Assembly (NCBI GenBank): GCA_963665275.2
Contig: CAXXIN010000012.1
Location: forward strand, 84,330-148,329
From: Negativicutes bacterium
GTDB taxonomy: Bacteria; Bacillota; Negativicutes; UBA1444
Length of the DNA stretch: 64,000 nucleotides
Reading direction: 5' to 3'
The position numbers and the translations under genes are program-made. This document shows, in pieces, positions 1 to 64,000 of the stretch. The notes beneath the pieces are model-generated. The model worked only from the letters and a program-made list of their open reading frames with translations, had not been told where the DNA came from and did no database searches. Numbering within the stretch: the first letter of the stretch is position 1; every line of letters starts with the position of its first letter.

Positions 1-701
1 GTCGCTTTGTTCACTGCATTGACGCCGAGCCACGGCGCGCTGCCGTGCGAGGTCACGCCTTCGATCGTCACCAGCAGTTCGACCCGCCCCCGATGCCCCA
101 GATAGAGTTTGAGCGAAGTCGCTTCGCAGGAAACAACGCCGTCATAGTCCAGCCCCCGGCCTGGCAAAGTTTCATCAATCAGTTTGATCATGCCGAGCTG
201 TTCGGCTGGTTCTTCCAATACGACGCCCGTAAACATGTAATTGCCGTAGAGATCCTGACCCTGCTCCCGCAGCTTCAGCAGCAAGGCTCCAGCGTAAACC
301 TGACAGGCTCCGCCGCCTTTCACATCGGAGGCGGCCCGGCCATGAATGACTTCAACCTGCTCCGTCCCGGTGCGGTCCTGATTCTCCATCTCATCGATAT
401 CGAGGGCTGCGCCGTAGGGGTCATAACCCAACCATTCGGAGTGATCGCCTGGCGCCACATGATCCAGATGGGCATTGTACATGATCGTCGGGCCCGGTTG
501 GTTCCCCCGGACAATCCCCACGACACTGCCCCATTCATCCCGGAACACTTCGTCATAGCCAAGCTTCTCCATCTCGGCCAGATACAGATCCGCTACGCCC
601 TTTTCCTCACCCGGCAACGCCGGTACCCTGATCAGCCGGCGACAAAACTCCACTGCCGCCGGTTTCAGCTCGGCGGCAAGTTTATTCAACTCACTCGACA
701 T
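1..701 (-). CDS. M20 family metallo-hydrolase (YgeY/ArgE/DapE-like), 3' end runs off the window
   Basis: Not in the ORF track. Manual translation from ATG at 701 (RBS GGAGG): MSSELNKLAAELKPAAVEFCRRLIRVPALPGEE...MYNAHLDHV...IHGRAASDVKGG...VVLEEPAE...SCEATSLKLYLGHRGR...SHGSAPWLGVNA. M20 motifs HxD, D and EE are present. Confidence 0.88.
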   Translation of the reverse strand, partial: MSSELNKLAAELKPAAVEFCRRLIRVPALPGEEKGVADLYLAEMEKLGYDEVFRDEWGSVVGIVRGNQPGPTIMYNAHLDHVAPGDHSEWLGYDPYGAALDIDEMENQDRTGTEQVEVIHGRAASDVKGGGACQVYAGALLLKLREQGQDLYGNYMFTGVVLEEPAEQLGMIKLIDETLPGRGLDYDGVVSCEATSLKLYLGHRGRVELLVTIEGVTSHGSAPWLGVNAVNKA

Positions 702-714
702 GGTTATCCCTCCG

Positions 715-918
715 TTACTTGGTCGGCGGTTTCAGTGAAAATACCGATGCGGGCGCCAGCTCCGCCGGAAACTCTTGCGCCGCCGCGCGCACCGCCGCCA
801 ATAATCCCGCCACTTCTTTCGCATATTGGGGAAGGTGTGCGTCAATCGCAGGGTTCACCGTTCGACCGGATAGCTCGACTGTCATGCTGCGCAGTGTACT
901 TACTTCCACAATCCACAC
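715..918 (-). CDS. small protein, possible GatC/AtzG-like amidase accessory subunit
   Basis: 67-aa ORF fills the gap between the amidase and the M20 gene and overlaps the amidase stop. Helical core followed by a FPAELAPASVF tail; start uncertain (GTG 918 or 909). Confidence 0.55.
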   Translation of the reverse strand: MWIVEVSTLRSMTVELSGRTVNPAIDAHLPQYAKEVAGLLAAVRAAAQEFPAELAPASVFSLKPPTK

Positions 919-2324
919 TTCCTCTCGCTGATTTCCGGGTGCGCCTGTTCATAGGCATAAGCCACTTGAAACACTTGATTTTCCGCAAACGGTTTCCCCT
1001 GAATCTGAAACCCGATCGGCAAGTCCCCGGCAGCAAATCCGCACGGCAGCGACAGCACCGGGTGCCCGTTGAAATCGCCAAGGGAGGTCAAAAACATCAG
1101 TACCGCATTCACACGGGGATCTACCGCGTCGTTGCCGAACATCACCGTTTTTTCACCGATGGGGAAAGCCGGCATAATGACGGTGGGCGACAAGAACACA
1201 TCAATCTCCTGATAAACCTCCGCCCAGATCTGTCGGTCCTTGTTGCGCAGCCGTTGCGCGTTGACATAAGCCGACGCTGGCAGGTACTGGCCCTTCTCGA
1301 GTCGATATCGGATACTGGGGCCGTATTTCTCGCCGCAGTTCTCCAAATTCTGTTCGTGGTAAGCATAGGCTTCCGCCATCGTGAGAACGCTGCCGATATT
1401 GAACGCATCCCTGTTTGGATAAGACAGTTCCTTCAAAACAGCGCCATTAGCCTCGAACCATTGGAGTACCTGTAAAAAAGCCTGCTCGACTTCCGGTTGC
1501 AGCAAACCCTCATAATAACGCGGGCAAATTCCAACTCGCAGACCTTTGACGCCGGGATTATTTTGATCCAGCCCAACCGTATAATCCTGGGCGGCTACAT
1601 TAGCAGATCCCGCATCGATTTCATCATAGCCAGCCATGACATTCAGTACGGCAGCGGCATCCCATACGGACTGCGCCAGCGGTCCGGCGTGGTCCATCGA
1701 CCAGCTCAGGGGAATGATCCCCCGCTTGCTCACCCGGCCATACGTCGGTTTGATGCCGACCACGCCGCAGAAGGAAGCAGGAATCCTTATCGACCCGCCG
1801 GTATCCGTTCCCAGCGAAAAAACCGAACTGGCGGCAGCCACCGATGCCGCCGATCCCCCGCTGGAGCCGCCGGTTACCATGCGGGAATCCCACGGGTTGC
1901 GACAGGGACCGAAGTGGTCATTCTCACTGGTCGTGCCATAGGCGAATTCATGCAGGTTGTTTTTGCCGACCAGAATGGCCCCGGCTTCTTCCATCCCTTC
2001 AATCACGGCAGCATTCGAATCCGGTATGTTGTCGGCCAGAATCGCCGATCCCGCCGTTGTCCGCACGCCCCGAGTCATATACAGATCTTTGGCTGAGTAC
2101 GGGATTCCATGTAGCGGGCCGCGGTAACGCCCCTGCAGGATTTCTTTTTCCGCCTGCGCCGCTTTTTGCAGCGCCGGCTCAGCTGTCACCGTAATATAAG
2201 CGTTAAGTACGGGTTCAGTTGCTTCGATGCGTTGCAGACATTCCCGGGTCAGCTCCACCGGCGATATTGTTTTTGCTTGCAGCAGCGGCGCCAATTCCCG
2301 GATAGATTTTTGCATTAGCGACAT
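900..2324 (-). CDS. amidase signature family enzyme (GatA/AtzE-like)
   Basis: SAKD Lys, GGSSGGS and GTDTGGSIR give the Ser-cisSer-Lys triad. ATG at 2324 follows RBS AAGGAG. Confidence 0.92.
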   Translation of the reverse strand: MSLMQKSIRELAPLLQAKTISPVELTRECLQRIEATEPVLNAYITVTAEPALQKAAQAEKEILQGRYRGPLHGIPYSAKDLYMTRGVRTTAGSAILADNIPDSNAAVIEGMEEAGAILVGKNNLHEFAYGTTSENDHFGPCRNPWDSRMVTGGSSGGSAASVAAASSVFSLGTDTGGSIRIPASFCGVVGIKPTYGRVSKRGIIPLSWSMDHAGPLAQSVWDAAAVLNVMAGYDEIDAGSANVAAQDYTVGLDQNNPGVKGLRVGICPRYYEGLLQPEVEQAFLQVLQWFEANGAVLKELSYPNRDAFNIGSVLTMAEAYAYHEQNLENCGEKYGPSIRYRLEKGQYLPASAYVNAQRLRNKDRQIWAEVYQEIDVFLSPTVIMPAFPIGEKTVMFGNDAVDPRVNAVLMFLTSLGDFNGHPVLSLPCGFAAGDLPIGFQIQGKPFAENQVFQVAYAYEQAHPEISERKCGLWK

Positions 2325-2364
2325 GTCATCGGCTCCTTCCACGGTATTGATCCATTCGACTTAA

Positions 2365-3060
2365 TTATACCGTAAGATACCGATGAATGACTTCATCCGA
2401 CAATTCTTCCGTTGCTCCGCAAGCAACAATTTCGCCTTTTTGTATCACAATGAAGCGATCCGCCAGTTTCTTGGCAAACTTCAGATTTTGTTCCACGATC
2501 ACGATCGGAATCTGCATCGCCTTGTGGATGCGTTTCAAAATATTGCCGATCTCCGCCACCACATTCGGTTGAATTCCTTCGGTCGGTTCATCCAAAAGCA
2601 ATGTTTTCGGATGGCTCATCAGCGCGCGGGCGATGGCCAGCTGTTGCTGCTGCCCGCCGGAGAGCACGCCGCCCTTGCGGTGCAGATGTTCAGGCAGGAT
2701 CGGAAAATAGTCGAATACTTCCTCCATCCGTTCTTTGACCTCGCTCGTGTGCGCCAGGGCGCCAAGTTCCAGATTTTCTTTGACAGTCAGATTGGGAATG
2801 ATCTCTCGTCCCTGCGGCACATAGGCAATCCCGCTGCAGGCCCGTTCGTAGGCTTTCATCTTCGTCAGGTTGACACTGCCGAGACTGATAGACCCCGTCT
2901 GCATCGGCAACAGTCCAATCATGCTTTTGAGCAGAGTCGTCTTGCCAACGCCATTGCGGCCGAGAATCGCCAGTTTCTCCGTGGAATCGACAGCGAAAGA
3001 GACTTTGTTCACGATACGGCTTTTGCCGTAACTGACCGAAACCGCGTTCACTTCCAGCAT
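2365..3060 (-). CDS. urtE: urea/short-chain amide ABC transporter ATP-binding subunit
   Basis: Walker A GRNGVGKT, LSGGQQQQ signature, and DEPTEGIQP typical of UrtE. Confidence 0.88.
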   Translation of the reverse strand: MLEVNAVSVSYGKSRIVNKVSFAVDSTEKLAILGRNGVGKTTLLKSMIGLLPMQTGSISLGSVNLTKMKAYERACSGIAYVPQGREIIPNLTVKENLELGALAHTSEVKERMEEVFDYFPILPEHLHRKGGVLSGGQQQQLAIARALMSHPKTLLLDEPTEGIQPNVVAEIGNILKRIHKAMQIPIVIVEQNLKFAKKLADRFIVIQKGEIVACGATEELSDEVIHRYLTV

Positions 3061-3061
3061 A

Positions 3062-3814
3062 TTAAGCCACTTCCTCGTCATCATCTTTCAGATACACTTG
3101 CACCACTTTGGGGTTGCGCTTGACCTCGGCAAAGGTTCCCTCCGCCAATACTTTTCCCTGATGCAGCACGGTCACGGTTTCCGCGATCTGCTCGACAAAA
3201 TCGATATCATGTTCCACCACGATGACGGTCTTGTCCTTCATCATAGTCTTGATCATTTCGCCGGTTTTATAGGTTTCATCAGCGGTCATTCCTGCTGTGG
3301 GCTCGTCCAGTGTGATCAGTTGGGGCTTCTGGGCAATGACCATGCCCATCTCGAGCCACTGTCGCTCGCCGTGTGACAGGGAGGTGGAAATCACATCCCG
3401 TTTGCCGTATAAATTGATCTGTTCCAGAATTGTTTTGATTTCATCGGCAATCGATTTGTTCTTGCGGTAGAGAAAGGTCTTCAGGACACTACTGTGCCCT
3501 GCCAGCGCCACTTCAACGTTTTCATACACACTGAGAAAATCAAACAGATTGGGCCCCTGAAATTTGCGTCCCACTTTATATTTCCCGGCAATTTCATGCG
3601 GGCTGCAACCAGTGATATCCGCTCCGCCGAGAAATACTTTACCGCTCGTCGGTGCTGTTTTGCCTGTGATCATATCGATAATGGTAGTTTTTCCTGCGCC
3701 GTTTGGCCCAATGACTACCCGGGTTTCGCCTTTTTCCACTGATAGGGAAACCCGATCCACCGCCAGAAATCCGCTGAAACTCACGCTCACATCCCGCAAT
3801 TCCAAGAAAGCCAT
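3062..3814 (-). CDS. urtD: urea/short-chain amide ABC transporter ATP-binding subunit
   Basis: GPNGAGKT, GRKFQ, LSHGERQWLEMGM and DEPTAGM are UrtD-type motifs. Confidence 0.88.
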   Translation of the reverse strand: MAFLELRDVSVSFSGFLAVDRVSLSVEKGETRVVIGPNGAGKTTIIDMITGKTAPTSGKVFLGGADITGCSPHEIAGKYKVGRKFQGPNLFDFLSVYENVEVALAGHSSVLKTFLYRKNKSIADEIKTILEQINLYGKRDVISTSLSHGERQWLEMGMVIAQKPQLITLDEPTAGMTADETYKTGEMIKTMMKDKTVIVVEHDIDFVEQIAETVTVLHQGKVLAEGTFAEVKRNPKVVQVYLKDDDEEVA

Positions 3815-3817
3815 TCC

Positions 3818-4930
3818 TTACACCTTTCCCTTCGCCGTGGCAAAATCGCTTTCCCGCAATCCCACAGAATCGTCGGTTTGAACCAGTCCCATTTGCCGGT
3901 CAATCTTCCGGTTATACTGCCAATCCAGTAAGGTTCCGACCAGCCCTTTGGGGAAGAACATCACGACCGCCAGCATCGCGGCGCCGAGCAACAACAGCCA
4001 GACATTTTCAAATTGCTCGGACAACAGGCTTTCCATCCAGGTGATCAGAAAGGCGCCGACCATGGCGCCGGTCAGATTGCCCCGGCCGCCAACCGCCAGC
4101 CACACCAGTACCGACGTGGAAAAAGCCACGCCGATGTTGCCGGGGGAAATGAAGGAATGGATCGGAATGTATAACATGCCGGATAAGCCGGCGATCATGC
4201 CCGAAATCACAAAAATCGTCAATTTGAATGCCGCCGGATTGAATCCGAGAAACTGTAGCCGGCTCTCATTATCGCGCACCGAACGCAGAATCATGCCGAA
4301 CCGGCTGTGCGTCAACCAGCGGCAGAAGAGATACACCAACACTCCGACAGCCAGCATCAGATAATAGTGCGCGGTGATCGACAACGGCTCCGAACCCAGG
4401 GTGATCGGCGGCAGTCCGCTGATCCCGTTCGCGCCGCCGGTATATTTCTGCTGATTGTTAAAGAACATTTCGATCAAAGAGGCCAGGGACAGGGTGATGA
4501 TGTTAAAGAACACCCCCTTGACCTTGCTGGTGAAAATGAAATAACCGAGCAGGCCTGCCACTACGCCAGGAACGACCATTCCCAGCAACACCGCCAACGG
4601 GGTGTTTTGCAGTATCTGCATGAACCAGGGAACTTCCGTCACGCCAAATCCGGCCATGAACGCAGGCACTCCGTCGCGGGCGGCATAAGACAATGCCAGC
4701 ACATATCCGCCCAAGCCGAAGAACATCGCCTGCCCCAGATTCATCAAGCCCGCACTGCCCCAGAGAATATCGAGAGACAAAGCAAAGATGATGTACACGA
4801 TGCATTTGCTCATCATCTCCACCCGGAACAGCGACCCGACCAGTGGAAACCCGATCAGAAAGGCAAACAACAGCACGTCGATATATTTGTCCCAGCCAAT
4901 ATTTTTCATTTCCTTCATCATGACGCTCAC
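3818..4930 (-). CDS. urtC: urea/amide ABC transporter permease
   Basis: Multi-TM LivM/UrtC-type protein: LSLDILWG, TGGANGI, RDNESR, VAVGGRG-like motif. Confidence 0.85.
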   Translation of the reverse strand: MSVMMKEMKNIGWDKYIDVLLFAFLIGFPLVGSLFRVEMMSKCIVYIIFALSLDILWGSAGLMNLGQAMFFGLGGYVLALSYAARDGVPAFMAGFGVTEVPWFMQILQNTPLAVLLGMVVPGVVAGLLGYFIFTSKVKGVFFNIITLSLASLIEMFFNNQQKYTGGANGISGLPPITLGSEPLSITAHYYLMLAVGVLVYLFCRWLTHSRFGMILRSVRDNESRLQFLGFNPAAFKLTIFVISGMIAGLSGMLYIPIHSFISPGNIGVAFSTSVLVWLAVGGRGNLTGAMVGAFLITWMESLLSEQFENVWLLLLGAAMLAVVMFFPKGLVGTLLDWQYNRKIDRQMGLVQTDDSVGLRESDFATAKGKV

Positions 4931-5787
4931 CTCTTCTCGCTTGTAAACAAGCCTTCCGGCTTGAACCGGATCAGTACGATGATAATGAGGAACACCAGGA
5001 CTTTGGCCGTGATCTCACTGATGTAACCGGCCATCACCGTGACGGATTCGCTGATAACCACCGAGCTGGCGGCCGTGCCGGCGATGGAGGCGAAGCCTCC
5101 CAGCACAACGGTCAGAAATCCATCCACAATGTAATAGGAACCCATCGAAGGCATGACGCTCTTTACCGGCGCGATCAGCGCTCCCGCCAGGCCCGCCAGG
5201 CCGGAACCGCAGGCGAAAGTCAGGGTATCAATCCGTGCGGTATTCACGCCCAGGCATTGCGCCATGCTGCGATTCTTCGTCACTGCCCGCAGCTGCATGC
5301 CAAAACCAGTCTTGTAAAAGAGCGCCAGCGTGGCCGCGAGGATTCCCAACGCAACCATGATCAGAAAAATGTTGTAGTGCGGTATCACGATGCCTTGCAA
5401 TGAAAAATGCCCTTCCATCGGCAGACCAACGAACTTGTCTTCAGGACCGAAGGCCATACGCACCAATTGCTGCAAAATGATGGAAAGGGCAAAGGTCGCC
5501 AGCAGCGTTTCCGCAACTTTTCCATACAAACGCTTGATTAACGTCACTTCAATCACAATACCCATCAGAGCAGTGACCAGAAACGCCAGCAGCATCGACA
5601 CAGCAAACGGCAAGTGAAAAACGGTGGTCGCGAAATAGGTAACATACGCACCAATCATGATGAACTCTCCGTGCGCCATATTGACTACATCCATCAAGCC
5701 GAAAATGATCACCAAACCCAATGCCGTGATGAACAACATGGCCGATACGCTCAGTCCGTTGATGCTCTGTGAAAGGAGAAGTTCCAT
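4927..5787 (-). CDS. urtB: urea/amide ABC transporter permease
   Basis: FGLMDVVNMAHGEFIMIGAY (LivH/UrtB motif), ETLLATF. Confidence 0.85.
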   Translation of the reverse strand: MELLLSQSINGLSVSAMLFITALGLVIIFGLMDVVNMAHGEFIMIGAYVTYFATTVFHLPFAVSMLLAFLVTALMGIVIEVTLIKRLYGKVAETLLATFALSIILQQLVRMAFGPEDKFVGLPMEGHFSLQGIVIPHYNIFLIMVALGILAATLALFYKTGFGMQLRAVTKNRSMAQCLGVNTARIDTLTFACGSGLAGLAGALIAPVKSVMPSMGSYYIVDGFLTVVLGGFASIAGTAASSVVISESVTVMAGYISEITAKVLVFLIIIVLIRFKPEGLFTSEKR

Positions 5788-5835
5788 GCACCGATCACTC
5801 CCCTACCCTTGATTCATTGTGGCTAAAAGCATTAA

Positions 5836-5876
5836 TGCGCCTGCCAAAAGCTATCATTAAACTTTTGGCAAGCGCA
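5836..5876 (-). other. intergenic stem-loop after the binding-protein gene (mRNA stabiliser or partial terminator)
   Basis: Inverted repeat TGCGC-c-TGCCAAAAG ... CTTTTGGCA-a-GCGCA with no U-tract. Confidence 0.5.
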
Positions 5877-5935
5877 CTTCGTCGTGTCAGATTATCCTAT
5901 TCGTTTGTAAAAAACCGCTAATTGATTCGAAGAGC

Positions 5936-7132
5936 TTACAGTTCCGGTTTCACCCATTCTTTGGAGCTGTATACGATTTCAAACGTTCCGTCGGGTTTGA
6001 CCTTGCCGATACGGGACTGTAGCCAAGTATGGTTATTGGTCGGATCAACCTTGATTTTCCCTTGCGGCGATTCGATTTCCAACCCCTTGAAAGCGCTGAG
6101 CAGAGTCGGTCCGTCATAGGCAGTCGCTTTTTCCAATGCTTTGGCCAGCAAATAGACACCATGGTAAGCGCCTTCAGCCAGATTGGTTACGGTGGTGTTG
6201 TCCTGGAATTTACTGTTGTAAGCAGCGACGAACTTCTTACTCGCAGCGGTTTCATCTACCTGGAAGTAATCGAAAGAGCTGTAGTGTCCGGCTGCGGCTG
6301 CCGCGCCGATCCCCTTGACCGTCGCTTCATGGGTCGCGATCGAGCAGATTGGGATATCTTTGGCGGAAAGTCCGTACTGTTGATATTGTTTGTAGAAAGG
6401 AACCACGCTGTCACCGGCGACCGCCGAGAAGATCACATCCGGTTTAGCCTGCTTGATTTTATTGATCAGGGAGGAGAACTCCGTATGACCCAGCGGTACG
6501 AATTCTTCGCCGACGATTTCACCACCGGCTTTCTCCAGCATCGCTTTGGCCTTCTTGACGCTCGTTACGCCAAACACATAGTCTGAACCGACGAAGAAGA
6601 CTTTCTTGCCGAGGTTCTTCACGATCCAGGGGATGAAATCAGCGCTCTGCTGGCTGGGAACCGAGTTGGTATAGATGACATTGGGGGAAGGTTTTTCACC
6701 TTCATAATAAGTATTGTAGACCAACACCGACTTGTTGCGCTCCACATCCGGGATAACGGCCAGGCGGGAGGCGGAAGAATTGGTGCCGACGGTGGCGACG
6801 ACTTTGTCCTGCAGAATCAGCTTTTTGATTTTCTCTGTGGCCTTCGCCGGATCAGAAGCGTAATCTTCATAAACAGGAATCAGTTTTTTGCCTTTGATTC
6901 CGCCAGCGGCGTTGATCTCATCGATCGCCATTTTCGCGGCGTTAAGCATCGGCTTTTCCGAAATAGAGAAAGGCCCGGTGGTCGAGTAAAGCACGCCGAT
7001 TTTGATTCCATCAGCCGCAGCGGCGTCTGTCCCGCCTTTGGCCGGGGTCGTTTCCGACTTGCCGCAGCCGGCGAGCACCGTTATTGCCATTGCCGCCACC
7101 AAAAGTAATATCAGCCATTTCTTTGTCGCCAT
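5936..7132 (-). CDS. urtA: urea/amide ABC transporter substrate-binding lipoprotein (UrtA/AmiC family)
   Basis: Lipobox LAGC; IGVLYSTTG, DYASDP, SSASR, YYEG; first gene of a urt-type operon. Confidence 0.85.
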   Translation of the reverse strand: MATKKWLILLLVAAMAITVLAGCGKSETTPAKGGTDAAAADGIKIGVLYSTTGPFSISEKPMLNAAKMAIDEINAAGGIKGKKLIPVYEDYASDPAKATEKIKKLILQDKVVATVGTNSSASRLAVIPDVERNKSVLVYNTYYEGEKPSPNVIYTNSVPSQQSADFIPWIVKNLGKKVFFVGSDYVFGVTSVKKAKAMLEKAGGEIVGEEFVPLGHTEFSSLINKIKQAKPDVIFSAVAGDSVVPFYKQYQQYGLSAKDIPICSIATHEATVKGIGAAAAAGHYSSFDYFQVDETAASKKFVAAYNSKFQDNTTVTNLAEGAYHGVYLLAKALEKATAYDGPTLLSAFKGLEIESPQGKIKVDPTNNHTWLQSRIGKVKPDGTFEIVYSSKEWVKPEL

Positions 7133-7163
7133 CGATTCTTCCTCCTAACGCTATTGCACCTTT

Positions 7164-7209
7164 AAAAACAAAACAGACTTTGTTCCTGCGAACAAAGCCT
7201 CATTGCTTT
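7164..7209 (-). promoter_or_regulatory. ANTAR-type RNA hairpin overlapping an intrinsic terminator in the urtA leader
   Basis: Minus strand AAAGC-AATGAG-GCTTT (7209-7194; matches AGCAANGRRGCY). Its 3' arm is shared with the terminator AGGCTTTGTTC-GCAG-GAACAAAGTCT-GTTTTGTTTTT. Confidence 0.72.
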
Positions 7210-7252
7210 TACCTGTGTCCATTATATCGGGGCGATTGCCCTGTTGAGATAG

Positions 7253-7281
7253 ATTATAGCATCGTAAAATTTCAAACACAA
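7253..7281 (-). promoter_or_regulatory. putative sigmaA promoter of the urt-amidase operon
   Basis: TTGTGT-17 nt-TATAAT with an extended TGn motif (TGcTATAAT). Confidence 0.55.
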
Positions 7282-7459
7282 TAGATGCAGCAAACAAACA
7301 ACCCTGTGCGGACGCACAATCGATCATAAAACAGATACTATCCGAAAGTATACTATTTATCTTTTCCCAGCCAGTTTCAGACTCCCGCAATATGGTCATT
7401 AATTCCACAAATTTCATCCACAACGATGATTGCCGTATCGGAGTTGTTTTGAATTCGCA

Positions 7460-8052
7460 TCATGGGTGATTGCTCCTTGCTTCCTCGACGGCCATCATCA
7501 GAAAGCCGCCAAAAGCAGCATTATCAACGCGTAGCAGTTCATTTACTTCCTGTTTCATCAGCATGATCTGCTCACGGCATGCCTGCTAAAATGCGCGATG
7601 ATTCCATTCACGGTTGTCGGCTTGATGAATGCCTCGATACTGGGCCGGTAATAGATCGGGTAACCCGTCAACAGCGGCCATTTCGCAACTTTATATTCCT
7701 GCAGCAGGCCCGTCGTCAACCCAAACCCCTTTGCCTGGTCTCCATGCAGAAATCCTTTCAGCCCGTAGGCCAAGTGTTCTTTTTCATCGGCACTCATGGA
7801 ATGCACCGCATCACGAAATTTTGGCTTTTCAAAAATCGAGACTAAAGATGACTGGCTGACAATTTTGATCATAGATTCGGCAATGGAGGTAGCACTGTGG
7901 AATTGTTCCGGCGCGAAGCTTTCCTGCGCCATTTTTATCATCTTCGGCACCTTGTGCTTCTTCACGATTTCAAGCATGTCCGGGTGGGAAAACCCGCCTG
8001 GATACTGAGCCAGAAAGCGACCTTCGGCTTCTCTAAGTTTCGTGCTGTTCAT
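7460..8052 (-). pseudogene. conserved-looking hypothetical protein disrupted near the 3' end (frameshift or deletion)
   Basis: The ORF 8052-7558 ends in HFSRHAVSRSC. A protein-like continuation REQIMLMKQEVNELLRVDNAAFGGFLMMAVEEARSNHP* runs in another frame to 7460. Confidence 0.55.
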
Positions 8053-8121
8053 TCTTTCATCTTCCCATCAATGATGCCACTGTCAGCGTTTACTTTCTCT
8101 CCTGTTAGCTTTGTCGCAAGG

Positions 8122-8595
8122 TTATTCTGACGAATCGACAGACTCTGCGATCAGTTCTTCTTCACGCTCATTCAACGATGAATATATTTTGAACCGTTGT
8201 TTAGTCTGTCGATGCGTGGCGTATCCGATAAAGACAGAGTCGTTGCCATCGTCTTTGCGACTACTCTTTTTTAGGCTGCCAATGTTGGACAGCTTAAGAA
8301 TAGTCTTATTGAGTTGTTGAATCCGCTCCTCAAGTCGCTTGGCTGCAGATTCCAGCGTGAAACCTTGATCCAAAAAGTCTTTCAGTAATACAATTTTCTC
8401 GATAGTTGGGTAGTCGTATCTCCGATTGGTGCTGTCGTTGTCGCCTATCGCGCGGATGATCCCTTTTGTTTCCCAGTACCGAAGCTGCCTAGCCGATACG
8501 CCGGTGATTTCGGAAGTTTCACCAATCCCGACAATGATTCGTGACAGGATCGGTGAATCAAGTATCGTTGAAAGTGATGTTGATTTTTTTGCCAC
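8122..8595 (-). CDS. MerR family transcriptional regulator (GlnR/TnrA-like HTH)
   Basis: IGETSEITGVSARQLRYWETKGII...RRYD is a MerR winged HTH. Confidence 0.88.
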   Translation of the reverse strand: MAKKSTSLSTILDSPILSRIIVGIGETSEITGVSARQLRYWETKGIIRAIGDNDSTNRRYDYPTIEKIVLLKDFLDQGFTLESAAKRLEERIQQLNKTILKLSNIGSLKKSSRKDDGNDSVFIGYATHRQTKQRFKIYSSLNEREEELIAESVDSSE

Positions 8596-8634
8596 AATAT
8601 CAGTCCTTTACGCAGTTTTGCTTATTATAATATA

Positions 8635-8693
8635 TGTTAGAATGTTTTTCAACCTTGTAAGATATATTGACATTAATGTAAGATTCGATTACA
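8635..8693. promoter_or_regulatory. three phased GlnR/TnrA-type operator boxes overlapping a sigmaA-like promoter
   Basis: TGTAA-N7-TGACA (8656-8672) and TGTAA-N7-TTACA (8677-8693) are perfect TGTNA-N7-TNACA boxes; TGTTA-N7-TTTCA (8635-8651) has one mismatch. TTGACA (8667)-17-TACACT (8690) on the + strand. Confidence 0.7.
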
Positions 8694-8726
8694 CTAAAAA
8701 TAGTTCTATTTAGGGAGGCGATTGGC

Positions 8727-9143
8727 TTGGATATTCGATTTAAAAAGGGATGGGACAAACTCCGGGAAATTGATGGCGAAGCAGGAGAAGCTGTGGTGCA
8801 ATCACTACACGACATTGCTCCGGATTTGGGGAAGTATATCATTGAGTTCGCGTTCGGCGACATTTACTCACGACCCGGGTTGAATTTGCAGCACAGACAA
8901 TTGGTAACGATTGCGTCTTTGACTACACAGGGCAACTGTGAACCGCAACTTGAGGTTCATATCAATGCAGCGTTAAATGTAGGCTTGTCGCCCAATCAAA
9001 TTATTGAAGCGATCCTGCACTGTAGCCCGTACATCGGATTCCCACGTGTAATAAATGCCGTAAAAGTGGGACAAAAAGTTTTTGACAAAAGAGAAGTACA
9101 GCCTGTTTGGGAGGAGGGAGCGGACAATGCGTCTTCGGACTAG
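8727..9143 (+). CDS. carboxymuconolactone decarboxylase (CMD) family protein
   Basis: FAFGDIYSRPGL...RQLVTIASL...QLEVHINAALNVG...YIGFPR; TTG start after RBS GGAGG. Confidence 0.9.
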   Translation: MDIRFKKGWDKLREIDGEAGEAVVQSLHDIAPDLGKYIIEFAFGDIYSRPGLNLQHRQLVTIASLTTQGNCEPQLEVHINAALNVGLSPNQIIEAILHCSPYIGFPRVINAVKVGQKVFDKREVQPVWEEGADNASSD

Positions 9144-9996
9144 GTCAACCCAATGGGTGGTTGGAAGCCTGTTGTTGTTTTTGGCACTACTGTCAGGATG
9201 CCAGTCTGCTACTAGTCAAATGACGGGGAAAAGGCCGGATTCACAAGCGGCAATGACAGCAAGTAAACCGAAAGGAACCATGATGGCAACAATAACAGCA
9301 AAAACAGGTTTTAATGCCCCAACGGCGATAACGTTTGATCCCGCAGGGAATATGTATGTTGCAAACTGGAATGACGGCACGGTATCGAGAGTGGACAGCA
9401 CCGACAATAGGAAAACCTTCGCTTCAATCGACGGATCACCTGCAGGACTTGCTTTTGACAAGCAGGGAAACCTATATGTGTCGGATTATAGAGAAAATAT
9501 TTATCGCGTCAGTCCCGATGGGGCTACAACTATTTTTGCAACAGGATTGCATACTCCGACAGGGATCGCCTTCAACAAAAGTGGAGAGTTGCTTGTGACA
9601 AACCGGAGTAGTAATGAACTGGTAAAAGTATCGCCGACAGGAAATGTTTCCGTTTTAGAACGGGGATTGCGAACTCCAGTGGGTGTCGTGGAGCATCCTG
9701 ACGGCACGCTTTATGTTTCGAATTACGGCGGCGGTATTACCAAAATTTCACCTGGTGGTTCTGCAACGACGATAGGAGCTAATTTTGTTACACCAGGATG
9801 CGGGATTGTAATTTTCCATGGCGATGTTCTGGTTGTCGATTATGGACAAGGAACGATTAAAAATCTAGGACCGGATGGGACACAATTGAGTGTGGTTGCA
9901 CAAAATCTCAAACAGCCGGTTGCGCTGGGAGTACATCCACAGGGCAATTTATATGTTGGCACCTGGGGTGATGGCTCGGTTTATTTATTAGATTAA
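9127..9996 (+). CDS. NHL/SMP-30-like beta-propeller lipoprotein
   Basis: Lipobox LLSGC; repeated blades of the form P.G.AFD..GNLYV; RBS GGAGG before ATG 9127. Confidence 0.82.
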   Translation: MRLRTRSTQWVVGSLLLFLALLSGCQSATSQMTGKRPDSQAAMTASKPKGTMMATITAKTGFNAPTAITFDPAGNMYVANWNDGTVSRVDSTDNRKTFASIDGSPAGLAFDKQGNLYVSDYRENIYRVSPDGATTIFATGLHTPTGIAFNKSGELLVTNRSSNELVKVSPTGNVSVLERGLRTPVGVVEHPDGTLYVSNYGGGITKISPGGSATTIGANFVTPGCGIVIFHGDVLVVDYGQGTIKNLGPDGTQLSVVAQNLKQPVALGVHPQGNLYVGTWGDGSVYLLD

Positions 9997-10035
9997 CTAG
10001 ATTATGAGGCGAGTTCGAATCGCGTTGTCGGACAC

Positions 10036-10072
10036 AAAAAAGCGCTTTCGGTTTTTCGCCGGAAGCGCTTTT
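10036..10072. terminator. bidirectional intrinsic terminator
   Basis: AAAAAAGCGCTTTCGG-loop-CCGGAAGCGCTTTT between convergent genes. Confidence 0.75.
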
Positions 10073-10121
10073 ACATTATATTCAGCCGAAAAAATCAAAA
10101 GAAATTGCATCGTTACCGTCT

Positions 10122-11153
10122 TTATATCGTATTCTTTTTCGCGGCAGCCTCTCGTACCGATTCCCTATCGCACCGGATAAAAGCCATCAGTTCTTTGGCC
10201 GTCTGCGAATACAGTTTCGTTTCCTCATAATCAGGTTCTCCGCCGGACAAATGCTGCATCAATACTCCGTCCGTCCCAAACCAGCGGGGTGCAAGTCCTC
10301 CGAAGAAAAAGCCGTTATGCCGCAGCAATTCGACCGCTTCGCCAATTGCTGGGCAAGCTGCGTTCAGCACTACCTGCAAACTGACCACCTGCCGCCTGTC
10401 GGCCTCAGTCAGCAGTTCCTCCACCACCGTCGCCCAATCGCCGCCGATCGAGCTCACCGCTACTTTCCAGGTTTTCGCAAAGTCATAATACTTATCCTCT
10501 CGGACTGTATCGCCTGCCGCCGGCAAGGCTGCCGACGACGTCAGAAAAGTCCGGGGTCGTAGCGGCGCGGCCAGTCGTCGCAAATACTCATCATACCTGG
10601 CAGGCAAATACTCTGGCGCCACAGGGTCAGAAAGTTCCGAAAAATTCAGTACGCAGGATACTCGTGCCATGCCTGCCTTATTGCTTTTTCCGTCTTTAAA
10701 ACTGGCGCCGTCCAATTGATCCAGCTCCAGCGCACAGTCGACAAATCCTGACTTTATTGCGCTGACTTGGGTGAAATAATGACAGCAGACCGCTTCGCTG
10801 AAAATCCCGTCATTGCCAGACATTCTACACATTGTCGGATCAAAATAAAAGCACGCCAATTCCAATGACACAGCAGACTGGGCATAAGCCGGATCAACCA
10901 ACATATTTCCGGCTTCCCACAGCCGGAAGTTAGGGGCTGACTTGAAGAAAGAAATGTAACCTGCGGGATGCCCCTCGGCAGTCAACGCCAAAGCGGCCGT
11001 CAACTTTTCAGCTTGAATATCCCGCCACAACACGTCAGGTTGATACACGTCCTTGACGGGAAAGTCCTCACCATACAGCGCACGAAAAACAGCGCCCACA
11101 TGGTGTGCATTGTTTTTCCCTACCGCAACAATTTGAAACATTTTTTCCAACAT
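10122..11153 (-). CDS. tandem GNAT-like domain protein (putative acyltransferase)
   Basis: Aligns by eye to the N-terminal ~330 aa of 23734..26319 (YGEDFPV.VY.P, EAVCCHYFTQ, GFFFGGLAPRWFGTDGVLMQ). Start moved to ATG 11153. Confidence 0.7.
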   Translation of the reverse strand: MLEKMFQIVAVGKNNAHHVGAVFRALYGEDFPVKDVYQPDVLWRDIQAEKLTAALALTAEGHPAGYISFFKSAPNFRLWEAGNMLVDPAYAQSAVSLELACFYFDPTMCRMSGNDGIFSEAVCCHYFTQVSAIKSGFVDCALELDQLDGASFKDGKSNKAGMARVSCVLNFSELSDPVAPEYLPARYDEYLRRLAAPLRPRTFLTSSAALPAAGDTVREDKYYDFAKTWKVAVSSIGGDWATVVEELLTEADRRQVVSLQVVLNAACPAIGEAVELLRHNGFFFGGLAPRWFGTDGVLMQHLSGGEPDYEETKLYSQTAKELMAFIRCDRESVREAAAKKNTI

Positions 11154-11181
11154 TGGTCTTACCCCTTTTCTTCCGCGACTA

Positions 11182-11430
11182 TTATTTTGCGATTCGTTTA
11201 TCCAGATAGGCCACTGCATATGCGATAGTCGTCATTTCTTTTACATCTTCCTGTGGAATCGTTATCGCAAAGGTTTCTTCCGCCATTACCAGAAGTTCGG
11301 TGTAATCAAGCGAATCCAGTTTGAGGTTCTCCACCAGCAAAGCTTCCGGTTTCAAATCCGCCTCTGTGATATTTTTCTTTTTTAGTTTCAAAATGATTGC
11401 CTTTACTTTTTCCAATGTTGTCATGTTCAT
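11182..11430 (-). CDS. acyl carrier protein
   Basis: About 80 aa; LKLDSLD phosphopantetheine Ser motif, EETFAITIP. Confidence 0.9.
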   Translation of the reverse strand: MNMTTLEKVKAIILKLKKKNITEADLKPEALLVENLKLDSLDYTELLVMAEETFAITIPQEDVKEMTTIAYAVAYLDKRIAK

Positions 11431-11551
11431 CCATCCTTTCATTTTTAGCTTGTCTTTTTTCATGAACTTTATCCGGAATAATTTCTGCAACCTATGGCAT
11501 TCCCCCTTTAAATTGAAAACCAAATTAACTCCTTGCCGGAATTGGCAGAAG

Positions 11552-12541
11552 TCAAATCCAACGCATAATGATGGACCCCCAGGCTAGTCCTCCGCCAAAT
11601 CCGGTCAGCGCAATCACATCGCCGGACTCAATCCGTCCGGTTTCCAACGCCTCGAAAAGAGCTATTGGAATGGTGGCGGATGATGTATTTCCGTACTTCT
11701 CCACATTGACCATAAATTTTTCCATCGGTAAGTCCATGCGCCGGGCGGCAGCTTCAATAATCCGACGGTTTGCCTGGTGCGGGATGATCAGTTTCAGATC
11801 TTCCCTGCGCAAATTCGCCAGCGTTAATGCCTGATCAGTGACTTCCGGCAACATTTTCATCGCAAATTTGAAAACCTCCGGCCCGTTCATCTGTATCTTA
11901 TTCATTTTGTCCGCTATCACTTCCGCCGTCGCCGGCTTCCGCGACCCGCCTGCCGGAACCATCATAAAGTTGGCCCCAGACCCATCCGCGCCGAGCTTCG
12001 CCGACAATATGCCATAGCCGGAAGGAACCTGACGCAATACCACCGCACCGGCCCCATCTCCGATAAGCATGCAGGTATCCTTATCCGACCAATTAATTAC
12101 CCGGGACACCGCCTCGGTTCCAATCACCAACACCGTCCGGGAAAATTCATTGGCAATAAACTGGGCGCCGACTGTCAGTGCATACACAAACCCCGAACAA
12201 ACTGCAGTCAGGTCAAACGCCGGAATATTTTTGATTCCCAAACGCTCCTGAATGATACAGGCAGTCGACGGGAACTGCATATCCGGGGTTGAGGTGGAAA
12301 CGATGATCAGATCCACTTCGTCCGGAGACACTCCCGCCCGGGCCAACGCCCGCTGTGCGGCAATAACGCCCAGATCGGAGGCTGCCTGCGAGGGCGCGGC
12401 GATATGGCGCTCCCTGATCCCCGACATGGATTCGATCCATTCTTCTGTGGCATCTATCATCCCTGCCAACTCAGCATTGGTCAATACTTTTTCCGGCGCA
12501 TACATCCCAACGCCTATGATCCCGGCACTAATCTCAGACAT
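11552..12541 (-). CDS. fabH: 3-oxoacyl-ACP synthase III (FabH family), copy 1
   Basis: AVCSGF, PHQAN and YGNTSSA give the Cys-His-Asn triad; GFGGGL. Confidence 0.93.
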   Translation of the reverse strand: MSEISAGIIGVGMYAPEKVLTNAELAGMIDATEEWIESMSGIRERHIAAPSQAASDLGVIAAQRALARAGVSPDEVDLIIVSTSTPDMQFPSTACIIQERLGIKNIPAFDLTAVCSGFVYALTVGAQFIANEFSRTVLVIGTEAVSRVINWSDKDTCMLIGDGAGAVVLRQVPSGYGILSAKLGADGSGANFMMVPAGGSRKPATAEVIADKMNKIQMNGPEVFKFAMKMLPEVTDQALTLANLRREDLKLIIPHQANRRIIEAAARRMDLPMEKFMVNVEKYGNTSSATIPIALFEALETGRIESGDVIALTGFGGGLAWGSIIMRWI

Positions 12542-12574
12542 GTTAATTCTCCCCCTCTTTCCAAGACAATCGAG

Positions 12575-13570
12575 TCAAATCCACCGCATCACAATCGATC
12601 CCCAGGTCAAGCCTGCGCCAAATCCGGTTAACACTACCACGTCACCCGATTTTATCCGACCGCTCTCCAATGCCTCATGCATCGCAATCGGAATGGAAGC
12701 CGAAGAAGTATTGCCATAGCGATCCAAATTCACCATAAACTTTTCCATAGGCAAGTCAAGACGTCGGGCCGCCGCCTCAATGATTCGAATATTGGCCTGG
12801 TGCGGAACAATCAGGTCGATATCATCTTTGCGCAAACCAGCAAGCGCCAGTGCCTGTTCCGTAACTTCCGGCAACATCTTCATGGCAAATTTAAATACTT
12901 CCGGCCCATCCATATGGAGTTTATTTCGGTTGGCTTCGATCAACTCCGGTGTCACAGGCAGCCGTGAACCACCCGCCGGCAGCTGCAGATGTTTGCCGCC
13001 GGCGCCATCCGAGCCAATCTTCATCGACAAAATTCCGCTACCCTGCGCAGTCGGCTGCAACGCAACAGCACCCGCTCCGTCCGCCAACAATATGCAGGTC
13101 TCGCGATCCGTCCAATTCGTCACTTTCGACAAAACTTCGGTCCCAATAACCAATACGGTCCGGCAAAAATCATTCGCAATAAATTGCGCCGCAATCGTGA
13201 GTGCGTAAATGAAACCCGTGCAACCCGCCGTCACATCGAAGGCCGGTATATTTTTGATGCCCAAACGATCCTGAATGATGCAGGCTGTCGAGGGAAACTG
13301 CATGTCAGCCGTCGCTGTCGCGACGATGATCAACCCCACTTCATCTGCAGAAACACCGGCCTGCGCCAACGCCCGCTGCGCCGCTATCACGCCTAGGTCA
13401 GAAGCCGCCTGTGAATCTTCTGCTATTCGTCGTTCCTTGATCCCGGTACGTTCCTGAATCCATTCATCACTGGTGTCGACCATCTTTGCAATTTCATCGT
13501 TCGTCAGCACTTTATCAGGCAGACACACTCCAATTCCGACGATTCCTGCTTTGACTCTTTTGTTTATCAT
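12575..13570 (-). CDS. fabH: 3-oxoacyl-ACP synthase III (FabH family), copy 2
   Basis: AGCTGF, PHQAN, YGNTSSAS, GFGAGL; RBS GGAGG before ATG 13570. Confidence 0.93.
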   Translation of the reverse strand: MINKRVKAGIVGIGVCLPDKVLTNDEIAKMVDTSDEWIQERTGIKERRIAEDSQAASDLGVIAAQRALAQAGVSADEVGLIIVATATADMQFPSTACIIQDRLGIKNIPAFDVTAGCTGFIYALTIAAQFIANDFCRTVLVIGTEVLSKVTNWTDRETCILLADGAGAVALQPTAQGSGILSMKIGSDGAGGKHLQLPAGGSRLPVTPELIEANRNKLHMDGPEVFKFAMKMLPEVTEQALALAGLRKDDIDLIVPHQANIRIIEAAARRLDLPMEKFMVNLDRYGNTSSASIPIAMHEALESGRIKSGDVVVLTGFGAGLTWGSIVMRWI

Positions 13571-13677
13571 TCCGATATCCTCCACCAACAAACTTCACTT
13601 ATCTTCGATAAAATCTTCTAATATATATTTTTTTGTTCTAGCTATTACCCTGCGGTTTTTCAGGATGGTGATCGACT

Positions 13678-15615
13678 TTATTCATTCTCGCAATTGGGTC
13701 CAAAATAGCGCAGCGCAAGCATCGTAATATCGTCGGACTGTTCCGCCCCTGCGGTGAACCGCGCCAGTTCTTCGGTCATTCCATTCACCAGTCCGACACA
13801 ATCCTGTTGCCGTAATCTGGATAAGGTCTCTTGGGTCCGATCATTGCCGAATAAGCGATTTTCTTTATCCATCGCTTCATTGACTCCGTCCGTGTAAAGA
13901 TACAGCGAATCGCCAGCCTGCAACACCAGCTCCGCCTCATCGAAGCTCATATCCTCCATAGCTCCGGCCAGGGTTCCCTTGGTGCGGGGCAAAAAGTTCG
14001 GTTCCCCTGCCGCCTCCGTTAAAAACGGCAGATTGTGTCCGCCGTTGGCCCAACGGAATTTTCCTGTCGGCAGATGCACCACCCCGCAGAATAACGTCAC
14101 GAACATGTTGGCATCATTGTTGCGGGCCAGTTCATTGTTGACCCGCACCAGCACTTTCCCTGGCGAGCGTTCCTCCTGTACGAAAGCGCGCAAGAATGTC
14201 CGCGTAACCGCCATGAACAGAGCCGCCGCAATTCCCTTGCCGGAGACATCCCCGATGACGATCCATAAATGGTCTGAATCAGGCATCATAAAATCATAGA
14301 AATCGCCACCCACTTCACGGGCCGGCGTCATCATCGCGTGAAGATCAAAGTCCTTTCGTGCAGGGAACGGCGGGAACGTTTTGGGTACCAGTTCCATCTG
14401 AATGCTCTGCGCGATTCGAAGCTCGCTTTCGATCCGTTCTTTGGCTGTAGCCGCATCCTGCAGCAACACAATATGTTTTTCCAACTCATCACGCATGGCC
14501 GCAAAAGAATTTGCCAGATTCGCCACTTCATCCTGCCCTGGAATCTGCGGCAGCGGAGCATTCAGGTCTCCTCCAGCCAGCGCCCGTGTGGCGTCGGCCA
14601 ATTTACGCAGCGGCCCGGTAATGGAGCGGGAAATCAACAGAATCACCGGCAACAGGAACAGAAAGCCGACGAACCCGATAGCGCTTTCCTTACGACTAAG
14701 TTCAGCGACTTTCGCCATCACTTCCGCCTCCGGAAAAAAAATGCCGATAGACCAACCGGTTGATTGAATGGGACGATACATCAGCCACCCTTCCTGCCCG
14801 GAAAAGATACTCCCGGTAGCAACGAACCCACTCCGCCCCTGGACCATCTCACGTCCGAGACTTCGCAGCTGGCTATTATGCTGCTCTTCCGCCTGGCTGA
14901 AAATGTTTTCCTTCAGGATCAGCTCTCGATTGGGGTGAGTGATAAAGGTACCGTTTTTCGAAAGCAGAAATGCATAACCGCCTTTGCCGAGAGGCAATGA
15001 ATCCAGCAAATCAGACAGCCATTCCAAAGAAATATCACTGGCAACCACGCCTCGGAAAACACCCGCACTATCGCGAATCGGCGAAGAGTAAGTGACCATG
15101 AGCGTGTTCCCTCTCGACTCCGCCCGGTAGGGTTCACTCCAACCCGCCTGCTTCATCATCTGCGGAATTGAGTACCAGTCCTGAACAAAATAGGGCGTTG
15201 CCTGTTTCCCGCGATCAGCCTGCACCAACTGGTTCCAGGAACGGAAAACATAAGGCGATGTATAGGCTTCGTTATAACCGAAGGCCCCCGGTTCCAAAGC
15301 CACAGAGGCGCCATAAATCTCCTCATTGTCCCGAACCAGCCGCTCCAGCAAAGCGTAAACTGTATCCTGACGAGACGGCGCCTGCAATTCCATCCGGCCA
15401 TCCATGCCACTGACTATTTTTCGCACCGCCACTTCAATCAGTTCGATCCGAGCAGTCGTCGCACGGGCCAGTTGTTCAGCCTTTGCTTCCTGTTCCTGCT
15501 CCAGGATCTGACGCGCCACGACATATCCGTAGCCGATCACAGCGGCTAAAGTGAGAACGGACGCCAACAAAACCGACACCGACAGCCGCCAGGTAATACT
15601 CAATTTACGGAACAT
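13678..15615 (-). CDS. membrane-bound Cache-HAMP-PP2C (SpoIIE/RsbU-family) phosphatase
   Basis: Two TM helices flank a Cache-like domain (DWY, WSEPY); HAMP (PL..L, DEV..LA.SF); EVGGDFYD, GDVSGKG, YTDGVNEA, QSDDIT. Confidence 0.92.
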   Translation of the reverse strand: MFRKLSITWRLSVSVLLASVLTLAAVIGYGYVVARQILEQEQEAKAEQLARATTARIELIEVAVRKIVSGMDGRMELQAPSRQDTVYALLERLVRDNEEIYGASVALEPGAFGYNEAYTSPYVFRSWNQLVQADRGKQATPYFVQDWYSIPQMMKQAGWSEPYRAESRGNTLMVTYSSPIRDSAGVFRGVVASDISLEWLSDLLDSLPLGKGGYAFLLSKNGTFITHPNRELILKENIFSQAEEQHNSQLRSLGREMVQGRSGFVATGSIFSGQEGWLMYRPIQSTGWSIGIFFPEAEVMAKVAELSRKESAIGFVGFLFLLPVILLISRSITGPLRKLADATRALAGGDLNAPLPQIPGQDEVANLANSFAAMRDELEKHIVLLQDAATAKERIESELRIAQSIQMELVPKTFPPFPARKDFDLHAMMTPAREVGGDFYDFMMPDSDHLWIVIGDVSGKGIAAALFMAVTRTFLRAFVQEERSPGKVLVRVNNELARNNDANMFVTLFCGVVHLPTGKFRWANGGHNLPFLTEAAGEPNFLPRTKGTLAGAMEDMSFDEAELVLQAGDSLYLYTDGVNEAMDKENRLFGNDRTQETLSRLRQQDCVGLVNGMTEELARFTAGAEQSDDITMLALRYFGPNCENE

Positions 15616-16612
15616 AGCCAAGCCCTCCGCCGGTGAAATCATCATAGAATGGCGACTGTTGCAGCAACCCCTGTTGACGCATCACCTGAACAGTTCTGGA
15701 GTAGTCTTGCCGGGATAACCTGCCGAAAGCCCATGAATCCTGTGCCCCCGGAATCACGCTGGTCAGGATCTTTTCCAGCATCCATTTCATGTGGGGCCGA
15801 TTCGTCGGCACATTATCTTTGATAACATACTGCATCACAATATCGAGCGCCTCGTCCGGATTCTCAGCCGCATACTTCCACCCGGCCAACGAAGCTTCGC
15901 GGAAATTGCGCGCCTGTTCAGGATTTTTCGTCAAGGCATCCCTGGTTGTATAAATCCCGTCCTCCGGAAAGCCAAACTCATCATCCCGCAGAAAGAACAG
16001 TTTCAGTTCGTCCATATCGATGCCTGTTTGATAAGCCATGTGAACTTCGTTGTAGTTCATTGCTGAACATGCCACGACTCCCTGCTGCAGGAAAAGGTTC
16101 ACAGAGTAGTACTGGGGTACAACCTCCGGGCGGGCATTCATTGCTTGCAACCAGGCGGCATACGGTGCGCGGAAGTCTCCGCCCCAGACACTGATTTTTT
16201 TGCCGGACAAATCGGACAGCGTAGAAATATTGTCCTTCTTCCAAGTCATCAACACTAAATTCGAGGAGTTAACGACCTGGGCCAGGTTCACCAGCGGGAT
16301 ATCCTTTTCACTGCGAGCGAGAGCCGCGCTCAGCCATAACGAAGCAAAATCCACTTCGCCCCGGATGAGAAAATCCGCAGCATCCAGTCCCGGACCGCCG
16401 GGGACGATGGAAACATCAAGTCCCTTATCCTTATAAAAACCTTTTTCCAGAGCGACGTAATACCCTGCGAACTGAGCCTGATGACTCCATTGCAGCATGA
16501 GACGTACCGGTTGAAGCTCAGTTGCCTGCACCGGAAGCATCCATAACAGCACCAGTATCAAAACAACCAGAGAAACCGGCAACCGCCCGGATGTTCGACT
16601 ATTTATCACCAT
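15605..16612 (-). CDS. NMT1/THI5-like substrate-binding protein
   Basis: Signal peptide; LQWSHQAQFAGYYVALEKGFY...GLDV motif. Confidence 0.88.
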   Translation of the reverse strand: MVINSRTSGRLPVSLVVLILVLLWMLPVQATELQPVRLMLQWSHQAQFAGYYVALEKGFYKDKGLDVSIVPGGPGLDAADFLIRGEVDFASLWLSAALARSEKDIPLVNLAQVVNSSNLVLMTWKKDNISTLSDLSGKKISVWGGDFRAPYAAWLQAMNARPEVVPQYYSVNLFLQQGVVACSAMNYNEVHMAYQTGIDMDELKLFFLRDDEFGFPEDGIYTTRDALTKNPEQARNFREASLAGWKYAAENPDEALDIVMQYVIKDNVPTNRPHMKWMLEKILTSVIPGAQDSWAFGRLSRQDYSRTVQVMRQQGLLQQSPFYDDFTGGGLGYVP

Positions 16613-17015
16613 AACGCACAGCCAATGACAGGATGTTGCGGTCCCCGCTGCGACTGTAGTGCACCTCGTCCAGCATCCTGCGAATCAGAAAAATACCCAG
16701 ACCGCCAACTTCACGGTTTTCCAGCTCCGACTTGATATCCGGCGCATCCGCCGCCAATGGATCGAAAGGAACGCCGACATCAGTCAACTCAATGCGAACA
16801 ACCTCCGCTTCCCGCGAAATCCGGATCGTAACTTCGCCGGGCGGAATTTCATAGGCATAGCTGCAAATATTGACAGCCGCTTCTTCCACCGCCAGTTCCA
16901 AATGCATTACCCGTTTTGGGTGAACGCCCATTGCGGTTGCAGTTTCTGAAACGAATCCCACAATATCGGGTATCGTTTCCATAGTGGCCGCAAAAGTTTT
17001 TTCCACACCGTCCAT
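16599..17015 (-). CDS. RsbW-like anti-sigma factor / Ser-Thr kinase (HATPase)
   Basis: LAVEEAAVNI (N box), DVGVPFDP (G1), GGLGIFLI (G2). Confidence 0.9.
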   Translation of the reverse strand: MDGVEKTFAATMETIPDIVGFVSETATAMGVHPKRVMHLELAVEEAAVNICSYAYEIPPGEVTIRISREAEVVRIELTDVGVPFDPLAADAPDIKSELENREVGGLGIFLIRRMLDEVHYSRSGDRNILSLAVRYGDK

Positions 17016-17353
17016 TATTTGTCCTCCCCGGCAGTTGCCTGCTCTACATCAGCATATACCGTCAGAATATTGTCGAAACCGGATATCGAGATAACCTCCT
17101 CAACCAAACCGGATAGGGAACAGAGGGATAGACTACCGTTAAGGGGTTTCACTTTTTTGGTAGCGGCAAGAATACTGCGGAGACCGGCGCTGCTGATATA
17201 CTCCAGGCCGCCGAAATCGAGTACGAGTCGGTGATGTCCCTCGGCAATCCAGTCCAGACAAGCTTTTTCAAACTGCGCTGCATTTCCGATATCAAGGCGC
17301 CCCTCCAAACGAATCACCCAAAAGCCGTTTTTCTCTTTTGTGCTTAAATTCAT
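17015..17353 (-). CDS. STAS domain anti-anti-sigma factor (RsbV-like)
   Basis: LEGRLD; LDFGGLEYISSAGLR carrying the phosphoacceptor Ser; ISGF. Confidence 0.9.
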   Translation of the reverse strand: MNLSTKEKNGFWVIRLEGRLDIGNAAQFEKACLDWIAEGHHRLVLDFGGLEYISSAGLRSILAATKKVKPLNGSLSLCSLSGLVEEVISISGFDNILTVYADVEQATAGEDK

Positions 17354-17394
17354 GTTGTTCAACCCTCCATATTTTATATTCATGCAAGCTCATA

Positions 17395-18513
17395 TTATGG
17401 CAAAATGTTTTTCAATGCCGCAACCAATTTCTCCATGACCGGCAACATTCCGAGCGTCACCCTAATGTGGTTGGGAAAACGGAATCCCGTCATCGACCGC
17501 ACCATGATTCCCTGGCGCATCAACTTTCGATACGCCAGCGTATCGCTCATCGGCAACCGAATCACCATATAGTTCCCTTCGCCGGAAATATACGGCAATC
17601 CCATTCGGGTCAGTTCCGTTTCGAGAAAACGCCTTGCTTCCCCCACCATCCGGCGGGTCCGTGCAACATGCTCTTCTGCGTCAAGAAGGGACCCCAGAGC
17701 GGCCTGCTGTGCTATGGAATTGACCGAGTACACCACGCAGGTTCGCCGGATCACATCCACCAATTTTTCTTGCCCGGCTAAAAAGCCAATTCGCAGCGCC
17801 GCCAGCGCAAACATTTTCGAAAAAGTCCGAAACACCAATAAATTCGGGTATTCCCGCATCAGCTCCATTCCGTTGGGAAAATCCGGTGCATCAACAAATT
17901 CGCCATAGGCCTCATCAACCACCACGATCTGTCGCCCATCCACCTGGTCGAGAAACTTGCGCAACCGTTCTTCGTTCCAATAAGTTCCGGTCGGATTGTT
18001 CGGATTGCAGATAAAAATGATTTTGGTGCGCGCATCGACCGCCGCCAGCATCGCCGCTTCATCATAGCCATAATCAGCTGCCAGTGGAACGAGCCGGGCT
18101 TCATAGCCGGAAAACTCCGCCACCCACTCATACACTGCGAACGTCTTGTCGGTGGTGATGATATTATCGCCTACCTGACAAAAAGCATTGATTACAAACG
18201 CAATGACTTCGTTGGCGCCATTGCCGACAATAAAAGAGTCCGGCGAATGTCCGAACTTCTCCGCCAGCTTCCGCCGCAAATGATAGGCGTCGCCGCTCGG
18301 ATAGATCGCTGCCTGAACCGGGTCCATCGCCCGGATGGCTTCCAAAGCTTTGGGCGATGGGCCGAGAGCATTTTCATTATTGTTCAGACGATAAAGAACC
18401 GGGCAGCCGAACATCTGTCGCAGCACATCATCGGGCTTATTGGGAATATACGGCTCGATTTTTTGAATGTGACGGGGAACCAGCGTCTCCAGCGGCGGAA
18501 ATGGATGATTCAC
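17395..18513 (-). CDS. PLP-dependent aminotransferase, histidinol-phosphate transaminase-like
   Basis: LNNNEN, CNPNNPTG, DEAY, and RTFSK (PLP Lys). No his operon context, so the substrate is uncertain. Confidence 0.85.
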   Translation of the reverse strand: MNHPFPPLETLVPRHIQKIEPYIPNKPDDVLRQMFGCPVLYRLNNNENALGPSPKALEAIRAMDPVQAAIYPSGDAYHLRRKLAEKFGHSPDSFIVGNGANEVIAFVINAFCQVGDNIITTDKTFAVYEWVAEFSGYEARLVPLAADYGYDEAAMLAAVDARTKIIFICNPNNPTGTYWNEERLRKFLDQVDGRQIVVVDEAYGEFVDAPDFPNGMELMREYPNLLVFRTFSKMFALAALRIGFLAGQEKLVDVIRRTCVVYSVNSIAQQAALGSLLDAEEHVARTRRMVGEARRFLETELTRMGLPYISGEGNYMVIRLPMSDTLAYRKLMRQGIMVRSMTGFRFPNHIRVTLGMLPVMEKLVAALKNILP

Positions 18514-19781
18514 AGGGTTTCACCCTCCCGAAGCATCAACACCAGAATATCCCCTCGGCCTCCCCACGGCAAAATCCACTGGGGAACAAAACCGGCTGCC
18601 GACAAAGCCGGGCTGAGCATCGCCTGTTCCGCTACGCCTGTATCCAGATGAAACTGAATTTCCGTGAACCCTTCCTGCCTCAGTGCCCGAACATGCTCCA
18701 GCAATACCGGAGCCGCGTCCTGTCCTACCCAGATGGCTGTCAGCGTCACCCGCCCAACCGGCCGGTTCATCTGTGCAGCAAAGGCCGAGCAGGGAGACAG
18801 ACTTTCCCCCTGATGTTCAACAGGATGCGCCGCTCGCGGCAAATAGAGCTGCTGATAGCATTCTTGTAAAAAAGCAGCAAACTGCGGGTGTGCATAGGCC
18901 GTCGTCCCATTGTCTTCTTCCAGTTGCCTGTATAGCACCGATCCATCCTGCGCAAGCTGTTCGAAGTATCCCGGCGGCATATCCGCTGTCGGATCAAGCA
19001 CCACCATGCAAACAGCAGAAGTTCGGGCCATTTTTCGCAAACAGGCTTCCACCGCAAGAATCGACAAATGCGATGGATCATAAAAAGCATAAGGACCAAA
19101 AGCCTCCACCAGTTTTTGTCCCCGCCGCCAGAGCATCCCTGCGCCGACATTGCCTTTGCCGTCCGCCAGCAATACAGCGCCATACTCACCACAGGCAACC
19201 ATGTCGGCGACTTTTCCGGGAAAAGTGAAGAAGAAAGGCGCTTGCGTTCCATATTTCGCCGTTACGCGAGAGGCAAATTGTTTCAGCAGTTCCGTTTCCG
19301 GCTCAACTTCCTGGAAATTTCCTGACGATGCCAACTCCGGCAGGCGCTCCTGCAAAGAGGGATACCGCTTGTTTTTGACAAAACAAATTTTCATTTCGCC
19401 GTTTTCTGCTGATATCCCCAATTGATCGACAGTCCGCGCCGCGAGCAGCAGGCCCATCTCATCCAGGGATTGCTCGTCGTCCGAAGAAACCGTCGAGGTA
19501 ATGTTGAAGGCGCCGACCGGCAACGCATGCTGAGGAAACCGGCAGACGACTTCCGCATAATACCCGCCATTGCGGCACAGCAGCTTCAACCGCTGATCCG
19601 CGGCGATGCGGGCTGCCAAAAACGAATACACCTCTTCCACCGCCAACGTCAAATGCATGGCTTCGGCCCGTCCCATGTCGAAAGCCTGCACCGACTGTTC
19701 AACACAACCTGTTGCGATCGGCAAAAATTCCGCTTGCAGAGGCAGGTTCAACTCGATATTTTGTCGATTTGGCACCTTCAC
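18510..19781 (-). CDS. degenerate RsbW/HATPase domain fused to GNAT-like domains
   Basis: N-terminal MHLTLAVEEVYSF and EMGLLLAARTVD parallel the RsbW at 16599. C-terminal LSAAGFVPQWILPWGGRGDILVL parallels the GNAT-like C-termini in the cluster. Confidence 0.65.
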   Translation of the reverse strand: MKVPNRQNIELNLPLQAEFLPIATGCVEQSVQAFDMGRAEAMHLTLAVEEVYSFLAARIAADQRLKLLCRNGGYYAEVVCRFPQHALPVGAFNITSTVSSDDEQSLDEMGLLLAARTVDQLGISAENGEMKICFVKNKRYPSLQERLPELASSGNFQEVEPETELLKQFASRVTAKYGTQAPFFFTFPGKVADMVACGEYGAVLLADGKGNVGAGMLWRRGQKLVEAFGPYAFYDPSHLSILAVEACLRKMARTSAVCMVVLDPTADMPPGYFEQLAQDGSVLYRQLEEDNGTTAYAHPQFAAFLQECYQQLYLPRAAHPVEHQGESLSPCSAFAAQMNRPVGRVTLTAIWVGQDAAPVLLEHVRALRQEGFTEIQFHLDTGVAEQAMLSPALSAAGFVPQWILPWGGRGDILVLMLREGETL

Positions 19782-19791
19782 ATCCCTCCGT

Positions 19792-20634
19792 TCATTTTAG
19801 TCCAGCCTGCGCGAGCCGCAACAACAGATTCCCGGCAACGCATCTCCGGTAATCGGCGCTTGCCCGAAGGTCATCAATGGGACAAACGGCAGCGGCCGCG
19901 AGCTGCCCTGCGTCGCGCACGCACTCCACCGACAGGACTCGCCCCAATAGATACTCCTCCACCGCCGGCGCTATTGTCACAGTCGGACCGACGCTACCCC
20001 AGGCCAGCTTCACAGCTGTTATCGTTCCGTCGTCGTCGGTCGTCAGGCTGGCCGCCATACTCGCCACCGAGATCGCCATTGCCTTACGTTTTCCCACCTT
20101 GTAATACACGGAGCGCATCGCGGCGGCGGGCCTGGGCACTCTGACAGCGGTTACCATTTCGCCGGCTTGCAATGTTGTTTTGCCCGGACCGGTGATAAAA
20201 TCAGCCACCGGTTGACGGCGGGATCCGGTCGCGCTGCACACTTCAACCGCGGCGTCCAAAACATAGAGCGGCGGCAAGGTATCGCCAGCCGGCGAGGCCG
20301 TGCAAACATTGCCGATCAAGGTTGCGCTATGGCGAACCGGCGGGGATGCAAGTTCTGCTATTGCTTGATGCAAAGCAGTCAGCTCCTGCTTAATGGTCTC
20401 GCATTCCAGCAGGCTTTGGAGAGTTACGGCAGCACCGATAACAAATTCCTCTTCCAAAATGTCAAGTCTCTGCAGTTCCTCAATGCGTTCGATACAAAAA
20501 ACTGCCGACGGTTTCTGCCCGTTGCGGCGCAATCTGACCAGCAGATCAGTCCCTCCCGCCATTATGAGTCCGTCAGGACTGTCCGCTCTCATTGTATTCA
20601 ATTCTTCCAGCGTTCGGGGAAACAGCACTTCCAT
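19792..20634 (-). CDS. xanthine dehydrogenase family FAD-binding subunit
   Basis: AGGTDLLV, ATLIGNVCTASPAGD, PIDDLRASADYR; TGATG coupling to the upstream gene. Confidence 0.92.
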   Translation of the reverse strand: MEVLFPRTLEELNTMRADSPDGLIMAGGTDLLVRLRRNGQKPSAVFCIERIEELQRLDILEEEFVIGAAVTLQSLLECETIKQELTALHQAIAELASPPVRHSATLIGNVCTASPAGDTLPPLYVLDAAVEVCSATGSRRQPVADFITGPGKTTLQAGEMVTAVRVPRPAAAMRSVYYKVGKRKAMAISVASMAASLTTDDDGTITAVKLAWGSVGPTVTIAPAVEEYLLGRVLSVECVRDAGQLAAAAVCPIDDLRASADYRRCVAGNLLLRLAQAGLK

Positions 20635-21107
20635 CAGCTCATCCCCCCATTCAGGATCCGAGCTGCAGCCATAACAGCGTCCACGATTTTTTGGTAGCCG
20701 GTGCAGCGGCACAAGTTACCGCTCAATTCCCGGCGAACTTCTTCGCGCGTCGGATCAGGAATGCGGCGCAGCAAATCCAATGTGGCCAAGATCATTCCCG
20801 GAGTGCAAAAGCCGCACTGCACGGCGCCGTGGTCGACAAAAGCCTGTTGAACGACATGAAGTTCTCCATTTGAAGCAAGTCCTTCGATCGTCAGAAGGGT
20901 CCGGCCCTCGAGTTGCGCTGCCAGCATCAGGCACGACAGCCGACTTTCCCCATCGACCAAAATCGTGCAGGCGCCACATTCTCCCGAGCCGCAGCATTCT
21001 TTCGTACCGCCCAGCCCCAGATCCTCACGCAGCAAATCAACTACCCGCCGGTCGGGCGCCGTTTCCACACTCATGGATTTTCCGTTTAAAATAAAATTCA
21101 CCTTCAC
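20634..21107 (-). CDS. xanthine dehydrogenase family (2Fe-2S) subunit
   Basis: CCGSGECGAC, QCGFCTPG, GNLCRCTGY. Confidence 0.95.
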   Translation of the reverse strand: MKVNFILNGKSMSVETAPDRRVVDLLREDLGLGGTKECCGSGECGACTILVDGESRLSCLMLAAQLEGRTLLTIEGLASNGELHVVQQAFVDHGAVQCGFCTPGMILATLDLLRRIPDPTREEVRRELSGNLCRCTGYQKIVDAVMAAARILNGGMS

Positions 21108-23449
21108 GGCCTACCCTCCTGCCCTGTCTGACGCAATGCCGCCAATACGTTTTCCGCATTCATCGTTTCGGCGGCAATTCGGAATCCCGCAGCGTCCGCA
21201 ATCGCATTGGCGACAGCCGGCAACACCCCGTCAATTCCGATTTCACCGACGCCCTTCATCCCAAAGGGACCTTCCTTTTCATTTGGGGTGACAGGCACCG
21301 TCACCATATCCGGAACATCCAGCGCCGTCGGCAAAATATAGGTGCTGAAATCATTCGTCAGAATCCGTCCGTCCGAAACGGCAAATTCCTCAAACAGTGC
21401 GTAACCCAGCCCCTGGGCTGCGCCGCCCTGAACCTGCTGTTCATAGACCTGCGGGTTCAGGACCCGCCCTGCATCCACACAATTCAACATATCGACGGCC
21501 GTAGTTTCACCTGTCAGGGTATCGATTTCCACCGCGACAAGTTGTACCCCATAGGTTATAACCCGGTGAGGAAATCCGTGCATGCGCAAATTTTCGCCAC
21601 TGGCTATCGGTTGATCATTTACCGGGCAAGTATAGCTGTAAGTAGTCGTTCGTTCCGACGCATCCATCACCGAAGCAACCAGCGCCAACGGAACACTGCG
21701 CCCGGAAGGCAGATGCCGCGCCAGGCCCGGCAGCAAAATAATCTCTTCTATGGAAACACTATGAAGCAACTGGAAAGAAATCATCAAGGCCGCCCGGGCG
21801 CGAATCCTGTCTAGCAATAATTCCGCCGCTCCAATCATCGCATTGCCATAGGTGAAGGTTGTGCGACTGGCAGATGAGGACGCCGAAGGCAAGGTTCGGG
21901 ACGTATCCGGCATAACGAGCTCCATCGTTTTTTGGGGCTGACAGAGGATATGCCCTGCGATCTGCGCATAGGTGCTGGCATTGCCCTGTCCCATATCGGA
22001 CACCCCTACATAGACGCGAATCTTGCCATCGGTCAGGAGCTCCAGTTTGGCATTGGCATAGTCGGCAATAGCCGGACCAAACCCGACGCTATGATAAACC
22101 GCCGCCACCCCAACGCCTCTGCGCTTGAAGTCCGGCGCGCCAGCGCACCATTTTTTCCGGCGCCGCCACAAAGGATGCCGCTCTGTTTCATCCAGACATC
22201 CCAGTAATCCTGTCGTCTGTGTCAGCAATACGCCGGTCGGTGAAGTATCCCCGCGCGAAACCGCATTTTTTCGCCGCAGTTCGAGCGGGTCAAACCCTCC
22301 CGCCTTAGCCAGTTCATCGATCGCCTGCTCCATGGCAGCAGCCGCCTGCGGCACACCAAATCCCCGAAATCCGCCTGAAACCGGATTATTGGTATACGCG
22401 ACCGAACCACGGACCAGCACATTGGGGATCCGGTAAGGTCCACCCGCATGTTCCATGGCCAAGGCAAATACTTCGCTGCCAAGAGAAGCATAAGCGCCAG
22501 TATCAAACAAAAGCTTACAGGATAAAGCCTGCAGAACCCCGTCCTGATCACAGCCCACCGTGTACTCCGCACGCATCGGATGCCGTTTTACTCCCGTCAG
22601 TATACTCTCTTCACGCGAATACCACAGTTTCACCGGACGTCCTCCGCTGTGCATCGCCGCCAGCGCCAGGAATCCCTGAACGGTAACGCCGTCTTTGCCG
22701 CCGAAGCCTCCACCGAGGCAGGGTGCGACAATATGAATCTTTGCCGGTGACAAGCCTAAAGCCTCCGCCAGTTCCAACCGGTCGCGAAAAGGGGTCTGGG
22801 TGGAAACCGTCATCGACAGGGTTCCATCCTCTTCCATCCAGGCAACTCCGGCCTGTGTCTCCAGAAAGGCATGTTCCTGCCAGCCGGTCCGAATCTTCAC
22901 CGTGGCCTGAAACGTACATTTCCCCAGATTCGCCGCTCCGTCGCCGCAAACGATCTCACTTTGGATCAGCACATTCCCGGCCGGACGGGTTGGGTGCAAA
23001 ATCGGCGCACCCTCTTCCAGCGCCGCTTCGGGATCGAACACAGGCGGCAACGGCTCATACTCAACCCGGATAGCCGCCAAAGCCGCCGCGAGGGTCTCCT
23101 TGCCCTCCGCCACCACCAAAGCCACGGCATCGCCATAATGGCGCACCCGTTCATCGGCCAAAATCGGTTGATCCTTTTCGAAAATCCCCAGGCGATTTTT
23201 TCCCTTGATATCGCGGTGCGTTTGAACAGACACGACTCCTGCGAGGGCAGTCGCTCCTGTTGTATCAATCGCCAGAATTCGCGCATGAGCATGTTCGGAC
23301 CGCTTGACCCCCGCCCACAGAAGGCCCTCCGGGTACAGATCCGCTGCAAAAACTTCAGCACCCGTCACCTTTGTCAACGCATCCAGTCGCGGAGCATTGC
23401 AGCCGATTTCCCACACCTGAGCGGTCTTCCTCTGCCTATTTTCCGACAT
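21104..23449 (-). CDS. xanthine dehydrogenase family molybdopterin-binding subunit
   Basis: GGGFGGK, FRGFG, DMGQG, QVQGG, and KGVGE (catalytic Glu). Confidence 0.93.
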   Translation of the reverse strand: MSENRQRKTAQVWEIGCNAPRLDALTKVTGAEVFAADLYPEGLLWAGVKRSEHAHARILAIDTTGATALAGVVSVQTHRDIKGKNRLGIFEKDQPILADERVRHYGDAVALVVAEGKETLAAALAAIRVEYEPLPPVFDPEAALEEGAPILHPTRPAGNVLIQSEIVCGDGAANLGKCTFQATVKIRTGWQEHAFLETQAGVAWMEEDGTLSMTVSTQTPFRDRLELAEALGLSPAKIHIVAPCLGGGFGGKDGVTVQGFLALAAMHSGGRPVKLWYSREESILTGVKRHPMRAEYTVGCDQDGVLQALSCKLLFDTGAYASLGSEVFALAMEHAGGPYRIPNVLVRGSVAYTNNPVSGGFRGFGVPQAAAAMEQAIDELAKAGGFDPLELRRKNAVSRGDTSPTGVLLTQTTGLLGCLDETERHPLWRRRKKWCAGAPDFKRRGVGVAAVYHSVGFGPAIADYANAKLELLTDGKIRVYVGVSDMGQGNASTYAQIAGHILCQPQKTMELVMPDTSRTLPSASSSASRTTFTYGNAMIGAAELLLDRIRARAALMISFQLLHSVSIEEIILLPGLARHLPSGRSVPLALVASVMDASERTTTYSYTCPVNDQPIASGENLRMHGFPHRVITYGVQLVAVEIDTLTGETTAVDMLNCVDAGRVLNPQVYEQQVQGGAAQGLGYALFEEFAVSDGRILTNDFSTYILPTALDVPDMVTVPVTPNEKEGPFGMKGVGEIGIDGVLPAVANAIADAAGFRIAAETMNAENVLAALRQTGQEGRP

Positions 23450-23681
23450 GTTGCTCCACATAATCGACCGCCGTCGCCAATGTCTTGAGTTTCATAACAT
23501 CCGAACCGCGCAGAACAAAATCGAAAGTATCCTCCATATCCGCCAATATCCAGCTGAAAGCCAGCGAATCCACTCCCATCGTTGCCAGTTCCTGCGCAGG
23601 GATAATTGTATCGGGGTTAACTCCTGATATCCGCTTGGCAATAATTTTACGCAACTCGCTCTCAATCTTTTGTCGTTCCAT
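23436..23681 (-). CDS. acyl carrier protein
   Basis: About 81 aa; MGVDSLAF Ser motif; RBS GGAGG before ATG 23681. Confidence 0.88.
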   Translation of the reverse strand: MERQKIESELRKIIAKRISGVNPDTIIPAQELATMGVDSLAFSWILADMEDTFDFVLRGSDVMKLKTLATAVDYVEQHVGK

Positions 23682-23733
23682 CTTTAGAAAACCTCCCAAC
23701 ACTCCTATCAATTTGATCCCCAGACCAAGGCCA

Positions 23734-26319
23734 TTACTGCTGCGCCATTTCTTCTACCGCCAGGTCGCGCAGTTTGAATTTCTGCACCTTACCGCTGGCT
23801 GTCAGCGGATACGCATCCACAAAAAAGAACATAGCCGGAACCTTGTTAATGGCAATTCTTTCCCGGCAATATCGTTTCATTTCCAGCACGCTAGCGCTCT
23901 CTTCCTGTTGGAGACGCACAAAAGCTACCAGGTCTTCTCCGTAATAATCACAGGGAATCCCGACCACCTGAGCATCCAAAATTTTGGGATGCGTCATCAG
24001 AAACGCCTCGATTTCAGCCGGATAAATGTTCTCGCCGCCCCGGATGATCAAGTCTTTGATCCGGCCGGTGATGACGCAATACCCCGAGGAGTCAAGCGTC
24101 GCCAAATCTCCAGTATGGAGCCGGCCTGCCGAATCAAGAGCCTTGGCCGTCTGTTCTTCCATTTTGTAATACCCGGTCATCATCGAGGTCCCCCGGACGC
24201 ACAGTTCCCCTGCAACTCCCACTGGCGCGATTTCATCGGTTTGCGGATCAACAATCTTCACTTCATAGCCGGGCATGGCGTTACCCACACTGCCGACCCT
24301 TCGTCCCACAGAATCTGACGGCGCATTCATGAGACTGACCAAAGCCTCCGTAGATCCATATAAAATTCCGAATTCCGGCGCACCCATCTTCTCAATCACT
24401 GCTCTGACTAATTCCGGCGGACAAAAAGCTCCCGCCACGTTTCCTCCGCGCAGCGCCGACAAGTCATAGGGGCGGCGCGACATTTCTTCGAGGGCAGCCA
24501 CGAACATTGTCGGCGTTCCCGACACCGCGGTTGCCCGACTCGTCTCCATCACCTGCAGCATTTCCTGCGCCCGGAAACGTTCCACAACCGCCACCGCTGC
24601 CCCCACGATTAAGGAGGAAATAGTGGTGAGACAGCCATATGCATGAAAAAACGGCAACGGCACACATACAATATCTTCCGACGTCAATCCCTGCCGCTGT
24701 GCAATAGCCCGGGTGTTTTCAATATAAGCCGCATGGCTGAGCATTGCGCCCTTCGGCGCTCCGGTAGTTCCGGACGTATATTGAAGGGTAAAAATATCGC
24801 TTCCAGATACAGACTGTTCTCTTTCCGTCAAAGAATCGTCAGCAATCTTTGATCCGCCTGCTAAAAACTCCGTCCAACTCAGCATTCCCGGCTGGGACGT
24901 TCCATCCAACAGCACAACCTGCTGGAGCTGCGGCAGTTGCTTCTTTATTTCTTGCAGAGCGTCCAAATATTCTCCTGGCCGTCCAACGCCGCTGACTAAA
25001 AACAACAAACGGGTATCCGACTGCTGCAAAACATATTCCAACTCACAGGCGCGATAGTTGGTATTGATCATCACCAGCGGGACACCCGCCAGCGCGCAGC
25101 CAAACTCTATCATCATATACTCCGGAATATTCGGCGCCCAGATCGCAGCATGGTCTCCCCGTTCAATCCCGAGCCCCATGATAGCTTTAGCCGCCTGCAT
25201 TGCTGCACACTGAAATTCCACATAGGTCAGGGCCAGCTGTCGTTGTGGAAATAGCAACGCCACCTTGTTCGGATAGTCTTGCGACGTTTTGTGCAACAAA
25301 TCGCCCATCGTCCGAATGCAGACCGTCTCCCGATCCTGCCGAACCATCTCCCGCAACTTTCGGGCCCGTTTGGTGAGTAAAAAGATTTGCTCAAAATCAG
25401 GAGCGTGCAGAGTTTTCTGCATCAACAAGCCATCCTCATCGAACCACCGGGGTAATGCGCCGCCAATAAAATAGCCACGCTGCCGGAGAATCTCCACGGC
25501 CCTCCCGACCCACGGTTCGCTCAGTCGCAAAAACACCTGCCGAATGAGGGTCCCTGCGGAGGAAGCTTCGCTCTCCAGCGCCGCCAACCGGTCTTCGAAG
25601 TCATCCCCAACCCGCTCAAAAGTCATCCTTGCCACCCCGGCTTCGCCAAACACGCGCAAAGAGGCCTGCGTTTCCACATGCTCCGGCAGCGGGGCGGTAG
25701 ACACTTCAAACGTATGCCCCCACTCCGGCGAATCATAAAGGAACCGCAGGACTTCTTCGTATACCGACGGCAAATACAGGGTCTGCGGGCGCGGCTGAAA
25801 CGACCGGTACACCACCAGCGCCGACACCCGCCCCTTGTAAACCGGAGGTCCGCTCAATGCCTTGGCATAGGACTCGGCAGGCATCAGATCCACTTCCAGC
25901 GCCATCTCGATGAACTGATTGTCCCGGACCATCTGCTGTGTGAAAGGGTGATTGCATACCGCTTCGCCCCAAATCGACTCCAAGCCTCTTTGGCGGGGGA
26001 TGACGGCCAACGACTGTTCCATCAGCTGAAATGCAACATCCGTTTGTCTGAAGTCATGACGCACCAGCAACTGACCGTGCTCATAAAGTCCCGGGTTCGG
26101 CGGCGACGACCGATAGAACGCGACGTGCCCTACGACAGCTCCGTCCGGCGTTCGGGCCACCATCCGCCACGCTTCTTTCGCCTCCTCCTGACGAACCTTG
26201 GCCTCGGGATCGTAAACCGTCCTCACCGGATAATTTTCCCCATAGACTGCCCGATACAGTTCTGTCACTCCACTGGCGTCCTGCGGGCGAAAGGCATCGA
26301 TCTCCCAGGCCTGCTCCAC
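23734..26319 (-). CDS. GNAT-like domains fused to an AMP-binding (acyl-CoA/acyl-ACP ligase) domain
   Basis: N-terminal GNAT pattern (FRPQDA..V..LY, GQLLVRHDFRQTDVA). C-terminal YTSGTTGAPKG, YGSTE, HTGD, GRIKDLIIRGGENIYP, SGKVQK. Confidence 0.88.
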   Translation of the reverse strand: MEQAWEIDAFRPQDASGVTELYRAVYGENYPVRTVYDPEAKVRQEEAKEAWRMVARTPDGAVVGHVAFYRSSPPNPGLYEHGQLLVRHDFRQTDVAFQLMEQSLAVIPRQRGLESIWGEAVCNHPFTQQMVRDNQFIEMALEVDLMPAESYAKALSGPPVYKGRVSALVVYRSFQPRPQTLYLPSVYEEVLRFLYDSPEWGHTFEVSTAPLPEHVETQASLRVFGEAGVARMTFERVGDDFEDRLAALESEASSAGTLIRQVFLRLSEPWVGRAVEILRQRGYFIGGALPRWFDEDGLLMQKTLHAPDFEQIFLLTKRARKLREMVRQDRETVCIRTMGDLLHKTSQDYPNKVALLFPQRQLALTYVEFQCAAMQAAKAIMGLGIERGDHAAIWAPNIPEYMMIEFGCALAGVPLVMINTNYRACELEYVLQQSDTRLLFLVSGVGRPGEYLDALQEIKKQLPQLQQVVLLDGTSQPGMLSWTEFLAGGSKIADDSLTEREQSVSGSDIFTLQYTSGTTGAPKGAMLSHAAYIENTRAIAQRQGLTSEDIVCVPLPFFHAYGCLTTISSLIVGAAVAVVERFRAQEMLQVMETSRATAVSGTPTMFVAALEEMSRRPYDLSALRGGNVAGAFCPPELVRAVIEKMGAPEFGILYGSTEALVSLMNAPSDSVGRRVGSVGNAMPGYEVKIVDPQTDEIAPVGVAGELCVRGTSMMTGYYKMEEQTAKALDSAGRLHTGDLATLDSSGYCVITGRIKDLIIRGGENIYPAEIEAFLMTHPKILDAQVVGIPCDYYGEDLVAFVRLQQEESASVLEMKRYCRERIAINKVPAMFFFVDAYPLTASGKVQKFKLRDLAVEEMAQQ

Positions 26320-26334
26320 TTCGTTTCTACCCCT

Positions 26335-27726
26335 TTATCCTTGTTCTTGTGAAATGGCTGATTGCAAAGTTGTTAATTTTTCCGTTTCAATGCGTTGCCT
26401 GCTAGCCGACAGCAACCGCTGCAAGAGAAATGCGGCAAATAGAGCCGTTCCTGCGGTGGCTGCCGGATGACTCCAATATACCCCGGTCTGTCCCCAATGC
26501 CCGGCAAACGCATTGGCCAAAGGAATCCGCAGGCAAATCACATACAAAAAGGCCATAACCATTATGTATATAGGATGCTTGGTTCCCTGCGACATTCCGT
26601 TCACGGCGTATAACAGCGGTGAAAAAAGCATGGATATGCCGGATGCTTGCATAGCAATGCCGCCCAACAATTGAAGTTCCGCCGTTGGGCGAAACAAGCC
26701 GATCAGTTCCTGTGGGAAAAAGAAAAACAGCGCCGCAAGCGGCGTGATGATTGCCCAGGCGACCCGAAGGAAAAAGTTCAATCCCTGGCGCACCCGGTTG
26801 TAATCAAGCCGTCCCAAATTGAATCCGGTAAAAGTAGCCAACGCATTACTCAGACCCATGACAGGCAACATTACCATCATTTCCGAGCGGGACATCAAAT
26901 TCCAGGCGCCGATTGCCCCCGGACCGAAGCGCGACAAAATCCCGTTCAACATTATCAAGGCAACAGGGCTGACCAGGTAGGCTGCGGTCACGAACATTCC
27001 CTGTCCCAGAATCTGTCTCCACGCCCGCAGAAATCCTGGATAAGGAAAGAAAACCATTTTCTCAGCGAACAATTCTCGCAGCTTGTGGCTGAGATAGATG
27101 GCGGAAACGCTTTGTCCAATCAGCGTTCCAACGGCGGCCCCAGTCACGCCCCAACCCAAAACAAAAATGAACAGTGGATCGAGCGCCATATTCAGTAAAT
27201 TTCCCCACAGCATCGCTTTCATCGGGGTCATCGTGTCGCCGCGCGAAGTAAACAACGCTTCAACCGTCATCACATAGCCCATCACTGGAAACCCTGCAAC
27301 CAGCCAGAATATATATCCGCTCCCCTGGTCGGCAATCGATGCGTCAGCGCCGATTCCCAAGTAAAACAAACGGCACAGACTCGGAGCCATCAAGGGTAGA
27401 AACAATCCCATGAATAGGGTCATCAGCGGCAATACCGCCGAGGCCGTGCGGCGGGCGCCATCCTCGTCACCTTTGCCCCTGGCGTAGCTCATCAGAATCA
27501 CGCTACCCATGGCAATCCCTTTGGCCATCGACAAAGCCAGATAGCTCAGCGGCAATGCCATCGATACGGCAGCCAGCGGGACTTCACCCAACCAGGACAC
27601 AAAGATGGTTGATACGTATGAATAAAGATTTTGAAAAAAAAGAGACACCATCAGAGGAAGCGCCAAGCGCCCAAGCACATGGGACACTTTTCCCTGAGCC
27701 ATATCTACTGCATGCGCCACGTCCAC
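26335..27726 (-). CDS. MATE family efflux transporter
   Basis: Multi-TM; LALPLM..., GDTMTPM..NLLNMALDPLFIF..GVTGAAVGT. Start moved to GTG 27726 after GGAGG. Confidence 0.9.
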   Translation of the reverse strand: MDVAHAVDMAQGKVSHVLGRLALPLMVSLFFQNLYSYVSTIFVSWLGEVPLAAVSMALPLSYLALSMAKGIAMGSVILMSYARGKGDEDGARRTASAVLPLMTLFMGLFLPLMAPSLCRLFYLGIGADASIADQGSGYIFWLVAGFPVMGYVMTVEALFTSRGDTMTPMKAMLWGNLLNMALDPLFIFVLGWGVTGAAVGTLIGQSVSAIYLSHKLRELFAEKMVFFPYPGFLRAWRQILGQGMFVTAAYLVSPVALIMLNGILSRFGPGAIGAWNLMSRSEMMVMLPVMGLSNALATFTGFNLGRLDYNRVRQGLNFFLRVAWAIITPLAALFFFFPQELIGLFRPTAELQLLGGIAMQASGISMLFSPLLYAVNGMSQGTKHPIYIMVMAFLYVICLRIPLANAFAGHWGQTGVYWSHPAATAGTALFAAFLLQRLLSASRQRIETEKLTTLQSAISQEQG

Positions 27727-27823
27727 TTCACGCTCCTCCGCTGTTAATTTCGCGCCGCTGTCGTTAATTTCCTGCGTATGATCATTCTCTACCGCAGGAT
27801 TTTCAAGCAGTTCCGGACAACAC

Positions 27824-27868
27824 AAAAGCAGAGCCGCAATGAACTCAAGGTTCATAGGGCTCTGCAAA
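27824..27868 (-). terminator. intrinsic terminator of the DASS-fumarase operon
   Basis: GCAGAGCC..ATGAAC-loop-GTTCAT..GGCTCTGC followed by TTTTGTGTT. Confidence 0.7.
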
Positions 27869-27888
27869 GTGGAAGCTGCTATGTTAGT

Positions 27889-28449
27889 TTATTCCTGAAT
27901 GTACGGAGCCTGCCCGACTTTGTAAAAATCCTTGCCTTCCGCATCCATAACTACGATGACCGGGAAATCTTCCACGACCATGCTGGCAATCGCTTCCGGA
28001 CCGAGGTCCGCATAAGCCAGTACTTTGTACTCTTTGACCCGTTTGGCAATAAGCGCCCCTGCGCCGCCTACGGCGGCAAAATATACCACACCGTGTTTTT
28101 TCATGGCATCAACGACTGCCTGGCTCCGGTTGCCTTTGCCGATCATTCCCCGCAGCCCTTCTTCAATCAACCGGGGCGTGTAGCTGTCCATGCGCCCGGA
28201 GGTGGTAGGACCAGCCGATCCGATCGGTTCGCCGGGCTTGGCGGGTGAGGGACCAACATAGTAGACTACTTGATTTTTCAGATCAACCGGTAGAGGCTCC
28301 CCTCTGTTCAAGGCTTCCACCATCAGCTTGTGCGCCGCATCGCGGGCGGCAATGATCGTTCCTGAAATCAATACGCTGTCGCCGGCTTTCAGTGAGCGGG
28401 CAACGGATTCATCAAAAGGAGCAGTGATACGGATCGGTTCTTTAGCCAT
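27889..28449 (-). CDS. class I fumarate hydratase / tartrate dehydratase family beta subunit
   Basis: RDAAH, GPTTSGRMD, IGKG, LGPEAI. Confidence 0.92.
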   Translation of the reverse strand: MAKEPIRITAPFDESVARSLKAGDSVLISGTIIAARDAAHKLMVEALNRGEPLPVDLKNQVVYYVGPSPAKPGEPIGSAGPTTSGRMDSYTPRLIEEGLRGMIGKGNRSQAVVDAMKKHGVVYFAAVGGAGALIAKRVKEYKVLAYADLGPEAIASMVVEDFPVIVVMDAEGKDFYKVGQAPYIQE

Positions 28450-28463
28450 GTTCCCCATCCCTC

Positions 28464-29309
28464 CTACAACTCTACTTCGGCATGCCGGGCTGCATGGCAG
28501 TTGATGTTGACAGCTACCGGCAGGCTGGCGATGTGAGTGGGATACCATTCGATGTTGACTTTCAGCGCAGTCGTAAGACCGCCGAGTCCCTGCGGCCCAA
28601 TGCCGGTCTTGTTGATCAGCGTCAGTAGTTCCTCTTCCAGCGCAGCATAACGTTCATCAGCGTTTCGGCTGGTGATATCCCTCGCTGCGGCGCGTTTGGA
28701 GCAAATAGCCGCCATTTCCATGGTGCCGCCCAGTCCCACTCCCACAACCATCGGCGGGCAGGAGTTGGATCCGGCTGCTTTCACGACTTCCAGAACGAAC
28801 TTCTTCACTCCGGCGACTCCGTCGGCCGGAACCATCATTTTGACGGCGCTTTTGTTCTCCGAGCCGGCCCCTTTGGGCGCCAGTTTGATTTTCACTTTGT
28901 CACCCGGCACGATACGGGTGTGGATCACTGCAGGAGTGTTGTTCTTGGTGTTTTTGCGGTCGAACAGGGGCTCCGCTACAGCGGATTTGCGCAGATAGTA
29001 GTCGACATAGCCCTTGGCCACTCCCGCATGAATCGCTTCATCCAGAGCACCGCCGGTGAGATGAACATCCTGGCCGACATCGATGAACACGATGGCCAAC
29101 CCGGTATCCTGACAAATCGGCATGTCTTCGTTGCGGGCTATGTCAGCGTTCTCCATCAATTGGCCGATAATTTCCTGGCCACTGGGGGATGGTTCGCTGG
29201 CCCGGGCTTTCTGAAACGCCTCATAAACATCCTTTGGCAGATAACAGTTGGCTTGCTTGGCCAGTTCAGCCACGGCTGCCGTAATCTGGGAAACAGGCAA
29301 TTCACGCAT
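28464..29309 (-). CDS. class I fumarate hydratase / tartrate dehydratase family alpha subunit
   Basis: PICQDTG, KGAGSEN (fumarase-like), CPP, THIA, NCHAARH. Confidence 0.92.
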   Translation of the reverse strand: MRELPVSQITAAVAELAKQANCYLPKDVYEAFQKARASEPSPSGQEIIGQLMENADIARNEDMPICQDTGLAIVFIDVGQDVHLTGGALDEAIHAGVAKGYVDYYLRKSAVAEPLFDRKNTKNNTPAVIHTRIVPGDKVKIKLAPKGAGSENKSAVKMMVPADGVAGVKKFVLEVVKAAGSNSCPPMVVGVGLGGTMEMAAICSKRAAARDITSRNADERYAALEEELLTLINKTGIGPQGLGGLTTALKVNIEWYPTHIASLPVAVNINCHAARHAEVEL

Positions 29310-29373
29310 AAACGATCCTTCCTTTCCACATTTTCATATCGTCGCTTTGATCCCGGTTATTTGAAAGCTCGAC

Positions 29374-30777
29374 TTACCAGAGGCCGAGAACCTTCCACCA
29401 GAAAGAGCCGAAGCCGATGAAAATAACCATGTTGACAACTGAAATGACAAAGCCGAGCTTCCACCACGTTCCCTGTGGAGTATAGCCGGCGCCGAAATAA
29501 ATCGGTGCGGGCCCGGTAGAGTAGTGGGTCAATCCACCAAACAAAGCAGAGATAACGCCCAGTCCCATTGCGGCGAGGAAGGGGGGCGCACCGGTTCCGA
29601 CTGCTACAGCCAAAAACGCAGCATACATGGCTGTAACGTGAGCCGACAGACTGGCGAATGCATAGTGGGAATACATGTAAACAGCCAGAAGGATGCCGAG
29701 TGCGGCCATCCAGGAGATGCCGGCCAATGACGCACCAACCAGTTTGGCAAACCAGGCGATAAGGCCGACTTTGTTCAAGGCCCCGGCCATACTAATCAGG
29801 CCGCCCATCCAGATAAGAGTATCCCATGCGCCCTTTTCTTCGAGAACGTCTTTCCATTCAATGGCCTGTCCCAAAAGCATGAGACCGACGCAGACAACGG
29901 CAACAACTGTGGCATTCAGCTTGGTGTATCCCGAAGTTGCCCAGAGGACAAGCGCCAACACGAACACGCCAGCCACGACCTTTTCACCGAAGGACATGGG
30001 ACCCATTTTCGCAATTTCGGTGCTTGCAATATTTTTCGCCTCAGGAGTTTTAATGATTTCCGGCGGGTAAATTTTATACATGATATACGGCATTACCGCC
30101 AGCGCGATTAATCCAGGCAGAACGGCCGCCATAGCCCAGGTTCCCCAGTTCAGGTCGACTTTGGCTGTCTGCATGGCCATTGCCGCCACCAAGGTATTCG
30201 GTGCGACAGAGGTCAGGAACATAGCCGAAGTGATGGTATTGCCCTGAAAGGCGGTTGTCATGAGGTAGGCGCCGAGTTTGCGGGAACTCGGTCCCGGTTC
30301 GGAGCCAAATGCCGCAGCCAGACTGCGGACAATCGGATACATGATGCCGCCGCCACGGGCGGTATTGGAAGGAGTGGCAGGGGAAATGATCAGGTCGCTG
30401 AGCACCAGGGCGTAGCCGAGTTTCAACGAGCTGTCACCAATGGCTCCCATGATCTTGTAGGCGATACGCCGCCCAAGGCCGGTTTTGATAAAACCCTTTG
30501 CAAATAGGAAGGCGGACACGATCAGCCACATGGTGACATCGCCGAATCCAACCAAAATCTCTGCTGGTGACATGACTTTCAGCAGGGCCGCCGCGCCAAG
30601 CGCGATAAAGGCGACCGCGCCGATGGGGAGAGGCTGCAGAATAAAACCGAGGATCGTCGCGGTAAATACCGCAAACAGATGCCACGCCTGCGGTTTCAGG
30701 CCGGCCGGGGTCGGAATGAACCAGATGATGAGTCCTACAACAATAGCGATGAGTCCGTTTCTCAGGTTCTTGTTCAT
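29374..30777 (-). CDS. DASS family di/tricarboxylate transporter (CitT/TtdT-like)
   Basis: TGLGRRIAY, PSNTARGGG, TSAMFLT, LTHY.TGPAPI, WWKVLGLW. Confidence 0.93.
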   Translation of the reverse strand: MNKNLRNGLIAIVVGLIIWFIPTPAGLKPQAWHLFAVFTATILGFILQPLPIGAVAFIALGAAALLKVMSPAEILVGFGDVTMWLIVSAFLFAKGFIKTGLGRRIAYKIMGAIGDSSLKLGYALVLSDLIISPATPSNTARGGGIMYPIVRSLAAAFGSEPGPSSRKLGAYLMTTAFQGNTITSAMFLTSVAPNTLVAAMAMQTAKVDLNWGTWAMAAVLPGLIALAVMPYIMYKIYPPEIIKTPEAKNIASTEIAKMGPMSFGEKVVAGVFVLALVLWATSGYTKLNATVVAVVCVGLMLLGQAIEWKDVLEEKGAWDTLIWMGGLISMAGALNKVGLIAWFAKLVGASLAGISWMAALGILLAVYMYSHYAFASLSAHVTAMYAAFLAVAVGTGAPPFLAAMGLGVISALFGGLTHYSTGPAPIYFGAGYTPQGTWWKLGFVISVVNMVIFIGFGSFWWKVLGLW

Positions 30778-30947
30778 GTATTCTCCTCCTTTTTAATAGT
30801 AAAATAAATTCGCCTGAATTTGCATTCCCCATTGATCAAATTCGCGAATCTTAGGATGACAAAAACAAAAGATAAAGATTTCAGAATTTCACTTACATTT
30901 ACTATAACATTCAGACTCTTCATTAATCCAATATATGAAGAACATGA

Positions 30948-30964
30948 TATAATAAATTATTATA
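30948..30964. promoter_or_regulatory. possible LysR recognition site
   Basis: AT-rich dyad TATAAT-AAATT-ATTATA containing T-N11-A, between the divergent DASS and LysR genes. Confidence 0.35.
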
Positions 30965-30994
30965 ATGATTCATCCGAAAGAGCGAGGGCAATTC

Positions 30995-31909
30995 ATGGAA
31001 ATAAGACAGCTAGAGTATTTTGTTTCCGTTGTGGAGACCAGCAGTTTTACCCGCGCGGCGGAAAAGCAATATGTCAGCCAGCCTTGCATTACTCACTCCA
31101 TCCGAAAATTGGAGGAGAATCTCGGCGTCGATTTGTTCGACCGCAGTCAAAAAAAAGCCGTGCTGACCGATGAAGGCAAATTGTTTTACACACGCGCCTG
31201 CAAACTCTTGCACGATATGCAGGATACCATGACCGAGATGAATGACTTGCGCACCCTGGCCAAAGGAACGATCAAGCTGGCAATCCCGCCGATGATAGGT
31301 TCCTGCCTGTTTCCATATCTTTTTACCAGTTTTCAGACCCAGTACCCTCACCTGACGCTGAATGTTTATGAGGAAGGTTCCTTTGCCGCCAACCGCTTGA
31401 TCGAGCAGGAAGAGCTCGATTTGGGCATCATCATTCTGCCGGAAGAAAATCTGGGAACTCTTGAGACAGTTCGACTGACCGAGCAGGAAATCCTGCTGAC
31501 GGTTTCGCGGAACCACCCGCTCGCAAAAGCGAAGTCAGTCACTTTTGCCGATTTGCGTCAGGAAAAATTCATCTTGCTGAAAAACAACTTTTTCCAGCGT
31601 CATGCGGTTCTGAAACGTTGCCAGGAAGAAGGGGTAGAACCTCAAATTGTGTTCAACTCGGGGCAGATCGAAACGGTGAAATCGCTGGTTTCTCATGGCG
31701 TAGGCATTTCATTCCTGATGCGGATGGCGCTTGAGGGGTTAGTGGAAATCGTCGGGGTCCCGCTCAACCCTCCCATTCATGTACAAATCGGCCTGGCCTG
31801 GAAAAAGGGGCGGCAGTTATCCCCCTCGTCCCGAGCTTTTATTAACTTGGTTTCCTCGCAAACGGAGAATGCACTGTCACTGCCAATGGAGCGTACAGTC
31901 GCCCGTTAG
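30995..31909 (+). CDS. LysR family transcriptional regulator
   Basis: MEIRQLEYF...SFTRAAEKQYVSQP...LEENLGVDLFDR. Confidence 0.95.
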   Translation: MEIRQLEYFVSVVETSSFTRAAEKQYVSQPCITHSIRKLEENLGVDLFDRSQKKAVLTDEGKLFYTRACKLLHDMQDTMTEMNDLRTLAKGTIKLAIPPMIGSCLFPYLFTSFQTQYPHLTLNVYEEGSFAANRLIEQEELDLGIIILPEENLGTLETVRLTEQEILLTVSRNHPLAKAKSVTFADLRQEKFILLKNNFFQRHAVLKRCQEEGVEPQIVFNSGQIETVKSLVSHGVGISFLMRMALEGLVEIVGVPLNPPIHVQIGLAWKKGRQLSPSSRAFINLVSSQTENALSLPMERTVAR

Positions 31910-31936
31910 AACAATCTACTCTGAGATAACTAGTGT

Positions 31937-31982
31937 AAAAGGCGCGGCCTTCCGTCAGGAGGACCGCGTCTTTATTTATTTA
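31937..31982. terminator. probable bidirectional terminator
   Basis: AAAAGGCGCGG...CCGCGTCTTTATTTATTT between convergent genes. Confidence 0.6.
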
Positions 31983-31991
31983 AACTGATAG

Positions 31992-32504
31992 CTAATCCTG
32001 TCCGTACTGTTTCTTGATCAGAGGTTTGATTCCGCCGCTGTCGAGAATGTTCATCACATAATCGGACAAGGGCTGCGCCTGTGCCGTGGCCCCGGTCGTT
32101 TCATTCGTCACTTTGCCTGTGGTCATGTCCACGGTCAATTGATCGCCACGTTTGACGATTGCACTGATTCCGGGGCAAACGATCAACGGCACGCCGAGAT
32201 TGATGACATTGCGATAAAAAATCCGGCCGAAGGAATCTGCGAGAATCGCACCGACTCCCGCGGCTTTGAGCGTAACGGCGGCATGCTCCCGGCTGGAGCC
32301 GCAGCCGAAGTTGGTAGACGCCACAATGAGATCGCCGTTCTGAACTTCTTTCACGAAGTTCGGATCTGCGCCTTCCATCGCATGTTTGCCAACCTGATCG
32401 GGATCCGTAAGGTCAAGAAACCGGCCCGGATAAATCTGGTCGGTGTCGATATTCGGTCCATAGACGAAGGCTTTTCCTGTCAATACCTTTTGCACAATTC
32501 TCAC
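31992..32504 (-). CDS. 3-isopropylmalate dehydratase/homoaconitase family small subunit (LeuD/DmdB-like)
   Basis: NIDTDQIYPG, NFGCGSSREHA, FGRIFYRN. Confidence 0.92.
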   Translation of the reverse strand: MRIVQKVLTGKAFVYGPNIDTDQIYPGRFLDLTDPDQVGKHAMEGADPNFVKEVQNGDLIVASTNFGCGSSREHAAVTLKAAGVGAILADSFGRIFYRNVINLGVPLIVCPGISAIVKRGDQLTVDMTTGKVTNETTGATAQAQPLSDYVMNILDSGGIKPLIKKQYGQD

Positions 32505-32506
32505 CC

Positions 32507-33760
32507 CTACTTCAGATATTCGGTTGGATCAACGATTTTCCCCTCAAGCGCCGCAGCAGCGACGGAAGCTGGCGATCCCAGATAAATATTCGCCTTGCCA
32601 GAGCCCATACGGCCGGGGAAATTCCTACTGGAAGCGGTGATACAGGTTTCGCCTGAGCCCAACATCCCTTCGTGCGTTCCCAGACAGGCTGCGCAACCGG
32701 GTGTGACGAACGTAGCTCCAGCTTCAACCAACGTTTTCATCGTGCCGTTGGCCATTGCTTCCAGCAAAACAGCTTTGGAGGCCGGGACCACAATGAAACG
32801 GGTGTGGGGGTTTATTTTTTTGCCCTGCAGAATTCCGGCGGCGATCGCAAGGTCGTCAGCGCGACCGCCTGTGCAGGTACCGAGGAAAGCCTGATTTACA
32901 GGTGTTCCAATGTATTTTGCAATGGGAGCTACATTATCAACGCTGTGCGGTGCGGCGATTTGCGGCGTCATTCCGGTCACGTCAAAGGTATGCTCTGCTG
33001 CATATTTGTAGCCAGGATCCGTTGTGAAAATTTCGTATTCGTGCTGAACTTTTCCCTTCAGGAACTCCAATGTGATCTCATCCGGTTGGATATAGGCGGT
33101 TTTTGCGCCCAGCTCGGTCGTCATGTTGCACAGTGCCATCCGTTCGGATACGCTGAGTTGTTTGAGAACCGGGCCTGTAAATTCCACCGCCTTGTAAACG
33201 CCATAGTCTGCGCCCAGCTCTCCAATAACCTTGAGAATGACGTCCTTGGCATACACGCCTTTGGGGAGCGTTCCGTCAAGCTCTATGCGAATGATCTCAG
33301 GGATGCGGAACCAAAGCTGGCCCGTCACCATGATAATGGCCAGATCTGTAGCACCAACGCCAGTTCCGAAAGCGCCAAATGCTCCGTGGATGGTGGTGTG
33401 GGAGTCAGTGATGACCAGCACCTGCCCTGGATAGACAAGTCCTTTATCGGCCATGACCTGGTGGCACACGCCCTGGTCTACGTCCATCAACAGGTCGATC
33501 CCCTGTTCCCAGCAAAATTCGCGGAAAAGTTTCTGATTGTCTGCCTGCATGATCGTTGAAGCCGGCGCATAGTGATCCAGGAACACCACGACTTTTTTCG
33601 GATCGTAAACTTTTTTGCCGCCCATTTCGTGAAACGAGCGAATGGTTTGCAAGTATAAATCGTTGATCCCTGCCATGTCTACCTTGCAATTAACGATTTC
33701 GCCTGTTGTAACCGTCGGTTTACCGGCCGCTTTGGCCAGGATTTTTTCTATTGCATGCAT
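32507..33760 (-). CDS. 3-isopropylmalate dehydratase/homoaconitase family large subunit (LeuC/DmdA-like)
   Basis: DHY, CHQV, DSHT, GTCTGGR and PGCAACLG (three Fe-S Cys), RNFPGRMG. Confidence 0.92.
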   Translation of the reverse strand: MHAIEKILAKAAGKPTVTTGEIVNCKVDMAGINDLYLQTIRSFHEMGGKKVYDPKKVVVFLDHYAPASTIMQADNQKLFREFCWEQGIDLLMDVDQGVCHQVMADKGLVYPGQVLVITDSHTTIHGAFGAFGTGVGATDLAIIMVTGQLWFRIPEIIRIELDGTLPKGVYAKDVILKVIGELGADYGVYKAVEFTGPVLKQLSVSERMALCNMTTELGAKTAYIQPDEITLEFLKGKVQHEYEIFTTDPGYKYAAEHTFDVTGMTPQIAAPHSVDNVAPIAKYIGTPVNQAFLGTCTGGRADDLAIAAGILQGKKINPHTRFIVVPASKAVLLEAMANGTMKTLVEAGATFVTPGCAACLGTHEGMLGSGETCITASSRNFPGRMGSGKANIYLGSPASVAAAALEGKIVDPTEYLK

Positions 33761-33780
33761 GAAACAGCATACCTCCTTGT

Positions 33781-35052
33781 TTACTTTGTGGGTCTGGCAT
33801 TAAGAGGAACTGTGATCGCACCCATAGGCATCAACGTAATCGTCGGTTTGGGTCCGAGTTTTTTATAGGCAAGCTCCAGGGCTTCTTCGATACTCTTGGC
33901 TGGTGTAAATAAAAGCATCTGCGAAAAATCCGGCTCCATGCAGGATACCAGGATAAACTGGGCTTTCTTCATCAGACGGGTTACTGCGTAAGCCTTGTGG
34001 GCACCAATTTCAAAGTTTTTTCGCAGCGCAGTCTCGATCCCCTCCGGCGTCTTGTGTTCTTTCATCATTTTTTCATACTGAGCGGAGCCCGAACCCTCGC
34101 GGCACTCGCCGAGAATGATGACCACGCCGCCTTCCTTAACGGCGCACCAGGCGTTGTCCATAGTCTTTTGCAGCTGATACACGTTAATGTCCTTCGGGAA
34201 CCCGCCGCAGGACGCAATGACAAGATCAGCTTCCTGTTTCACTTGGGCGCCATACACTTTGTCAACCATCTTGCAGGCTTCCTTGTGAGCCTCGATATAA
34301 TCGCCTGCATATACCGCAAGGAACCGTTTTTCCTCATCAAGTACGATGTTGATCAGGAATGAAGGCCGACACATTTCCACACCTTCGACTTGATCATGAT
34401 ACACCGGATTCCCTTCCAGTTTACCGATCACAGCATTCGCGTCGAACATCATGCTGTGGTTGTGGCGGATGGTTTCATAGGCAGCCACTCCAGGCAACAT
34501 CGCCTTGCGGCCGCCGCCGAAGCCGGAGAAAAAGTGATGCACGATACCGCCGGTGCAGATAATATGGTCCACTTCCGTCACGAGTTTGCTGAAACCGACC
34601 TTCGTTCCCCGTGAAGTCGTGCCAAAATATTGAAGTGTGCTTTCATCGTGACAGTCGGGATTATACATCTTCACCCTTTTGGCAACTGCTTCGCCGACTT
34701 CCTCCACCATTTCCGCTTCGGTCATCGCCCGGTGGGTTCCCAGAGCAAAAACGATTCGCATGTTGGCGTCCGGAATTCCGGCCGCATTCAGTTCATCCAT
34801 CATTACAGGCAAGAACACATAGCTTTTGGCAATCCGGGTAGGATCGTTAACGATAAATGCTACGGTCTGTCCTGGTTTCACAATGTCCCTCAATGCAGGA
34901 GTTCCGATCGGATTACGGATAGCCTCAAGTACTGCCGCCGCCGGATCAGGAAGCGCCGGGAATTCGTTGATAACCAGTTCGTCCAATACCAGTGCCGGAT
35001 CAAGCGAAAACTTCACTTCGCCTTTGCCATAATGCATACTATACTCTTTCAT
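33781..35052 (-). CDS. larA: nickel-pincer-dependent lactate racemase (LarA) family protein
   Basis: NDPTR, ALGTHR, HHFFSGFGGGRK, HNH, DINVYQLQK, IGAHKA. Confidence 0.9.
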   Translation of the reverse strand: MKEYSMHYGKGEVKFSLDPALVLDELVINEFPALPDPAAAVLEAIRNPIGTPALRDIVKPGQTVAFIVNDPTRIAKSYVFLPVMMDELNAAGIPDANMRIVFALGTHRAMTEAEMVEEVGEAVAKRVKMYNPDCHDESTLQYFGTTSRGTKVGFSKLVTEVDHIICTGGIVHHFFSGFGGGRKAMLPGVAAYETIRHNHSMMFDANAVIGKLEGNPVYHDQVEGVEMCRPSFLINIVLDEEKRFLAVYAGDYIEAHKEACKMVDKVYGAQVKQEADLVIASCGGFPKDINVYQLQKTMDNAWCAVKEGGVVIILGECREGSGSAQYEKMMKEHKTPEGIETALRKNFEIGAHKAYAVTRLMKKAQFILVSCMEPDFSQMLLFTPAKSIEEALELAYKKLGPKPTITLMPMGAITVPLNARPTK

Positions 35053-35173
35053 TCGTTTCCGTCCTTTCATTCATGGATTTTACAGGTTTCTTCCTGTTTT
35101 CTCCTCTGTTTGCCATCACATCCTTATCAGCTCTTGTCCATTTTGTCAAAATTATCAACTAATTTATTTACTA

Positions 35174-35189
35174 TGCAAAAATGATGCCA
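35174..35189 (-). promoter_or_regulatory. sigma54 (-24/-12) promoter of the larA-leuCD-like operon
   Basis: TGGCAT-CATTT-TTGCA on the minus strand, next to a divergent sigma54 activator. Confidence 0.8.
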
Positions 35190-35232
35190 ACACTGTTTTT
35201 GCGCCTATTTCAGGGATATTACCAAACATTCG

Positions 35233-35280
35233 TGTTGCACTGAAACATTTTTCGAGCTATGATTGTTTCATAACGTTTCA
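35233..35280. promoter_or_regulatory. putative upstream activator sites for the PrpR-like regulator
   Basis: Near-palindrome TGTTGCA-c-TGAAACA (35233-35247) and GTTTCA half-sites at 35265-35280. Confidence 0.5.
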
Positions 35281-35303
35281 TTATGTCGCACGGGAGGTTT
35301 CCG

Positions 35304-37178
35304 ATGATTGTTTTCATGGCCCCGGATGAAGAAATATTCGCCACCGCCCAAGCAACTTTATCGTCCCGCCATCCTGATATCCGAATCGAGAAGGGACTCC
35401 TGAGCGCAGGCGTTGTCCGCGCCCGCGAATTGGCGGGCCAAGGCGTGGAAATCATCATCACGCGCGGCGGAACCGCTTCCGCCATTAAAGAAGCCCTGCC
35501 GGACATGATCGTAGTCGAAGTCCCCATCACCGGATTCGACGTTCTGCGCACGGTAGAGGAAGCCAGTCGTCATGGCCGTCGCATCGGAGTGGTCGCGTTT
35601 CCTTCGATGGTCATCGGAATCGACTGCCTGGCGCCGATTTTGGATGTGGAACTTCGCCACTATCTCCTGCAAAACGAATTCGAAGCAGACTCCCGCGTCC
35701 TTGAGGCGATTCACGCGGGAGCCGAAGTTGTGATCGGCGGCGTCATCACCGGACAGGCAGCGCGCAAGCATAACGTTCCCTACTTTCGGATTCGCAGCGG
35801 CGCCGAAGGTATTTTGCAGTCCGCACTGGAAGCAAAACGGATTTTTGAAGCCCGCTTGTTGGAGAAACTGAAAGGCACTCTGTTTCGCACCGTGCTGGAT
35901 TATTCTTACGAGGGAGTCGTATCCATCGACTCGGAACAGCGCATCGTCATTTTCAACCCTGTAGCAAGCCGAATCACTGGAATTGCGGCACAGGATGCCC
36001 TCGGAAAACAGATTGGCCAGGTCTTACCGCCGCTCAACCTGGACCGATTGCTGCATACCGGTCGCGAGGAACTCGGTCAAATCATCGAGTTGCACGGTAC
36101 GCAAATCCTCTGCAACAAACTTCCCATATTGGTCAATGAAAAAATAGCCGGTGTCGTCGCCACTTTTCAGGACACAGGAAAAATCCAGCAGTGGGAAGCC
36201 GCTATCCGTAAAAAAATTTATGCCGGCGGCCACACTGCCTCCTTTGAATTTTCCGATGTGATCGGCAGCAGCCGGGCCATACTCGATGCCGTCGCCGTCG
36301 CCAGGGAATTTGCCGCCACCGACTCGTCCGTTCTCATCACCGGCGAAACCGGCACAGGCAAAGAGGTCTTCGCGCAAAGCATCCACAACGCCAGCACACG
36401 CGCCCAAAAGCCCTTCGTGGCAATCAACTGCGCAGCTCTCCCCGCCCAGATCCTCGAAAGCGAACTGTTCGGCTACGTCGGGGGCGCCTTCACCGGCGCC
36501 AATCAAAAAGGAAAGCCCGGCCTGCTGGAAATCGCCCACGGCGGTTCACTATTCCTGGATGAGATTGGCGAGATGGATTATGCGATCCAAAGCAAATTGT
36601 TACGGGTAATTCAAGAAAAAAAAGTGATGCGGCTTGGCAGCGACCGGGTTCTTCCAGTCGATGTCCGCATCATCGCCGCCACCAATAAAAATTTAAAGCA
36701 GCGGGTATCGGAGCGTCAGTTCCGCGCCGATCTTTATTATCGTCTCAATGTTTTGCGTCTGCGTTTGCCGCCTCTGCGGGAACGCCGCGAAGATATCGGA
36801 GCTTTCGCCCGCAACCTATTGCGCCGTTTTGAAAAAAATCCCCTGCAGCCACTACAGTGGAGGACCGATTCTTTGGAACGCCTCACACAGTATGAATGGC
36901 CAGGGAATGTACGCGAACTGCAAAATACGGTCGAAAGGTTGGTGGCCGTCTGCCGGCAGCCGCTCATCCCCCCTGACCTCGTGACCCGGATGATGCGCGA
37001 CGATGACGACGAAGAAACTGCTGGCGTGACGGCGCTCGAGCCGATTGTCAATGGCGCCGAAGAAATCCGGCAAGCCTTGAAACAAACACGGGGCAAACAG
37101 CTGGAAGCCGCCCGGCTGCTCGGCATCAGCCGTTCCACCCTCTGGCGGCGCATGAAAGCTTTGGGTCTGCGCAACTAG
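35304..37178 (+). CDS. sigma54-dependent Fis-family activator (PrpR-N, PAS, AAA+, HTH)
   Basis: IITRGGTA (PrpR N-terminus), GETGTGKE, GAFTGA, FLDEI, WPGNVREL, LGISRSTLWRR. Confidence 0.93.
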   Translation: MIVFMAPDEEIFATAQATLSSRHPDIRIEKGLLSAGVVRARELAGQGVEIIITRGGTASAIKEALPDMIVVEVPITGFDVLRTVEEASRHGRRIGVVAFPSMVIGIDCLAPILDVELRHYLLQNEFEADSRVLEAIHAGAEVVIGGVITGQAARKHNVPYFRIRSGAEGILQSALEAKRIFEARLLEKLKGTLFRTVLDYSYEGVVSIDSEQRIVIFNPVASRITGIAAQDALGKQIGQVLPPLNLDRLLHTGREELGQIIELHGTQILCNKLPILVNEKIAGVVATFQDTGKIQQWEAAIRKKIYAGGHTASFEFSDVIGSSRAILDAVAVAREFAATDSSVLITGETGTGKEVFAQSIHNASTRAQKPFVAINCAALPAQILESELFGYVGGAFTGANQKGKPGLLEIAHGGSLFLDEIGEMDYAIQSKLLRVIQEKKVMRLGSDRVLPVDVRIIAATNKNLKQRVSERQFRADLYYRLNVLRLRLPPLRERREDIGAFARNLLRRFEKNPLQPLQWRTDSLERLTQYEWPGNVRELQNTVERLVAVCRQPLIPPDLVTRMMRDDDDEETAGVTALEPIVNGAEEIRQALKQTRGKQLEAARLLGISRSTLWRRMKALGLRN

Positions 37179-37210
37179 GACTGCTTGTCGGCGACCCATC
37201 CCAATCGTCT

Positions 37211-37981
37211 CTATTCTGCCTGATATCCGATCAAATCCTTAATGACTTCCCCGGCCAGAATCAGCCCTGCTACCGACGGAACAAATGAAATACTGCCGGG
37301 GATCTGGTTCCGAGTGGTACACGTCCGCGTGGACCCCGATGGGCACACACAATTCGCGCGACAGCCCGACTCAGCATTATCCTGCGGCTTCAGGGGCTTT
37401 TCCCTGGAATAAACTACCTTCTGAGACTTGATGCCGCGCGCCTTCAGCTCATAACGCATGACTTTTGCCAAAGGACACACCGAAGTCTTGAAAACATCCG
37501 CCACTTCAAACTGAGTCGGATCCATTTTGTTCCCCGCTCCCATACAGCTGATCACCCGGACTCCCTTCGCCTGGGCTCGCACGATGAGATCGATCTTCGC
37601 TGTTACCGTATCGATGGCATCGATAATATAGTCACATTCCGCGGCAAAGAACTCTTCGGCATTCTCCGGCAGATAAAACTTTTGAATGACTGCCACGTTT
37701 GCCTGCGGGTTTATCTCCAATATGCGTTCCTGCATCACTTCCACCTTGGGCCGGCTGATCGTCCGGGTCGTTGCGATCAGTTGCCTGTTGATATTCGTGA
37801 GGCAGACACAATCATCGTCAACCAGCGTCAGACGGCCCACCCCTGCGCGAGCCAATGCCTCCACCGCGAAACTTCCCACTCCGCCAATCCCGAACACCAT
37901 CACGTGGCTGGTAGACAATTTTTCCATTGCGGTCGACCCAATCAACATTTCAGTCCTTGAAAAAAAACCTGATCCAGCCAT
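37211..37981 (-). CDS. tcdA: tRNA threonylcarbamoyladenosine dehydratase (ThiF family)
   Basis: FGIGGVGS, TNINRQ, DAIDTVTAK, MGAGNK, CPLAK, VVYSRE, PGS.SFVPSVAG. Confidence 0.88.
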   Translation of the reverse strand: MAGSGFFSRTEMLIGSTAMEKLSTSHVMVFGIGGVGSFAVEALARAGVGRLTLVDDDCVCLTNINRQLIATTRTISRPKVEVMQERILEINPQANVAVIQKFYLPENAEEFFAAECDYIIDAIDTVTAKIDLIVRAQAKGVRVISCMGAGNKMDPTQFEVADVFKTSVCPLAKVMRYELKARGIKSQKVVYSREKPLKPQDNAESGCRANCVCPSGSTRTCTTRNQIPGSISFVPSVAGLILAGEVIKDLIGYQAE

Positions 37982-38032
37982 TCGAATAATCCGCCTCACT
38001 TTTCCCAGCCCTGCCTGAAGCATGGGCTTTTT

Positions 38033-38923
38033 TTAATGCGAACTCCGCGTTGTCAACAAGACACCGGACATAACGAAAACCATTCCCACAACGTGGGGCC
38101 AAGTCACCGTCTCACCGTACAACAACGCCGCAATCAGCACCGCATTGACCGGCATCAGGTTGATGTAGGCGCTGGCCTTGCCCGCCCCGATTTCGCGAAC
38201 CCCCATGTTGAAAATCAAAAAAGCGATAAACGACGCAAAAATCGCCAAATAAATCAGCTCAGCCGCAACCTGGAATGAAACATCCGGCAGCTTCGCCCAG
38301 CCTTTTTCAGGCAGTGACGCAATCAACAGCATCATCGACCCCGTCAGCATTGATACCGCCGTTGCCAATGTCGGCGAAATACGCCGCATGATGATCTTTC
38401 CCAATATGGCATACGTCGTCCAAGTTGCAACAGCAGCCAACAATAGCAGTTCACCTCGGTTAAGGGAAAGGGAGAGCAGGGTTGACAAATCCCCCCTGGT
38501 TATCACGATCAGGACTCCTACCGCCGAAATCACGGCTCCCAGCCCCTGCCTGAGCGACCAGCGTTCCCCAAGGAACAGCACTGCCAACAGCGAAGTGGTC
38601 ACCGGGTTGATGACGATCACCAACGCTCCGTTGATCGCCGAAGTATACTGCATGCCAATGTTGAACAACGCATTGTAACCGAGGATCCCCGTCGCTCCCA
38701 AGCCAAGCAGTCCAGGCCAGGAAGCCCAGATGGCTCTCCAGTCCCACTCTCCCCGCCAAATTGTCCAAAGCGTCATCAGCAAACCGGCGCATAAAAAACG
38801 AAACGCCGCCACAGTCAGTGGCGGCAGTTCAGTCAGCACATGTTTTGTAGAGCCGAATGCACCACCCCAGAATAACGGAACCAATAGCATCAATAGATAG
38901 ATCCCCACTCGATTTTTTGCCAA
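38033..38923 (-). CDS. DMT/EamA family transporter
   Basis: Two hydrophobic EamA repeats (FWGG..., NP...LFLGE). Confidence 0.9.
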   Translation of the reverse strand: MAKNRVGIYLLMLLVPLFWGGAFGSTKHVLTELPPLTVAAFRFLCAGLLMTLWTIWRGEWDWRAIWASWPGLLGLGATGILGYNALFNIGMQYTSAINGALVIVINPVTTSLLAVLFLGERWSLRQGLGAVISAVGVLIVITRGDLSTLLSLSLNRGELLLLAAVATWTTYAILGKIIMRRISPTLATAVSMLTGSMMLLIASLPEKGWAKLPDVSFQVAAELIYLAIFASFIAFLIFNMGVREIGAGKASAYINLMPVNAVLIAALLYGETVTWPHVVGMVFVMSGVLLTTRSSH

Positions 38924-38956
38924 CCAACATCATCCTATTCTTCCAAATTCGCTTCG

Positions 38957-39823
38957 CTATTCTTGACGCTCCCATTCCTCGACGGGATAGGAACCCAGGC
39001 TCTTGAACCAGATGCTTTTTGCCTCCACCGCCGCCAGGACCTCCTTGATACGCGCTTCCCTGCAGTCGCCTTCCATGTCGAGGAAGAAAAGATACGCTCC
39101 CAGACCGGTACGAGCTGGCCTTGATTCAATCTTCGTCAGGTTGACCTCCCGATCGGCGAATTCCGATAAGATCCGATATAAATCTCCAGGGCGGGAGCCG
39201 TCGATCTGACAGACAATCGAGGTTTTCCAGCGCTTGGATTCGATCCACGCCGCCGGGGAAACCTTCAAAGTCACAAAGCGGGTACAGTTGCTGGCCGTGT
39301 CCTGAATATCCGCAGCGATAATATCCAGGCTGTAGAGTTCGGCCGCCGTCCTGCTGCCAATGGCGGCCAGACCGCTCTCCCCTGCGGCAACCCTGCGGGC
39401 CGCTTCCGCGGTACTCTCCACTGCAAGGCAGGCAGCTGAAGGGAATAGACGCGCCAGCGTCCGGCGGCACTGCGCCAAAGCCTGCGAATGCGACAAGATC
39501 AGCTGCACGCCTCGTCCAGCTTCACGCACCAGCAAATTGTGCCGCACGGGCATTACGATTTCACTGGCGATCAACAGCTCAACTTCATGCGCCAAGGTAT
39601 CCAGCGTAACATTTACAGATCCTTCCAGTGAGTTTTCAATCGGCACGACGCATTCGGAAATTTCTCCCGCAGCCACCGCCCGAATCGCCGCATCGATGGA
39701 TGCATAAGGTTCCAAAACTGCCGCGCCGCCGAAAAGTTTCAGGGCCACTTCCTGGCTATACGTTCCCTGTGGACCTAAAAATCCCACCCGATAATTGGAC
39801 TTTTCAATATGCTCCCGTATCAA
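38957..39823 (-). CDS. pheA: prephenate dehydratase
   Basis: LGPQGTYS, PIENSLEGSV, SHSQALAQC, NCTRF, NLTKIESRP (ACT domain). Confidence 0.93.
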   Translation of the reverse strand: MIREHIEKSNYRVGFLGPQGTYSQEVALKLFGGAAVLEPYASIDAAIRAVAAGEISECVVPIENSLEGSVNVTLDTLAHEVELLIASEIVMPVRHNLLVREAGRGVQLILSHSQALAQCRRTLARLFPSAACLAVESTAEAARRVAAGESGLAAIGSRTAAELYSLDIIAADIQDTASNCTRFVTLKVSPAAWIESKRWKTSIVCQIDGSRPGDLYRILSEFADREVNLTKIESRPARTGLGAYLFFLDMEGDCREARIKEVLAAVEAKSIWFKSLGSYPVEEWERQE

Positions 39824-39867
39824 TGGCCTGTCGCCCCTTTCTACTCATGGCTCGCAGGCCAACGTTT

Positions 39868-41205
39868 TTATTGCAGTTCCGCCCATGTTGAACTTTCCCG
39901 GCTCATTAGGCGGGCATTATGGATCAGCGCGTCCATCGGCGTCAGTTCTTTCGCGTTACTGCCATACAGCCCCACGTTCAGCACCGTTCCGTCGCGGACC
40001 CGGTACACAGTCTGATTCAGGGAAATATAGTACGTGTTTTCCGCACGGACTTGCACGGCCTGAATCTCCGGCACTACCAACAAGGAACAACCTGCCGCAG
40101 CCGCTTTTTCCAGATTCGACAAGGTGCTTTTTTCGCCCGGGTCCACCACATATCCCGGCAAAATTCCGTCATATTGCTCCCAAAGAGCTTCCTGCATATA
40201 AGGAAATTCGCTTTGCAACGCCGCTGGGAGGCTGTTTTTTATCTGAGCCACATAGAGGCGATTTTTTCCGGCAACCGGCTCGGAACGGGGCGCCAACCCT
40301 TCGTTTATGGCCCTCCGCAGTTTGGGATAATAATTTTTCAGAGCCAAGTCCAGATAGACCGGCATGTCATGGCTGAAGTAGCTTTTTAGGTCATCCGGCA
40401 CCGTCCACTCCAGTACGGAGCCCATCTGCCGATATCCGCCATAGACCCGCCGCAGGGCGAACGGAACTGGGTCCCCGTCCGCTACGATCCGCGTTTGGGC
40501 GAACTTTCCATCATATTTTTGCACGAAAGCTTCATTGCCAACCGACGGCGCACCAAAATTGATGACTTCAATCTGGCTGGCCTTAACGCCCATATCAATT
40601 AGCCGGGCCGCAAGCAGTGTCGCAACGGCGCCTCCCATGCTATGTCCCACCAGATAGATCTTGTCGTTATGATCTTCCCGCAAAATATTGGAAATCGACC
40701 GCTCAGTGCCGGCCTGACTGTCATTGGCGAGCACCGTTCCAGCTGACAATAACAGCTGCGCAGCCTGGTTGAATCCTTCATGTACTCGCGGCACATCCGA
40801 CGGCAAATCGGCTCGCGCCGCATTAGCTGCAAATTCATCAAGCGTCGAACCGGCAAAATAAACCTTCTTGGTTCTGAGATCGACTTTCGCATCCCTGACA
40901 CTCTCGGTTCCGCCGATTGCCAGCAAATAAACGTCGCGATCCTGCTCGGAATTCGGGTTCCAGGCCAACAGATATCTGGCGTCAGCCTTTTCGCCAACCA
41001 ATTTCTTCGGCTCCACTTTCCAGCCTTCCTGCTCGAATGCCGTCACAGCAATACCGCCGATGCGGTTGCTGTAAGAAGCCATACAAGCGGCTGCCGCCGA
41101 ATAGATTCTTTTCGCCTCCATATATTCAGCCAAGGTTCCCGCCGAGACGGCTGAAGTCCATGAAAAGGTAAACAACATTAACAAAACACCAGTAATGAGC
41201 CTCAT
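39868..41205 (-). CDS. secreted class 3 lipase family protein
   Basis: Signal peptide; VHEGF, VGHSMGGA (nucleophile Ser), FGAPSVG, DPVP, SHDM. Confidence 0.88.
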   Translation of the reverse strand: MRLITGVLLMLFTFSWTSAVSAGTLAEYMEAKRIYSAAAACMASYSNRIGGIAVTAFEQEGWKVEPKKLVGEKADARYLLAWNPNSEQDRDVYLLAIGGTESVRDAKVDLRTKKVYFAGSTLDEFAANAARADLPSDVPRVHEGFNQAAQLLLSAGTVLANDSQAGTERSISNILREDHNDKIYLVGHSMGGAVATLLAARLIDMGVKASQIEVINFGAPSVGNEAFVQKYDGKFAQTRIVADGDPVPFALRRVYGGYRQMGSVLEWTVPDDLKSYFSHDMPVYLDLALKNYYPKLRRAINEGLAPRSEPVAGKNRLYVAQIKNSLPAALQSEFPYMQEALWEQYDGILPGYVVDPGEKSTLSNLEKAAAAGCSLLVVPEIQAVQVRAENTYYISLNQTVYRVRDGTVLNVGLYGSNAKELTPMDALIHNARLMSRESSTWAELQ

Positions 41206-41235
41206 TTTCTCACTGTCCTTTGTCCAATCGTTTTT

Positions 41236-42750
41236 TCACTCAACCAAATGCTCCTTTTGCTGCAGAAATTCGCAGAAGACGTCCACCAAAGCCGGATCAA
41301 ATTGTTTGCCGGAACATTTTTTCAGCTCCTGAAGCGCGTTATTGATCGGCATCGCCTTGCGGTAAGGACGGTCGCTCGTCATGGCGTCATAAGCATCCGC
41401 AATCGATAGAATACGGCATTCCAACGGAATGTCCTCACCTGCGAGTCCAATCGGATAACCGCTGCCATCCCACCATTCATGATGACGCAAAATCCATTCT
41501 GCGATATGCAGCAGATCCACCGACGACAACGCGATTCGATAGCCGATTTCGCTGTGCCGTTTCATCTCTTCCCTTTCCGCTTCATTCAACGCACCCGGTT
41601 TGAACAAAATAGCATCACTGACGCCAACCTTCCCGATATCATGAAACTTCGCGAACAGCTTCATGGCTCCCTGTTGGCTGGAACCAAATCCGATCTTTTC
41701 CGCCAGACCGCCAACCCATACTTCCAACCGCTCCGCATGTCCTTCCGTTATAAAATCTCTCGCTTCCAGCAAGGTCATGACCGTGTTTACGATACCACTG
41801 CGCGTACTTTGGGAGCGCAGCAGCTTTTCACGGCGCACCTGATGATCAGCGTCCCGCAGCAGCACATTCAGCTCTATCGGCTTGCTTTCAGCAACCGCAT
41901 GGCCAACGGACAGGCTGAGAAAGCTGTCATTATTGCTCAAATTGTAGGATTCCACCGACTCGCGCAAATGCCGACAAATACCCTCAGCCTCTTTACGTCC
42001 GGTTCCCGGACAGATGAGGGCAAATTCGTCGCCCCCGACCCGGGCTAATATCGCTCCCGTTTCTACCAGCTCGCTGAGAAGTACTGCCGTCATAATGAGA
42101 CGCTGGTCACCAGATGCATGGCCCAGCGTTTCATTGGTCATCTGCAGTCCGTCGATATCACAGGCAATCAGAGCACAGGGCATCGATAGCGAATCGCGTC
42201 GCCGTTGAAACTCGTATTCCAGATATGCCCGGTTATAGAGACCCGTCAATGAGTCGTGCGTGCTCACATGATGCAACATGGCATCAGCCCGCTTGCGTTC
42301 GGAGACATCCCGCAAAATTACTACGGCAAAAATCGTTTCGCCCAGCGCTACCACATCAATGGAACCTTCAATCGGAACCTGTGAACCATCCCGACGTCGG
42401 AACTCCGTTGAAAACTCCTGCCGCAACCCCGCCTTATCCGATCTCCCTTCCAGGTGCTGCAGCACCGCTCCGGCTACAGGGAACAAATCCGTCAGCTTGG
42501 ATTCGAGCAATTTGCTGCGAGAAAAGCCCAAGACGCCGCATGCCGATTCATTGGCATCGACAATGGCACCGGAAGGCAAGCGAACCGTCAGGATTCCGTC
42601 GTTCACCTTGTCAAGCAAATTACGGAAAGTCTCCAGTTCTTCCAACCGTTTCTGCAGCTCCGGATAATAGTTTTTGCGGATCGAATTCTCGCCCAACCCA
42701 ATCAATTTTTCCCGGATAAAATCAGGTTGTTTGTCAGAGAACCGCTTCAT
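41236..42750 (-). CDS. PAS-GGDEF-HD-GYP signalling protein with an ErcS-like N-terminal segment
   Basis: N-terminal KLIGLGENSIRKNYYPELQ; PAS; HDSLTGLYNR, RVGGDEF; HDIGK, HHEWWDGSGYP. Confidence 0.9.
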   Translation of the reverse strand: MKRFSDKQPDFIREKLIGLGENSIRKNYYPELQKRLEELETFRNLLDKVNDGILTVRLPSGAIVDANESACGVLGFSRSKLLESKLTDLFPVAGAVLQHLEGRSDKAGLRQEFSTEFRRRDGSQVPIEGSIDVVALGETIFAVVILRDVSERKRADAMLHHVSTHDSLTGLYNRAYLEYEFQRRRDSLSMPCALIACDIDGLQMTNETLGHASGDQRLIMTAVLLSELVETGAILARVGGDEFALICPGTGRKEAEGICRHLRESVESYNLSNNDSFLSLSVGHAVAESKPIELNVLLRDADHQVRREKLLRSQSTRSGIVNTVMTLLEARDFITEGHAERLEVWVGGLAEKIGFGSSQQGAMKLFAKFHDIGKVGVSDAILFKPGALNEAEREEMKRHSEIGYRIALSSVDLLHIAEWILRHHEWWDGSGYPIGLAGEDIPLECRILSIADAYDAMTSDRPYRKAMPINNALQELKKCSGKQFDPALVDVFCEFLQQKEHLVE

Positions 42751-43894
42751 AAATCGCCTCAACATCCTGCTTTTTCAGGAGGATAGGATTCGTCGCCATG
42801 CAGGCATCCCGCATGGCAAATTCGGTGAGCCTTGGAATGTCCGATTTTTTCACACCCAACCGCCCGATAGTGGGAAGAATTCCAACGGTTTCCCGCAGCT
42901 CGGAAAGCTTTTTGACCAACAGTTGCGAACGTTTCCCTGCATCGCAACCCTGCAAAGGGATTCCCAGGACTTCCGCGATCCGGTCATAGCGTTCCGGGCA
43001 GCCGGGATAATTGAAAGCAACGACCGCTGTCAGCAGAATCGCATTGCATTCGCCATGCGGCAGGTCCAGATATCCGCCGAGGCTGTGCGCCAAGGCATGG
43101 ACCGCGCCAAGAATCGCATTGGAAAAAGCTAACCCTGCATTCAAACTGGCCAACATCATCGGCCCCTGAAACTGAAGCAACCAAGGCTGGGCGACCGCAC
43201 CAGGCAAATTGGCGGCAACCAGACGAATCGCCTCCAGTGCATGCAAGTCGGTAATGGGGGAATGGGCGCTCGAAACATACGCTTCAATGGCATGCGTCAA
43301 GGCATCCATCCCGGTACAGGCAACTCCATAAGGCGGCAACGTAGTCAAGGTCTGGGGATCGATCAGCGCAACATCAGGCACCACCGTTTTGCTGACGATA
43401 GCCATTTTGGTCCGACGACGGGTGTCTGCAATAATCACGAATTGAGATACCTCAGCGGCGCTGCCGGCTGTTGTCGGGACACAGACAATCGGCGGAGTCG
43501 GGTATTCGACCAGATCCACCCCTTCAAATTCCTCAATGTCACGCCCGTGGCTGGCCACAATGCCAATCGCCTTGGCGCAGTCCATCGGGCTGCCGCCGCC
43601 CACTGCGACGATCGCGTTACAGCCAGCCGCCTCATAAAAACGCTCTCCCGCACGAACTTCCTCGGCCTTGGGATTTTCGCTCACATCTTCAAATATCACA
43701 TAGGGAAGCTCAGCCCGGTCAAGACTCTCTGTCACATGGGAAACCCATCCGGCTTTCCTGACCCTTGGATCTGTCACCAACAGGACCTTTTTGGCGCCCA
43801 GGTTTTTGGCATACTGACCCGCGAGGTCAATCGCCCCAACTCCGAACACGAATTCCGGCGCCACAAACTTTCTCAGGGCCCATTCGCCAGTCAT
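42734..43894 (-). CDS. ercA: iron-containing alcohol dehydrogenase-like regulatory protein (ErcA-like)
   Basis: LRKFVAPEFVFG N-terminus, GGGSPMDCAK, PTTAGS, DALTHAIE, HALAHSLGG, PHGECN. Confidence 0.8.
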   Translation of the reverse strand: MTGEWALRKFVAPEFVFGVGAIDLAGQYAKNLGAKKVLLVTDPRVRKAGWVSHVTESLDRAELPYVIFEDVSENPKAEEVRAGERFYEAAGCNAIVAVGGGSPMDCAKAIGIVASHGRDIEEFEGVDLVEYPTPPIVCVPTTAGSAAEVSQFVIIADTRRRTKMAIVSKTVVPDVALIDPQTLTTLPPYGVACTGMDALTHAIEAYVSSAHSPITDLHALEAIRLVAANLPGAVAQPWLLQFQGPMMLASLNAGLAFSNAILGAVHALAHSLGGYLDLPHGECNAILLTAVVAFNYPGCPERYDRIAEVLGIPLQGCDAGKRSQLLVKKLSELRETVGILPTIGRLGVKKSDIPRLTEFAMRDACMATNPILLKKQDVEAIYEAVL

Positions 43895-44019
43895 CCTGTC
43901 AACCTCCCTATAACCCAGCCCAAATTCAGTAAGGAGAACTCCGCTGTTATTCCAAAGAAATTCGACGCCAGAGTTGCCGTGTCCTGCCAATCCTTTGACA
44001 GCATTATTAAATTTGTTGC

Positions 44020-45321
44020 TCAACTATTTGTCGGCAAAACAACGCGAAACAGGCTGCCGCCGCCGCCTGCAGCCTGCACTTCAATTGTTCCCCCATGTGC
44101 ATCGACAATCCAGACAGCAATGGACAAGCCGAGTCCGGCGCCGCCTTCTTCCCTGGAACGGGCTTTATCCACTCGATAAAATCGTTCAAAAACGCGTTGT
44201 CGATCTTCCGGCGACAGTCCCATTCCCGTGTCAGCCACTTCCAAAAGAATGGAATTCGGTCGTTCCTGGTCGACCCGGATCGTCACCCGGCCGCCGGACG
44301 GCGTGAATTTGATTCCGTTATCCGCCAAAATCATCAGGAGCTGGACGATCCGGTCTTTGTCCGCCTGGATAAAAAGATTTCGCTCACCCGACAGCTCCAG
44401 GATCACTCCCCTAGCTTCCGCCAAGGGCTGCATTGTGCGAAAAACATGCTCCGCCGCCTCAGCCGCGTCGAAATGTTCCCGATTCAGTTCGAGCCCCCCC
44501 GCATCTGCCCGCGCCAACGTCAATAAGTTCGTGGTGAGCCTGGCCATGCGACGCACTTCATCCTTCAGGTCATCGAGGATCTGCCGGGACAGGGAAGACA
44601 TTCGCTCCCGTTCCTCCTTTTCCACCACGTCCAGCGAGGCCTGAATCACACTTAACGGCGTTCTCAGTTCATGTGAAGCGTCCGCGACAAATTGCCTCTG
44701 GGCCTCAAAAGATCGACGGATGGGAACCAGCGCCCTGCCGGCGGCAAAATGTCCGACAGCGCCCGCCAGCAATAAAAAACCAGCCAGCGACCCCCACAAG
44801 GTCTGCGCCAACCGAGACAGGAAATGATCGTACGCCGACAGATCTTTGCCGACAATCAGCAGGCCGCGTGACCGTTCGTCCTCCCGCAATTGCAACGACG
44901 TCCACAAAAAACGGAGTCGCCCTCCATCCCCCATATCTGTTGTGTTGATCAGCATCCCATTCTCAGGGGGCATCGCTGACATGAATTCCAACGGTGGCCG
45001 CAAAGCAGGATCCTGTCCGTCAGCGCCAACAATGTCGCCGCGCGACGTCACAACAAAAAACGCATACGACGAATCCAGGAAGCCCCGAGCTTTCTTTTCC
45101 CGCCCTCCCTCGCTGCGTTTTCGGTCGTTGTTTTTCAAAAGTTCCGCCGCATCATGGGAAATCCGGGCTGAAAACAGTTTCAGATCGCGCTCTTGTTCAT
45201 TCATCAACAGCGTGGACAGGCCAAAATAAAAAATCAGCGCAAAGCTTCCCAGCGCCAGCGCCGTCAATATCGTATATAGGAGAGCAAGTCGGTTGCGAAT
45301 ACGGCTAAACATTTCAGACAT
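44020..45321 (-). CDS. two-component sensor histidine kinase
   Basis: Two TM helices; ADASHELRTPL, DNGIKFT, DTGMG, FERFYR, GLGL. Confidence 0.93.
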   Translation of the reverse strand: MSEMFSRIRNRLALLYTILTALALGSFALIFYFGLSTLLMNEQERDLKLFSARISHDAAELLKNNDRKRSEGGREKKARGFLDSSYAFFVVTSRGDIVGADGQDPALRPPLEFMSAMPPENGMLINTTDMGDGGRLRFLWTSLQLREDERSRGLLIVGKDLSAYDHFLSRLAQTLWGSLAGFLLLAGAVGHFAAGRALVPIRRSFEAQRQFVADASHELRTPLSVIQASLDVVEKEERERMSSLSRQILDDLKDEVRRMARLTTNLLTLARADAGGLELNREHFDAAEAAEHVFRTMQPLAEARGVILELSGERNLFIQADKDRIVQLLMILADNGIKFTPSGGRVTIRVDQERPNSILLEVADTGMGLSPEDRQRVFERFYRVDKARSREEGGAGLGLSIAVWIVDAHGGTIEVQAAGGGGSLFRVVLPTNS

Positions 45322-45985
45322 CCACCTTGTAACCGATACCCCGTACCGTGCTGATCAACGGAGGCTCACCGGGGCAATCGAGTTTTTTGCGCAGCAGACG
45401 AACATAGGCGTCCAGGCTGTTGTCGGACACTTCGCTGCCCAAACCCCAGATCCGGTCGAGCAACACTTCCCGGGGCAATACCCTGCCGCGGTTCTGCACG
45501 AGCAAGTCCAGCAGCTGAAACTCCCGCGCGCTGAGGTTGATTTCCACGTCCTCACGGTAAAAAGTACGTCGGCTCCTGTTCAGGATCCAATTCCCCACCG
45601 CGATCACCTCTTCCTGCAACGGCGCGTCTCCTCTGCGCAACAAAGCCCTCAATCGCGCAAACAGTTCCCCAAATTCAAAGGGTTTCACCAAATAATCGTC
45701 CGCACCTGCGTCCAGTCCCTGAATCCGGTCATCCAAAGCATCCCGGGCCGTAAGCATCAAAATCGGCCGTGAATAACCCTGTTCTCGCAGTTGTCGGCAC
45801 GTCTCAACTCCCGACAGTCCGGGCATCATCCAGTCGAGCACCAGCACGTCATAGACCCCGTCGACGGCCCGATGCAACGCTTCGTCACCGCGAAGCACCC
45901 AGTCCACCTCGTGATGTTCCGCCGAGAGCATGTGTTCAATCAGGCGTCCCAAACGAGCATCATCTTCAGCCAGCAGAATTTTCAT
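45314..45985 (-). CDS. OmpR-family response regulator
   Basis: MKILLAEDD, LDWMMPG, LTA, GADDYLVKPF, TVRGIGY. Confidence 0.95.
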   Translation of the reverse strand: MKILLAEDDARLGRLIEHMLSAEHHEVDWVLRGDEALHRAVDGVYDVLVLDWMMPGLSGVETCRQLREQGYSRPILMLTARDALDDRIQGLDAGADDYLVKPFEFGELFARLRALLRRGDAPLQEEVIAVGNWILNRSRRTFYREDVEINLSAREFQLLDLLVQNRGRVLPREVLLDRIWGLGSEVSDNSLDAYVRLLRKKLDCPGEPPLISTVRGIGYKVDV

Positions 45986-46553
45986 TCGCAGAGCGCCGCC
46001 TCTCAACCAATTTCCATACACGCATCAACAGGAGGGAACTCACGATACTCGCCGTAGCCGGATAAATCCAGGACAGGAACAGGATATTGCCGCTTTTGCT
46101 CAGCATTGCGCCATGATAGAAGGAAAGTATAAAGCAGGGGAACGCCAGATAGTGGGTAGCGCGCCAGTTTTCATAGCCGATCGCTTTCATGACGGAACGG
46201 TAGGACGTCAGCACAAGCGCCGCCATCGTATAGAGCGCGATGATCCCGGTCGCGATTTCTAAAGTTTTGTGCTGGGTCCAGAAGGGAATCAGCACATCCA
46301 TCCAGGACACGAATGCATATTTGTCGATAAAAAAGGCTAAGCCGTGAAGCAGCAACAGAGCCAATGCCGAAAACGAAATCAGCCGGTGATAGGCCAAAAA
46401 ATTCGCCCGCTGACGGGCGGGGACCCATTGCAGACTGAGGATCAGACCTCCGGAAACAATGAGGAACAGCAGTACATAAGCCGCCATTCCGCTGCCGCGA
46501 ACCATGTCGCCTGTAGAAAAAACCGTTAGAAGCTCACTAAGCCTGTTTGACAC
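45966..46553 (-). CDS. ferric reductase-like (MsrQ-type) transmembrane protein
   Basis: Several TM helices with paired His residues (YHR..LHG; THY..YHG), RGSG..AY, WRATHY. Confidence 0.8.
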   Translation of the reverse strand: MSNRLSELLTVFSTGDMVRGSGMAAYVLLFLIVSGGLILSLQWVPARQRANFLAYHRLISFSALALLLLHGLAFFIDKYAFVSWMDVLIPFWTQHKTLEIATGIIALYTMAALVLTSYRSVMKAIGYENWRATHYLAFPCFILSFYHGAMLSKSGNILFLSWIYPATASIVSSLLLMRVWKLVERRRSANENSAG

Positions 46554-47532
46554 GGGGACTCACCTTCCATTCCTGTGCATATACTTTCAAATTGTCACTG
46601 TGCACGATCGTTCCATCAACGCGAACCACGACGAAAGCCAGATCGGGCCGTCGTTCCTCAAGCCAGGGGACTCCATCGGCAGAACCAAGCACCAACAGAC
46701 ACTTGGCGTATTGCTCCGCAATAGACAGATCGCGGGCCATAACCGTAGCCTGCAACAGGTCGGACGCAGCAGAGACGCCGGTCCTCGGATCGAGGATGTG
46801 ATGGGCGGGAGCTTGTCCCGGATTTTGCCATCGACGTTTCACCACGCTGCTGGTAGCGATCGCCGTCAGTCCCTCGATCCAAAATTCCGCGATGTCTTCG
46901 CCGCTTTCCAGGGGATCGGCGACCCCGATCCCCCATACGCCCTGTGCAGGTTCCCTGCCCCATACGACAACATCTCCGCCTGCATCGACGAGCCCGTTCC
47001 GGATTCCTTTTGCCATCAGTCCGTCCGCCGCCCGCTGCGCCGTCCAGCCCTTGGCAATACCACCGACATCAATAGCGGCAAACTGTGAAAGCCGCACCTG
47101 CTGCTTGTGCGAATCCATTTCCAGAGGAGGCTGCTTCAGAGAAAACTCTGTCGCGGCAACCGTTCCCGGCAAAATCGACCGTACTGCCGTCTCGTGCTTG
47201 CCGAAGGCAAGATGCGGTGCTGCCGGCAAGGTTTCGAAACTCCGGTCATAACCCAGAGCCGCCACCTCTCGCCCCATAAAGGGATTGAACAGGCCCTCCG
47301 TAGCCTGAAACGCATTGACTGCATCTCTCAGAAGGTCATAGGTCAGCGGAGAAACTGAAGTCCACTCGCCTGTCGACTGATTGATCCGGCTGATCTCACT
47401 GTCTGGCGCAAACCGGCTGAAAGCGGACTCCGCCTGCCGGACGAGCTCCTGTAGCAAGTTTGCCGCCACCTCCGGGAGTCCATCGATCAGAAAATCCGTA
47501 TTCATGGCTTTGAAGGCGAGCGGCATGTCCAT
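46537..47532 (-). CDS. apbE: FAD:protein FMN transferase (ApbE family)
   Basis: AMNT, FSRF, SEISRIN, DVGGIAKGW, DAGGD, ATSS, HHILDPRTG. Confidence 0.93.
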   Translation of the reverse strand: MDMPLAFKAMNTDFLIDGLPEVAANLLQELVRQAESAFSRFAPDSEISRINQSTGEWTSVSPLTYDLLRDAVNAFQATEGLFNPFMGREVAALGYDRSFETLPAAPHLAFGKHETAVRSILPGTVAATEFSLKQPPLEMDSHKQQVRLSQFAAIDVGGIAKGWTAQRAADGLMAKGIRNGLVDAGGDVVVWGREPAQGVWGIGVADPLESGEDIAEFWIEGLTAIATSSVVKRRWQNPGQAPAHHILDPRTGVSAASDLLQATVMARDLSIAEQYAKCLLVLGSADGVPWLEERRPDLAFVVVRVDGTIVHSDNLKVYAQEWKVSPRVKQA

Positions 47533-47534
47533 GA

Positions 47535-47795
47535 TCAGGAAGCCTTGGTCTTGGTGTTTTTGGTGCGCGTGGCATTCGCCGGCGCCGGATCAGCCGGAGG
47601 CGCAACTTGCGAATCCGCTGTTCCCTGAGTCAACTTAGTCGGAGCTGGCACAGAGGTCTTGGCAGTGACTGCTGACGCCTGCGGGGGCAGAGCTGCAGTT
47701 TTTCCCTTCCCTGCGACATGACTGTATGCGGTAAAACCTGTAAACAGCGCGGCGCTTAACGTTCCGACAATCAACATATCTGTTTTCTTTGACAT
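47535..47795 (-). CDS. small membrane-anchored low-complexity protein ending in TKTKAS
   Basis: One N-terminal hydrophobic helix and an Ala/Pro/Thr-rich linker; first gene of the apbE operon; RBS AAGGGG. Confidence 0.75.
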   Translation of the reverse strand: MSKKTDMLIVGTLSAALFTGFTAYSHVAGKGKTAALPPQASAVTAKTSVPAPTKLTQGTADSQVAPPADPAPANATRTKNTKTKAS

Positions 47796-47825
47796 GAAGT
47801 TCACCCCTTATTTGTATTTGTCTTT

Positions 47826-47860
47826 ACTATACAGGGTGTTTCTGAAAAAAAGCTGAAAAG
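47826..47860 (-). promoter_or_regulatory. putative promoter with OmpR-type direct repeats
   Basis: TTTTCAG repeated with 11-bp spacing (plus-strand CTGAAAA at 47842 and 47853) upstream of a TATAGT -10. Confidence 0.45.
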
Positions 47861-47861
47861 C

Positions 47862-50800
47862 TTAACCTTCGAACAGGCCCCGAATCTCCGCTTCCGTCAT
47901 CTTGCCGATAAAGTTCTCTCCCGGCTGTATCAACGCATCGATCAACGCTCTTTTTCGTTCCTGCATCACCAGAATTTTTTCTTCGATTGTTCCTTTGGCT
48001 ACCAGTTTGAAAACTTGCACAACATTCTTCTGGCCAATTCGGTAGGCTCGGTCGGTAGCCTGGTCTTCCACCGCCGGGTTCCACCAGGGATCGCAATGTA
48101 CGACCATGTCGGCGCCGGTCAGGTTGAGACCAGCCCCGCCAGCTTTGAGTGAAATTAGGAAAACCTCCCGGTCGCCCTGGTTGAATAAATTGACCAGATG
48201 AATTCTTTCTTGCGCCGCCGTAGATCCGTCCAAATAATGGTACCCCACTCGCAGCTCCTCCAGAATTGGTTTGATCAGTGCCAGCATACCGGTAAACTGC
48301 GAAAAAATCAGCATTCGGTGCTTGGCCGCCACAGCATCTCGGACGATATCAGTCAGCAAGTCCAGCTTACCGCTGCCTCCCGTGTAATTGTCGATAAACA
48401 GTGATGGGTGGCAGCAAAGCTGGCGAAGCCGTGTCAGTATCGCCAATATCTTGATACGGCTCTGATCAAAGCCGCGCAGCGCAATCTCCTGCTCGAAATC
48501 CTGCCGCGCCGAGAGCAACCACGCGGTATACAATTTTCCCTGCTCCTGCGACATCGGCGCAGTCAGCCGACTCTCAATTTTTTCCGGCAGCTCCCGCAAA
48601 ACCGTTTGTTTCATCCGCCGCAGCACAAACGGCCGGATAAGCCGCCCCAAGTCTTTGAGAGCCGTTTCGTCGGATTTTTTCATGATTGGCGCCTCAAAGC
48701 GCTTCACATACGATGAGTGGCTATGGAAATAGCCCGGCAAGATAAAATCAAAAATCGACCACAATTCCGTTAACGAATTTTCAATCGGTGTGCCTGTCAA
48801 AGCAAAACACGCATCCGCCTGAATCCGTTTCACAGCCTGCGCGCTGAGAGTCTGCGGATTTTTAACATTCTGCGCTTCATCCAGGAAACAGTAGCGTATC
48901 GGCATTTGTTCATACAATTCTATATCTCGTTTCAAAAGGCCATAGGACGTTATAATCACATCCACCGCCTCCATTTCGGCCAAGGCAGCCTGTCGCTCGC
49001 CAGGTTGACCCGCCACCACCAGCACCCGCAACTCCGGTGTAAACTTCGCCGCCTCGTCCTGCCAGTTGTACACCAACGAAGTCGGCGCGACAACCAGAGA
49101 AGGCCGTCCGGCGCTTTCCGACAACAGAAAAGTCAAAACCTGCAACGTCTTGCCCAGCCCCATGTCATCGGCCAACACGCCCCCCATGCCATAACGGGCC
49201 AACGATTTCAGCCACTTGAATCCCGTTTTTTGATAATCCCGCAAAGTGCCCTGAATCCCTTCCGGCACAACATCATCAGACTCCTGCGGTTCACGGATAT
49301 CCTGCAACATGCGGCGCACCGCGCTGCTGCGCTCTACCACCAACTCGCCATTTTCCTTCATGAAGCTGTCGATCAGCAACGCCCGATACTTGGGCAGCTT
49401 GATAACCGGCTTCGACATATCGGCAGCATTGATTCCCAGTTCACCGATCAAATGTGCGGCGGCGGCAAATTCCGGCGAATCCAGCGGTACGAAACTGCCG
49501 TCCTTCAACCGATGATACCGTTTCTTCACTTGATAAGATTCCAGCAAAGATAACAAATCCGACTGATCCATGTCCTCGCAGTCAAGAGCCACTTCCAGCC
49601 AGTCGAAGTCCTCTGTCAAACGAACGCCGATCTTGACTCGCGCTCGTCGATTGATGCGCAGAGACGAGAAGTCGTCTGAGGAAAAAACCTCAGCGGTCTC
49701 ACACAAGACCGGCAAACCCTCCAGCAGAAAGTCGTAAGCCGCGTCTTCGTCCGGCAAAACCAGAGATTCTCCGCCTGCCACAAATCGATAAGCCAAAAAT
49801 ATCTGCAACAAGCTCATTTCAGCTTTTGCATCCCGCACTAGATATTTGCCATCGAGATCGACAATCTCGCGCGCTCCTTGCAACGCCGGGTTAATCACAG
49901 TTTCTCCATAGCAGAATTCTATCCGGGCGCTCATCCCCGCCCCGTGACGATCCAGGTAAACTTTTTTCTCCAACTGCTCCCAAAACAAACGTTGTTCCGC
50001 TTGTTTGCCAATTTCCAGCGTCCCGACAGATTCCAACGCCGGGATCACATTGGAAGCGAAATCAGAGACCAACGAAGGTGGCAATTGAATAGAATGAAAT
50101 TTATTCTCGACAAAACATTGCATCAACGGAGCCATCGATGTAGCAAAATCAGCATCAACATGATAAATGGTCTGTTGATGTAAAAAATAACGCAGACCGG
50201 TGTCCAACGGAAAAAATTCCGCTTCGTTCCATTCATGACTCAAGCTTAGACCCTGCTCTTCGGCGTCAATTTTAAACCGAATCGGCGGCCGCCCGGCGCA
50301 GACCAAAGTCAAACGGGGCGTTTGACGCTCCAATGAAACCGCAACCGATTTATCCATGTAAAGTTGAAAAAACTCATCAAGAGTCGCCCGGGTAAGACGA
50401 AAACGGCGGCCTGCGTCAAAGACCGAGCCATTGGCGCTGGATGAATAATTCCACCTCTGCCGCTCCTGTTCTTCGTCGTAGACACGGGTTAGAAGCTTGA
50501 TCAACCCGCGCGATGTGTCGTCCAGCTCTGCAGTTGCCGACTTCAATGTAAATTGCTTGCCGAAAACAAGCTCGGTATTACCAGCCCAAGCTTGCAGAAA
50601 CTCGGGAATATTCTTAACAACGTATTGCCGCTCAGATCCGATCGAAAACTCCAGCCAACTCTCACCGTCCAAGAAGTTGAAACGATTCCGCACAAACCAA
50701 AAGGTCGGCTCAATGCTAACCGGTTGCATCGCAACAGGACGGGAAGATGCGGCAGGAACCGCACGAAAAAACGACAACATCCGCCTTGTCGCTTCCGAAG

Positions 50801-51161
50801 CTCCCCTGTATCCAACTACAGGTTTTAAATCCGGAAGCAATTTAGCGGCAGGTTCCGCCCCCGATGCCAAATGAAAATATTTATGCCAATCATATTGAAT
50901 GGATTTCAACACCGCCACAATATGCTTGCAAGCCCCTTCATACTTTTCAAATGCCGGGCAACTGCAGAGCTGATCATGGACATCGCCGCTTTCATCAATT
51001 TTCAGTTCAACATAATACAATTGACTCCCGCGAACTTCTGCTTCAAAAATCCCATTGCCGCGCAGATATACAGTTTTGACATATCCATCGGCATAATAAT
51101 CGCAGCCCTTGAGGTAACTGGCCTGATCCGCTTCACTACGAATCTTTGCTTCGGTCAACAT
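47862..51161 (-). CDS. SWIM zinc finger / SNF2 family helicase
   Basis: CSC...CKH SWIM motif; DDMGLGKT, DEAQ, TGTPIEN, FSQF, QATDRAYRIGQ; RBS GGAGG before ATG 51161. Confidence 0.93.
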   Translation of the reverse strand: MLTEAKIRSEADQASYLKGCDYYADGYVKTVYLRGNGIFEAEVRGSQLYYVELKIDESGDVHDQLCSCPAFEKYEGACKHIVAVLKSIQYDWHKYFHLASGAEPAAKLLPDLKPVVGYRGASEATRRMLSFFRAVPAASSRPVAMQPVSIEPTFWFVRNRFNFLDGESWLEFSIGSERQYVVKNIPEFLQAWAGNTELVFGKQFTLKSATAELDDTSRGLIKLLTRVYDEEQERQRWNYSSSANGSVFDAGRRFRLTRATLDEFFQLYMDKSVAVSLERQTPRLTLVCAGRPPIRFKIDAEEQGLSLSHEWNEAEFFPLDTGLRYFLHQQTIYHVDADFATSMAPLMQCFVENKFHSIQLPPSLVSDFASNVIPALESVGTLEIGKQAEQRLFWEQLEKKVYLDRHGAGMSARIEFCYGETVINPALQGAREIVDLDGKYLVRDAKAEMSLLQIFLAYRFVAGGESLVLPDEDAAYDFLLEGLPVLCETAEVFSSDDFSSLRINRRARVKIGVRLTEDFDWLEVALDCEDMDQSDLLSLLESYQVKKRYHRLKDGSFVPLDSPEFAAAAHLIGELGINAADMSKPVIKLPKYRALLIDSFMKENGELVVERSSAVRRMLQDIREPQESDDVVPEGIQGTLRDYQKTGFKWLKSLARYGMGGVLADDMGLGKTLQVLTFLLSESAGRPSLVVAPTSLVYNWQDEAAKFTPELRVLVVAGQPGERQAALAEMEAVDVIITSYGLLKRDIELYEQMPIRYCFLDEAQNVKNPQTLSAQAVKRIQADACFALTGTPIENSLTELWSIFDFILPGYFHSHSSYVKRFEAPIMKKSDETALKDLGRLIRPFVLRRMKQTVLRELPEKIESRLTAPMSQEQGKLYTAWLLSARQDFEQEIALRGFDQSRIKILAILTRLRQLCCHPSLFIDNYTGGSGKLDLLTDIVRDAVAAKHRMLIFSQFTGMLALIKPILEELRVGYHYLDGSTAAQERIHLVNLFNQGDREVFLISLKAGGAGLNLTGADMVVHCDPWWNPAVEDQATDRAYRIGQKNVVQVFKLVAKGTIEEKILVMQERKRALIDALIQPGENFIGKMTEAEIRGLFEG

Positions 51162-51288
51162 GTTTATCCCGTTACCTCCCCTGTCACATCTTTTTGTTCC
51201 CTCTATTATACGACAACAACGCAAAAATAGATTGGCGAATATTACCAATCTATTTTTGCGTTGCAAGCAACATTGCGAATTCAACAGT

Positions 51289-51330
51289 CTATTCACATAG
51301 TTATCCACAGACTTATCCACATTTTCCACA
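51289..51330 (+). promoter_or_regulatory. cluster of four head-to-tail DnaA boxes
   Basis: CTATTCACA (51289), TTATCCACA (51301), TTATCCACA (51313), TTTTCCACA (51322). Confidence 0.75.
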
Positions 51331-51365
51331 ACGAGAAGTAGAGATTCTCTACAGACAGGGAAAAG

Positions 51366-53111
51366 CTACAAGTAATCCTGCAGTTCTTTTGGTATCGCTG
51401 CACTCAGATACGAAACAATTTCATCAGCGGTCGACAGTTGCATTGCTTTGGCTGCAACTTCCCTCGCATAAGCCATGTCTACCGACGTAATGATTTTTTT
51501 GATTTTTAGCAATGCCGACGGATTCACGCTGAATTCCGTCAGGCCCAGCCCCAATAACAAGAGCGTTGCTACCGGATCGGACGCCATCTCGCCGCACATC
51601 CCGGCAAATTTTCCGCCGCCGGCCTGGTTCGCGGTTTCAATAACTGTCCGAATCAGTCGCAGTACACCCGGTTGAAAAGGATTGTAAAGCTTGCTGATTT
51701 TCTCATTCATCCGGTCTACCGCCAAAGTGTACTGGGTAAGATCATTACTGCCAATGCTGAAAAAAGCTGTTTCCAAAATCAACAGGTCCGCCATCACCGC
51801 CGCCGAGGGAATTTCCACCATGATACCGGCCTGCAAATCATCGTCAAAAGGTAGCCCTTCGATCCGCAAGGATTCCTTCGCTTCCTGTAAAATTTGATTC
51901 GCCGCCCGAACTTCTTCCAACGAAGCAATCATCGGATACATGATAAGCGCCCGGCCATGAACTCCCGCTCGCAGAATCGCCCGCAACTGCGTCATGAACA
52001 GGGCTTTTTCCTGCAGGCAAATCCGGATTGCCCGATAGCCGAGAAAAGGATTTTCTTCCTTGGGCAGATTCAGATAGGCAATTTTCTTGTCCCCGCCAAT
52101 ATCCAGAGTTCGTATGATCACTGGTTTCCCCTGCATGCGCTTGAGAACTTTGGCGTATGCCTCGTACTGTTCGTCTTCCATTGGCGCAGCGCTTCTGTCC
52201 ATGAACAAAAACTCCGTACGATACAGGCCGATGCCGTCCGCACCCAATTCCGCCGCTTTTGCCGCACCTTCCGGGTCCATAATATTCGCTGCAAGTTCCA
52301 CGGCAACCCCGTCGCGGGTTCGAGTCGGCTTGTCGACGAGTTCATTCAACGACTCCTCGATCGACTTTCGCCGGGCAACGTCGCCGTTTATCTCGGCAAG
52401 ACGCCAGGAATCGATCTGCGTCTCCACGTTTCCTGCATCGCCATCCACGCCCACTAACTCTCCAGCGCCGATTGCGTCCAAAATTCCCAGGCATCCCAGC
52501 ACAGCAGGAATCCCCATATTATTGGCCAAAATTGCGGTATGGGACGTTTTTCCACCCATCTCGGCAACGATCCCCTTCACCTTGGACACATCGAGCGAGG
52601 CCATTTGCGACGTAGTGATTTCCTGTCCAACCAAAATCACTTCTTCCGGCAACATCGACAAGTCTTGTTCCTGAACGCCCAGTAAAATCGACGCCAACCG
52701 AGAGCCGATATCTTTGACGTCAGACCCCCGCTCCCGTAGATAGGGATCATCCAGTCCCGCCATGATATCCGCTTGCTCCGCAATGGTTTCCTCCACAGCA
52801 CGAACAGCCGAATAAAGCTGCGTGGATATTTTTTCCCGCACCCCATCCTCCAGCGTCGGGTCAGTCAACATAAGGCTCTGCGCCTCAACAATGTCAGCCT
52901 TAGTCTCATCCCCAGCCTTGCGAGCCCGCACTATAATGGCTTCCAACTGCCCCCCCGCATGTTCCACCGCTTGCTTGAAACGTCCCAGTTCCGCGTCGAT
53001 CTGAGCGCGTTCAATCGACCGATTGGCCGATGTGAGATTGGGCAACGGTCGGATTACAAGGCTTTTTGCAACAGCGAGGCCTGGCGCCGCTCCAATTCCA
53101 TGAAACAACAT
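51366..53111 (-). CDS. ptsI: phosphoenolpyruvate-protein phosphotransferase (PTS enzyme I)
   Basis: TSHTAI phospho-His, GIGLYRTEF, RTLDIGGDK, SIGSNDL, GMCGE. Confidence 0.95.
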   Translation of the reverse strand: MLFHGIGAAPGLAVAKSLVIRPLPNLTSANRSIERAQIDAELGRFKQAVEHAGGQLEAIIVRARKAGDETKADIVEAQSLMLTDPTLEDGVREKISTQLYSAVRAVEETIAEQADIMAGLDDPYLRERGSDVKDIGSRLASILLGVQEQDLSMLPEEVILVGQEITTSQMASLDVSKVKGIVAEMGGKTSHTAILANNMGIPAVLGCLGILDAIGAGELVGVDGDAGNVETQIDSWRLAEINGDVARRKSIEESLNELVDKPTRTRDGVAVELAANIMDPEGAAKAAELGADGIGLYRTEFLFMDRSAAPMEDEQYEAYAKVLKRMQGKPVIIRTLDIGGDKKIAYLNLPKEENPFLGYRAIRICLQEKALFMTQLRAILRAGVHGRALIMYPMIASLEEVRAANQILQEAKESLRIEGLPFDDDLQAGIMVEIPSAAVMADLLILETAFFSIGSNDLTQYTLAVDRMNEKISKLYNPFQPGVLRLIRTVIETANQAGGGKFAGMCGEMASDPVATLLLLGLGLTEFSVNPSALLKIKKIITSVDMAYAREVAAKAMQLSTADEIVSYLSAAIPKELQDYL

Positions 53112-53128
53112 CCGCTCACCCTCTTTTC

Positions 53129-53389
53129 TTATTCCGGCAAGGTTTCGATCAAGTGGCACAAAGCTTCCAACGTCGTTTGTTCATCTTCCCCTTCAACAGC
53201 CACCACAATCTGCGACCCTTGGCGAATGCCGCCACCCAGCACATTCAGTATGCTTTTGGCATTGATCGTCTTGCCATTAAACAAAATTGTCACTTTCGAT
53301 TTGCTTTTTGCCGCCTGAGCTACCAGCAGCGCTGCAGGACGGGCATGGAAACCAGTAGGATTCGTAACTGCAATTTCTCGTTGAACCAT
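53129..53389 (-). CDS. ptsH: HPr phosphocarrier protein
   Basis: GFHARPA (His15), NAKSIL (Ser46). Confidence 0.93.
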   Translation of the reverse strand: MVQREIAVTNPTGFHARPAALLVAQAAKSKSKVTILFNGKTINAKSILNVLGGGIRQGSQIVVAVEGEDEQTTLEALCHLIETLPE

Positions 53390-53457
53390 GATCTTTCCCC
53401 TTTCACACCGATTTGTTGTCCATCATTATATATTTTCAGCCATACAGCATGGGACCT

Positions 53458-55509
53458 TTACCCAATGGTGAAAAATCCTGTGTCGCCTCGTTTTATCCAG
53501 CGTCCTTCTTCTACCGTCACCGACACTCCTTCCGGCAAATTGGTAAAAATAATTGGTGAAATCAACGAAGGCACTTTGTCGCGGATAAGCTCCAAATCGA
53601 CCTTTAGCAAGGGCTGGCCGGCCTTGACTATATCATCCTGTCCAACCAAGCCAGTGAAGCCTTCTCCCCCTAGTTTGACAGTATCAAGTCCAATATGGAT
53701 CAAAACTTCCATTCCATTATCAGCCGTAATGCCGACCGCATGGCGGGTATCAGCCATAAAACTGGTAACCGTCCCATTGACCGGAGAGGTAATCTCGCCG
53801 TTAGACGGATCAATCGCAAACCCATCTCCCATGATTTTCTGGGCGAACACGTTGTCAGGCACATGCGCCAAATCCACCAATCTTCCTTCAATTGGCGCTA
53901 AAAACTCTTTGTACATATTTACATCCTTTCCATCCACGGTGATTACTTTCTCATCAACCGATTTGAGATCCGGCAGAGGGGCGGCTTCAGACTCGACACC
54001 ATTGATGATGTTCTGCATCTGCGTCTTCAGTTGATCGGATTTGGGGCCGAATACGATCTGCAAATTGTCCCCCACTACCATCGTCCCCGCCGCTCCCAAC
54101 TGTTTCAAGCGTTTTTGGTCTACATTCCCCACGTTTTTCACGCTGACTCGTAGTCGGGTAATACAGGCATCCAGGTCCGTGAGATTCCCCTTGCCTCCGA
54201 GCGCCTTCAGGATTTCTCCGGCCAATCCACCCGACTCCGTCTGTGCAGGCCCAACGCCTTCTTCTTCCGTTTCGCGCCCTGGAGTCTTCAAATCCCAGTG
54301 TCGAATGGTCCAGCGAAACCCAAAATAATAGATGACGGAAAAAACCAGGCCTACTGGAATAACCAGCCACCAGGCGGAGCGGTTGGGAATCACTCCGAAC
54401 AAAATGAAGTCGATCACGCCGCCGGAAAACGTCATACCGATTTTAACATCCAGCAGCTGCATCGTCATAAAAGAGAGTCCGGCAAACAGGCAGTGAATGG
54501 CGAACAATATCGGCGCGACAAATAAGAAAGAAAACTCGATAGGCTCGGTGATGCCGGTCAAAAACGATGTCAACGCAGCCGAGCCCATGATACCAGCTAC
54601 CAATAGCCGTTTTTCCGGCCGAGCTTCATGATAAATCGCCAGTGCGGCGGCTGGCAATCCAAACATCATAAAAGGGAATTTGCCGGTCATAAATGTTCCG
54701 GCGGTAAAAGGGACCCCATCTTTCAACTGTGCGAAAAAAATGCTCTGGTCGCCACGCACAACAGCTCCAGCTTTGTTCACATATTCTCCGAATTGATACC
54801 AAAAAGGATTGTAGAAAATATGGTGTAATCCGAACGGAATCAGCGACCGCTCCACCACTCCAAAAACGAAAGCGGCTACAGTCCGGTTGGCGTCAATCAT
54901 GTTATGGGAAAAATAGTTGAGTGCGTTTTGCACCGGCGGCCAGACAAAAACCATCAGCACTCCCAGCAATACAGCGCCGGAAGCACTGACAATCGGTACA
55001 AACCGCTTGCCGGCAAAGAAGCTGAGATAGGTTGGAAGCACCATGTTAAAGTATCGGCGATAAACTACAGATGCAAATATGCCGACAATAATCCCGCCAA
55101 AAACGCCGGTTTGCAAAGTAGGAATTCCCAGCACACTCGTATAGGCTGGATTTTTCACTGTCAGCAACTCCGGCGTGACTCCTGCCACAGCTCCCATCGT
55201 CACATTCATTACCAAAAATCCCACGATGGCAGCCAAGCCGGCCACGCCTTCACCGCCAGACATTCCGACTGCCACGCCGACTGTGAACAATAGGGGAAGA
55301 TTAGCAAACAAAACGCCGCCTGCTTGCTCAATTACTTTGGCCACCGACTGGAAAACCGGGTTTCCCATCGCCGGAATCAATTCGATTGCAGCCGGATTTT
55401 GAAACGCATTGCCGAAAGCAAGCAGTATGCCTGCCGCCGGGAGAAGGGCCACCGGAAGCATCAACGCTTTCCCGACCTGTTGCAAAATACCAAACGATTT
55501 TTTGAACAT
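53458..55509 (-). CDS. ptsG: PTS glucose-specific EIICBA component
   Basis: ALMLPVALLPAAG, GITEPIEF, DACITRLR (EIIB Cys), HIGLDTV (EIIA His). Start moved to ATG 55509. Confidence 0.9.
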   Translation of the reverse strand: MFKKSFGILQQVGKALMLPVALLPAAGILLAFGNAFQNPAAIELIPAMGNPVFQSVAKVIEQAGGVLFANLPLLFTVGVAVGMSGGEGVAGLAAIVGFLVMNVTMGAVAGVTPELLTVKNPAYTSVLGIPTLQTGVFGGIIVGIFASVVYRRYFNMVLPTYLSFFAGKRFVPIVSASGAVLLGVLMVFVWPPVQNALNYFSHNMIDANRTVAAFVFGVVERSLIPFGLHHIFYNPFWYQFGEYVNKAGAVVRGDQSIFFAQLKDGVPFTAGTFMTGKFPFMMFGLPAAALAIYHEARPEKRLLVAGIMGSAALTSFLTGITEPIEFSFLFVAPILFAIHCLFAGLSFMTMQLLDVKIGMTFSGGVIDFILFGVIPNRSAWWLVIPVGLVFSVIYYFGFRWTIRHWDLKTPGRETEEEGVGPAQTESGGLAGEILKALGGKGNLTDLDACITRLRVSVKNVGNVDQKRLKQLGAAGTMVVGDNLQIVFGPKSDQLKTQMQNIINGVESEAAPLPDLKSVDEKVITVDGKDVNMYKEFLAPIEGRLVDLAHVPDNVFAQKIMGDGFAIDPSNGEITSPVNGTVTSFMADTRHAVGITADNGMEVLIHIGLDTVKLGGEGFTGLVGQDDIVKAGQPLLKVDLELIRDKVPSLISPIIFTNLPEGVSVTVEEGRWIKRGDTGFFTIG

Positions 55510-55632
55510 GGCGTACAACTCCCCTCTTCTGTTGACAAGAAAACCGGGCCAACATGGATCGTCCTTGATAAAATTGCCATTTGTTTTAATAACAATAATT
55601 CGAGTATGAAAATCATAATCCCTGTTTATAAA

Positions 55633-55667
55633 TATAAAAAGACGCGCTGAATTTCGGCGCGCCTTTT
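55633..55667 (-). terminator. intrinsic terminator of the amino-acid catabolic operon
   Basis: AAAAGGCGCGC-loop-GCGCGTCTTTTTAT, 50 nt after the stop at 55718. Confidence 0.7.
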
Positions 55668-55717
55668 GCTTTGTCATTTAAATTTCTCTTGACTATTCTG
55701 ATAACGAAAAAATTTTT

Positions 55718-57076
55718 CTATTTGCTCCGCTGCGCGGCAATTTTGACGTTATAAGCCTCAACTTTGGCATATTCGGCGTCCCAGAAAGCTTGGTCCTTCA
55801 TACTGTCCAAATATTCCTGACTGTAGCCGAATTTCAGCCAGTCCGATTCTTTTTGCTGAAACAGGCGCTCTTTGGCTGCGGCGCGGCGCACATCATACAC
55901 ATGTTCCTCGGTGGCGTCGATGAAGATATCCTTCGTCCAGCGGTTCAGCACCGTGTCGGTCAACTCCAGATAACGCTTGTTCAGGTCTTCCAACACCGAA
56001 TCGTAACGATCGAAACCGTCCGTCGCAACAGTCACCACGTTGTCGCCGGGACCGAAGCGCATATGCTTCGCCAGCTTGATCGCACCGATGATATTGCAGA
56101 TTCCCGAGGGGCCAATCGCATAAGTCAAAATCTTAGCCAGCGCTGGATCAACGCCCATCTTCAGCAATAGCTCGGTGCCGTCATGGAAAACTTTGAGACC
56201 CTGCACGGTTTCTTCGTCTTCAATCAGGATCAGGAAGTCCGTCGTCAGCACATTATGGATCAAGGTGCACATCTTGTCGCCGATCCCTTCGATGCGATGC
56301 TGACCACGTCCGCCGTTCGCCAGCGTCGAGCATTCGTAAGGTTCCAGCGCCGCCACTTTGGCTTCAGGGAACGCCGCTTTGATCTGGTCGCCTGCTGCGA
56401 GAGTCCCCGCCGATCCCGGGGCCGAAGTGAAGCCGGCGATCCGGCCGTTGCCGATGCCTTGCACCGCTTCGATGGCGCTTCCGCCAGTCACATGACGATG
56501 AAAACGATAGTTGGCCATCAGTTCGAACTGGGCCAGCGCCTTGTTTTTCGGGTTCTTCATCATCTCATGGGTGCGTTCAAGCGTCAGGATGACATCCGAC
56601 TCGGAGCCCGGCGTCAATTCAAGCTCACCGCCGTATTTTTGAATCCGCTCATAACGTTCCTTACTCATGTTGTCAGGCATGATGACAACCGCTTTCAGCC
56701 CAAGCAAATTGGAAATATAGGCGGTGCCAATGCCGAAATTGCCGGTGGAAGGGCCGAGGATCGTGTGTTCCGGCGTGATTTCGCCATCCACCAATCCTTC
56801 GATCAGAGTACTGTAAGCCGGACCCACTTTGTGCGACCCGGATGGAAATCCACAGCCGAGCAACACGACGATGTTGGCGTCTACGCCGGTAAGGGCTGGA
56901 GGCAGGACGATCTTGCGCACCTGATTATCGGCGTCTTTCCAGGTAATATTGAACAGATTGAGTGGATCCAGTTCATCTTCATGCAATTTTTTCAGGGCTT
57001 TTTCCCGCACTGCCGGGGCGATTTTCTCCGGGTGCAGCATTTCATCGTACGTTGGCCCAAATGGAACCTTGCTCAT
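55718..57076 (-). CDS. fold-type II PLP-dependent enzyme (cysteine synthase/TrpB superfamily), function unknown
   Basis: GSHKVG (PLP Lys), PSTGNFG, PGSAGTL, HRIEGIGD. Confidence 0.85.
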   Translation of the reverse strand: MSKVPFGPTYDEMLHPEKIAPAVREKALKKLHEDELDPLNLFNITWKDADNQVRKIVLPPALTGVDANIVVLLGCGFPSGSHKVGPAYSTLIEGLVDGEITPEHTILGPSTGNFGIGTAYISNLLGLKAVVIMPDNMSKERYERIQKYGGELELTPGSESDVILTLERTHEMMKNPKNKALAQFELMANYRFHRHVTGGSAIEAVQGIGNGRIAGFTSAPGSAGTLAAGDQIKAAFPEAKVAALEPYECSTLANGGRGQHRIEGIGDKMCTLIHNVLTTDFLILIEDEETVQGLKVFHDGTELLLKMGVDPALAKILTYAIGPSGICNIIGAIKLAKHMRFGPGDNVVTVATDGFDRYDSVLEDLNKRYLELTDTVLNRWTKDIFIDATEEHVYDVRRAAAKERLFQQKESDWLKFGYSQEYLDSMKDQAFWDAEYAKVEAYNVKIAAQRSK

Positions 57077-57113
57077 TTGATATTCCCTCCAATTTTTTCA
57101 ATAAAACTCTATT

Positions 57114-58322
57114 TTATTTGCACAGAAATTTTGCCGCGATGGCCTGATAACCGATGGCCGCCGCATTCACCTGCGCAATCTCAATACTCTCGTCAACGAC
57201 ATGGGCTCCATCTTCCGCCCCCGGACCGAAACCGATGGTCGGAATGCCTGCAATGCCGGCGGAGTAACTGCCGTTGGTGCAGAAGCTATATTTCGTCACT
57301 GCTGGATCCATCCCCGTCTGACGAACTGCGGATAGCGATCCTGCCACCAAAGGATGTTCCTCTGGCAGAACCCAGGCCGGGAAGAAACGCTTGCCGCCCA
57401 TGACTTCACCCGTATGGCAGGTCTGGCTGGCTGTCGCAATCTGGATATCCGCCTCAAACTGGGGATCGAGCACCTTCAGTTGCTGCACACACTGCCGCAA
57501 CGGCGCCAACACGGCTTCCTCCGTCTCGCCCACCAACAGCCGCCGGTCAAAGGTGACCCTGCATTTGTGGGGTACGACCGAGGCGCCGGGGTAGGGGGAA
57601 GACATAATGTCCGTCAGTTCCAAGATCCCATCACCCAAAAACTCTTCGCGGGACACCGGCAACTGCCGGATCAACTTGACCAGTTCCAGCATCATGTATA
57701 CGGAGTTTTTGCCTACTTCGGGATTAGACGAATGCGCCGCTTTGCCGGTTGTCGTCACGACGATTTCCGCGCGGCCCCGCTGGCCCCGCTTCAGGTTCAA
57801 AGCAGACGCTTCACCGATCACGACAAAATCAGGTGTGATCGCTTCAACGACTTTCGACAGGCCCAGTCCTTCAAACGTTTCTTCACAAACCGTGCCTGAA
57901 ACGTAGACGGACCCCGCCATTTTTTCGCGGCAGGAAGTCAGAGCAGCCGCCCCGAAAATCATCGCTGCCAGCGCACACTTCATATCGCTGGCGCCTCGTC
58001 CATAAATGCGCCCTTCCCGGACTGTTCCTCCGAACGGCGGTACGGTCCAGTCTGGTCCGTCGCTCACGTCCACCGTGTCGATGTGTCCGTCGAATAGAAT
58101 CGACGGACCGGGCAGGGTTCCCCTGATTTCGCCCACCACGTTGCCGAACGCATCGATCCAGGCCCGGTCATATCCCAATTTTACCATAGTCCCCTGCAGT
58201 TCTCTCGCCAATCGTCCTTCGTCGCCGGTATAGCTCTGCAAACTGATCATCCGTTGACACAATCCCAGTAGTCCCGCTTCGTCAATGGCCGCCACCGGGG
58301 GCATCAAGCCTGCTTTTCCCAT
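57114..58322 (-). CDS. YgeY-family M20 metallo-hydrolase
   Basis: FDGHIDTV, YGRGASDMK, VCEE, GQRGR, AAHSSNP, FCTNG, GFGPG.E..AH. Confidence 0.88.
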   Translation of the reverse strand: MGKAGLMPPVAAIDEAGLLGLCQRMISLQSYTGDEGRLARELQGTMVKLGYDRAWIDAFGNVVGEIRGTLPGPSILFDGHIDTVDVSDGPDWTVPPFGGTVREGRIYGRGASDMKCALAAMIFGAAALTSCREKMAGSVYVSGTVCEETFEGLGLSKVVEAITPDFVVIGEASALNLKRGQRGRAEIVVTTTGKAAHSSNPEVGKNSVYMMLELVKLIRQLPVSREEFLGDGILELTDIMSSPYPGASVVPHKCRVTFDRRLLVGETEEAVLAPLRQCVQQLKVLDPQFEADIQIATASQTCHTGEVMGGKRFFPAWVLPEEHPLVAGSLSAVRQTGMDPAVTKYSFCTNGSYSAGIAGIPTIGFGPGAEDGAHVVDESIEIAQVNAAAIGYQAIAAKFLCK

Positions 58323-59921
58323 TTATTTTCCCCCTTTTCGCAGTATCCGTCCGCGGAGCGCGCCGGTTTCAGTTCCTTTGGCCACCGCCGCCACACCATT
58401 GACGAACACGTATTCGATTCCTTCCGGATGATGGCAGGGATCGACGAAGGAGTTACCTTCCGAAATCTGCGCCGCGTCAAACAAAACCAAATCGGCTTTG
58501 GCGCCGAGTGCGATGAACCCGCGATCCGTCAGTCCCAGGCGGCGCGCCGGACGACCTGTCATTCGGGCGACTGCCTGTTCCAAAGACAGCACCTTCTCTT
58601 CCCTGACATATTTCGCCAGAATACGGGCTGTGGAGGCATAGGCCCGCGGATGCGGCTTGCCCAGCAGTAGTCCGTCCGTCCCCAACATGCCCCGTTCGTG
58701 TTTCAAAATGTTGGCGACATCAGCCTCCGACATACTGAAGTTCACCATGGAAACCTGCAGCTTCTCCTGCAGCAATAGTTCGAACACCACTTCCTGCGGC
58801 GAGGTCCCCCACGCGGCGCCAATATCAGTCAGAGACTTCCCTTCCCACCTTTGGTTCGGTCCGCCGGCAATCCCGGTCACGAATACGCCGTCCCAACCGG
58901 CCGCCGTAGCGATATTCTCCCAGTCCGGCAATCCTTCCCGCATTTCCTGCGCCAACCGTTCACGCATGGCGGGATCCCGCAGACGCTCCAGCAGGCGTTC
59001 CGAACCTCCTGCATGGGCATGCGGCGGGATCAAGATGCTCAGCATGGTGCTCCCTGCAGGATATGGATATTGATCGAACGACGCGTCGAGTCCTTCGGCG
59101 ACTGCCGCGTCAAAAAGCGCCAGCAGGCGGTCTGATGTGCCCCAATTTTCCTTGCCGATGACTTTGAGATGAGAGATATGCGGAATCACGCCGGTCTTAC
59201 GGGCCAAGTCAAAGATTTCCCCGATGGACTCCACCACCAGTCCCCGCTCATTCCGAACATGAACAACGAAGATTCCGGCGGCTTTCGCCGTTTCGGCCGT
59301 CAACGCCGTCAACTCGGCCGTGTCGGCGAACAGACAGGGTGGATAGATAAGCCCCGTAGACAAACCGAAAGCACCGGCGGCAAAACTATCCGCCGCCAAT
59401 TCGCACATTCGGGAGATCTCCGCCGACGTCGCCGGCCGTTCTTCCATACCGGACACAGCCAGGCGCAAGGGTCCATGACTCAGCAGCACTGCCAGGTTGG
59501 TCGCCGTACCGCAGGATTCCAGCTGTCGAAGATAATCTGCAAAACTACGCCAGGACCAGTCCAAATCCGGATCGCCCAGCAAGCCGGAGACATGGCGGCG
59601 ATAAGGGTCTATTTGTCCTTCGGTCAGCGGCGCTAACCCCAACCCATCTTGTCCGAGCAGTTCCGTTGTTATGCCCTGGCGGATTTTGGGTGAAGCTTCG
59701 GGCTTCACCATCTGCAATAAATCTGAATGACTGTGCATGTCGATGAATCCAGGCGCCAGCGTCAATCCCCTGGCATCGATGATTTCGGTGAAGCTCCCGG
59801 ACGCAGCCGGAATCCGGCCTATTTCAGCAATAAAGTCGCCGATGATCGCAACATCGGCGACAAAAGATCTTTTACCGGTTCCGTCCGCAATGGACGCCCC
59901 TTGAATCAATATCTTTGCCAT
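58323..59921 (-). CDS. N-acyl-D-amino-acid deacylase (D-aminoacylase) family amidohydrolase
   Basis: PGFIDMHSHSD, STGLIYPP, HVRNE, HISHLK, DQYPY, HPRAY. Confidence 0.9.
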   Translation of the reverse strand: MAKILIQGASIADGTGKRSFVADVAIIGDFIAEIGRIPAASGSFTEIIDARGLTLAPGFIDMHSHSDLLQMVKPEASPKIRQGITTELLGQDGLGLAPLTEGQIDPYRRHVSGLLGDPDLDWSWRSFADYLRQLESCGTATNLAVLLSHGPLRLAVSGMEERPATSAEISRMCELAADSFAAGAFGLSTGLIYPPCLFADTAELTALTAETAKAAGIFVVHVRNERGLVVESIGEIFDLARKTGVIPHISHLKVIGKENWGTSDRLLALFDAAVAEGLDASFDQYPYPAGSTMLSILIPPHAHAGGSERLLERLRDPAMRERLAQEMREGLPDWENIATAAGWDGVFVTGIAGGPNQRWEGKSLTDIGAAWGTSPQEVVFELLLQEKLQVSMVNFSMSEADVANILKHERGMLGTDGLLLGKPHPRAYASTARILAKYVREEKVLSLEQAVARMTGRPARRLGLTDRGFIALGAKADLVLFDAAQISEGNSFVDPCHHPEGIEYVFVNGVAAVAKGTETGALRGRILRKGGK

Positions 59922-59925
59922 CTGT

Positions 59926-61173
59926 TCACCCGCCTATTTCTGCTTTGACGGCTGCCAGCTTCGGTTCGATGTAGGTCGGAGCGCCGGCTGCCTTGATGGC
60001 CGATTGGATATCTTTCAATCCGTTGCCGGTGATCAGTAGCGCCACCGTTTCCTCCGCACCAATGATTCCCTGTTTAACAGCCTTTTTCACACCAGCCACG
60101 CCAGCCACACCCGCTGGTTCACCGAACACCGCCGCCTTGCGGGCCAGCGTCCGGATCGACCAGAGGATCTCTTCATCCGTCACACTGATAAACGCGCCAC
60201 CTGACTCGACGATTGCCTTCATCCCTTTCTGGAAATTGCGGGGATGCCCGACCGCGATGGAGTCGGCGATTGTATCGGCATCCGTCGGCTGCAGGGGTGT
60301 ATTATTTTCCCACGCAGTCAAGAATGGTTTACATCCTTCCGCCTGAACTCCCAGAACCTTCGGCAAACGCGGTAGGAAGCCCAGTTTGTGCATCTCCACG
60401 AGGCCTTTCCAGACTCCACCCACGGTGCAGCCGTCACCGACCGACACCACGACCCAGTCTGGCATGACTCCATTATACTGCAGCAACAGTTGATCCACCA
60501 ACTCGATGGCAACCGTCTTTTTCCCTTCGATCAGATAGGGATTGATGGCGCAGTTGCGATTGTACCAGCCGAACTCGGCCGCCGCCTCCATGCAGAGTTC
60601 CCACGCCTGGTCATACGTGCCTTTAACAGCGAAAACACGCGCGCCAAAAACCAGCAGTTGCGCCACTTTTGCCTGCGGCGCCCGTTCCGGCACGAAAATC
60701 GTCGCCGGCAATCCAGCTGCAGCCGCGAACCCCGCCAACGAGGATGCCGCGTTGCCTGTGGATGCGCAGGTAATACTGGTTGCTCCCTTTTCCAGAGCCT
60801 TGACGACACCCATGGCGCTGGCGCGGTCTTTGAACGAGGCCGTCGGATTGCGCCCCTCATCTTTTACGAACAGACGCGCCACCCCGAGTTCCGTTGCCAG
60901 AAGTTCAGCATCGTATAGTGGCGTCCAACCGACCTGCAGGTGCTGAATCTTCGAAGTATCCTCCACCGGCAGCAGCGGCAGATAGCGCCACATCGAAAAA
61001 ACGCCGCTTTCTTTCAGCGTCGCTGCGTTCATCACTGTAGACACGGCGTCATAATCATATTCAACATCCAGAATTCCGTCTTCATAGCCGCAATCCGGGC
61101 AATAATAGTCCACATCTTTCGCAGCGTAATGCTTCCCGCAGTGAATGCAGCGAAGCCCTGTCACAAAACTCAA
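59926..61173 (-). CDS. threonine synthase-like PLP enzyme
   Basis: N-terminal CxxC...CxxC; NPTASFKDR, ASTGNA, EGKKT, GEPA, ITGNGLKD. Confidence 0.88.
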   Translation of the reverse strand: MSFVTGLRCIHCGKHYAAKDVDYYCPDCGYEDGILDVEYDYDAVSTVMNAATLKESGVFSMWRYLPLLPVEDTSKIQHLQVGWTPLYDAELLATELGVARLFVKDEGRNPTASFKDRASAMGVVKALEKGATSITCASTGNAASSLAGFAAAAGLPATIFVPERAPQAKVAQLLVFGARVFAVKGTYDQAWELCMEAAAEFGWYNRNCAINPYLIEGKKTVAIELVDQLLLQYNGVMPDWVVVSVGDGCTVGGVWKGLVEMHKLGFLPRLPKVLGVQAEGCKPFLTAWENNTPLQPTDADTIADSIAVGHPRNFQKGMKAIVESGGAFISVTDEEILWSIRTLARKAAVFGEPAGVAGVAGVKKAVKQGIIGAEETVALLITGNGLKDIQSAIKAAGAPTYIEPKLAAVKAEIGG

Positions 61174-61193
61174 ACCGCCACCCCTTTCCTTCG

Positions 61194-61925
61194 TTAGTGC
61201 CGAATCCGTTTTAAAAACAGCTGAGTGCGCTCCTGCTCAGGAGACTCGAAGATTTGCGCCGGCGTTCCCGCCTCGACGATCAATCCCTGGTCCATGAAGA
61301 TGACCCGGTCGGCCACTTCACGGGCAAACGCCATCTCGTGGGTCACGACCACCATTGTCATGCCTTCCTGAGCCAAGTTCTTCATAACCACCAGGACTTC
61401 ACCCACCAGTTCGGGATCCAACGCGGAAGTGGGCTCATCAAACAGCATGATTTTCGGATTCATCGCCAAGGCCCGGGCTATCGCAACCCGCTGCTGCTGG
61501 CCGCCGGAGAGCTCCCGCGGATAACTGTCCCGTTTATCCGCCAGCCCGACCCGGTCCAATAAATCTTCTGCTATTCTTTCGGCATCTGGTCGCAACATTC
61601 CTTTCACGATCATCGGCGCTTCAATGATGTTTTCAAGAACCGTTTTGTGCGGAAATAGGTTGAACCGTTGAAACACCATGCCGATATGTGTCCGCAAAGC
61701 GCAAAGGTCAGCTTTGGCATCAACTTCCTGCCCCTCAAAGAATATTTGGCCACCCTGGATCGTCTCGAGGCGGTTGATGCAGCGCAGCACCGTACTCTTG
61801 CCGGAGCCGCTCGGCCCGATAATGACGACCTTTTCTCCTTCTGCCAGCTGCAGGTTGAAATCCTTCAACACCTCCAGCGTTCCGAAGGATTTATAGACAT
61901 TCTTCATCTCCACGATGCAGCTCAT
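61194..61925 (-). CDS. polar amino acid ABC transporter ATP-binding protein
   Basis: [43 protein letters not shown]. Confidence 0.95.
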
Positions 61926-62575
61926 TGTCTCGCCATCTTCCTTTCCAGCCTGTCGGCGATTACCATGAACACGGAGTTCATGAGCAGATAGAGAACCGCC
62001 ACCGCCGTATAAACCTCAAAACTGCGGAACGTTGTATAAATAATCTGCTCGCCGGTCCGGAACAGCTCAGTAATTGTTACCAACGAAGCAATGGATGAAT
62101 TTTTCAAAGTCATGATGAATTGATTTACAAGTGGAGGAATACAAATCTTGGCTGCTTGCGGTCCAATGATTCGCGTCATGGCTTGCCTGTAATTCATGCC
62201 AACAGATATGGCTGCCTCCATCTGTCCCTTATCCACCGCCTGAATTCCGCCCCGAATGATCTCTGTGATATAGGCGCCGGTGTTGATCGCAAGTCCCAAC
62301 ACACCTGCCACCATGCTCGGCAACTTGATGCCCAGCTGCGGCAACCCGAAGTACAGGATAAACAATTGAACCATGACGGGGGTTCCCCGGATCACCCACA
62401 CATACATAAACGCGACCTTGTTCAAAACCCTGTTGGAAGAAATTCGGCACAGCGCACCCGCTATGCCGAACACCATTCCCAACAGAAGCGCGAAGAAGGA
62501 GATTTGAAGGGTGACCCAGCACCCTTCAAGCAATATGGGAATCTTAGTGATGACAATCGAATAATCGAGATTCAT
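61922..62575 (-). CDS. polar amino acid ABC transporter permease
   Basis: [22 protein letters not shown]. Confidence 0.95.
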
Positions 62576-62599
62576 ACTACTGCCCTCTCCCGCCTGTAG

Positions 62600-63433
62600 T
62601 TATTTTGTGCCGATCAACCACTTCTTATACATTTTTTCCGCTTCGCCGTTTTGTTTCAGCTCTTTCAGCACAGTATTCACCAGATCTACGAGTTCCTTAT
62701 CGCCTTTTTTCACTGCGATGCCGAGCTGCGCCTTGGTGAATGGGTCGCCGACGATTTTGACAGTCGGGTTGACTTTGTTATATTCCAGCTGGTTGAGCAG
62801 ATCGTTGATGGCTGCGTCCAGACGGCCGTTTTGCAGATCCAGCAGGTAGTCGACCGTTTCCTTGTAGCTCTTGATGGTGATCTTGGCGCCTTTTTCGTTC
62901 ATATCCTGGGCGACTTTTTCACTGGTGGCGCCGGTTTTAACGCCAACTACCTTACCGTTCAGATCGTTCGGACCTTTGATGGCGGTGTCGTCTTTGCGCA
63001 CCGCGACAACCATGCCGGTATCCATGTAAGGGTCGGCGAAGTCAACTACTTCCTTGCGCGCCGGTGTGATGTACATTGCAGCGATGACCAGATCGGCCTG
63101 TCCGTTCTGCAAGGAGGGGATCAGACCAGTGAACTGCATTTCCGTCACTTCCAAGGGAACACCGATTTTCTTCGCGATAGCTTCTGCCACGTCAATGTCA
63201 TAGCCAATAATCTTGTTGGTTTTTTCATCATGATATTCGAATGGGCGGTAGTTGCCTGTGGCCAAAATCAGTTTCCCATTCTTTTTGATCTGGTCGATCC
63301 GACTCACCGCAGCAGGCTTGGCTTCCGGTTTAGCATCCGACTTCGCCGGAGTTCCGCCGCATCCTGCCGCAGCCAACGCCAGCACCAGCAGACCGAGCAA
63401 CAACACCAAAGATTTCTTCAGGTTTTTCATCAC
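62600..63433 (-). CDS. polar amino acid ABC transporter substrate-binding lipoprotein
   Basis: Lipobox AAGC; YRPFE, GYDID, ITPARKEVVDFADPY. Confidence 0.93.
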   Translation of the reverse strand: MMKNLKKSLVLLLGLLVLALAAAGCGGTPAKSDAKPEAKPAAVSRIDQIKKNGKLILATGNYRPFEYHDEKTNKIIGYDIDVAEAIAKKIGVPLEVTEMQFTGLIPSLQNGQADLVIAAMYITPARKEVVDFADPYMDTGMVVAVRKDDTAIKGPNDLNGKVVGVKTGATSEKVAQDMNEKGAKITIKSYKETVDYLLDLQNGRLDAAINDLLNQLEYNKVNPTVKIVGDPFTKAQLGIAVKKGDKELVDLVNTVLKELKQNGEAEKMYKKWLIGTK

Positions 63434-63462
63434 AACTTCCCTCTTTCACATCTTAATTTTAT

Positions 63463-63525
63463 AAATAAAAAGAGGCCTACTCATCCACAAGGGAAGAATA
63501 GGCCTCTTTGCCATTCGTTCTTCGA
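63463..63525 (-). promoter_or_regulatory. leader terminator overlapped by an ANTAR-like hairpin
   Basis: GGC-AAAGAG-GCC (63512-63501) overlaps the terminator AAAGAGGCCTATTC...GAGTAGGCCTCTTTTTATTT, just upstream of the RBS. Confidence 0.58.
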
Positions 63526-63589
63526 GCATTTTATGATTTTTTACTGAAATCGCACTATTTTTTCCACATTATTTCGCTTTATGTTAGAA

Positions 63590-63618
63590 AATTTACCACA
63601 TACCCTACAAAAAAGCAA
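63590..63618 (-). promoter_or_regulatory. putative sigmaA promoter of the amino-acid ABC operon
   Basis: TTGCTT-17 nt-TAAATT with an extended TGn motif. Confidence 0.5.
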
Positions 63619-63651
63619 GGCTTTTTTATTCACAAGGCCTAAAATCCATTT

Positions 63652-63981
63652 TTAAGCCGGCGGTAAAAACATCACCAGCCAGATGCAGGGGGGCGCACTC
63701 GAAGTACGCTCCACCCGATGTTTTTTGTGAGCCGGAATCAGAATCCAATCCCCTGCCGCCAGTTCTGTGATGGCGCCATCATCCCACTGCAAAGCGGCAC
63801 TCCCCTGCAACACCGACACCCATTCATCCTCGGTCTGGTCATACCAAAAATCAGCTGGCGAAACCTGCCCCGTTGAAAGAATTCTCTCTATCCGCACTCC
63901 ACCTCGCCGGAACAGAGTATCGGTTACTTCCGCAGTCCCTGGAGCTTCGGGCCATTGCAGCAGGTTCGCAGTCACTGTCAT
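63652..63981 (-). CDS. cupin domain protein
   Basis: RIERILSTGQ.SP, WYDQ.EDEWV.VLQG, IPAHKKHRVE. Confidence 0.88.
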   Translation of the reverse strand: MTVTANLLQWPEAPGTAEVTDTLFRRGGVRIERILSTGQVSPADFWYDQTEDEWVSVLQGSAALQWDDGAITELAAGDWILIPAHKKHRVERTSSAPPCIWLVMFLPPA

Positions 63982-64000
63982 TTTTCCACAGGTCCTTTCC

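Follow-up and report, generated by a model that had tools for sequence, protein, structure and literature searches.

A conserved operon of anaerobic bacteria that joins putative acylation genes to a predicted partner switch with an enzyme-fold receiver

Between positions 10122 and 27726, the window (the whole 64,000-nucleotide stretch of DNA that was analysed) carries 16 ORFs, all on the minus strand and closely packed by their coordinates (Table 1). Based on the ORF coordinates and homologue-supported starts, intergenic gaps are at most ~125 bp, and at several junctions the stop codon overlaps the next start, as with the 4-nt overlap between the gene 07 stop and the gene 08 start. The in-frame GTG of gene 01 at 27726 agrees with the start positions of its homologues. 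Internal starts are likely for gene 03 (M11 at 23681) and gene 15 (near 11430), and gene 16 probably begins at M23 (11153), yielding a protein of 343 aa. Alignments of gene 06 homologues begin at query residue 26-31, suggesting that its true start is probably near 20637. The complete 16-gene order was found again in three related loci (L012, L014, and L015), and the two GNL genes (genes 02 and 16) lie ~15 kb apart in 11/11 same-genus genomes searched, where contigs allow. The arrangement is not due to chance.

The upstream border of the operon is a hairpin at 27865-27828, which also ends the upstream fumarase genes. None of 200 shuffles folded equally well, and the sequence after the stem is UUUUGUGUUG. 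This hairpin was missed by the pattern scan for terminators and was picked up by comparing folding energy with shuffles. A sigma-70-like match sits between the hairpin and the MATE start; taken alone it is weak, since the region contains 16 promoter-like sites against 13.7 expected from shuffles. At the other end, a palindrome with a 15-bp stem (10038-10072) separates the operon from a convergent NHL-repeat gene. An initial annotation had proposed 16 co-oriented genes bounded by terminators at about 27824 and 10036, and both the minus-strand ORFs and the two border structures were found at those positions.

Table 1. Features of the operon and its borders.
Feature	Position	Strand	Evidence
Upstream hairpin, then U-run (27827-27818)	27828..27865	-	terminator-like; -24.9 kcal/mol, z -6.12
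Sigma-70-like promoter match, TTGAAA, 17 nt spacer, GATCAT	27778..27806	-	9/12 consensus positions
Gene 01, MATE-family efflux transporter	26335..27726	-	MatE 117.4 bits; TIGR00797 161.8 bits (cut-off 147.4)
Gene 02, GNL (~1-333) fused to AMP-forming acyl ligase (~334-861), 861 aa	23734..26319	-	AMP-binding 288.9, AMP-binding_C 53.8 bits
Gene 03, acyl carrier protein 1 (ACP1), DSL serine motif	23436..23711	-	PP-binding 31.6 bits
Gene 04, molybdopterin-binding large subunit, XDH-family hydroxylase	21104..23461	-	MoCoBD_1, MoCoBD_2, Ald_Xan_dh_C
Gene 05, [2Fe-2S] small subunit of hydroxylase	20634..21107	-	Fer2_2 117.4 bits
Gene 06, FAD-binding medium subunit	19792..20712	-	FAD_binding_5 143.9, CO_deh_flav_C 85.5 bits
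Gene 07 (WG), pseudo-RsbW (~1-145) fused to GNL-type GNAT module (~150-423)	18510..19781	-	predicted structure, pLDDT 89.4
Gene 08, HisC-family PLP aminotransferase	17395..18513	-	Aminotran_1_2 187.7 bits; TIGR01141 298.7 (cut-off 276.55)
Gene 09, single-domain STAS, YISSAGLR motif	17015..17383	-	STAS 77.9 bits
Gene 10, RsbW-type serine kinase	16599..17015	-	HATPase_c_2 87 bits
Gene 11, secreted NMT1/THI5-type solute-binding protein	15605..16612	-	NMT1 130.6 bits
Gene 12, membrane sensor phosphatase	13678..15645	-	SpoIIE 172.5, MCP-like_PDC_1 90.2, dCache_1 79.2, HAMP 60 bits
Gene 13, FabH-type ketosynthase III, Cys-His-Asn present	12575..13591	-	NF006829 444.6 bits (cut-off 249)
Gene 14, second FabH	11552..12541	-	NF006829 423.9 bits (cut-off 249)
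Gene 15, acyl carrier protein 2 (ACP2), DSL motif	11182..11523	-	PP-binding 28 bits; TIGR00517 57 bits (below cut-off 70.45)
Gene 16, stand-alone GNL: GNAT-fold N-half and conserved C-half	10122..11219	-	predicted structure, pLDDT 89.6
Bidirectional terminator-like palindrome, 15-bp stem, A-run and T-run flanks	10038..10072	.	pattern scan

The families of all 16 proteins were assigned with Pfam and NCBIfam, genes 07 and 16 being without a Pfam family. Every domain call of the initial annotation was reproduced in this way, or by folding for genes 07 and 16. Gene 02 scored 572 bits against PRK12583, under the cut-off of 832. The hydroxylase fell below every equivalog cut-off: the top NCBIfam model for gene 04 was pucD (562.8 bits; cut-off 783.65), and its closest solved sequences were nicotinate dehydrogenase (3hrd, E 4.6e-92) and 4-hydroxybenzoyl-CoA reductase (1rm6, E 5.1e-91). 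XDH-family hydroxylases are mostly catabolic, an observation that runs against the reading favored below. Genes 13 and 14 are a tandem duplicate with 69% identity; a further fabH lies elsewhere in the genome (contig C9), which also carries three HisC-family aminotransferase genes, gene 08 among them. The FabHs, aminotransferase, and ACP2 of the cluster are additional copies of functions that the genome has elsewhere. A DarB identity was rejected for genes 13 and 14 (50.7 bits; DarB cut-off 550), both of which score as ordinary FabH. A Pfam search of the operon proteins at E ≤ 0.01 returned no LuxI- or FeeM-type family. The analogies drawn earlier with PqsA/PqsBCD, DarB, LuxI, and FeeM thus do not extend to family membership.

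In the gene 16 model, a GNAT fold extends over residues 2-179 (Z 11.7 over residues 5-175). The protein and the N-terminal ~333 residues of gene 02 are paralogues (33% identity, E 1e-50), which together with an AMP-binding C-part identifies gene 02 as the GNAT-like/adenylate-forming fusion noticed earlier. We detected 183 homologues of gene 16 at E ≤ 0.001, and all of the 120 listed are unnamed or "hypothetical". GNL-ligase fusions are adjoined by ACP in relatives, and one protein (P0099) is an ACP-GNL fusion.

A structure search with WG matched its N-domain to SpoIIAB/RsbW folds (E 9e-8 to 1e-6, TMt 0.77-0.88) and its C-half to GNAT structures. The N-domain showed only weak likeness to the operon RsbW of gene 10 (33% over 42 residues, E 2e-4), and the comparison revealed that it is missing both the asparagine of the kinase EEAAVN motif and the DVGVPF motif. 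These observations match the pseudokinase-GNAT fusion that had been proposed for gene 07. The WG family comprises 284 clusters at E ≤ 1e-30, and almost all of the 150 representatives listed carry the full-length fusion. P0306 (813 aa) joins WG to the aminotransferase in a single protein, an apparent fusion that gene-calling read-through might also explain. The WG C-half and GNL are weakly alike (hhalign probability 7.9%, E 0.0044). The GNAT domains of both score below every Pfam acetyltransferase cut-off, and by eye the usual GNAT CoA-binding motif, Q/RxxGxG/A, is absent from them; catalysis by WG and GNL is therefore putative only.

The signaling genes include the STAS protein of gene 09, in which Y62, S64, S65, A66, G67, L68, and R69 are invariant among 24 sequences; its YISSAGLR motif holds the phosphorylatable serines. 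Gene 10 contains EEAAVN, DVGVPF, and GGLG, which we take to be intact ATP-binding boxes. Gene 11 begins with a signal peptide, recognized by eye as a hydrophobic leader ending in VQA, and is likely a co-sensor. Gene 12 is laid out as TM, an outside dCache_1 domain, TM, HAMP, and PP2C, and the WY, PY, and D residues of the dCache pocket are conserved in 21/21 cluster-linked sensors. Neither the 16 operon proteins nor the 39 proteins flanking them in the window gave a hit to a sigma-factor family.

The cluster STAS is predicted to dock on the WG pseudokinase domain. A complex model of STAS with WG residues 1-150 scored 0.81, and the best of three controls scored 0.02. The runs shared at least 88% of contacts with a partner pLDDT of at least 87, and the modelled interface consists of the family-invariant WG residues L46, E49, E50, G110, L112, L113, and R116 together with STAS S64/S65. 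The docking mark was reached by 116/157 solved complexes and 2/215 mismatched pairs, counts that hold only roughly here, since our model was built with our own alignments. Because the structures matched by the WG N-domain include solved SpoIIAB-SpoIIAA and RsbW-RsbV complexes, the docking result may mirror likeness to these complexes rather than real binding. The distribution of the two proteins points in the same direction as the model. In a survey of 41 related genomes, a STAS with 146 bits or more against the cluster profile was present in all 15 WG-positive genomes, always on the same contig, and in no other, and the best STAS in the 26 genomes without WG reached at most 120 bits (15/15 versus 0/26); the 15 genomes with full-length WG span three families, 13 of them in one, and are not independent. 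In addition, all five genomes examined whose WG loci are without switch genes have a high-scoring STAS elsewhere (102-148 bits). Among their six STAS loci, five adjoin RsbW (one also NMT1) and the sixth adjoins a PP2C gene. WG is probably the receiver of the partner switch through its pseudo-RsbW domain, with the switch ending on the enzyme itself.

To describe the conserved surroundings of WG, we searched for related loci: 159 stretches matched, 112 encode relatives, and the best 80, all anchored on WG, were examined. The aminotransferase lies directly downstream of WG in 79/80 loci, the XDH-type Mo-hydroxylase trio is present in 65, and GNL in 63 (55 alone and 8 fused to a ligase). At least two of the STAS, RsbW, and PP2C genes were found in 30 loci and at least one in 39. 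When the count was limited to the 44 loci flanked by at least 8 kb on each side, the aminotransferase was present in 43, the Mo trio in 39, GNL in 34, at least two switch genes in 18, and at least one in 26. Two or more switch genes occur in 11/16 Negativicutes-type, 4/5 Clostridia-type, and 15/57 Desulfobacterota-type loci, and a quick WG tree (81 rows) has loci with partner-switch genes in both branches of its deepest split. Of the 39 loci having any switch gene, 34 place the nearest one no more than 250 bp from a core gene. The expectation that enzyme and signaling genes stay together across anaerobes was thus upheld in all three bacterial groups. The other 50/80 loci have at most one switch gene nearby and the switch module also occurs unlinked, so the switch may have other targets.

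Many WG loci also contain a MATE or MFS transporter. Among 332 unlabelled neighbor ORFs, only three additional families recurred widely: an MFS transporter in 39 loci and, in 9 loci each, an XdhC chaperone and a MobA-like protein. Less frequent were a His-kinase-like fragment (7 loci), an ABC ATPase (6), a Zn phospholipase C (5), and a GDSL-type lipase/acylhydrolase (4). The neighboring MFS transporters gave exporter-type NCBIfam matches far under the cut-offs; such transporters are able to import as well as export, which also speaks against the favored reading. The conserved unit is WG, the aminotransferase, the Mo-hydroxylase, GNL, a transporter, and the switch, and it spans Negativicutes, Clostridia, and Desulfobacterota. 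FabH, on the other hand, was found in 12/80 loci, all Negativicutes-type, and the ligase in 18/80. The ligase/FabH/ACP chemistry, previously placed at the heart of the cluster, is instead a lineage-specific carrier-protein feeder, whose place is taken in one relative by an NRPS and a PPTase. That relative (G031) encodes, in one co-oriented string, GNL, MFS, NRPS, Sfp-type PPTase, STAS, RsbW, NMT1, PP2C, WG, and aminotransferase. No match to a characterized cluster emerged from the Pfam and NCBIfam families or the literature, as the initial annotation had anticipated, and we found no description of this gene combination in print. The operon core is conserved in many anaerobes yet unstudied.

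We propose that the locus is a carrier-protein-fed operon for the synthesis and export of an N-acyl amine or amino acid, with the acyltransferase gated post-translationally by a switch that senses an extracellular ligand; we regard this reading as about evenly balanced between right and wrong. The chemical steps of the pathway are drawn solely from family membership. The ligase would load an acid onto ACP1, the FabHs would extend an acyl unit on ACP2, and the aminotransferase would produce an amine. This amine would then be N-acylated by the GNL-type acyltransferases (gene 16, the N-part of gene 02, and the C-half of gene 07) using carrier-bound or CoA-bound acyl groups. The Mo-hydroxylase would hydroxylate a (hetero)aromatic part, and the MATE transporter would export the product. 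The dCache domain and the secreted NMT1 protein may detect an extracellular ligand, probably amine-bearing, which would set the activity of the PP2C. This phosphatase would dephosphorylate STAS; the kinase of gene 10 would re-phosphorylate it. Unphosphorylated STAS would bind the ATP-blind pseudo-RsbW of WG and thereby switch on or off either the acyltransferase or a complex of WG with the aminotransferase.

Other explanations share part of this evidence. An N-heterocyclic or aromatic amine or amino acid might instead be imported, transaminated (gene 08), hydroxylated (genes 04-06), and N-acylated (genes 07 and 16) in a catabolic or detoxifying route, with Cache/NMT1 sensing the substrate and the partner switch turning a pathway enzyme on. 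Such a route would suit the closest solved relatives of the large subunit, both of them catabolic, and the carriers, which include Syntrophus, Smithella, Syntrophorhabdus, Pelotomaculum, and Desulfomonile, many carriers being syntrophic degraders. It would also suit the Desulfobacterota-type core, which is without ligase, ACP, and FabH (ACP or FabH in 0/57 loci), and the MFS transporters and a xanthine/uracil permease (L052) that could import. However, hydrolase, ring-cleavage, and beta-oxidation families are not widely recurrent among the 332 neighbor ORFs, the acylhydrolase being confined to its four loci, and MATE transporters are efflux proteins. The joining of the core to ACP, FabH, and ligase modules, or to NRPS and PPTase in G031, the ACP-GNL fusion, and the presence of two to three acyltransferase-fold proteins, odd in degradation, also argue against catabolism, which we consider unlikely, though the strongest of the rival readings. 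The full reading of the initial annotation, in which the exported acylated product is itself the Cache/NMT1 ligand in a quorum-sensing-like autoinduction loop, appears rather doubtful. Maker, exporter, and extracytoplasmic sensor do share an operon and are linked across phyla, and conservation extends from the enzymes to the residues of the sensor pocket, but the sensor could equally read a substrate, nutrient, or host or partner cue, and the control predicted here is post-translational, whereas typical quorum sensing is transcriptional autoinduction.

Classical RsbW/RsbV systems control sigma factors, and the switch might likewise have a transcriptional output, via an unlinked sigma factor or another target, leaving the WG pseudo-RsbW as a STAS sink, decoy, or vestige and the adjacency as co-regulation. 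The STAS-RsbW(-NMT1) module found apart from WG in 5/5 genomes and the six further STAS matches in G000 are consistent with this. The sigma-factor-free operon and window, the full-length retention of the pseudo-RsbW-GNAT fusion across the family, the invariance of the modelled interface, and the high-scoring STAS type that follows WG make it improbable. It is very improbable, finally, that WG and GNL act as protein acyltransferases of the Pat/AcuA kind on lysines of operon enzymes such as the GNL-fused ligase, regulating metabolism and making no metabolite. Enzymes of this kind classically target AMP-forming ligases, to one of which a GNL is directly fused, the GNAT fold with a regulatory domain resembles the layout of regulated protein acetyltransferases, and the structures matched by the WG C-half include Gcn5/PCAF-type histone acetyltransferases. 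The Gcn5 matches are weak (TMq 0.2-0.25, rmsd 6-8 Å), though; most core loci are without the ligase, GNL is fused to or adjoins carrier proteins and NRPS, and the constant aminotransferase partner points to a small-molecule amine.

The switch assumed in the N-acylation reading resembles RsbU/RsbV/RsbW and SpoIIE/SpoIIAA/SpoIIAB, whose genes likewise encode side by side a PP2C, a GHKL serine kinase, and a single-domain STAS in which a serine is conserved; the WG N-domain shares the SpoIIAB/RsbW fold, and its predicted contact with STAS uses the same face. Unlike in those systems, neither operon nor window encodes a sigma factor, a second kinase-fold copy without ATP motifs is fused to an enzyme as the likely output, and input comes through an extracytoplasmic dCache domain paired with a secreted binding protein of the NMT1 type. 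SiaABCD of Pseudomonas is a partner-switch-like module that controls a diguanylate cyclase. The SiaB-SiaC complex (6kko) is among the WG fold matches, and gene 12 shares the HAMP-PP2C architecture of SiaA, its NCBIfam SiaA score of 83.9 bits lying well under the cut-off of 700. Partner-switch-like enzyme control is also described for HenR/STAS acting on a glycosyltransferase in Anabaena and for SypE/SypA in Vibrio fischeri (PMC13555669, PMC10120452). All three share with the operon a PP2C/kinase/STAS logic with a non-sigma, enzyme-level output, which is predicted for the operon. In the operon, however, STAS would be received by a pseudokinase domain that is part of a GNAT-fold protein rather than by a free STAS-binding enzyme, and the process is putative small-molecule acylation, not c-di-GMP or polysaccharide synthesis.

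On the enzymatic side, LuxI-type AHL synthases and FeeM-type N-acyl amino acid synthases use acyl-ACP. GNL shares with them the GNAT fold, linkage to ACPs (once by fusion) and FabH-type enzymes, and an exporter in the operon; in contrast, at ~340 aa it has an extra conserved C-terminal half without a matched fold. Its 50 best fold matches contain no LuxI- or FeeM-type enzyme, which speaks neither for nor against kinship. The direct coupling of an aminotransferase to a GNAT-fold protein (79/80 loci and one fusion) recalls EctB/EctA of ectoine synthesis. Here, however, the aminotransferase is HisC-family rather than EctB-type, the sole sequence trace of EctA is insignificant (E 0.64), no EctC-like cyclase is present, and the pair carries a regulatory pseudokinase domain. 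The hydroxylase has the same Mo-binding, 2Fe-2S, and FAD subunits as nicotinate dehydrogenase, 4-hydroxybenzoyl-CoA reductase, and xanthine dehydrogenase, and the XdhC- and MobA-type genes near the core (9 related loci each) are maturation genes of this family; here, the set lies in an acyltransferase/aminotransferase/signaling operon rather than in a purine or nicotinate pathway.

The operon comprises 16 consecutive ORFs on the minus strand (10122-27867 in the window ORF scan), and Pfam and NCBIfam searches reproduced the gene list of the initial annotation, whose coordinates were confirmed. Genes 01, 03, 15, and 16 became shorter once their starts were set by homologues; after this revision, the intergenic gaps measured at most about 125 bp, and several stop/start pairs overlapped. 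The flanking genes are unrelated to the operon: fumarase genes accompany a DASS transporter at one border, and NHL-repeat, CMD, and MerR genes occupy the opposite one. The upstream terminator proposed earlier is present as a hairpin with a U-run, though the pattern scan overlooked it. Rfam returned nothing above the gathering score across the whole window, and therefore no known riboswitch or leader could be assigned to the operon.

Genes of the operon (Pfam/NCBIfam assignments) and its bordering elements
Feature	Position	Strand	Description
Gene 01		minus	MATE
Gene 02		minus	861 aa; ~330-residue N-domain ahead of AMP-binding ligase
Genes 03 and 15		minus	ACP
Genes 04-06		minus	Three XDH-family Mo-hydroxylase subunits
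Gene 07 (WG)		minus	423 aa; no Pfam/NCBIfam family
Gene 08		minus	HisC-family aminotransferase
Genes 09, 10		minus	STAS; RsbW-type kinase
Gene 11		minus	NMT1/THI5-type binding protein
Gene 12		minus	dCache-HAMP-PP2C protein
Genes 13, 14		minus	FabH (two copies)
Gene 16 (GNL)		minus	365-aa ORF; no Pfam/NCBIfam family
Palindrome, 15-bp stem	10038-10072		Downstream end of the operon
Hairpin and U-run	27865-27828	minus	-24.9 kcal/mol, z -6.1; follows the fumarase genes

Genes 07 and 16 matched no Pfam family at E <= 0.01, and profile searches of both families, WG and GNL, against PDB sequences gave insignificant matches only. The WG model, computed from 20 of 69 homologues (pLDDT 89.4), matched SpoIIAB, RsbW, and UsfX over its first ~140 residues (E 9e-8 to 1e-6, TMt 0.7-0.88), and Gcn5, YhbS, and AAC(6') over its C-terminal half (E 4e-4 to 3e-3). 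Judged by the standard ATP-binding boxes of such kinases, the N-domain retains LAVEE together with a single glycine from the last box, while the asparagine and the DxG found in gene 10 are absent; it is therefore a pseudokinase, as the initial annotation had called it. Among 1.84 billion representatives, 284 clusters belong to the WG family at E <= 1e-30, and nearly all of the 150 representatives listed are 420-450 aa long. This near-uniform length indicates that the fusion is stable. In one related genome (G029), which has no full-length WG and carries a 120-bit STAS elsewhere, a 540-aa ORF matched the pseudo-RsbW domain alone (C1:2650333-2650740; positions 1-134, 53.9 bits), and may represent another protein family using this receiver domain.

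Gene 16 is paralogous to the gene 02 N-domain, with which it shares 33% identity (E 1e-50). Their family, GNL, gave 183 matches at E <= 0.001; all of the 120 listed are unnamed or 'hypothetical', and their sources include Desulfobacterota, Syntrophorhabdaceae, Desulfobulbus, and Negativicutes. In a model built from 23 sequences (22 GNL matches plus the gene 02 N-domain; pLDDT 89.6), residues 2-179 form a GNAT fold (versus 2r7h, Z 11.7, rmsd 2.9 Å, 154 residues aligned), and Foldseek matched the gene 16 model to a GNAT protein at E 1.6e-7. The conserved C-terminal half gave no fold match in the full-model structure search, where the match was limited to residues 2-179. E80, C123, H125, D145, and R164 are invariant in GNL. 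The models of gene 16 and of the C-terminal half of gene 07 thus share the GNAT fold. Gene 02 scored below the cut-off of the Pfam acetyltransferase family PF00583 (16.7 versus 20.7 bits), and at E <= 0.01 none of genes 02, 07, and 16 matched a LuxI- or FeeM-type Pfam family, so that the analogy drawn earlier with LuxI and FeeM does not extend to family membership by sequence profile; neither enzyme type stood among the 50 best fold matches. The Q/R-x-x-G-x-G/A motif, which binds the pyrophosphate of acyl-CoA in GNAT enzymes, was not evident by eye in the WG and GNL sequence alignments. The C-terminal half of WG aligned collinearly but weakly with GNL (hhalign probability 7.9%, E 0.0044), and their nearest Atlas clusters were identical; these results give a lead towards homology between the two and do not prove it. 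The GNL family is expanded in the genus carrying the operon, with 2 to 6 matches per genome and paralogues outside the operon. In genome G007 (contig C8; L091:7422-15790), an ACP and a GNL-ligase fusion are accompanied by an amidohydrolase, and a second GNL lies by a semialdehyde-dehydrogenase-like gene.

When genome contigs were searched with the WG alignment, 112 of the 159 pattern matches proved to be relatives; of some 185,000 species genomes, 112 contained the fusion. We retained the best 80 of the 112 loci (32 were left out) together with flanks of at most 10 kb per side, and their ORFs were labelled by phmmer with the 16 window proteins as queries.

Gene content of WG loci (best 80 of 112) and of those with at least 8 kb on both sides
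Feature	Best 80 of 112 loci	Loci with at least 8 kb on both sides
Aminotransferase directly downstream of WG	79/80	43/44
Mo-hydroxylase trio	65/80	39/44
GNL	55 alone, 8 ligase-fused	34/44
At least one of STAS/RsbW/PP2C	39/80	26/44
At least two of STAS/RsbW/PP2C	30/80	18/44
Ligase, separate or GNL-fused	18/80 (10 separate only, 7 fused only, 1 both)	10/44
ACP	17/80	10/44
MATE	14/80	10/44
NMT1	13/80	7/44
FabH	12/80	6/44

Outside Negativicutes, the matches to gene 02 correspond to the GNL domain only, as a stand-alone protein of ~350 aa. The co-occurrence of enzyme and switch genes (STAS, RsbW, PP2C) across anaerobes, which the initial annotation had proposed to check, was borne out in several groups. 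When the best 80 of 112 loci were grouped by record title, those with at least two switch genes numbered 11 of 16 for Negativicutes/Bacillota MAGs, 4 of 5 for Clostridia/Peptococcia, 15 of 57 for the Desulfobacterota type, and neither of the two labelled as methanogens; FabH was confined to the Negativicutes/Bacillota-MAG group. Among these 80, 39 loci have any switch gene, and in 34 of them the nearest one is no more than 250 bp away from a core gene. Gene order varied, with the switch genes placed upstream and divergently in L066, downstream in L025, and convergently in L087. A quick IQ-TREE analysis of 81 WG sequences placed switch-linked loci on both sides of the deepest split and nested Pelotomaculum among Desulfobacterota.

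The two methanogen-labelled sequences formed one pair inside the Bacillota clade of this tree. The Methanoregula-labelled locus (L023:9872-13446) carries WG, aminotransferase, and GNL, to which the Methanoculleus-labelled locus (L028:9863-19315) adds a ligase, an ACP, and the Mo-hydroxylase trio; both genomes also have STAS/RsbW or STAS/PP2C genes. These loci represent either transfer into archaea or mis-binned contigs. Pelotomaculum has a protein of ~590 aa that combines PP2C with the RsbW-type kinase and has no Cache domain (L052:13545-15332, L045:14318-16081); it adjoins STAS, WG, aminotransferase, and GNL; L052 further has a divergent upstream pair resembling the LuxC/LuxE acyl-protein synthetase/reductase. 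One close relative has an insertion between ACP2 and the terminal GNL (L022:18327-20002), which adds a third ACP and an adenylation-like ORF of 471 aa that matches AMP-binding in part.

Gene 12 is a PPM/PP2C phosphatase (SpoIIE/PP2C 172.5 bits, cut-off 25), gene 09 a single-domain STAS protein (77.9 bits in Pfam; TIGR00377 85.5 bits, cut-off 53.45), and gene 10 a GHKL kinase (HATPase_c_2 87 bits, cut-off 27.4) with the motifs EEAAVN, DVGVPF, and GGLG, corresponding to Asn, DxGxPF, and GGxG. Control of a sigma factor is the textbook role of partner switching, and none was found as the switched partner among the 16 operon and 39 other window proteins. The RsbU/W/V-type switch of the initial annotation is borne out in its phosphatase, STAS, and kinase components.

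Several observations connect the switch to WG. We surveyed a 'relatives' sample of 41 genomes, 15 of which encode full-length WG (families f1, f12, and f20), using a profile built from 24 of 38 available cluster-linked STAS sequences. A STAS protein of at least 146 bits occurred in exactly the 15 WG genomes, on the contig of WG, and the best STAS reached at most 120 bits in the 26 genomes without full-length WG; because 13 of the 15 belong to one family, the effective count is three lineages versus 21. All five genomes with a switch-less WG locus had a high-scoring STAS elsewhere (102-148 bits). Five of six unlinked STAS loci that were fetched adjoin RsbW, one of them adding NMT1 in the order of the window, and the sixth, from a methanogen-labelled genome, has a PP2C gene in place of RsbW.

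A complex model of WG residues 1-150 with the STAS protein scored 0.81, the best of three controls scoring 0.02; since the RsbW-RsbV and SpoIIAB-SpoIIAA complexes have been solved, this pass indicates likeness to them and is no proof of WG binding. Among 157 solved complexes, 116 reached that mark, as did 2 among 215 mismatched pairs (rough counts, with our own alignments as input). Contact agreement between runs was at least 88%, and the partner pLDDT was at least 87. The predicted interface places the invariant WG residues L46, E49, E50, G110, L112, L113, and R116 against S64 and S65 of STAS, the predicted phosphorylatable serines, which are invariant in 24 cluster-linked sequences.

On the input side, the gene 11 NMT1 protein has a signal peptide, and the gene 12 PP2C protein has a TM-dCache-TM-HAMP layout. 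The dCache pocket keeps its WY, PY, and D residues in 21/21 cluster-linked sensors from both phyla. In the AA_motif of dCache_1AA domains, Y121, R126, and W128 (PctA numbering) contact the ligand's carboxyl group, and Y144 and D173 the amino group (PMC8915833). In an alignment by spacing, W157-Y158, Y173, and D204 of the window sensor fall where the motif predicts. The sensor has Q for R126 and T for Y121, which leaves the motif incomplete and the protein outside dCache_1AA; the amino-group half (Y144, D173) is kept, whereas the carboxyl half (Y121, R126) is lost. This pattern would fit a ligand of the amine type.

Genes 13 and 14 both retain Cys, His, and Asn. They scored 444.6 and 423.9 bits against FabH (NF006829, cut-off 249), and only 50.7 and 48.4 bits against DarB (NF053539, cut-off 550) and 62.7 and 55 bits against StlD/DarB (NF005293, cut-off 450); they are generic FabH proteins, and the suggested analogy with DarB and PqsBC does not hold at the family level. 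We dropped them as candidates for housekeeping fabH because better or equal copies exist elsewhere in the genome. Gene 08 belongs to HisC (TIGR01141, 298.7 bits, cut-off 276.55). The genome holds three HisC-type genes, a better one (329.6 bits) being on contig C19; the histidine-pathway role is therefore probably that of another copy, and gene 08 was likewise dropped as housekeeping hisC. The domain set of genes 04-06 places them in the wider XDH family, and their scores lie below the cut-offs for xanthine dehydrogenase proper (pucD 562.8/783.65, XdhC 186.5/217, XdhB 192.2/310 bits). A census of 332 unlabelled ORFs around the WG loci revealed a single additional family that recurs widely, an MFS transporter present in 39 loci, each Desulfobacterota-type; no catabolic family did so. 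Four of the cluster MFS transporters gave NCBIfam matches far below threshold only. The cofactor-maturation genes XdhC and MobA-like were found at 9 loci each, and the smaller families inspected were, by number of loci, His-kinase-like fragment, 7; ABC ATPase, 6; Zn phospholipase C, 5; autotransporter, 4; and GDSL-type lipase/acylhydrolase, 4.

We favour biosynthesis with export and consider catabolism about half as probable. A catabolic role would agree with the nearest solved relatives of the hydroxylase, nicotinate dehydrogenase and 4-hydroxybenzoyl-CoA reductase, with the many carriers that are syntrophic degraders, and with the Desulfobacterota core, which is without carrier proteins. In favour of biosynthesis, GNL is fused to ACP in P0099, or to a ligase beside an ACP in the operon itself and in L091. 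A genome of a different family in the same class (G031) has a co-oriented string of GNL, MFS, multi-module NRPS, Sfp-type PPTase, STAS, RsbW, NMT1, PP2C, WG, and aminotransferase. These attachments join the core to interchangeable carrier-protein assembly modules, as in biosynthetic cluster families. WG is also fused to the aminotransferase in a predicted 813-aa protein (P0306), which could be a gene-calling read-through. The FabHs, aminotransferase, and ACP2 of the operon are extra copies in the genome, and MATE is an efflux family, both of which speak for biosynthesis and export. The G031 string (contig C92) spans L093:8773-18000 and L100:1-10890; a dCache-GGDEF-EAL gene and then a GGDEF gene follow, and the stretch read contains no Mo-hydroxylase.

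The operon works like the RsbU/V/W switch, yet departs from it in the missing sigma factor. To our knowledge, few cases of partner switches acting on enzymes are known. The operon resembles SiaABCD, reportedly an enzyme-directed partner switch, to which it is tied by an NCBIfam SiaA match and a 6kko fold match; the match of gene 12 to SiaA (NF038263) reached 83.9 bits against a cut-off of 700, outside the family, and Pfam found no diguanylate cyclase among the 16 operon proteins. It also resembles the enzyme-directed HenR/STAS module of Anabaena, which reportedly controls a glycosyltransferase (PMC13555669). In the full-text literature, exclusive of supplements and subscription journals, we found no paper on a pseudo-anti-sigma-kinase/GNAT protein with aminotransferase, Mo-hydroxylase, and transporter, in keeping with the initial annotation, which did not recognise the combination as a characterised cluster.

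What sets the locus apart is a kinase-dead copy of an anti-sigma kinase, fused to a protein of acyltransferase fold and kept with a dedicated STAS protein, aminotransferase, Mo-hydroxylase, and transporter. If the model of a biosynthetic acyltransferase gated by the switch holds, the system would offer a testable case of extracellular-signal control over a biosynthetic enzyme without transcription, a proposed role for two unannotated protein families, WG and GNL, and a new class of exported metabolite in syntrophic communities. A bolder and rather improbable reading is that WG and GNL form a new family of signal synthases that depend on carrier proteins and occur in strict anaerobes, syntrophs and Negativicutes among them. 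These synthases would make an exported N-acyl amine autoinducer, which would be read outside by NMT1/dCache-PP2C and feed back without transcription, via STAS, onto the pseudo-anti-sigma-kinase domain of the synthase. On this reading, quorum sensing would run through a post-translational circuit, and partner switching would gain a new class of output. Most of the carriers are anaerobes that are difficult to study and come from digesters, sediments, and wastewater; several are cultivated (Sporomusa malonica, Desulfosporosinus fructosivorans, Clostridium thailandense, Pelotomaculum propionicicum, and Anaeroselena agilis), which brings the system within experimental reach.

The window contains further genes of note. 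At 31992-37178, a LarA-like racemase gene and genes for the large and small subunits of an aconitase-family enzyme lie beside a divergent sigma-54 activator whose N-domain is of the PrpR type; they are adjoined by a LysR regulator and the DASS transporter/fumarase block, and the region looks like an organic-acid utilisation island. A large SNF2-family helicase (47862-51329, 1155 aa) combines a SWIM zinc finger with a bacterial SNF2-associated domain. A ThiF-family E1-like gene (37211-38023) lies ~9.5 kb upstream of the operon, beside an EamA transporter and a prephenate dehydratase. Genes of this family also occur in the Sporomusa malonica WG locus, between aminotransferase and MATE (L024:12415-13218), and at the WG locus of the Methanoregula-labelled contig (L023:9017-9853), suggesting a possible link between ThiF-family genes and the WG locus.

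Follow-up and report, generated by a model that had tools for sequence, protein, structure and literature searches.

The DNA analysed here is a window of 64,000 nucleotides from a Negativicutes bacterium, and the open reading frame of interest lies at 18510-19781 on its reverse strand. We refer to this gene and its protein as the target, and use labels of the form L0xx for related loci. The relevant features of the window are the following:

8122-8595, reverse strand: MerR gene, flanking the cluster
10122-11219, reverse strand: 365-aa paralogue of the GNAT-like module that stands alone and shares 33% identity with the N-terminus of the ligase fusion (E 8e-51)
11552-13591, reverse strand: two FabH-type ketosynthases, present in Negativicutes loci only
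13678-15645, reverse strand: dCache-HAMP-PP2C (SpoIIE-type) sensor phosphatase (PF07228, E 1.3e-50)
15605-16612, reverse strand: NMT1/SsuA-like binding protein, between the kinase and phosphatase genes
16599-17015, reverse strand: intact RsbW-like serine kinase (HATPase_c_2), 138 aa (PF13581, E 1.4e-24), with N-box Asn, DxG and GGLG
17015-17383, reverse strand: single-domain STAS protein (PF01740, E 6e-22) with a conserved (E/D)YISSAGLR phospho-serine motif
17395-18513, reverse strand: HisC-family class I/II aminotransferase (TIGR01141, 298.7 bits, cut-off 276.55)
18510-19781, reverse strand: target gene, 421-423 aa, pseudo-RsbW + GNAT + GNAT-like (AF2 model pLDDT 88.1, pTM 0.86)
18513-18893, reverse strand: C-terminal subdomain of the target, residues 295-421, weakly GNAT-like, with a conserved LPWGGxGD motif
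18915-19325, reverse strand: middle domain of the target, residues 151-287, GNAT fold
19356-19775, reverse strand: N-terminal domain of the target, residues 1-140, RsbW/SpoIIAB fold without N-box Asn, G1 Asp and GGLG; predicted STAS-docking surface
19792-23461, reverse strand: three-subunit molybdenum enzyme of the xanthine dehydrogenase family (L 21104-23461, S 20634-21107, M 19792-20712)
23734-26319, reverse strand: fusion of a GNAT-like module (about 330 aa) with an acyl-CoA ligase
26335-27867, reverse strand: MatE exporter, heading the conserved block
30965-31909, forward strand: LysR gene, flanking the cluster

The target protein, which contains MHLTLAVEEVYSF, comprises 423 aa when counted from its GTG start and 421 aa in the protein database. 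Its gene overlaps the aminotransferase gene by 4 nt and is translationally coupled to it; an aminotransferase directly follows the target gene in 80/80 related loci, and the genome has three HisC-like paralogues, that of the window included. The target sits in a conserved cluster with the Mo-hydroxylase, the GNAT-like acyl-CoA ligase and the exporter. The genes of the molybdenum enzyme recur in 63-68 of the 80 related loci; its subunits scored below all NCBIfam equivalog cut-offs, and the enzyme is about equidistant from nicotinate dehydrogenase and 4-hydroxybenzoyl-CoA reductase. Catabolism of aromatic compounds or N-heterocycles and synthesis of N-acyl amino acids were considered as the pathway, and nothing decisive was obtained for either. 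The target family has 114 relatives in species-representative genomes, two of them methanogens, and is widespread among syntrophic and fermenting anaerobes, its cultured hosts including Sporomusa malonica (DSM 5090, locus L015), Desulfosporosinus fructosivorans, Clostridium thailandense and Pelotomaculum propionicicum. Every member is annotated as hypothetical. All motif and neighbourhood counts of the family given here were taken from 80 homologues or 80 related loci.

An earlier sequence-only reading of this DNA had likened the N-terminus of the target to the kinase encoded at 16599 and had named a structure search as a check for an HATPase-like fold. We ran this check, and the fold was recovered clearly: the top matches by both Foldseek and VIA were SpoIIAB, RsbW and UsfX (VIA Z 16.4, 15.2 and 14.9), including 1til_E by Foldseek (E 5.7e-8, TMt 0.79) as well as SpoIIAB 1l0o_A (Z 16.4, rmsd 3.2, 135 aligned residues) and 6m36_A (Z 15.2) by VIA. 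The likeness to the neighbouring 138-aa HATPase_c_2 kinase (16599-17015, reverse strand), which contains MHLELAVEEAAVN, also held in a direct comparison by BLASTP, where it was weak but real (14/42 identities over target residues 9-50, E 2e-4). With the kinase as seed, jackhmmer recovered the N-domains of 80/80 target homologues over profile positions 4-133, and 12 of 21 family members matched PF13581 at E ≤ 1 (best 6.8e-6). The target protein itself stayed below the gathering score of PF13581 and matched no family in Pfam even at E ≤ 10 or in NCBIfam even at E ≤ 0.1, and a profile search against PDB sequences retrieved RsbW only marginally (E 0.55-0.67); a Pumilio match from the latter search was discarded as spurious.

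The loss of catalytic motifs that had been claimed for this domain turned out to be a property of the whole family. At the position of the N-box Asn, which is F52 in the target protein, the 80 homologues carry Y (48), F (21), H (9) or V (2) and never N, while 26 of the 30 kinase-type comparison sequences have Asn there. The G1 Asp column is occupied mostly by A, V, R or T in the target homologues, with P and G also among the six commonest residues, whereas 27 of the 30 kinase-type sequences have D. Across the family, GGLG has been replaced by (D/E)E(M/T)G, which reads DEMG in the target protein. The Mg-ATP ligands are gone. What survives is the LAxEE helix, with L44, A45, E47 and E48 invariant in 80/80 homologues, together with the final Gly of the G2 box (G108), which is kept in 79/80. 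The first ~140 residues of the target represent an old copy of an RsbW-type kinase domain that has lost catalysis.

This domain is followed by one with a GNAT fold and then by a subdomain that is GNAT-like to a weaker degree. The middle domain matched many GNAT acetyltransferases by VIA (Z 13.1-10.7, e.g., 9mto_B and 4pv6_C). The C-terminal subdomain was modelled alone with a pLDDT of 91.0 and gave as its best VIA match the N-domain of the Nudix enzyme NUDT7 (Z 8.1), followed by GNAT entries at Z 5.8-7.9; because no strong fold match emerged from this model, we term the subdomain GNAT-like only. In sequence searches, the target protein matched no GNAT profile at E ≤ 10, and one of 21 relatives matched Acetyltransf_6 (E 0.11). 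The proposed resemblance of the target C-terminus to the GNAT-like genes of the cluster was borne out by profile comparison and missed by BLASTP (E 0.28 and 1.8): hhalign aligned target residues 150-416 with residues 22-322 of the 365-aa protein (10122-11219) at a probability of 95.7% (E 9.3e-9), which makes the latter a distant homologue of the target C-terminus, and the L014 member of the 365-aa-type family matches PF00583. Canonical GNAT enzymes bind the CoA pyrophosphate by a Q/RxxGxG/A loop after strand 4. The loop following the target strand 222-230 reads YDPSH and, judged by eye only, does not contain this motif. Compared with GNAT acyl-CoA N-acyltransferases in general, the target shares the fold of residues 151-287 (Z up to 13.1) and differs from them in having no GNAT Pfam match, no evident canonical CoA loop and a weak second lobe (Z at most 8.1). 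Two-domain GNATs, namely histidine acetyltransferase (9EMP) and glycine N-acyltransferase (7PK0), were among its Foldseek matches, with two-domain rmsd values of about 14-17 Å. With neither a GNAT profile match nor an evident CoA loop, the target is at most a putative acyltransferase.

The cluster contains the parts of a partner switch, i.e., a STAS protein with a phosphorylatable Ser, an intact kinase and a PP2C phosphatase, and a sigma factor as output is missing. This absence, which had been noted from the sequence, extends beyond the window: the genome gave four Sigma70_r2 matches, none of them on the 148-kb contig of the window, and a sigma-family ORF occurs in one of the 80 related loci. 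The accompanying statement that DNA-binding regulators are lacking is only partly right, in that a LysR and a MerR gene flank the cluster. We rejected both as cluster regulators because homologues of these two genes are missing from all 80 related loci.

The genes of the switch are also linked to the target in other loci. Within 10 kb of the target, STAS genes are found in 37 of the 80 loci, PP2C genes in 33 and kinases with intact motifs in 26. Of the 43 loci whose flanks reach 8 kb or more on both sides, 24 have a STAS gene near the target, the rough genome background for STAS being about 0.04 per 20 kb (8 per 3.97 Mb). In L043 the STAS gene lies directly against the target gene or overlaps it, and in L025 it comes before the target gene; each of the 39 locus STAS ORFs listed has the motif core SSxGLR. 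The dCache-HAMP-PP2C architecture of the phosphatase recurs in L023 and L029. The NMT1/SsuA-like gene is found in 14/80 related loci and also beside an unlinked STAS-kinase pair in L081. The STAS protein of the cluster belongs to a distinct clade, scoring 153.8 bits, compared with 47.6-63.2 bits for the genome's six further STAS genes. Where STAS is missing from the target locus, it is encoded elsewhere (5/5 genomes, 105.7-144.1 bits), and in 4 of 10 STAS loci from these five genomes (L081, L086, L087, L088) an unlinked kinase lies beside the unlinked STAS gene. In a class sample of 151 genomes, which are related and thus not independent, a STAS protein scoring at least 124.8 bits against a profile built from the target-locus STAS genes occurred in 25/25 genomes with a full-length target but in only 4 of the 126 without, three of these four encoding another protein with a target-like N-domain.

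A complex prediction of STAS with the full-length target reached a score of 0.81 (runs 0.83, 0.80 and 0.81), while the best of three controls scored 0.00; the score mark applied is reached by 116/157 solved complexes and 2/215 mismatched pairs, a calibration that is only rough here since our own alignments were used as input. The predicted contacts agreed to 96% or more, with a partner pLDDT of at least 87, and all interface residues fell into the N-domain although the full-length target had been offered. In this model the Ser64/Ser65 loop of STAS is placed on E47/E48/G108 of the dead site. The pass may reflect a memory of the solved SpoIIAA-SpoIIAB and RsbV-RsbW complexes, both of which are among the Foldseek matches of the target. 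Conservation within the N-domain is higher at the interface than elsewhere (0.616 vs. 0.496), a value reached by 252 of 10000 permutations. The earlier suggestion was right as regards the structure; its mechanism, by which unphosphorylated STAS would dock on the dead domain and thereby gate the enzyme, is favoured only indirectly, by linkage, co-occurrence and the predicted complex (0.81 vs. 0.00). Taken as a whole, we assign a probability of roughly 55% to the reading that the target carries, on the enzyme itself, the receiver of a partner switch working without a sigma factor.

The foremost competing explanation holds that the dead domain serves the enzyme only in structure, dimerisation or substrate binding and does not bind STAS, with the switch acting via another target of the kinase or STAS (an unlinked sigma factor or other protein) and residing in the cluster by co-regulation only. 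The N-domain is indeed present in 80/80 homologues, though 38 of the 80 loci, among them both methanogen loci, and 15 of the 43 with full flanks have no partner-switch gene within 10 kb of the target. Moreover, the conserved residues of the interface (LAxEE, G, R/K, D) are conserved in true kinases as well and may therefore serve folding and not STAS binding, and high-scoring STAS-kinase pairs also lie beside other genes, as in L088 with its beta-oxidation genes and a GNAT. This explanation nevertheless has to contend with the near-exclusive occurrence of the cluster-type STAS in target genomes, its retention even where it is unlinked, the single sigma gene in 80 loci and a complex prediction that passed its controls and picked the N-domain from the full-length protein, and we consider it unlikely.

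Alternatively, the intact kinase might be the direct partner, pairing with the dead domain via the kinase-kinase dimer surface and sequestering the enzyme in the manner of an anti-sigma factor until unphosphorylated STAS withdraws the kinase. SpoIIAB and RsbW function as dimers, which speaks for such a pairing, as do the common fold of the target N-domain and the kinase, with its 14/42 identities in the N-terminal helices, and the 26 loci with an intact kinase. Against it, no kinase is present within 10 kb in 11 of the 37 STAS loci, five of which combine STAS with PP2C, and it is STAS and not the kinase that is most often linked to the target; we regard this arrangement as distinctly improbable. 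A third possibility, in which the N-domain has kept kinase activity in an atypical form and phosphorylates STAS itself, would explain these five loci and fits the invariant E47 and E48 and the predicted orientation of the STAS serine towards the old active site, but it is very hard to reconcile with the missing N-box Asn in 80/80 homologues, the nearly always missing G1 Asp, a glycine-rich loop turned acidic, a separate intact kinase encoded in the window and 25 other loci, and the unlinked kinases that accompany unlinked STAS in 4/10 fetched STAS loci.

For the target as an enzyme-borne receiver, we propose the following course of events. The dCache-HAMP-PP2C phosphatase, possibly together with the NMT1-like binding protein, would sense a cue and dephosphorylate STAS, which the intact RsbW-like kinase would phosphorylate again. 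Unphosphorylated STAS could then dock with its Ser64/Ser65 loop onto the dead site (E47, E48, M107, G108, L110, L111, R114), while phospho-STAS would be repelled by the invariant glutamates and the acidic residues that stand in place of the glycine-rich ATP loop. Docking would alter how the GNAT module works or assembles, and perhaps the coupled aminotransferase in the same way, which would place the pathway under post-translational control. Our guess is that STAS docking activates the target. More tentatively, the dead RsbW-like domain could be a portable STAS-receiver module by which partner switches are wired onto enzymes without a sigma factor in anaerobic bacteria and methanogens; here, it might gate the formation of an exported, amino-acid-derived acylated compound once the dCache phosphatase detects a cue from outside the cell.

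Partner switching is a textbook route to sigma-factor control, and to our knowledge only a few cases with an enzyme as output have been described. The target shares with the anti-sigma serine kinases RsbW, SpoIIAB and UsfX (HATPase_c_2; PDB 1L0O, 1TH8, 6M36, 8IH8) the fold of residues 3-139 (Z 16.4-14.9), the LAxEE helix and the terminal Gly of the G2 box, and the predicted docking likewise puts the phospho-serine loop of STAS on the active-site face. Unlike these proteins, it has no N-box Asn, G1 DxG or GGLG (0/80) and no Pfam match of its own, is fused to a GNAT-like enzyme of about 280 residues and has no sigma factor nearby. The SiaABCD system of Pseudomonas aeruginosa consists of the PP2C phosphatase SiaA, the kinase SiaB, the partner SiaC and the diguanylate cyclase SiaD. 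According to PMC8457831, the unphosphorylated partner binds and controls the enzyme and not a sigma factor, SiaC contacting the stalk helices of SiaD. SiaB (6kko_B, Z 11.7) is also close in fold to the N-domain of the target. The proposed receiver differs from this arrangement in being a dead kinase-domain copy fused to a GNAT-like enzyme, with a canonical STAS protein as the partner. A report on the HenR/All4160 module of Anabaena PCC 7120 (PMC13555669) likewise describes a partner-switch-like phosphorylation acting directly on a biosynthetic enzyme. There, it is the STAS domain that is fused to the glycosyltransferase, whereas our case is the opposite fusion, with a free STAS protein and the dead kinase domain carried by the enzyme.

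The domain order of the target is also found in HATPase_c_2 + Acetyltransf_1 fusions of about 490-550 aa, automatically named 'GNAT family N-acetyltransferase', of which L091, L092 and L093 are likewise without N-box Asn and G1 Asp. These proteins differ from the target in being longer, in having a GNAT part that still matches Pfam and in their other gene contexts, which contain no aminotransferase. If the dead RsbW-like domain is a portable receiver, the enzymes carrying it so far would be the target, the ~500-aa HATPase_c_2-GNAT proteins and fusions to the 365-aa-type module (L074, L040, L036). The listings and abstracts retrieved by our literature searches included no study of HATPase_c_2 + Acetyltransf_1 fusions and, under RsbW-like/HATPase_c_2-acetyltransferase fusions and partner switching, no description of a target-type fusion; a term search in the text of PMC8256260 was likewise negative. 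A dead-kinase receiver domain borne by the enzyme itself appears to be a new variant of the partner switch that acts directly on an enzyme.

The target family marks an uncharacterised conserved cluster with genes for an aminotransferase, a Mo-hydroxylase, an acyl-CoA ligase and an exporter. If our reading is true, the family would illustrate a route of rewiring in which a kinase copy loses catalysis, keeps its STAS-recognising face and becomes fused to the enzyme to be controlled, and a phosphorylation switch usually employed for sigma factors would probably act directly on a metabolic enzyme in these anaerobes.

The open reading frame at 18510–19781 on the minus strand, whose coordinates agree with those first assigned to it, codes for a protein of 423 amino acids counted from a GTG start (421 in the protein database copy) and matched no Pfam or NCBIfam model, permissive thresholds included. 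It lies in a minus-strand row of genes that is tightly packed from 23461 down to 11552, with intergenic gaps of −79 to +86 nt. The cluster comprises, in order:

MatE exporter
23734–24730 (GNAT-like part), minus: GNAT-like module of about 330 amino acids fused to an acyl-CoA ligase
19792–23461, minus: molybdenum enzyme of the xanthine dehydrogenase family, three subunits
18510–19781, minus: the target protein
17395–18513, minus: HisC-family aminotransferase, overlapping the target gene by 4 nt
17015–17383, minus: single-domain STAS protein
16599–17015, minus: 138-aa HATPase_c_2 kinase
15605–16612, minus: NMT1/SsuA-like binding protein
dCache-HAMP-PP2C phosphatase
two FabH-type ketosynthases
10122–11219, minus: 365-aa protein without Pfam matches

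The sequence-only reading had described the N-terminus of the target protein as a degenerate relative of the neighbouring kinase, and both sequence stretches compared for this purpose were present. The pairwise BLASTP match is short (14 of 42 residues identical, E 2e-4), and the homology appears firmer at the family level: more than half of the aligned relatives (12/21) matched PF13581 at E ≤ 1, the strongest at 6.8e-6, and a jackhmmer search seeded with the kinase recruited the N-domains of all 80 homologues over nearly the whole profile. An AlphaFold2 model of the target protein, calculated from a 21-sequence alignment, was confident (pLDDT 88.1, pTM 0.86), with SpoIIAB, RsbW and UsfX ranking first in Foldseek (1til_E with E 5.7e-8 and TMt 0.79; 6m36_A with TMt 0.88). 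The independent VIA structure search gave the same verdict, yielding 1l0o_A (Z 16.4, rmsd 3.2 over 135 residues), 6m36_A (Z 15.2), 8ih8_C (Z 14.9), the RsbW domain of Rv1364c (Z 13.9) and SiaB (Z 11.7). The proposed loss of kinase motifs proved to be family-wide when the 80 homologues were aligned with 30 kinase-type sequences of the same loci. The N-box Asn is present in 26 of the 30 kinase-type sequences vs. none of the homologues (Y in 48, F in 21, H in 9, V in 2), the G1 Asp and Gly are substituted in nearly all family members, and GGLG has given way to (D/E)E(M/T)G, in which the final Gly alone is retained (79/80). By contrast, L44, A45, E47 and E48 are conserved in 80/80 homologues. The domain is therefore a conserved pseudokinase of long standing rather than the outcome of recent decay.

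The target protein represents a real, widespread and unannotated family. The protein database contains 69 relatives, all nameless or "hypothetical", and 114 stretches of species-representative genomes encode one. The best 80 of these 114 loci include Negativicutes, Clostridia (Desulfosporosinus, Pelotomaculum, Clostridium thailandense), many Desulfobacterota-type lineages (Syntrophus, Smithella, Syntrophorhabdus, Desulfomonile) and two methanogens. Scanning these 80 loci with the proteins of the window revealed the aminotransferase after the target gene in all of them, the molybdenum enzyme subunits in 63–68, a free or ligase-fused GNAT-like module in 58–67, STAS in 37, PP2C in 33 and a kinase with intact motifs in 26. 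Of the 43 loci whose flanks extend for 8 kb or more on each side, 24 contain STAS, 28 at least one partner-switch gene and 15 none. In two Pelotomaculum loci (L036:14303–16066 and L040:13557–15332), phosphatase and kinase are fused (5TM-LytS, PP2C and HATPase_c_2) and followed by a STAS gene.

The NMT1/SsuA-like gene, which overlaps both the kinase and the PP2C genes, recurs in 14 of the 80 loci and also adjoins an unlinked STAS-kinase pair in another genome (L081:2303–3295); its product may be a component of the sensing step. The molybdenum hydroxylase scores under all NCBIfam equivalog cut-offs, with nicotinate dehydrogenase and 4-hydroxybenzoyl-CoA reductase about equally near among its PDB neighbours. 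The aminotransferase exceeds the HisC equivalog cut-off (298.7 vs. 276.55 bits), and it is one of three HisC-type paralogues in the genome (the others at 121002–122078 of contig C19 and 623990–625000 of contig C7); it probably belongs to a dedicated pathway and is not the enzyme of histidine biosynthesis. Upstream of the conserved block, 27889–31909 carries genes for a DASS transporter, a two-subunit fumarate hydratase and a divergent LysR regulator. Because DASS occurs in 1/80 and fumarase in 0/80 related loci, the transporter and hydratase genes look like a separate unit.

The absence of a sigma factor from the cluster, as originally claimed, extends to the 148-kb contig, which carries none of the four sigma factors of the genome, and a search seeded with these four detected a sigma-family gene in only one of the 80 loci. 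The claimed lack of DNA-binding regulators held in part: LysR and MerR genes do flank the cluster, and neither has a counterpart in any of the 80 related loci. The 92.6%-complete genome has only four Sigma70_r2 matches vs. eight STAS and 13 HATPase_c_2 matches, which hints at non-sigma outputs for several of its partner switches.

Residues 151–287 of the target protein show a clear GNAT fold (VIA Z 13.1–10.7 against many acetyltransferases), as had been predicted. Residues 295–421, modelled alone with pLDDT 91.0, gave middling matches to a Nudix-enzyme N-domain (Z 8.1) and dozens of GNATs (Z 5.8–7.9), and this modelled part is therefore called GNAT-like. The proposed resemblance of the C-terminal part as a whole to the other GNAT-like domains of the cluster was invisible to BLASTP and emerged from profile comparison, in which target residues 150–416 aligned with residues 22–322 of the 365-aa protein (probability 95.7%, E 9.3e-9). 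Since the latter is in turn paralogous to the N-terminal 330 or so residues of the ligase fusion (33% identity, E 8e-51), the cluster by homology contains three paralogous GNAT-like modules in three different architectures, with the C-terminal part of the target protein as a distant homologue of the other two. The module of the target protein matched no GNAT profile, and the canonical CoA loop motif, a feature of GNAT enzymes, was not seen by inspection. Many residues are invariant in the 21 sequences (FPGKxxDM, YRQLxEDxG, LPWGGxGD), suggesting that the putative module has a specific function. Degenerate RsbW-like N-domains with a replaced Asn and no DxG also occur on other modules (L091:4328–5800, L092:538–2040, L093:2214–3716; further fusions at L074:8044–9891 and L040:3969–5417, both minus strand, and L036:4884–6791). 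Some are HATPase_c_2-Acetyltransf_1 proteins of about 500 aa in unrelated gene contexts; in others the fused part matches the 365-aa-type module, and LuxC/LuxE genes adjoin one of these.

Docking of STAS on the dead kinase domain, the core of the sequence-only reading, was also predicted by modelling the complex from the alignments of the full-length target protein and STAS, which scored 0.81 (runs 0.83, 0.80 and 0.81) vs. 0.00 for the best of three controls. Of 157 solved complexes, 116 attained this score mark, vs. 2 of 215 mismatched pairs, a calibration that is approximate with the custom alignments used. The runs share at least 96% of contacts with a partner pLDDT of at least 87, and all confident contacts of the target protein lie in the N-domain (15, 18–19, 37, 40–41, 43–44, 47–48, 51, 95–96, 98, 104, 107–108, 110–111, 114–115), the tightest pairing STAS Ser64/Ser65 with E47, E48, L44, M107, G108 and L111. 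Because STAS complexes with SpoIIAB, RsbW and UsfX have been solved, the result may reflect likeness to these rather than binding by this particular copy. Conservation at the interface is somewhat higher than in the remainder of the N-domain (0.616 vs. 0.496, equalled or exceeded in 252 of 10,000 permutations), and these residues are also conserved in true kinases.

The STAS genes of the target loci are recognisable as one clade, which carries an (E/D)YISSAGLR motif, and their profile gave 153.8 bits for the STAS of the window vs. 47.6–63.2 bits for the six others of the genome. Five genomes without STAS within 10 kb of the target gene, including both methanogens, all hold one of 105.7–144.1 bits elsewhere, sometimes again accompanied by a kinase and an NMT1-like gene. 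In an evenly drawn sample of 151 genomes of the class, a STAS scoring 124.8 bits or more was present in all 25 with a full-length target protein and in only 4 of the 126 without, although the profile was trained on target-locus STAS genes and related genomes are not independent. In several of the 25 genomes, the STAS gene lies on another contig or megabases away. Three of the four exceptions encode another protein with a target-like N-domain, in the fetched cases a HATPase_c_2-GNAT fusion of about 500 aa. The methanogen loci L014 (Methanoregula MAG) and L019 (Methanoculleus MAG) encode the full pseudokinase-GNAT protein adjoining the aminotransferase, and cluster-type STAS genes of 98.8–116.7 bits occur elsewhere in these two genomes (L084, L085, L089, L090), one beside a 5TM-LytS PP2C phosphatase. 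The combination suggests from gene content that archaea hold partner-switch parts.

We favour, at a probability of roughly 0.55, a mechanism in which a STAS protein switched by sensor phosphatase and kinase docks on the pseudokinase domain of the target protein and alters enzyme activity or assembly. The phosphatase would dephosphorylate STAS and the intact kinase would reverse this; free unphosphorylated STAS would then dock as predicted and affect the putative GNAT-like module and the coupled aminotransferase. With acidic residues in place of the glycine-rich phosphate loop and a pair of invariant glutamates alongside, the site would disfavour a phospho-serine, consistent with docking that is sensitive to phosphorylation. 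It is rather unlikely that the domain has a purely structural role and that the target of the switch lies elsewhere. We consider it slightly more doubtful still that the intact kinase, not STAS, grips the enzyme via a kinase-kinase dimer; 11 of the loci with STAS lack a kinase within range. An atypical active kinase is highly improbable beside the family-wide motif loss.

Partner switches with enzyme outputs already exist: SiaC is described as binding to the diguanylate cyclase SiaD at its stalk (PMC8457831), and the Anabaena glycosyltransferase All4160 as bearing its own phosphorylatable STAS domain (PMC13555669). Compared with All4160 as described there, the target protein represents the opposite fusion, with the dead kinase domain on the enzyme and STAS free, an arrangement for which we found no description at the level of titles and abstracts. 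The key binding step is predicted by computation, and the hypothesis for this family is a sharp one: STAS would control an enzyme directly by way of its dead kinase domain.
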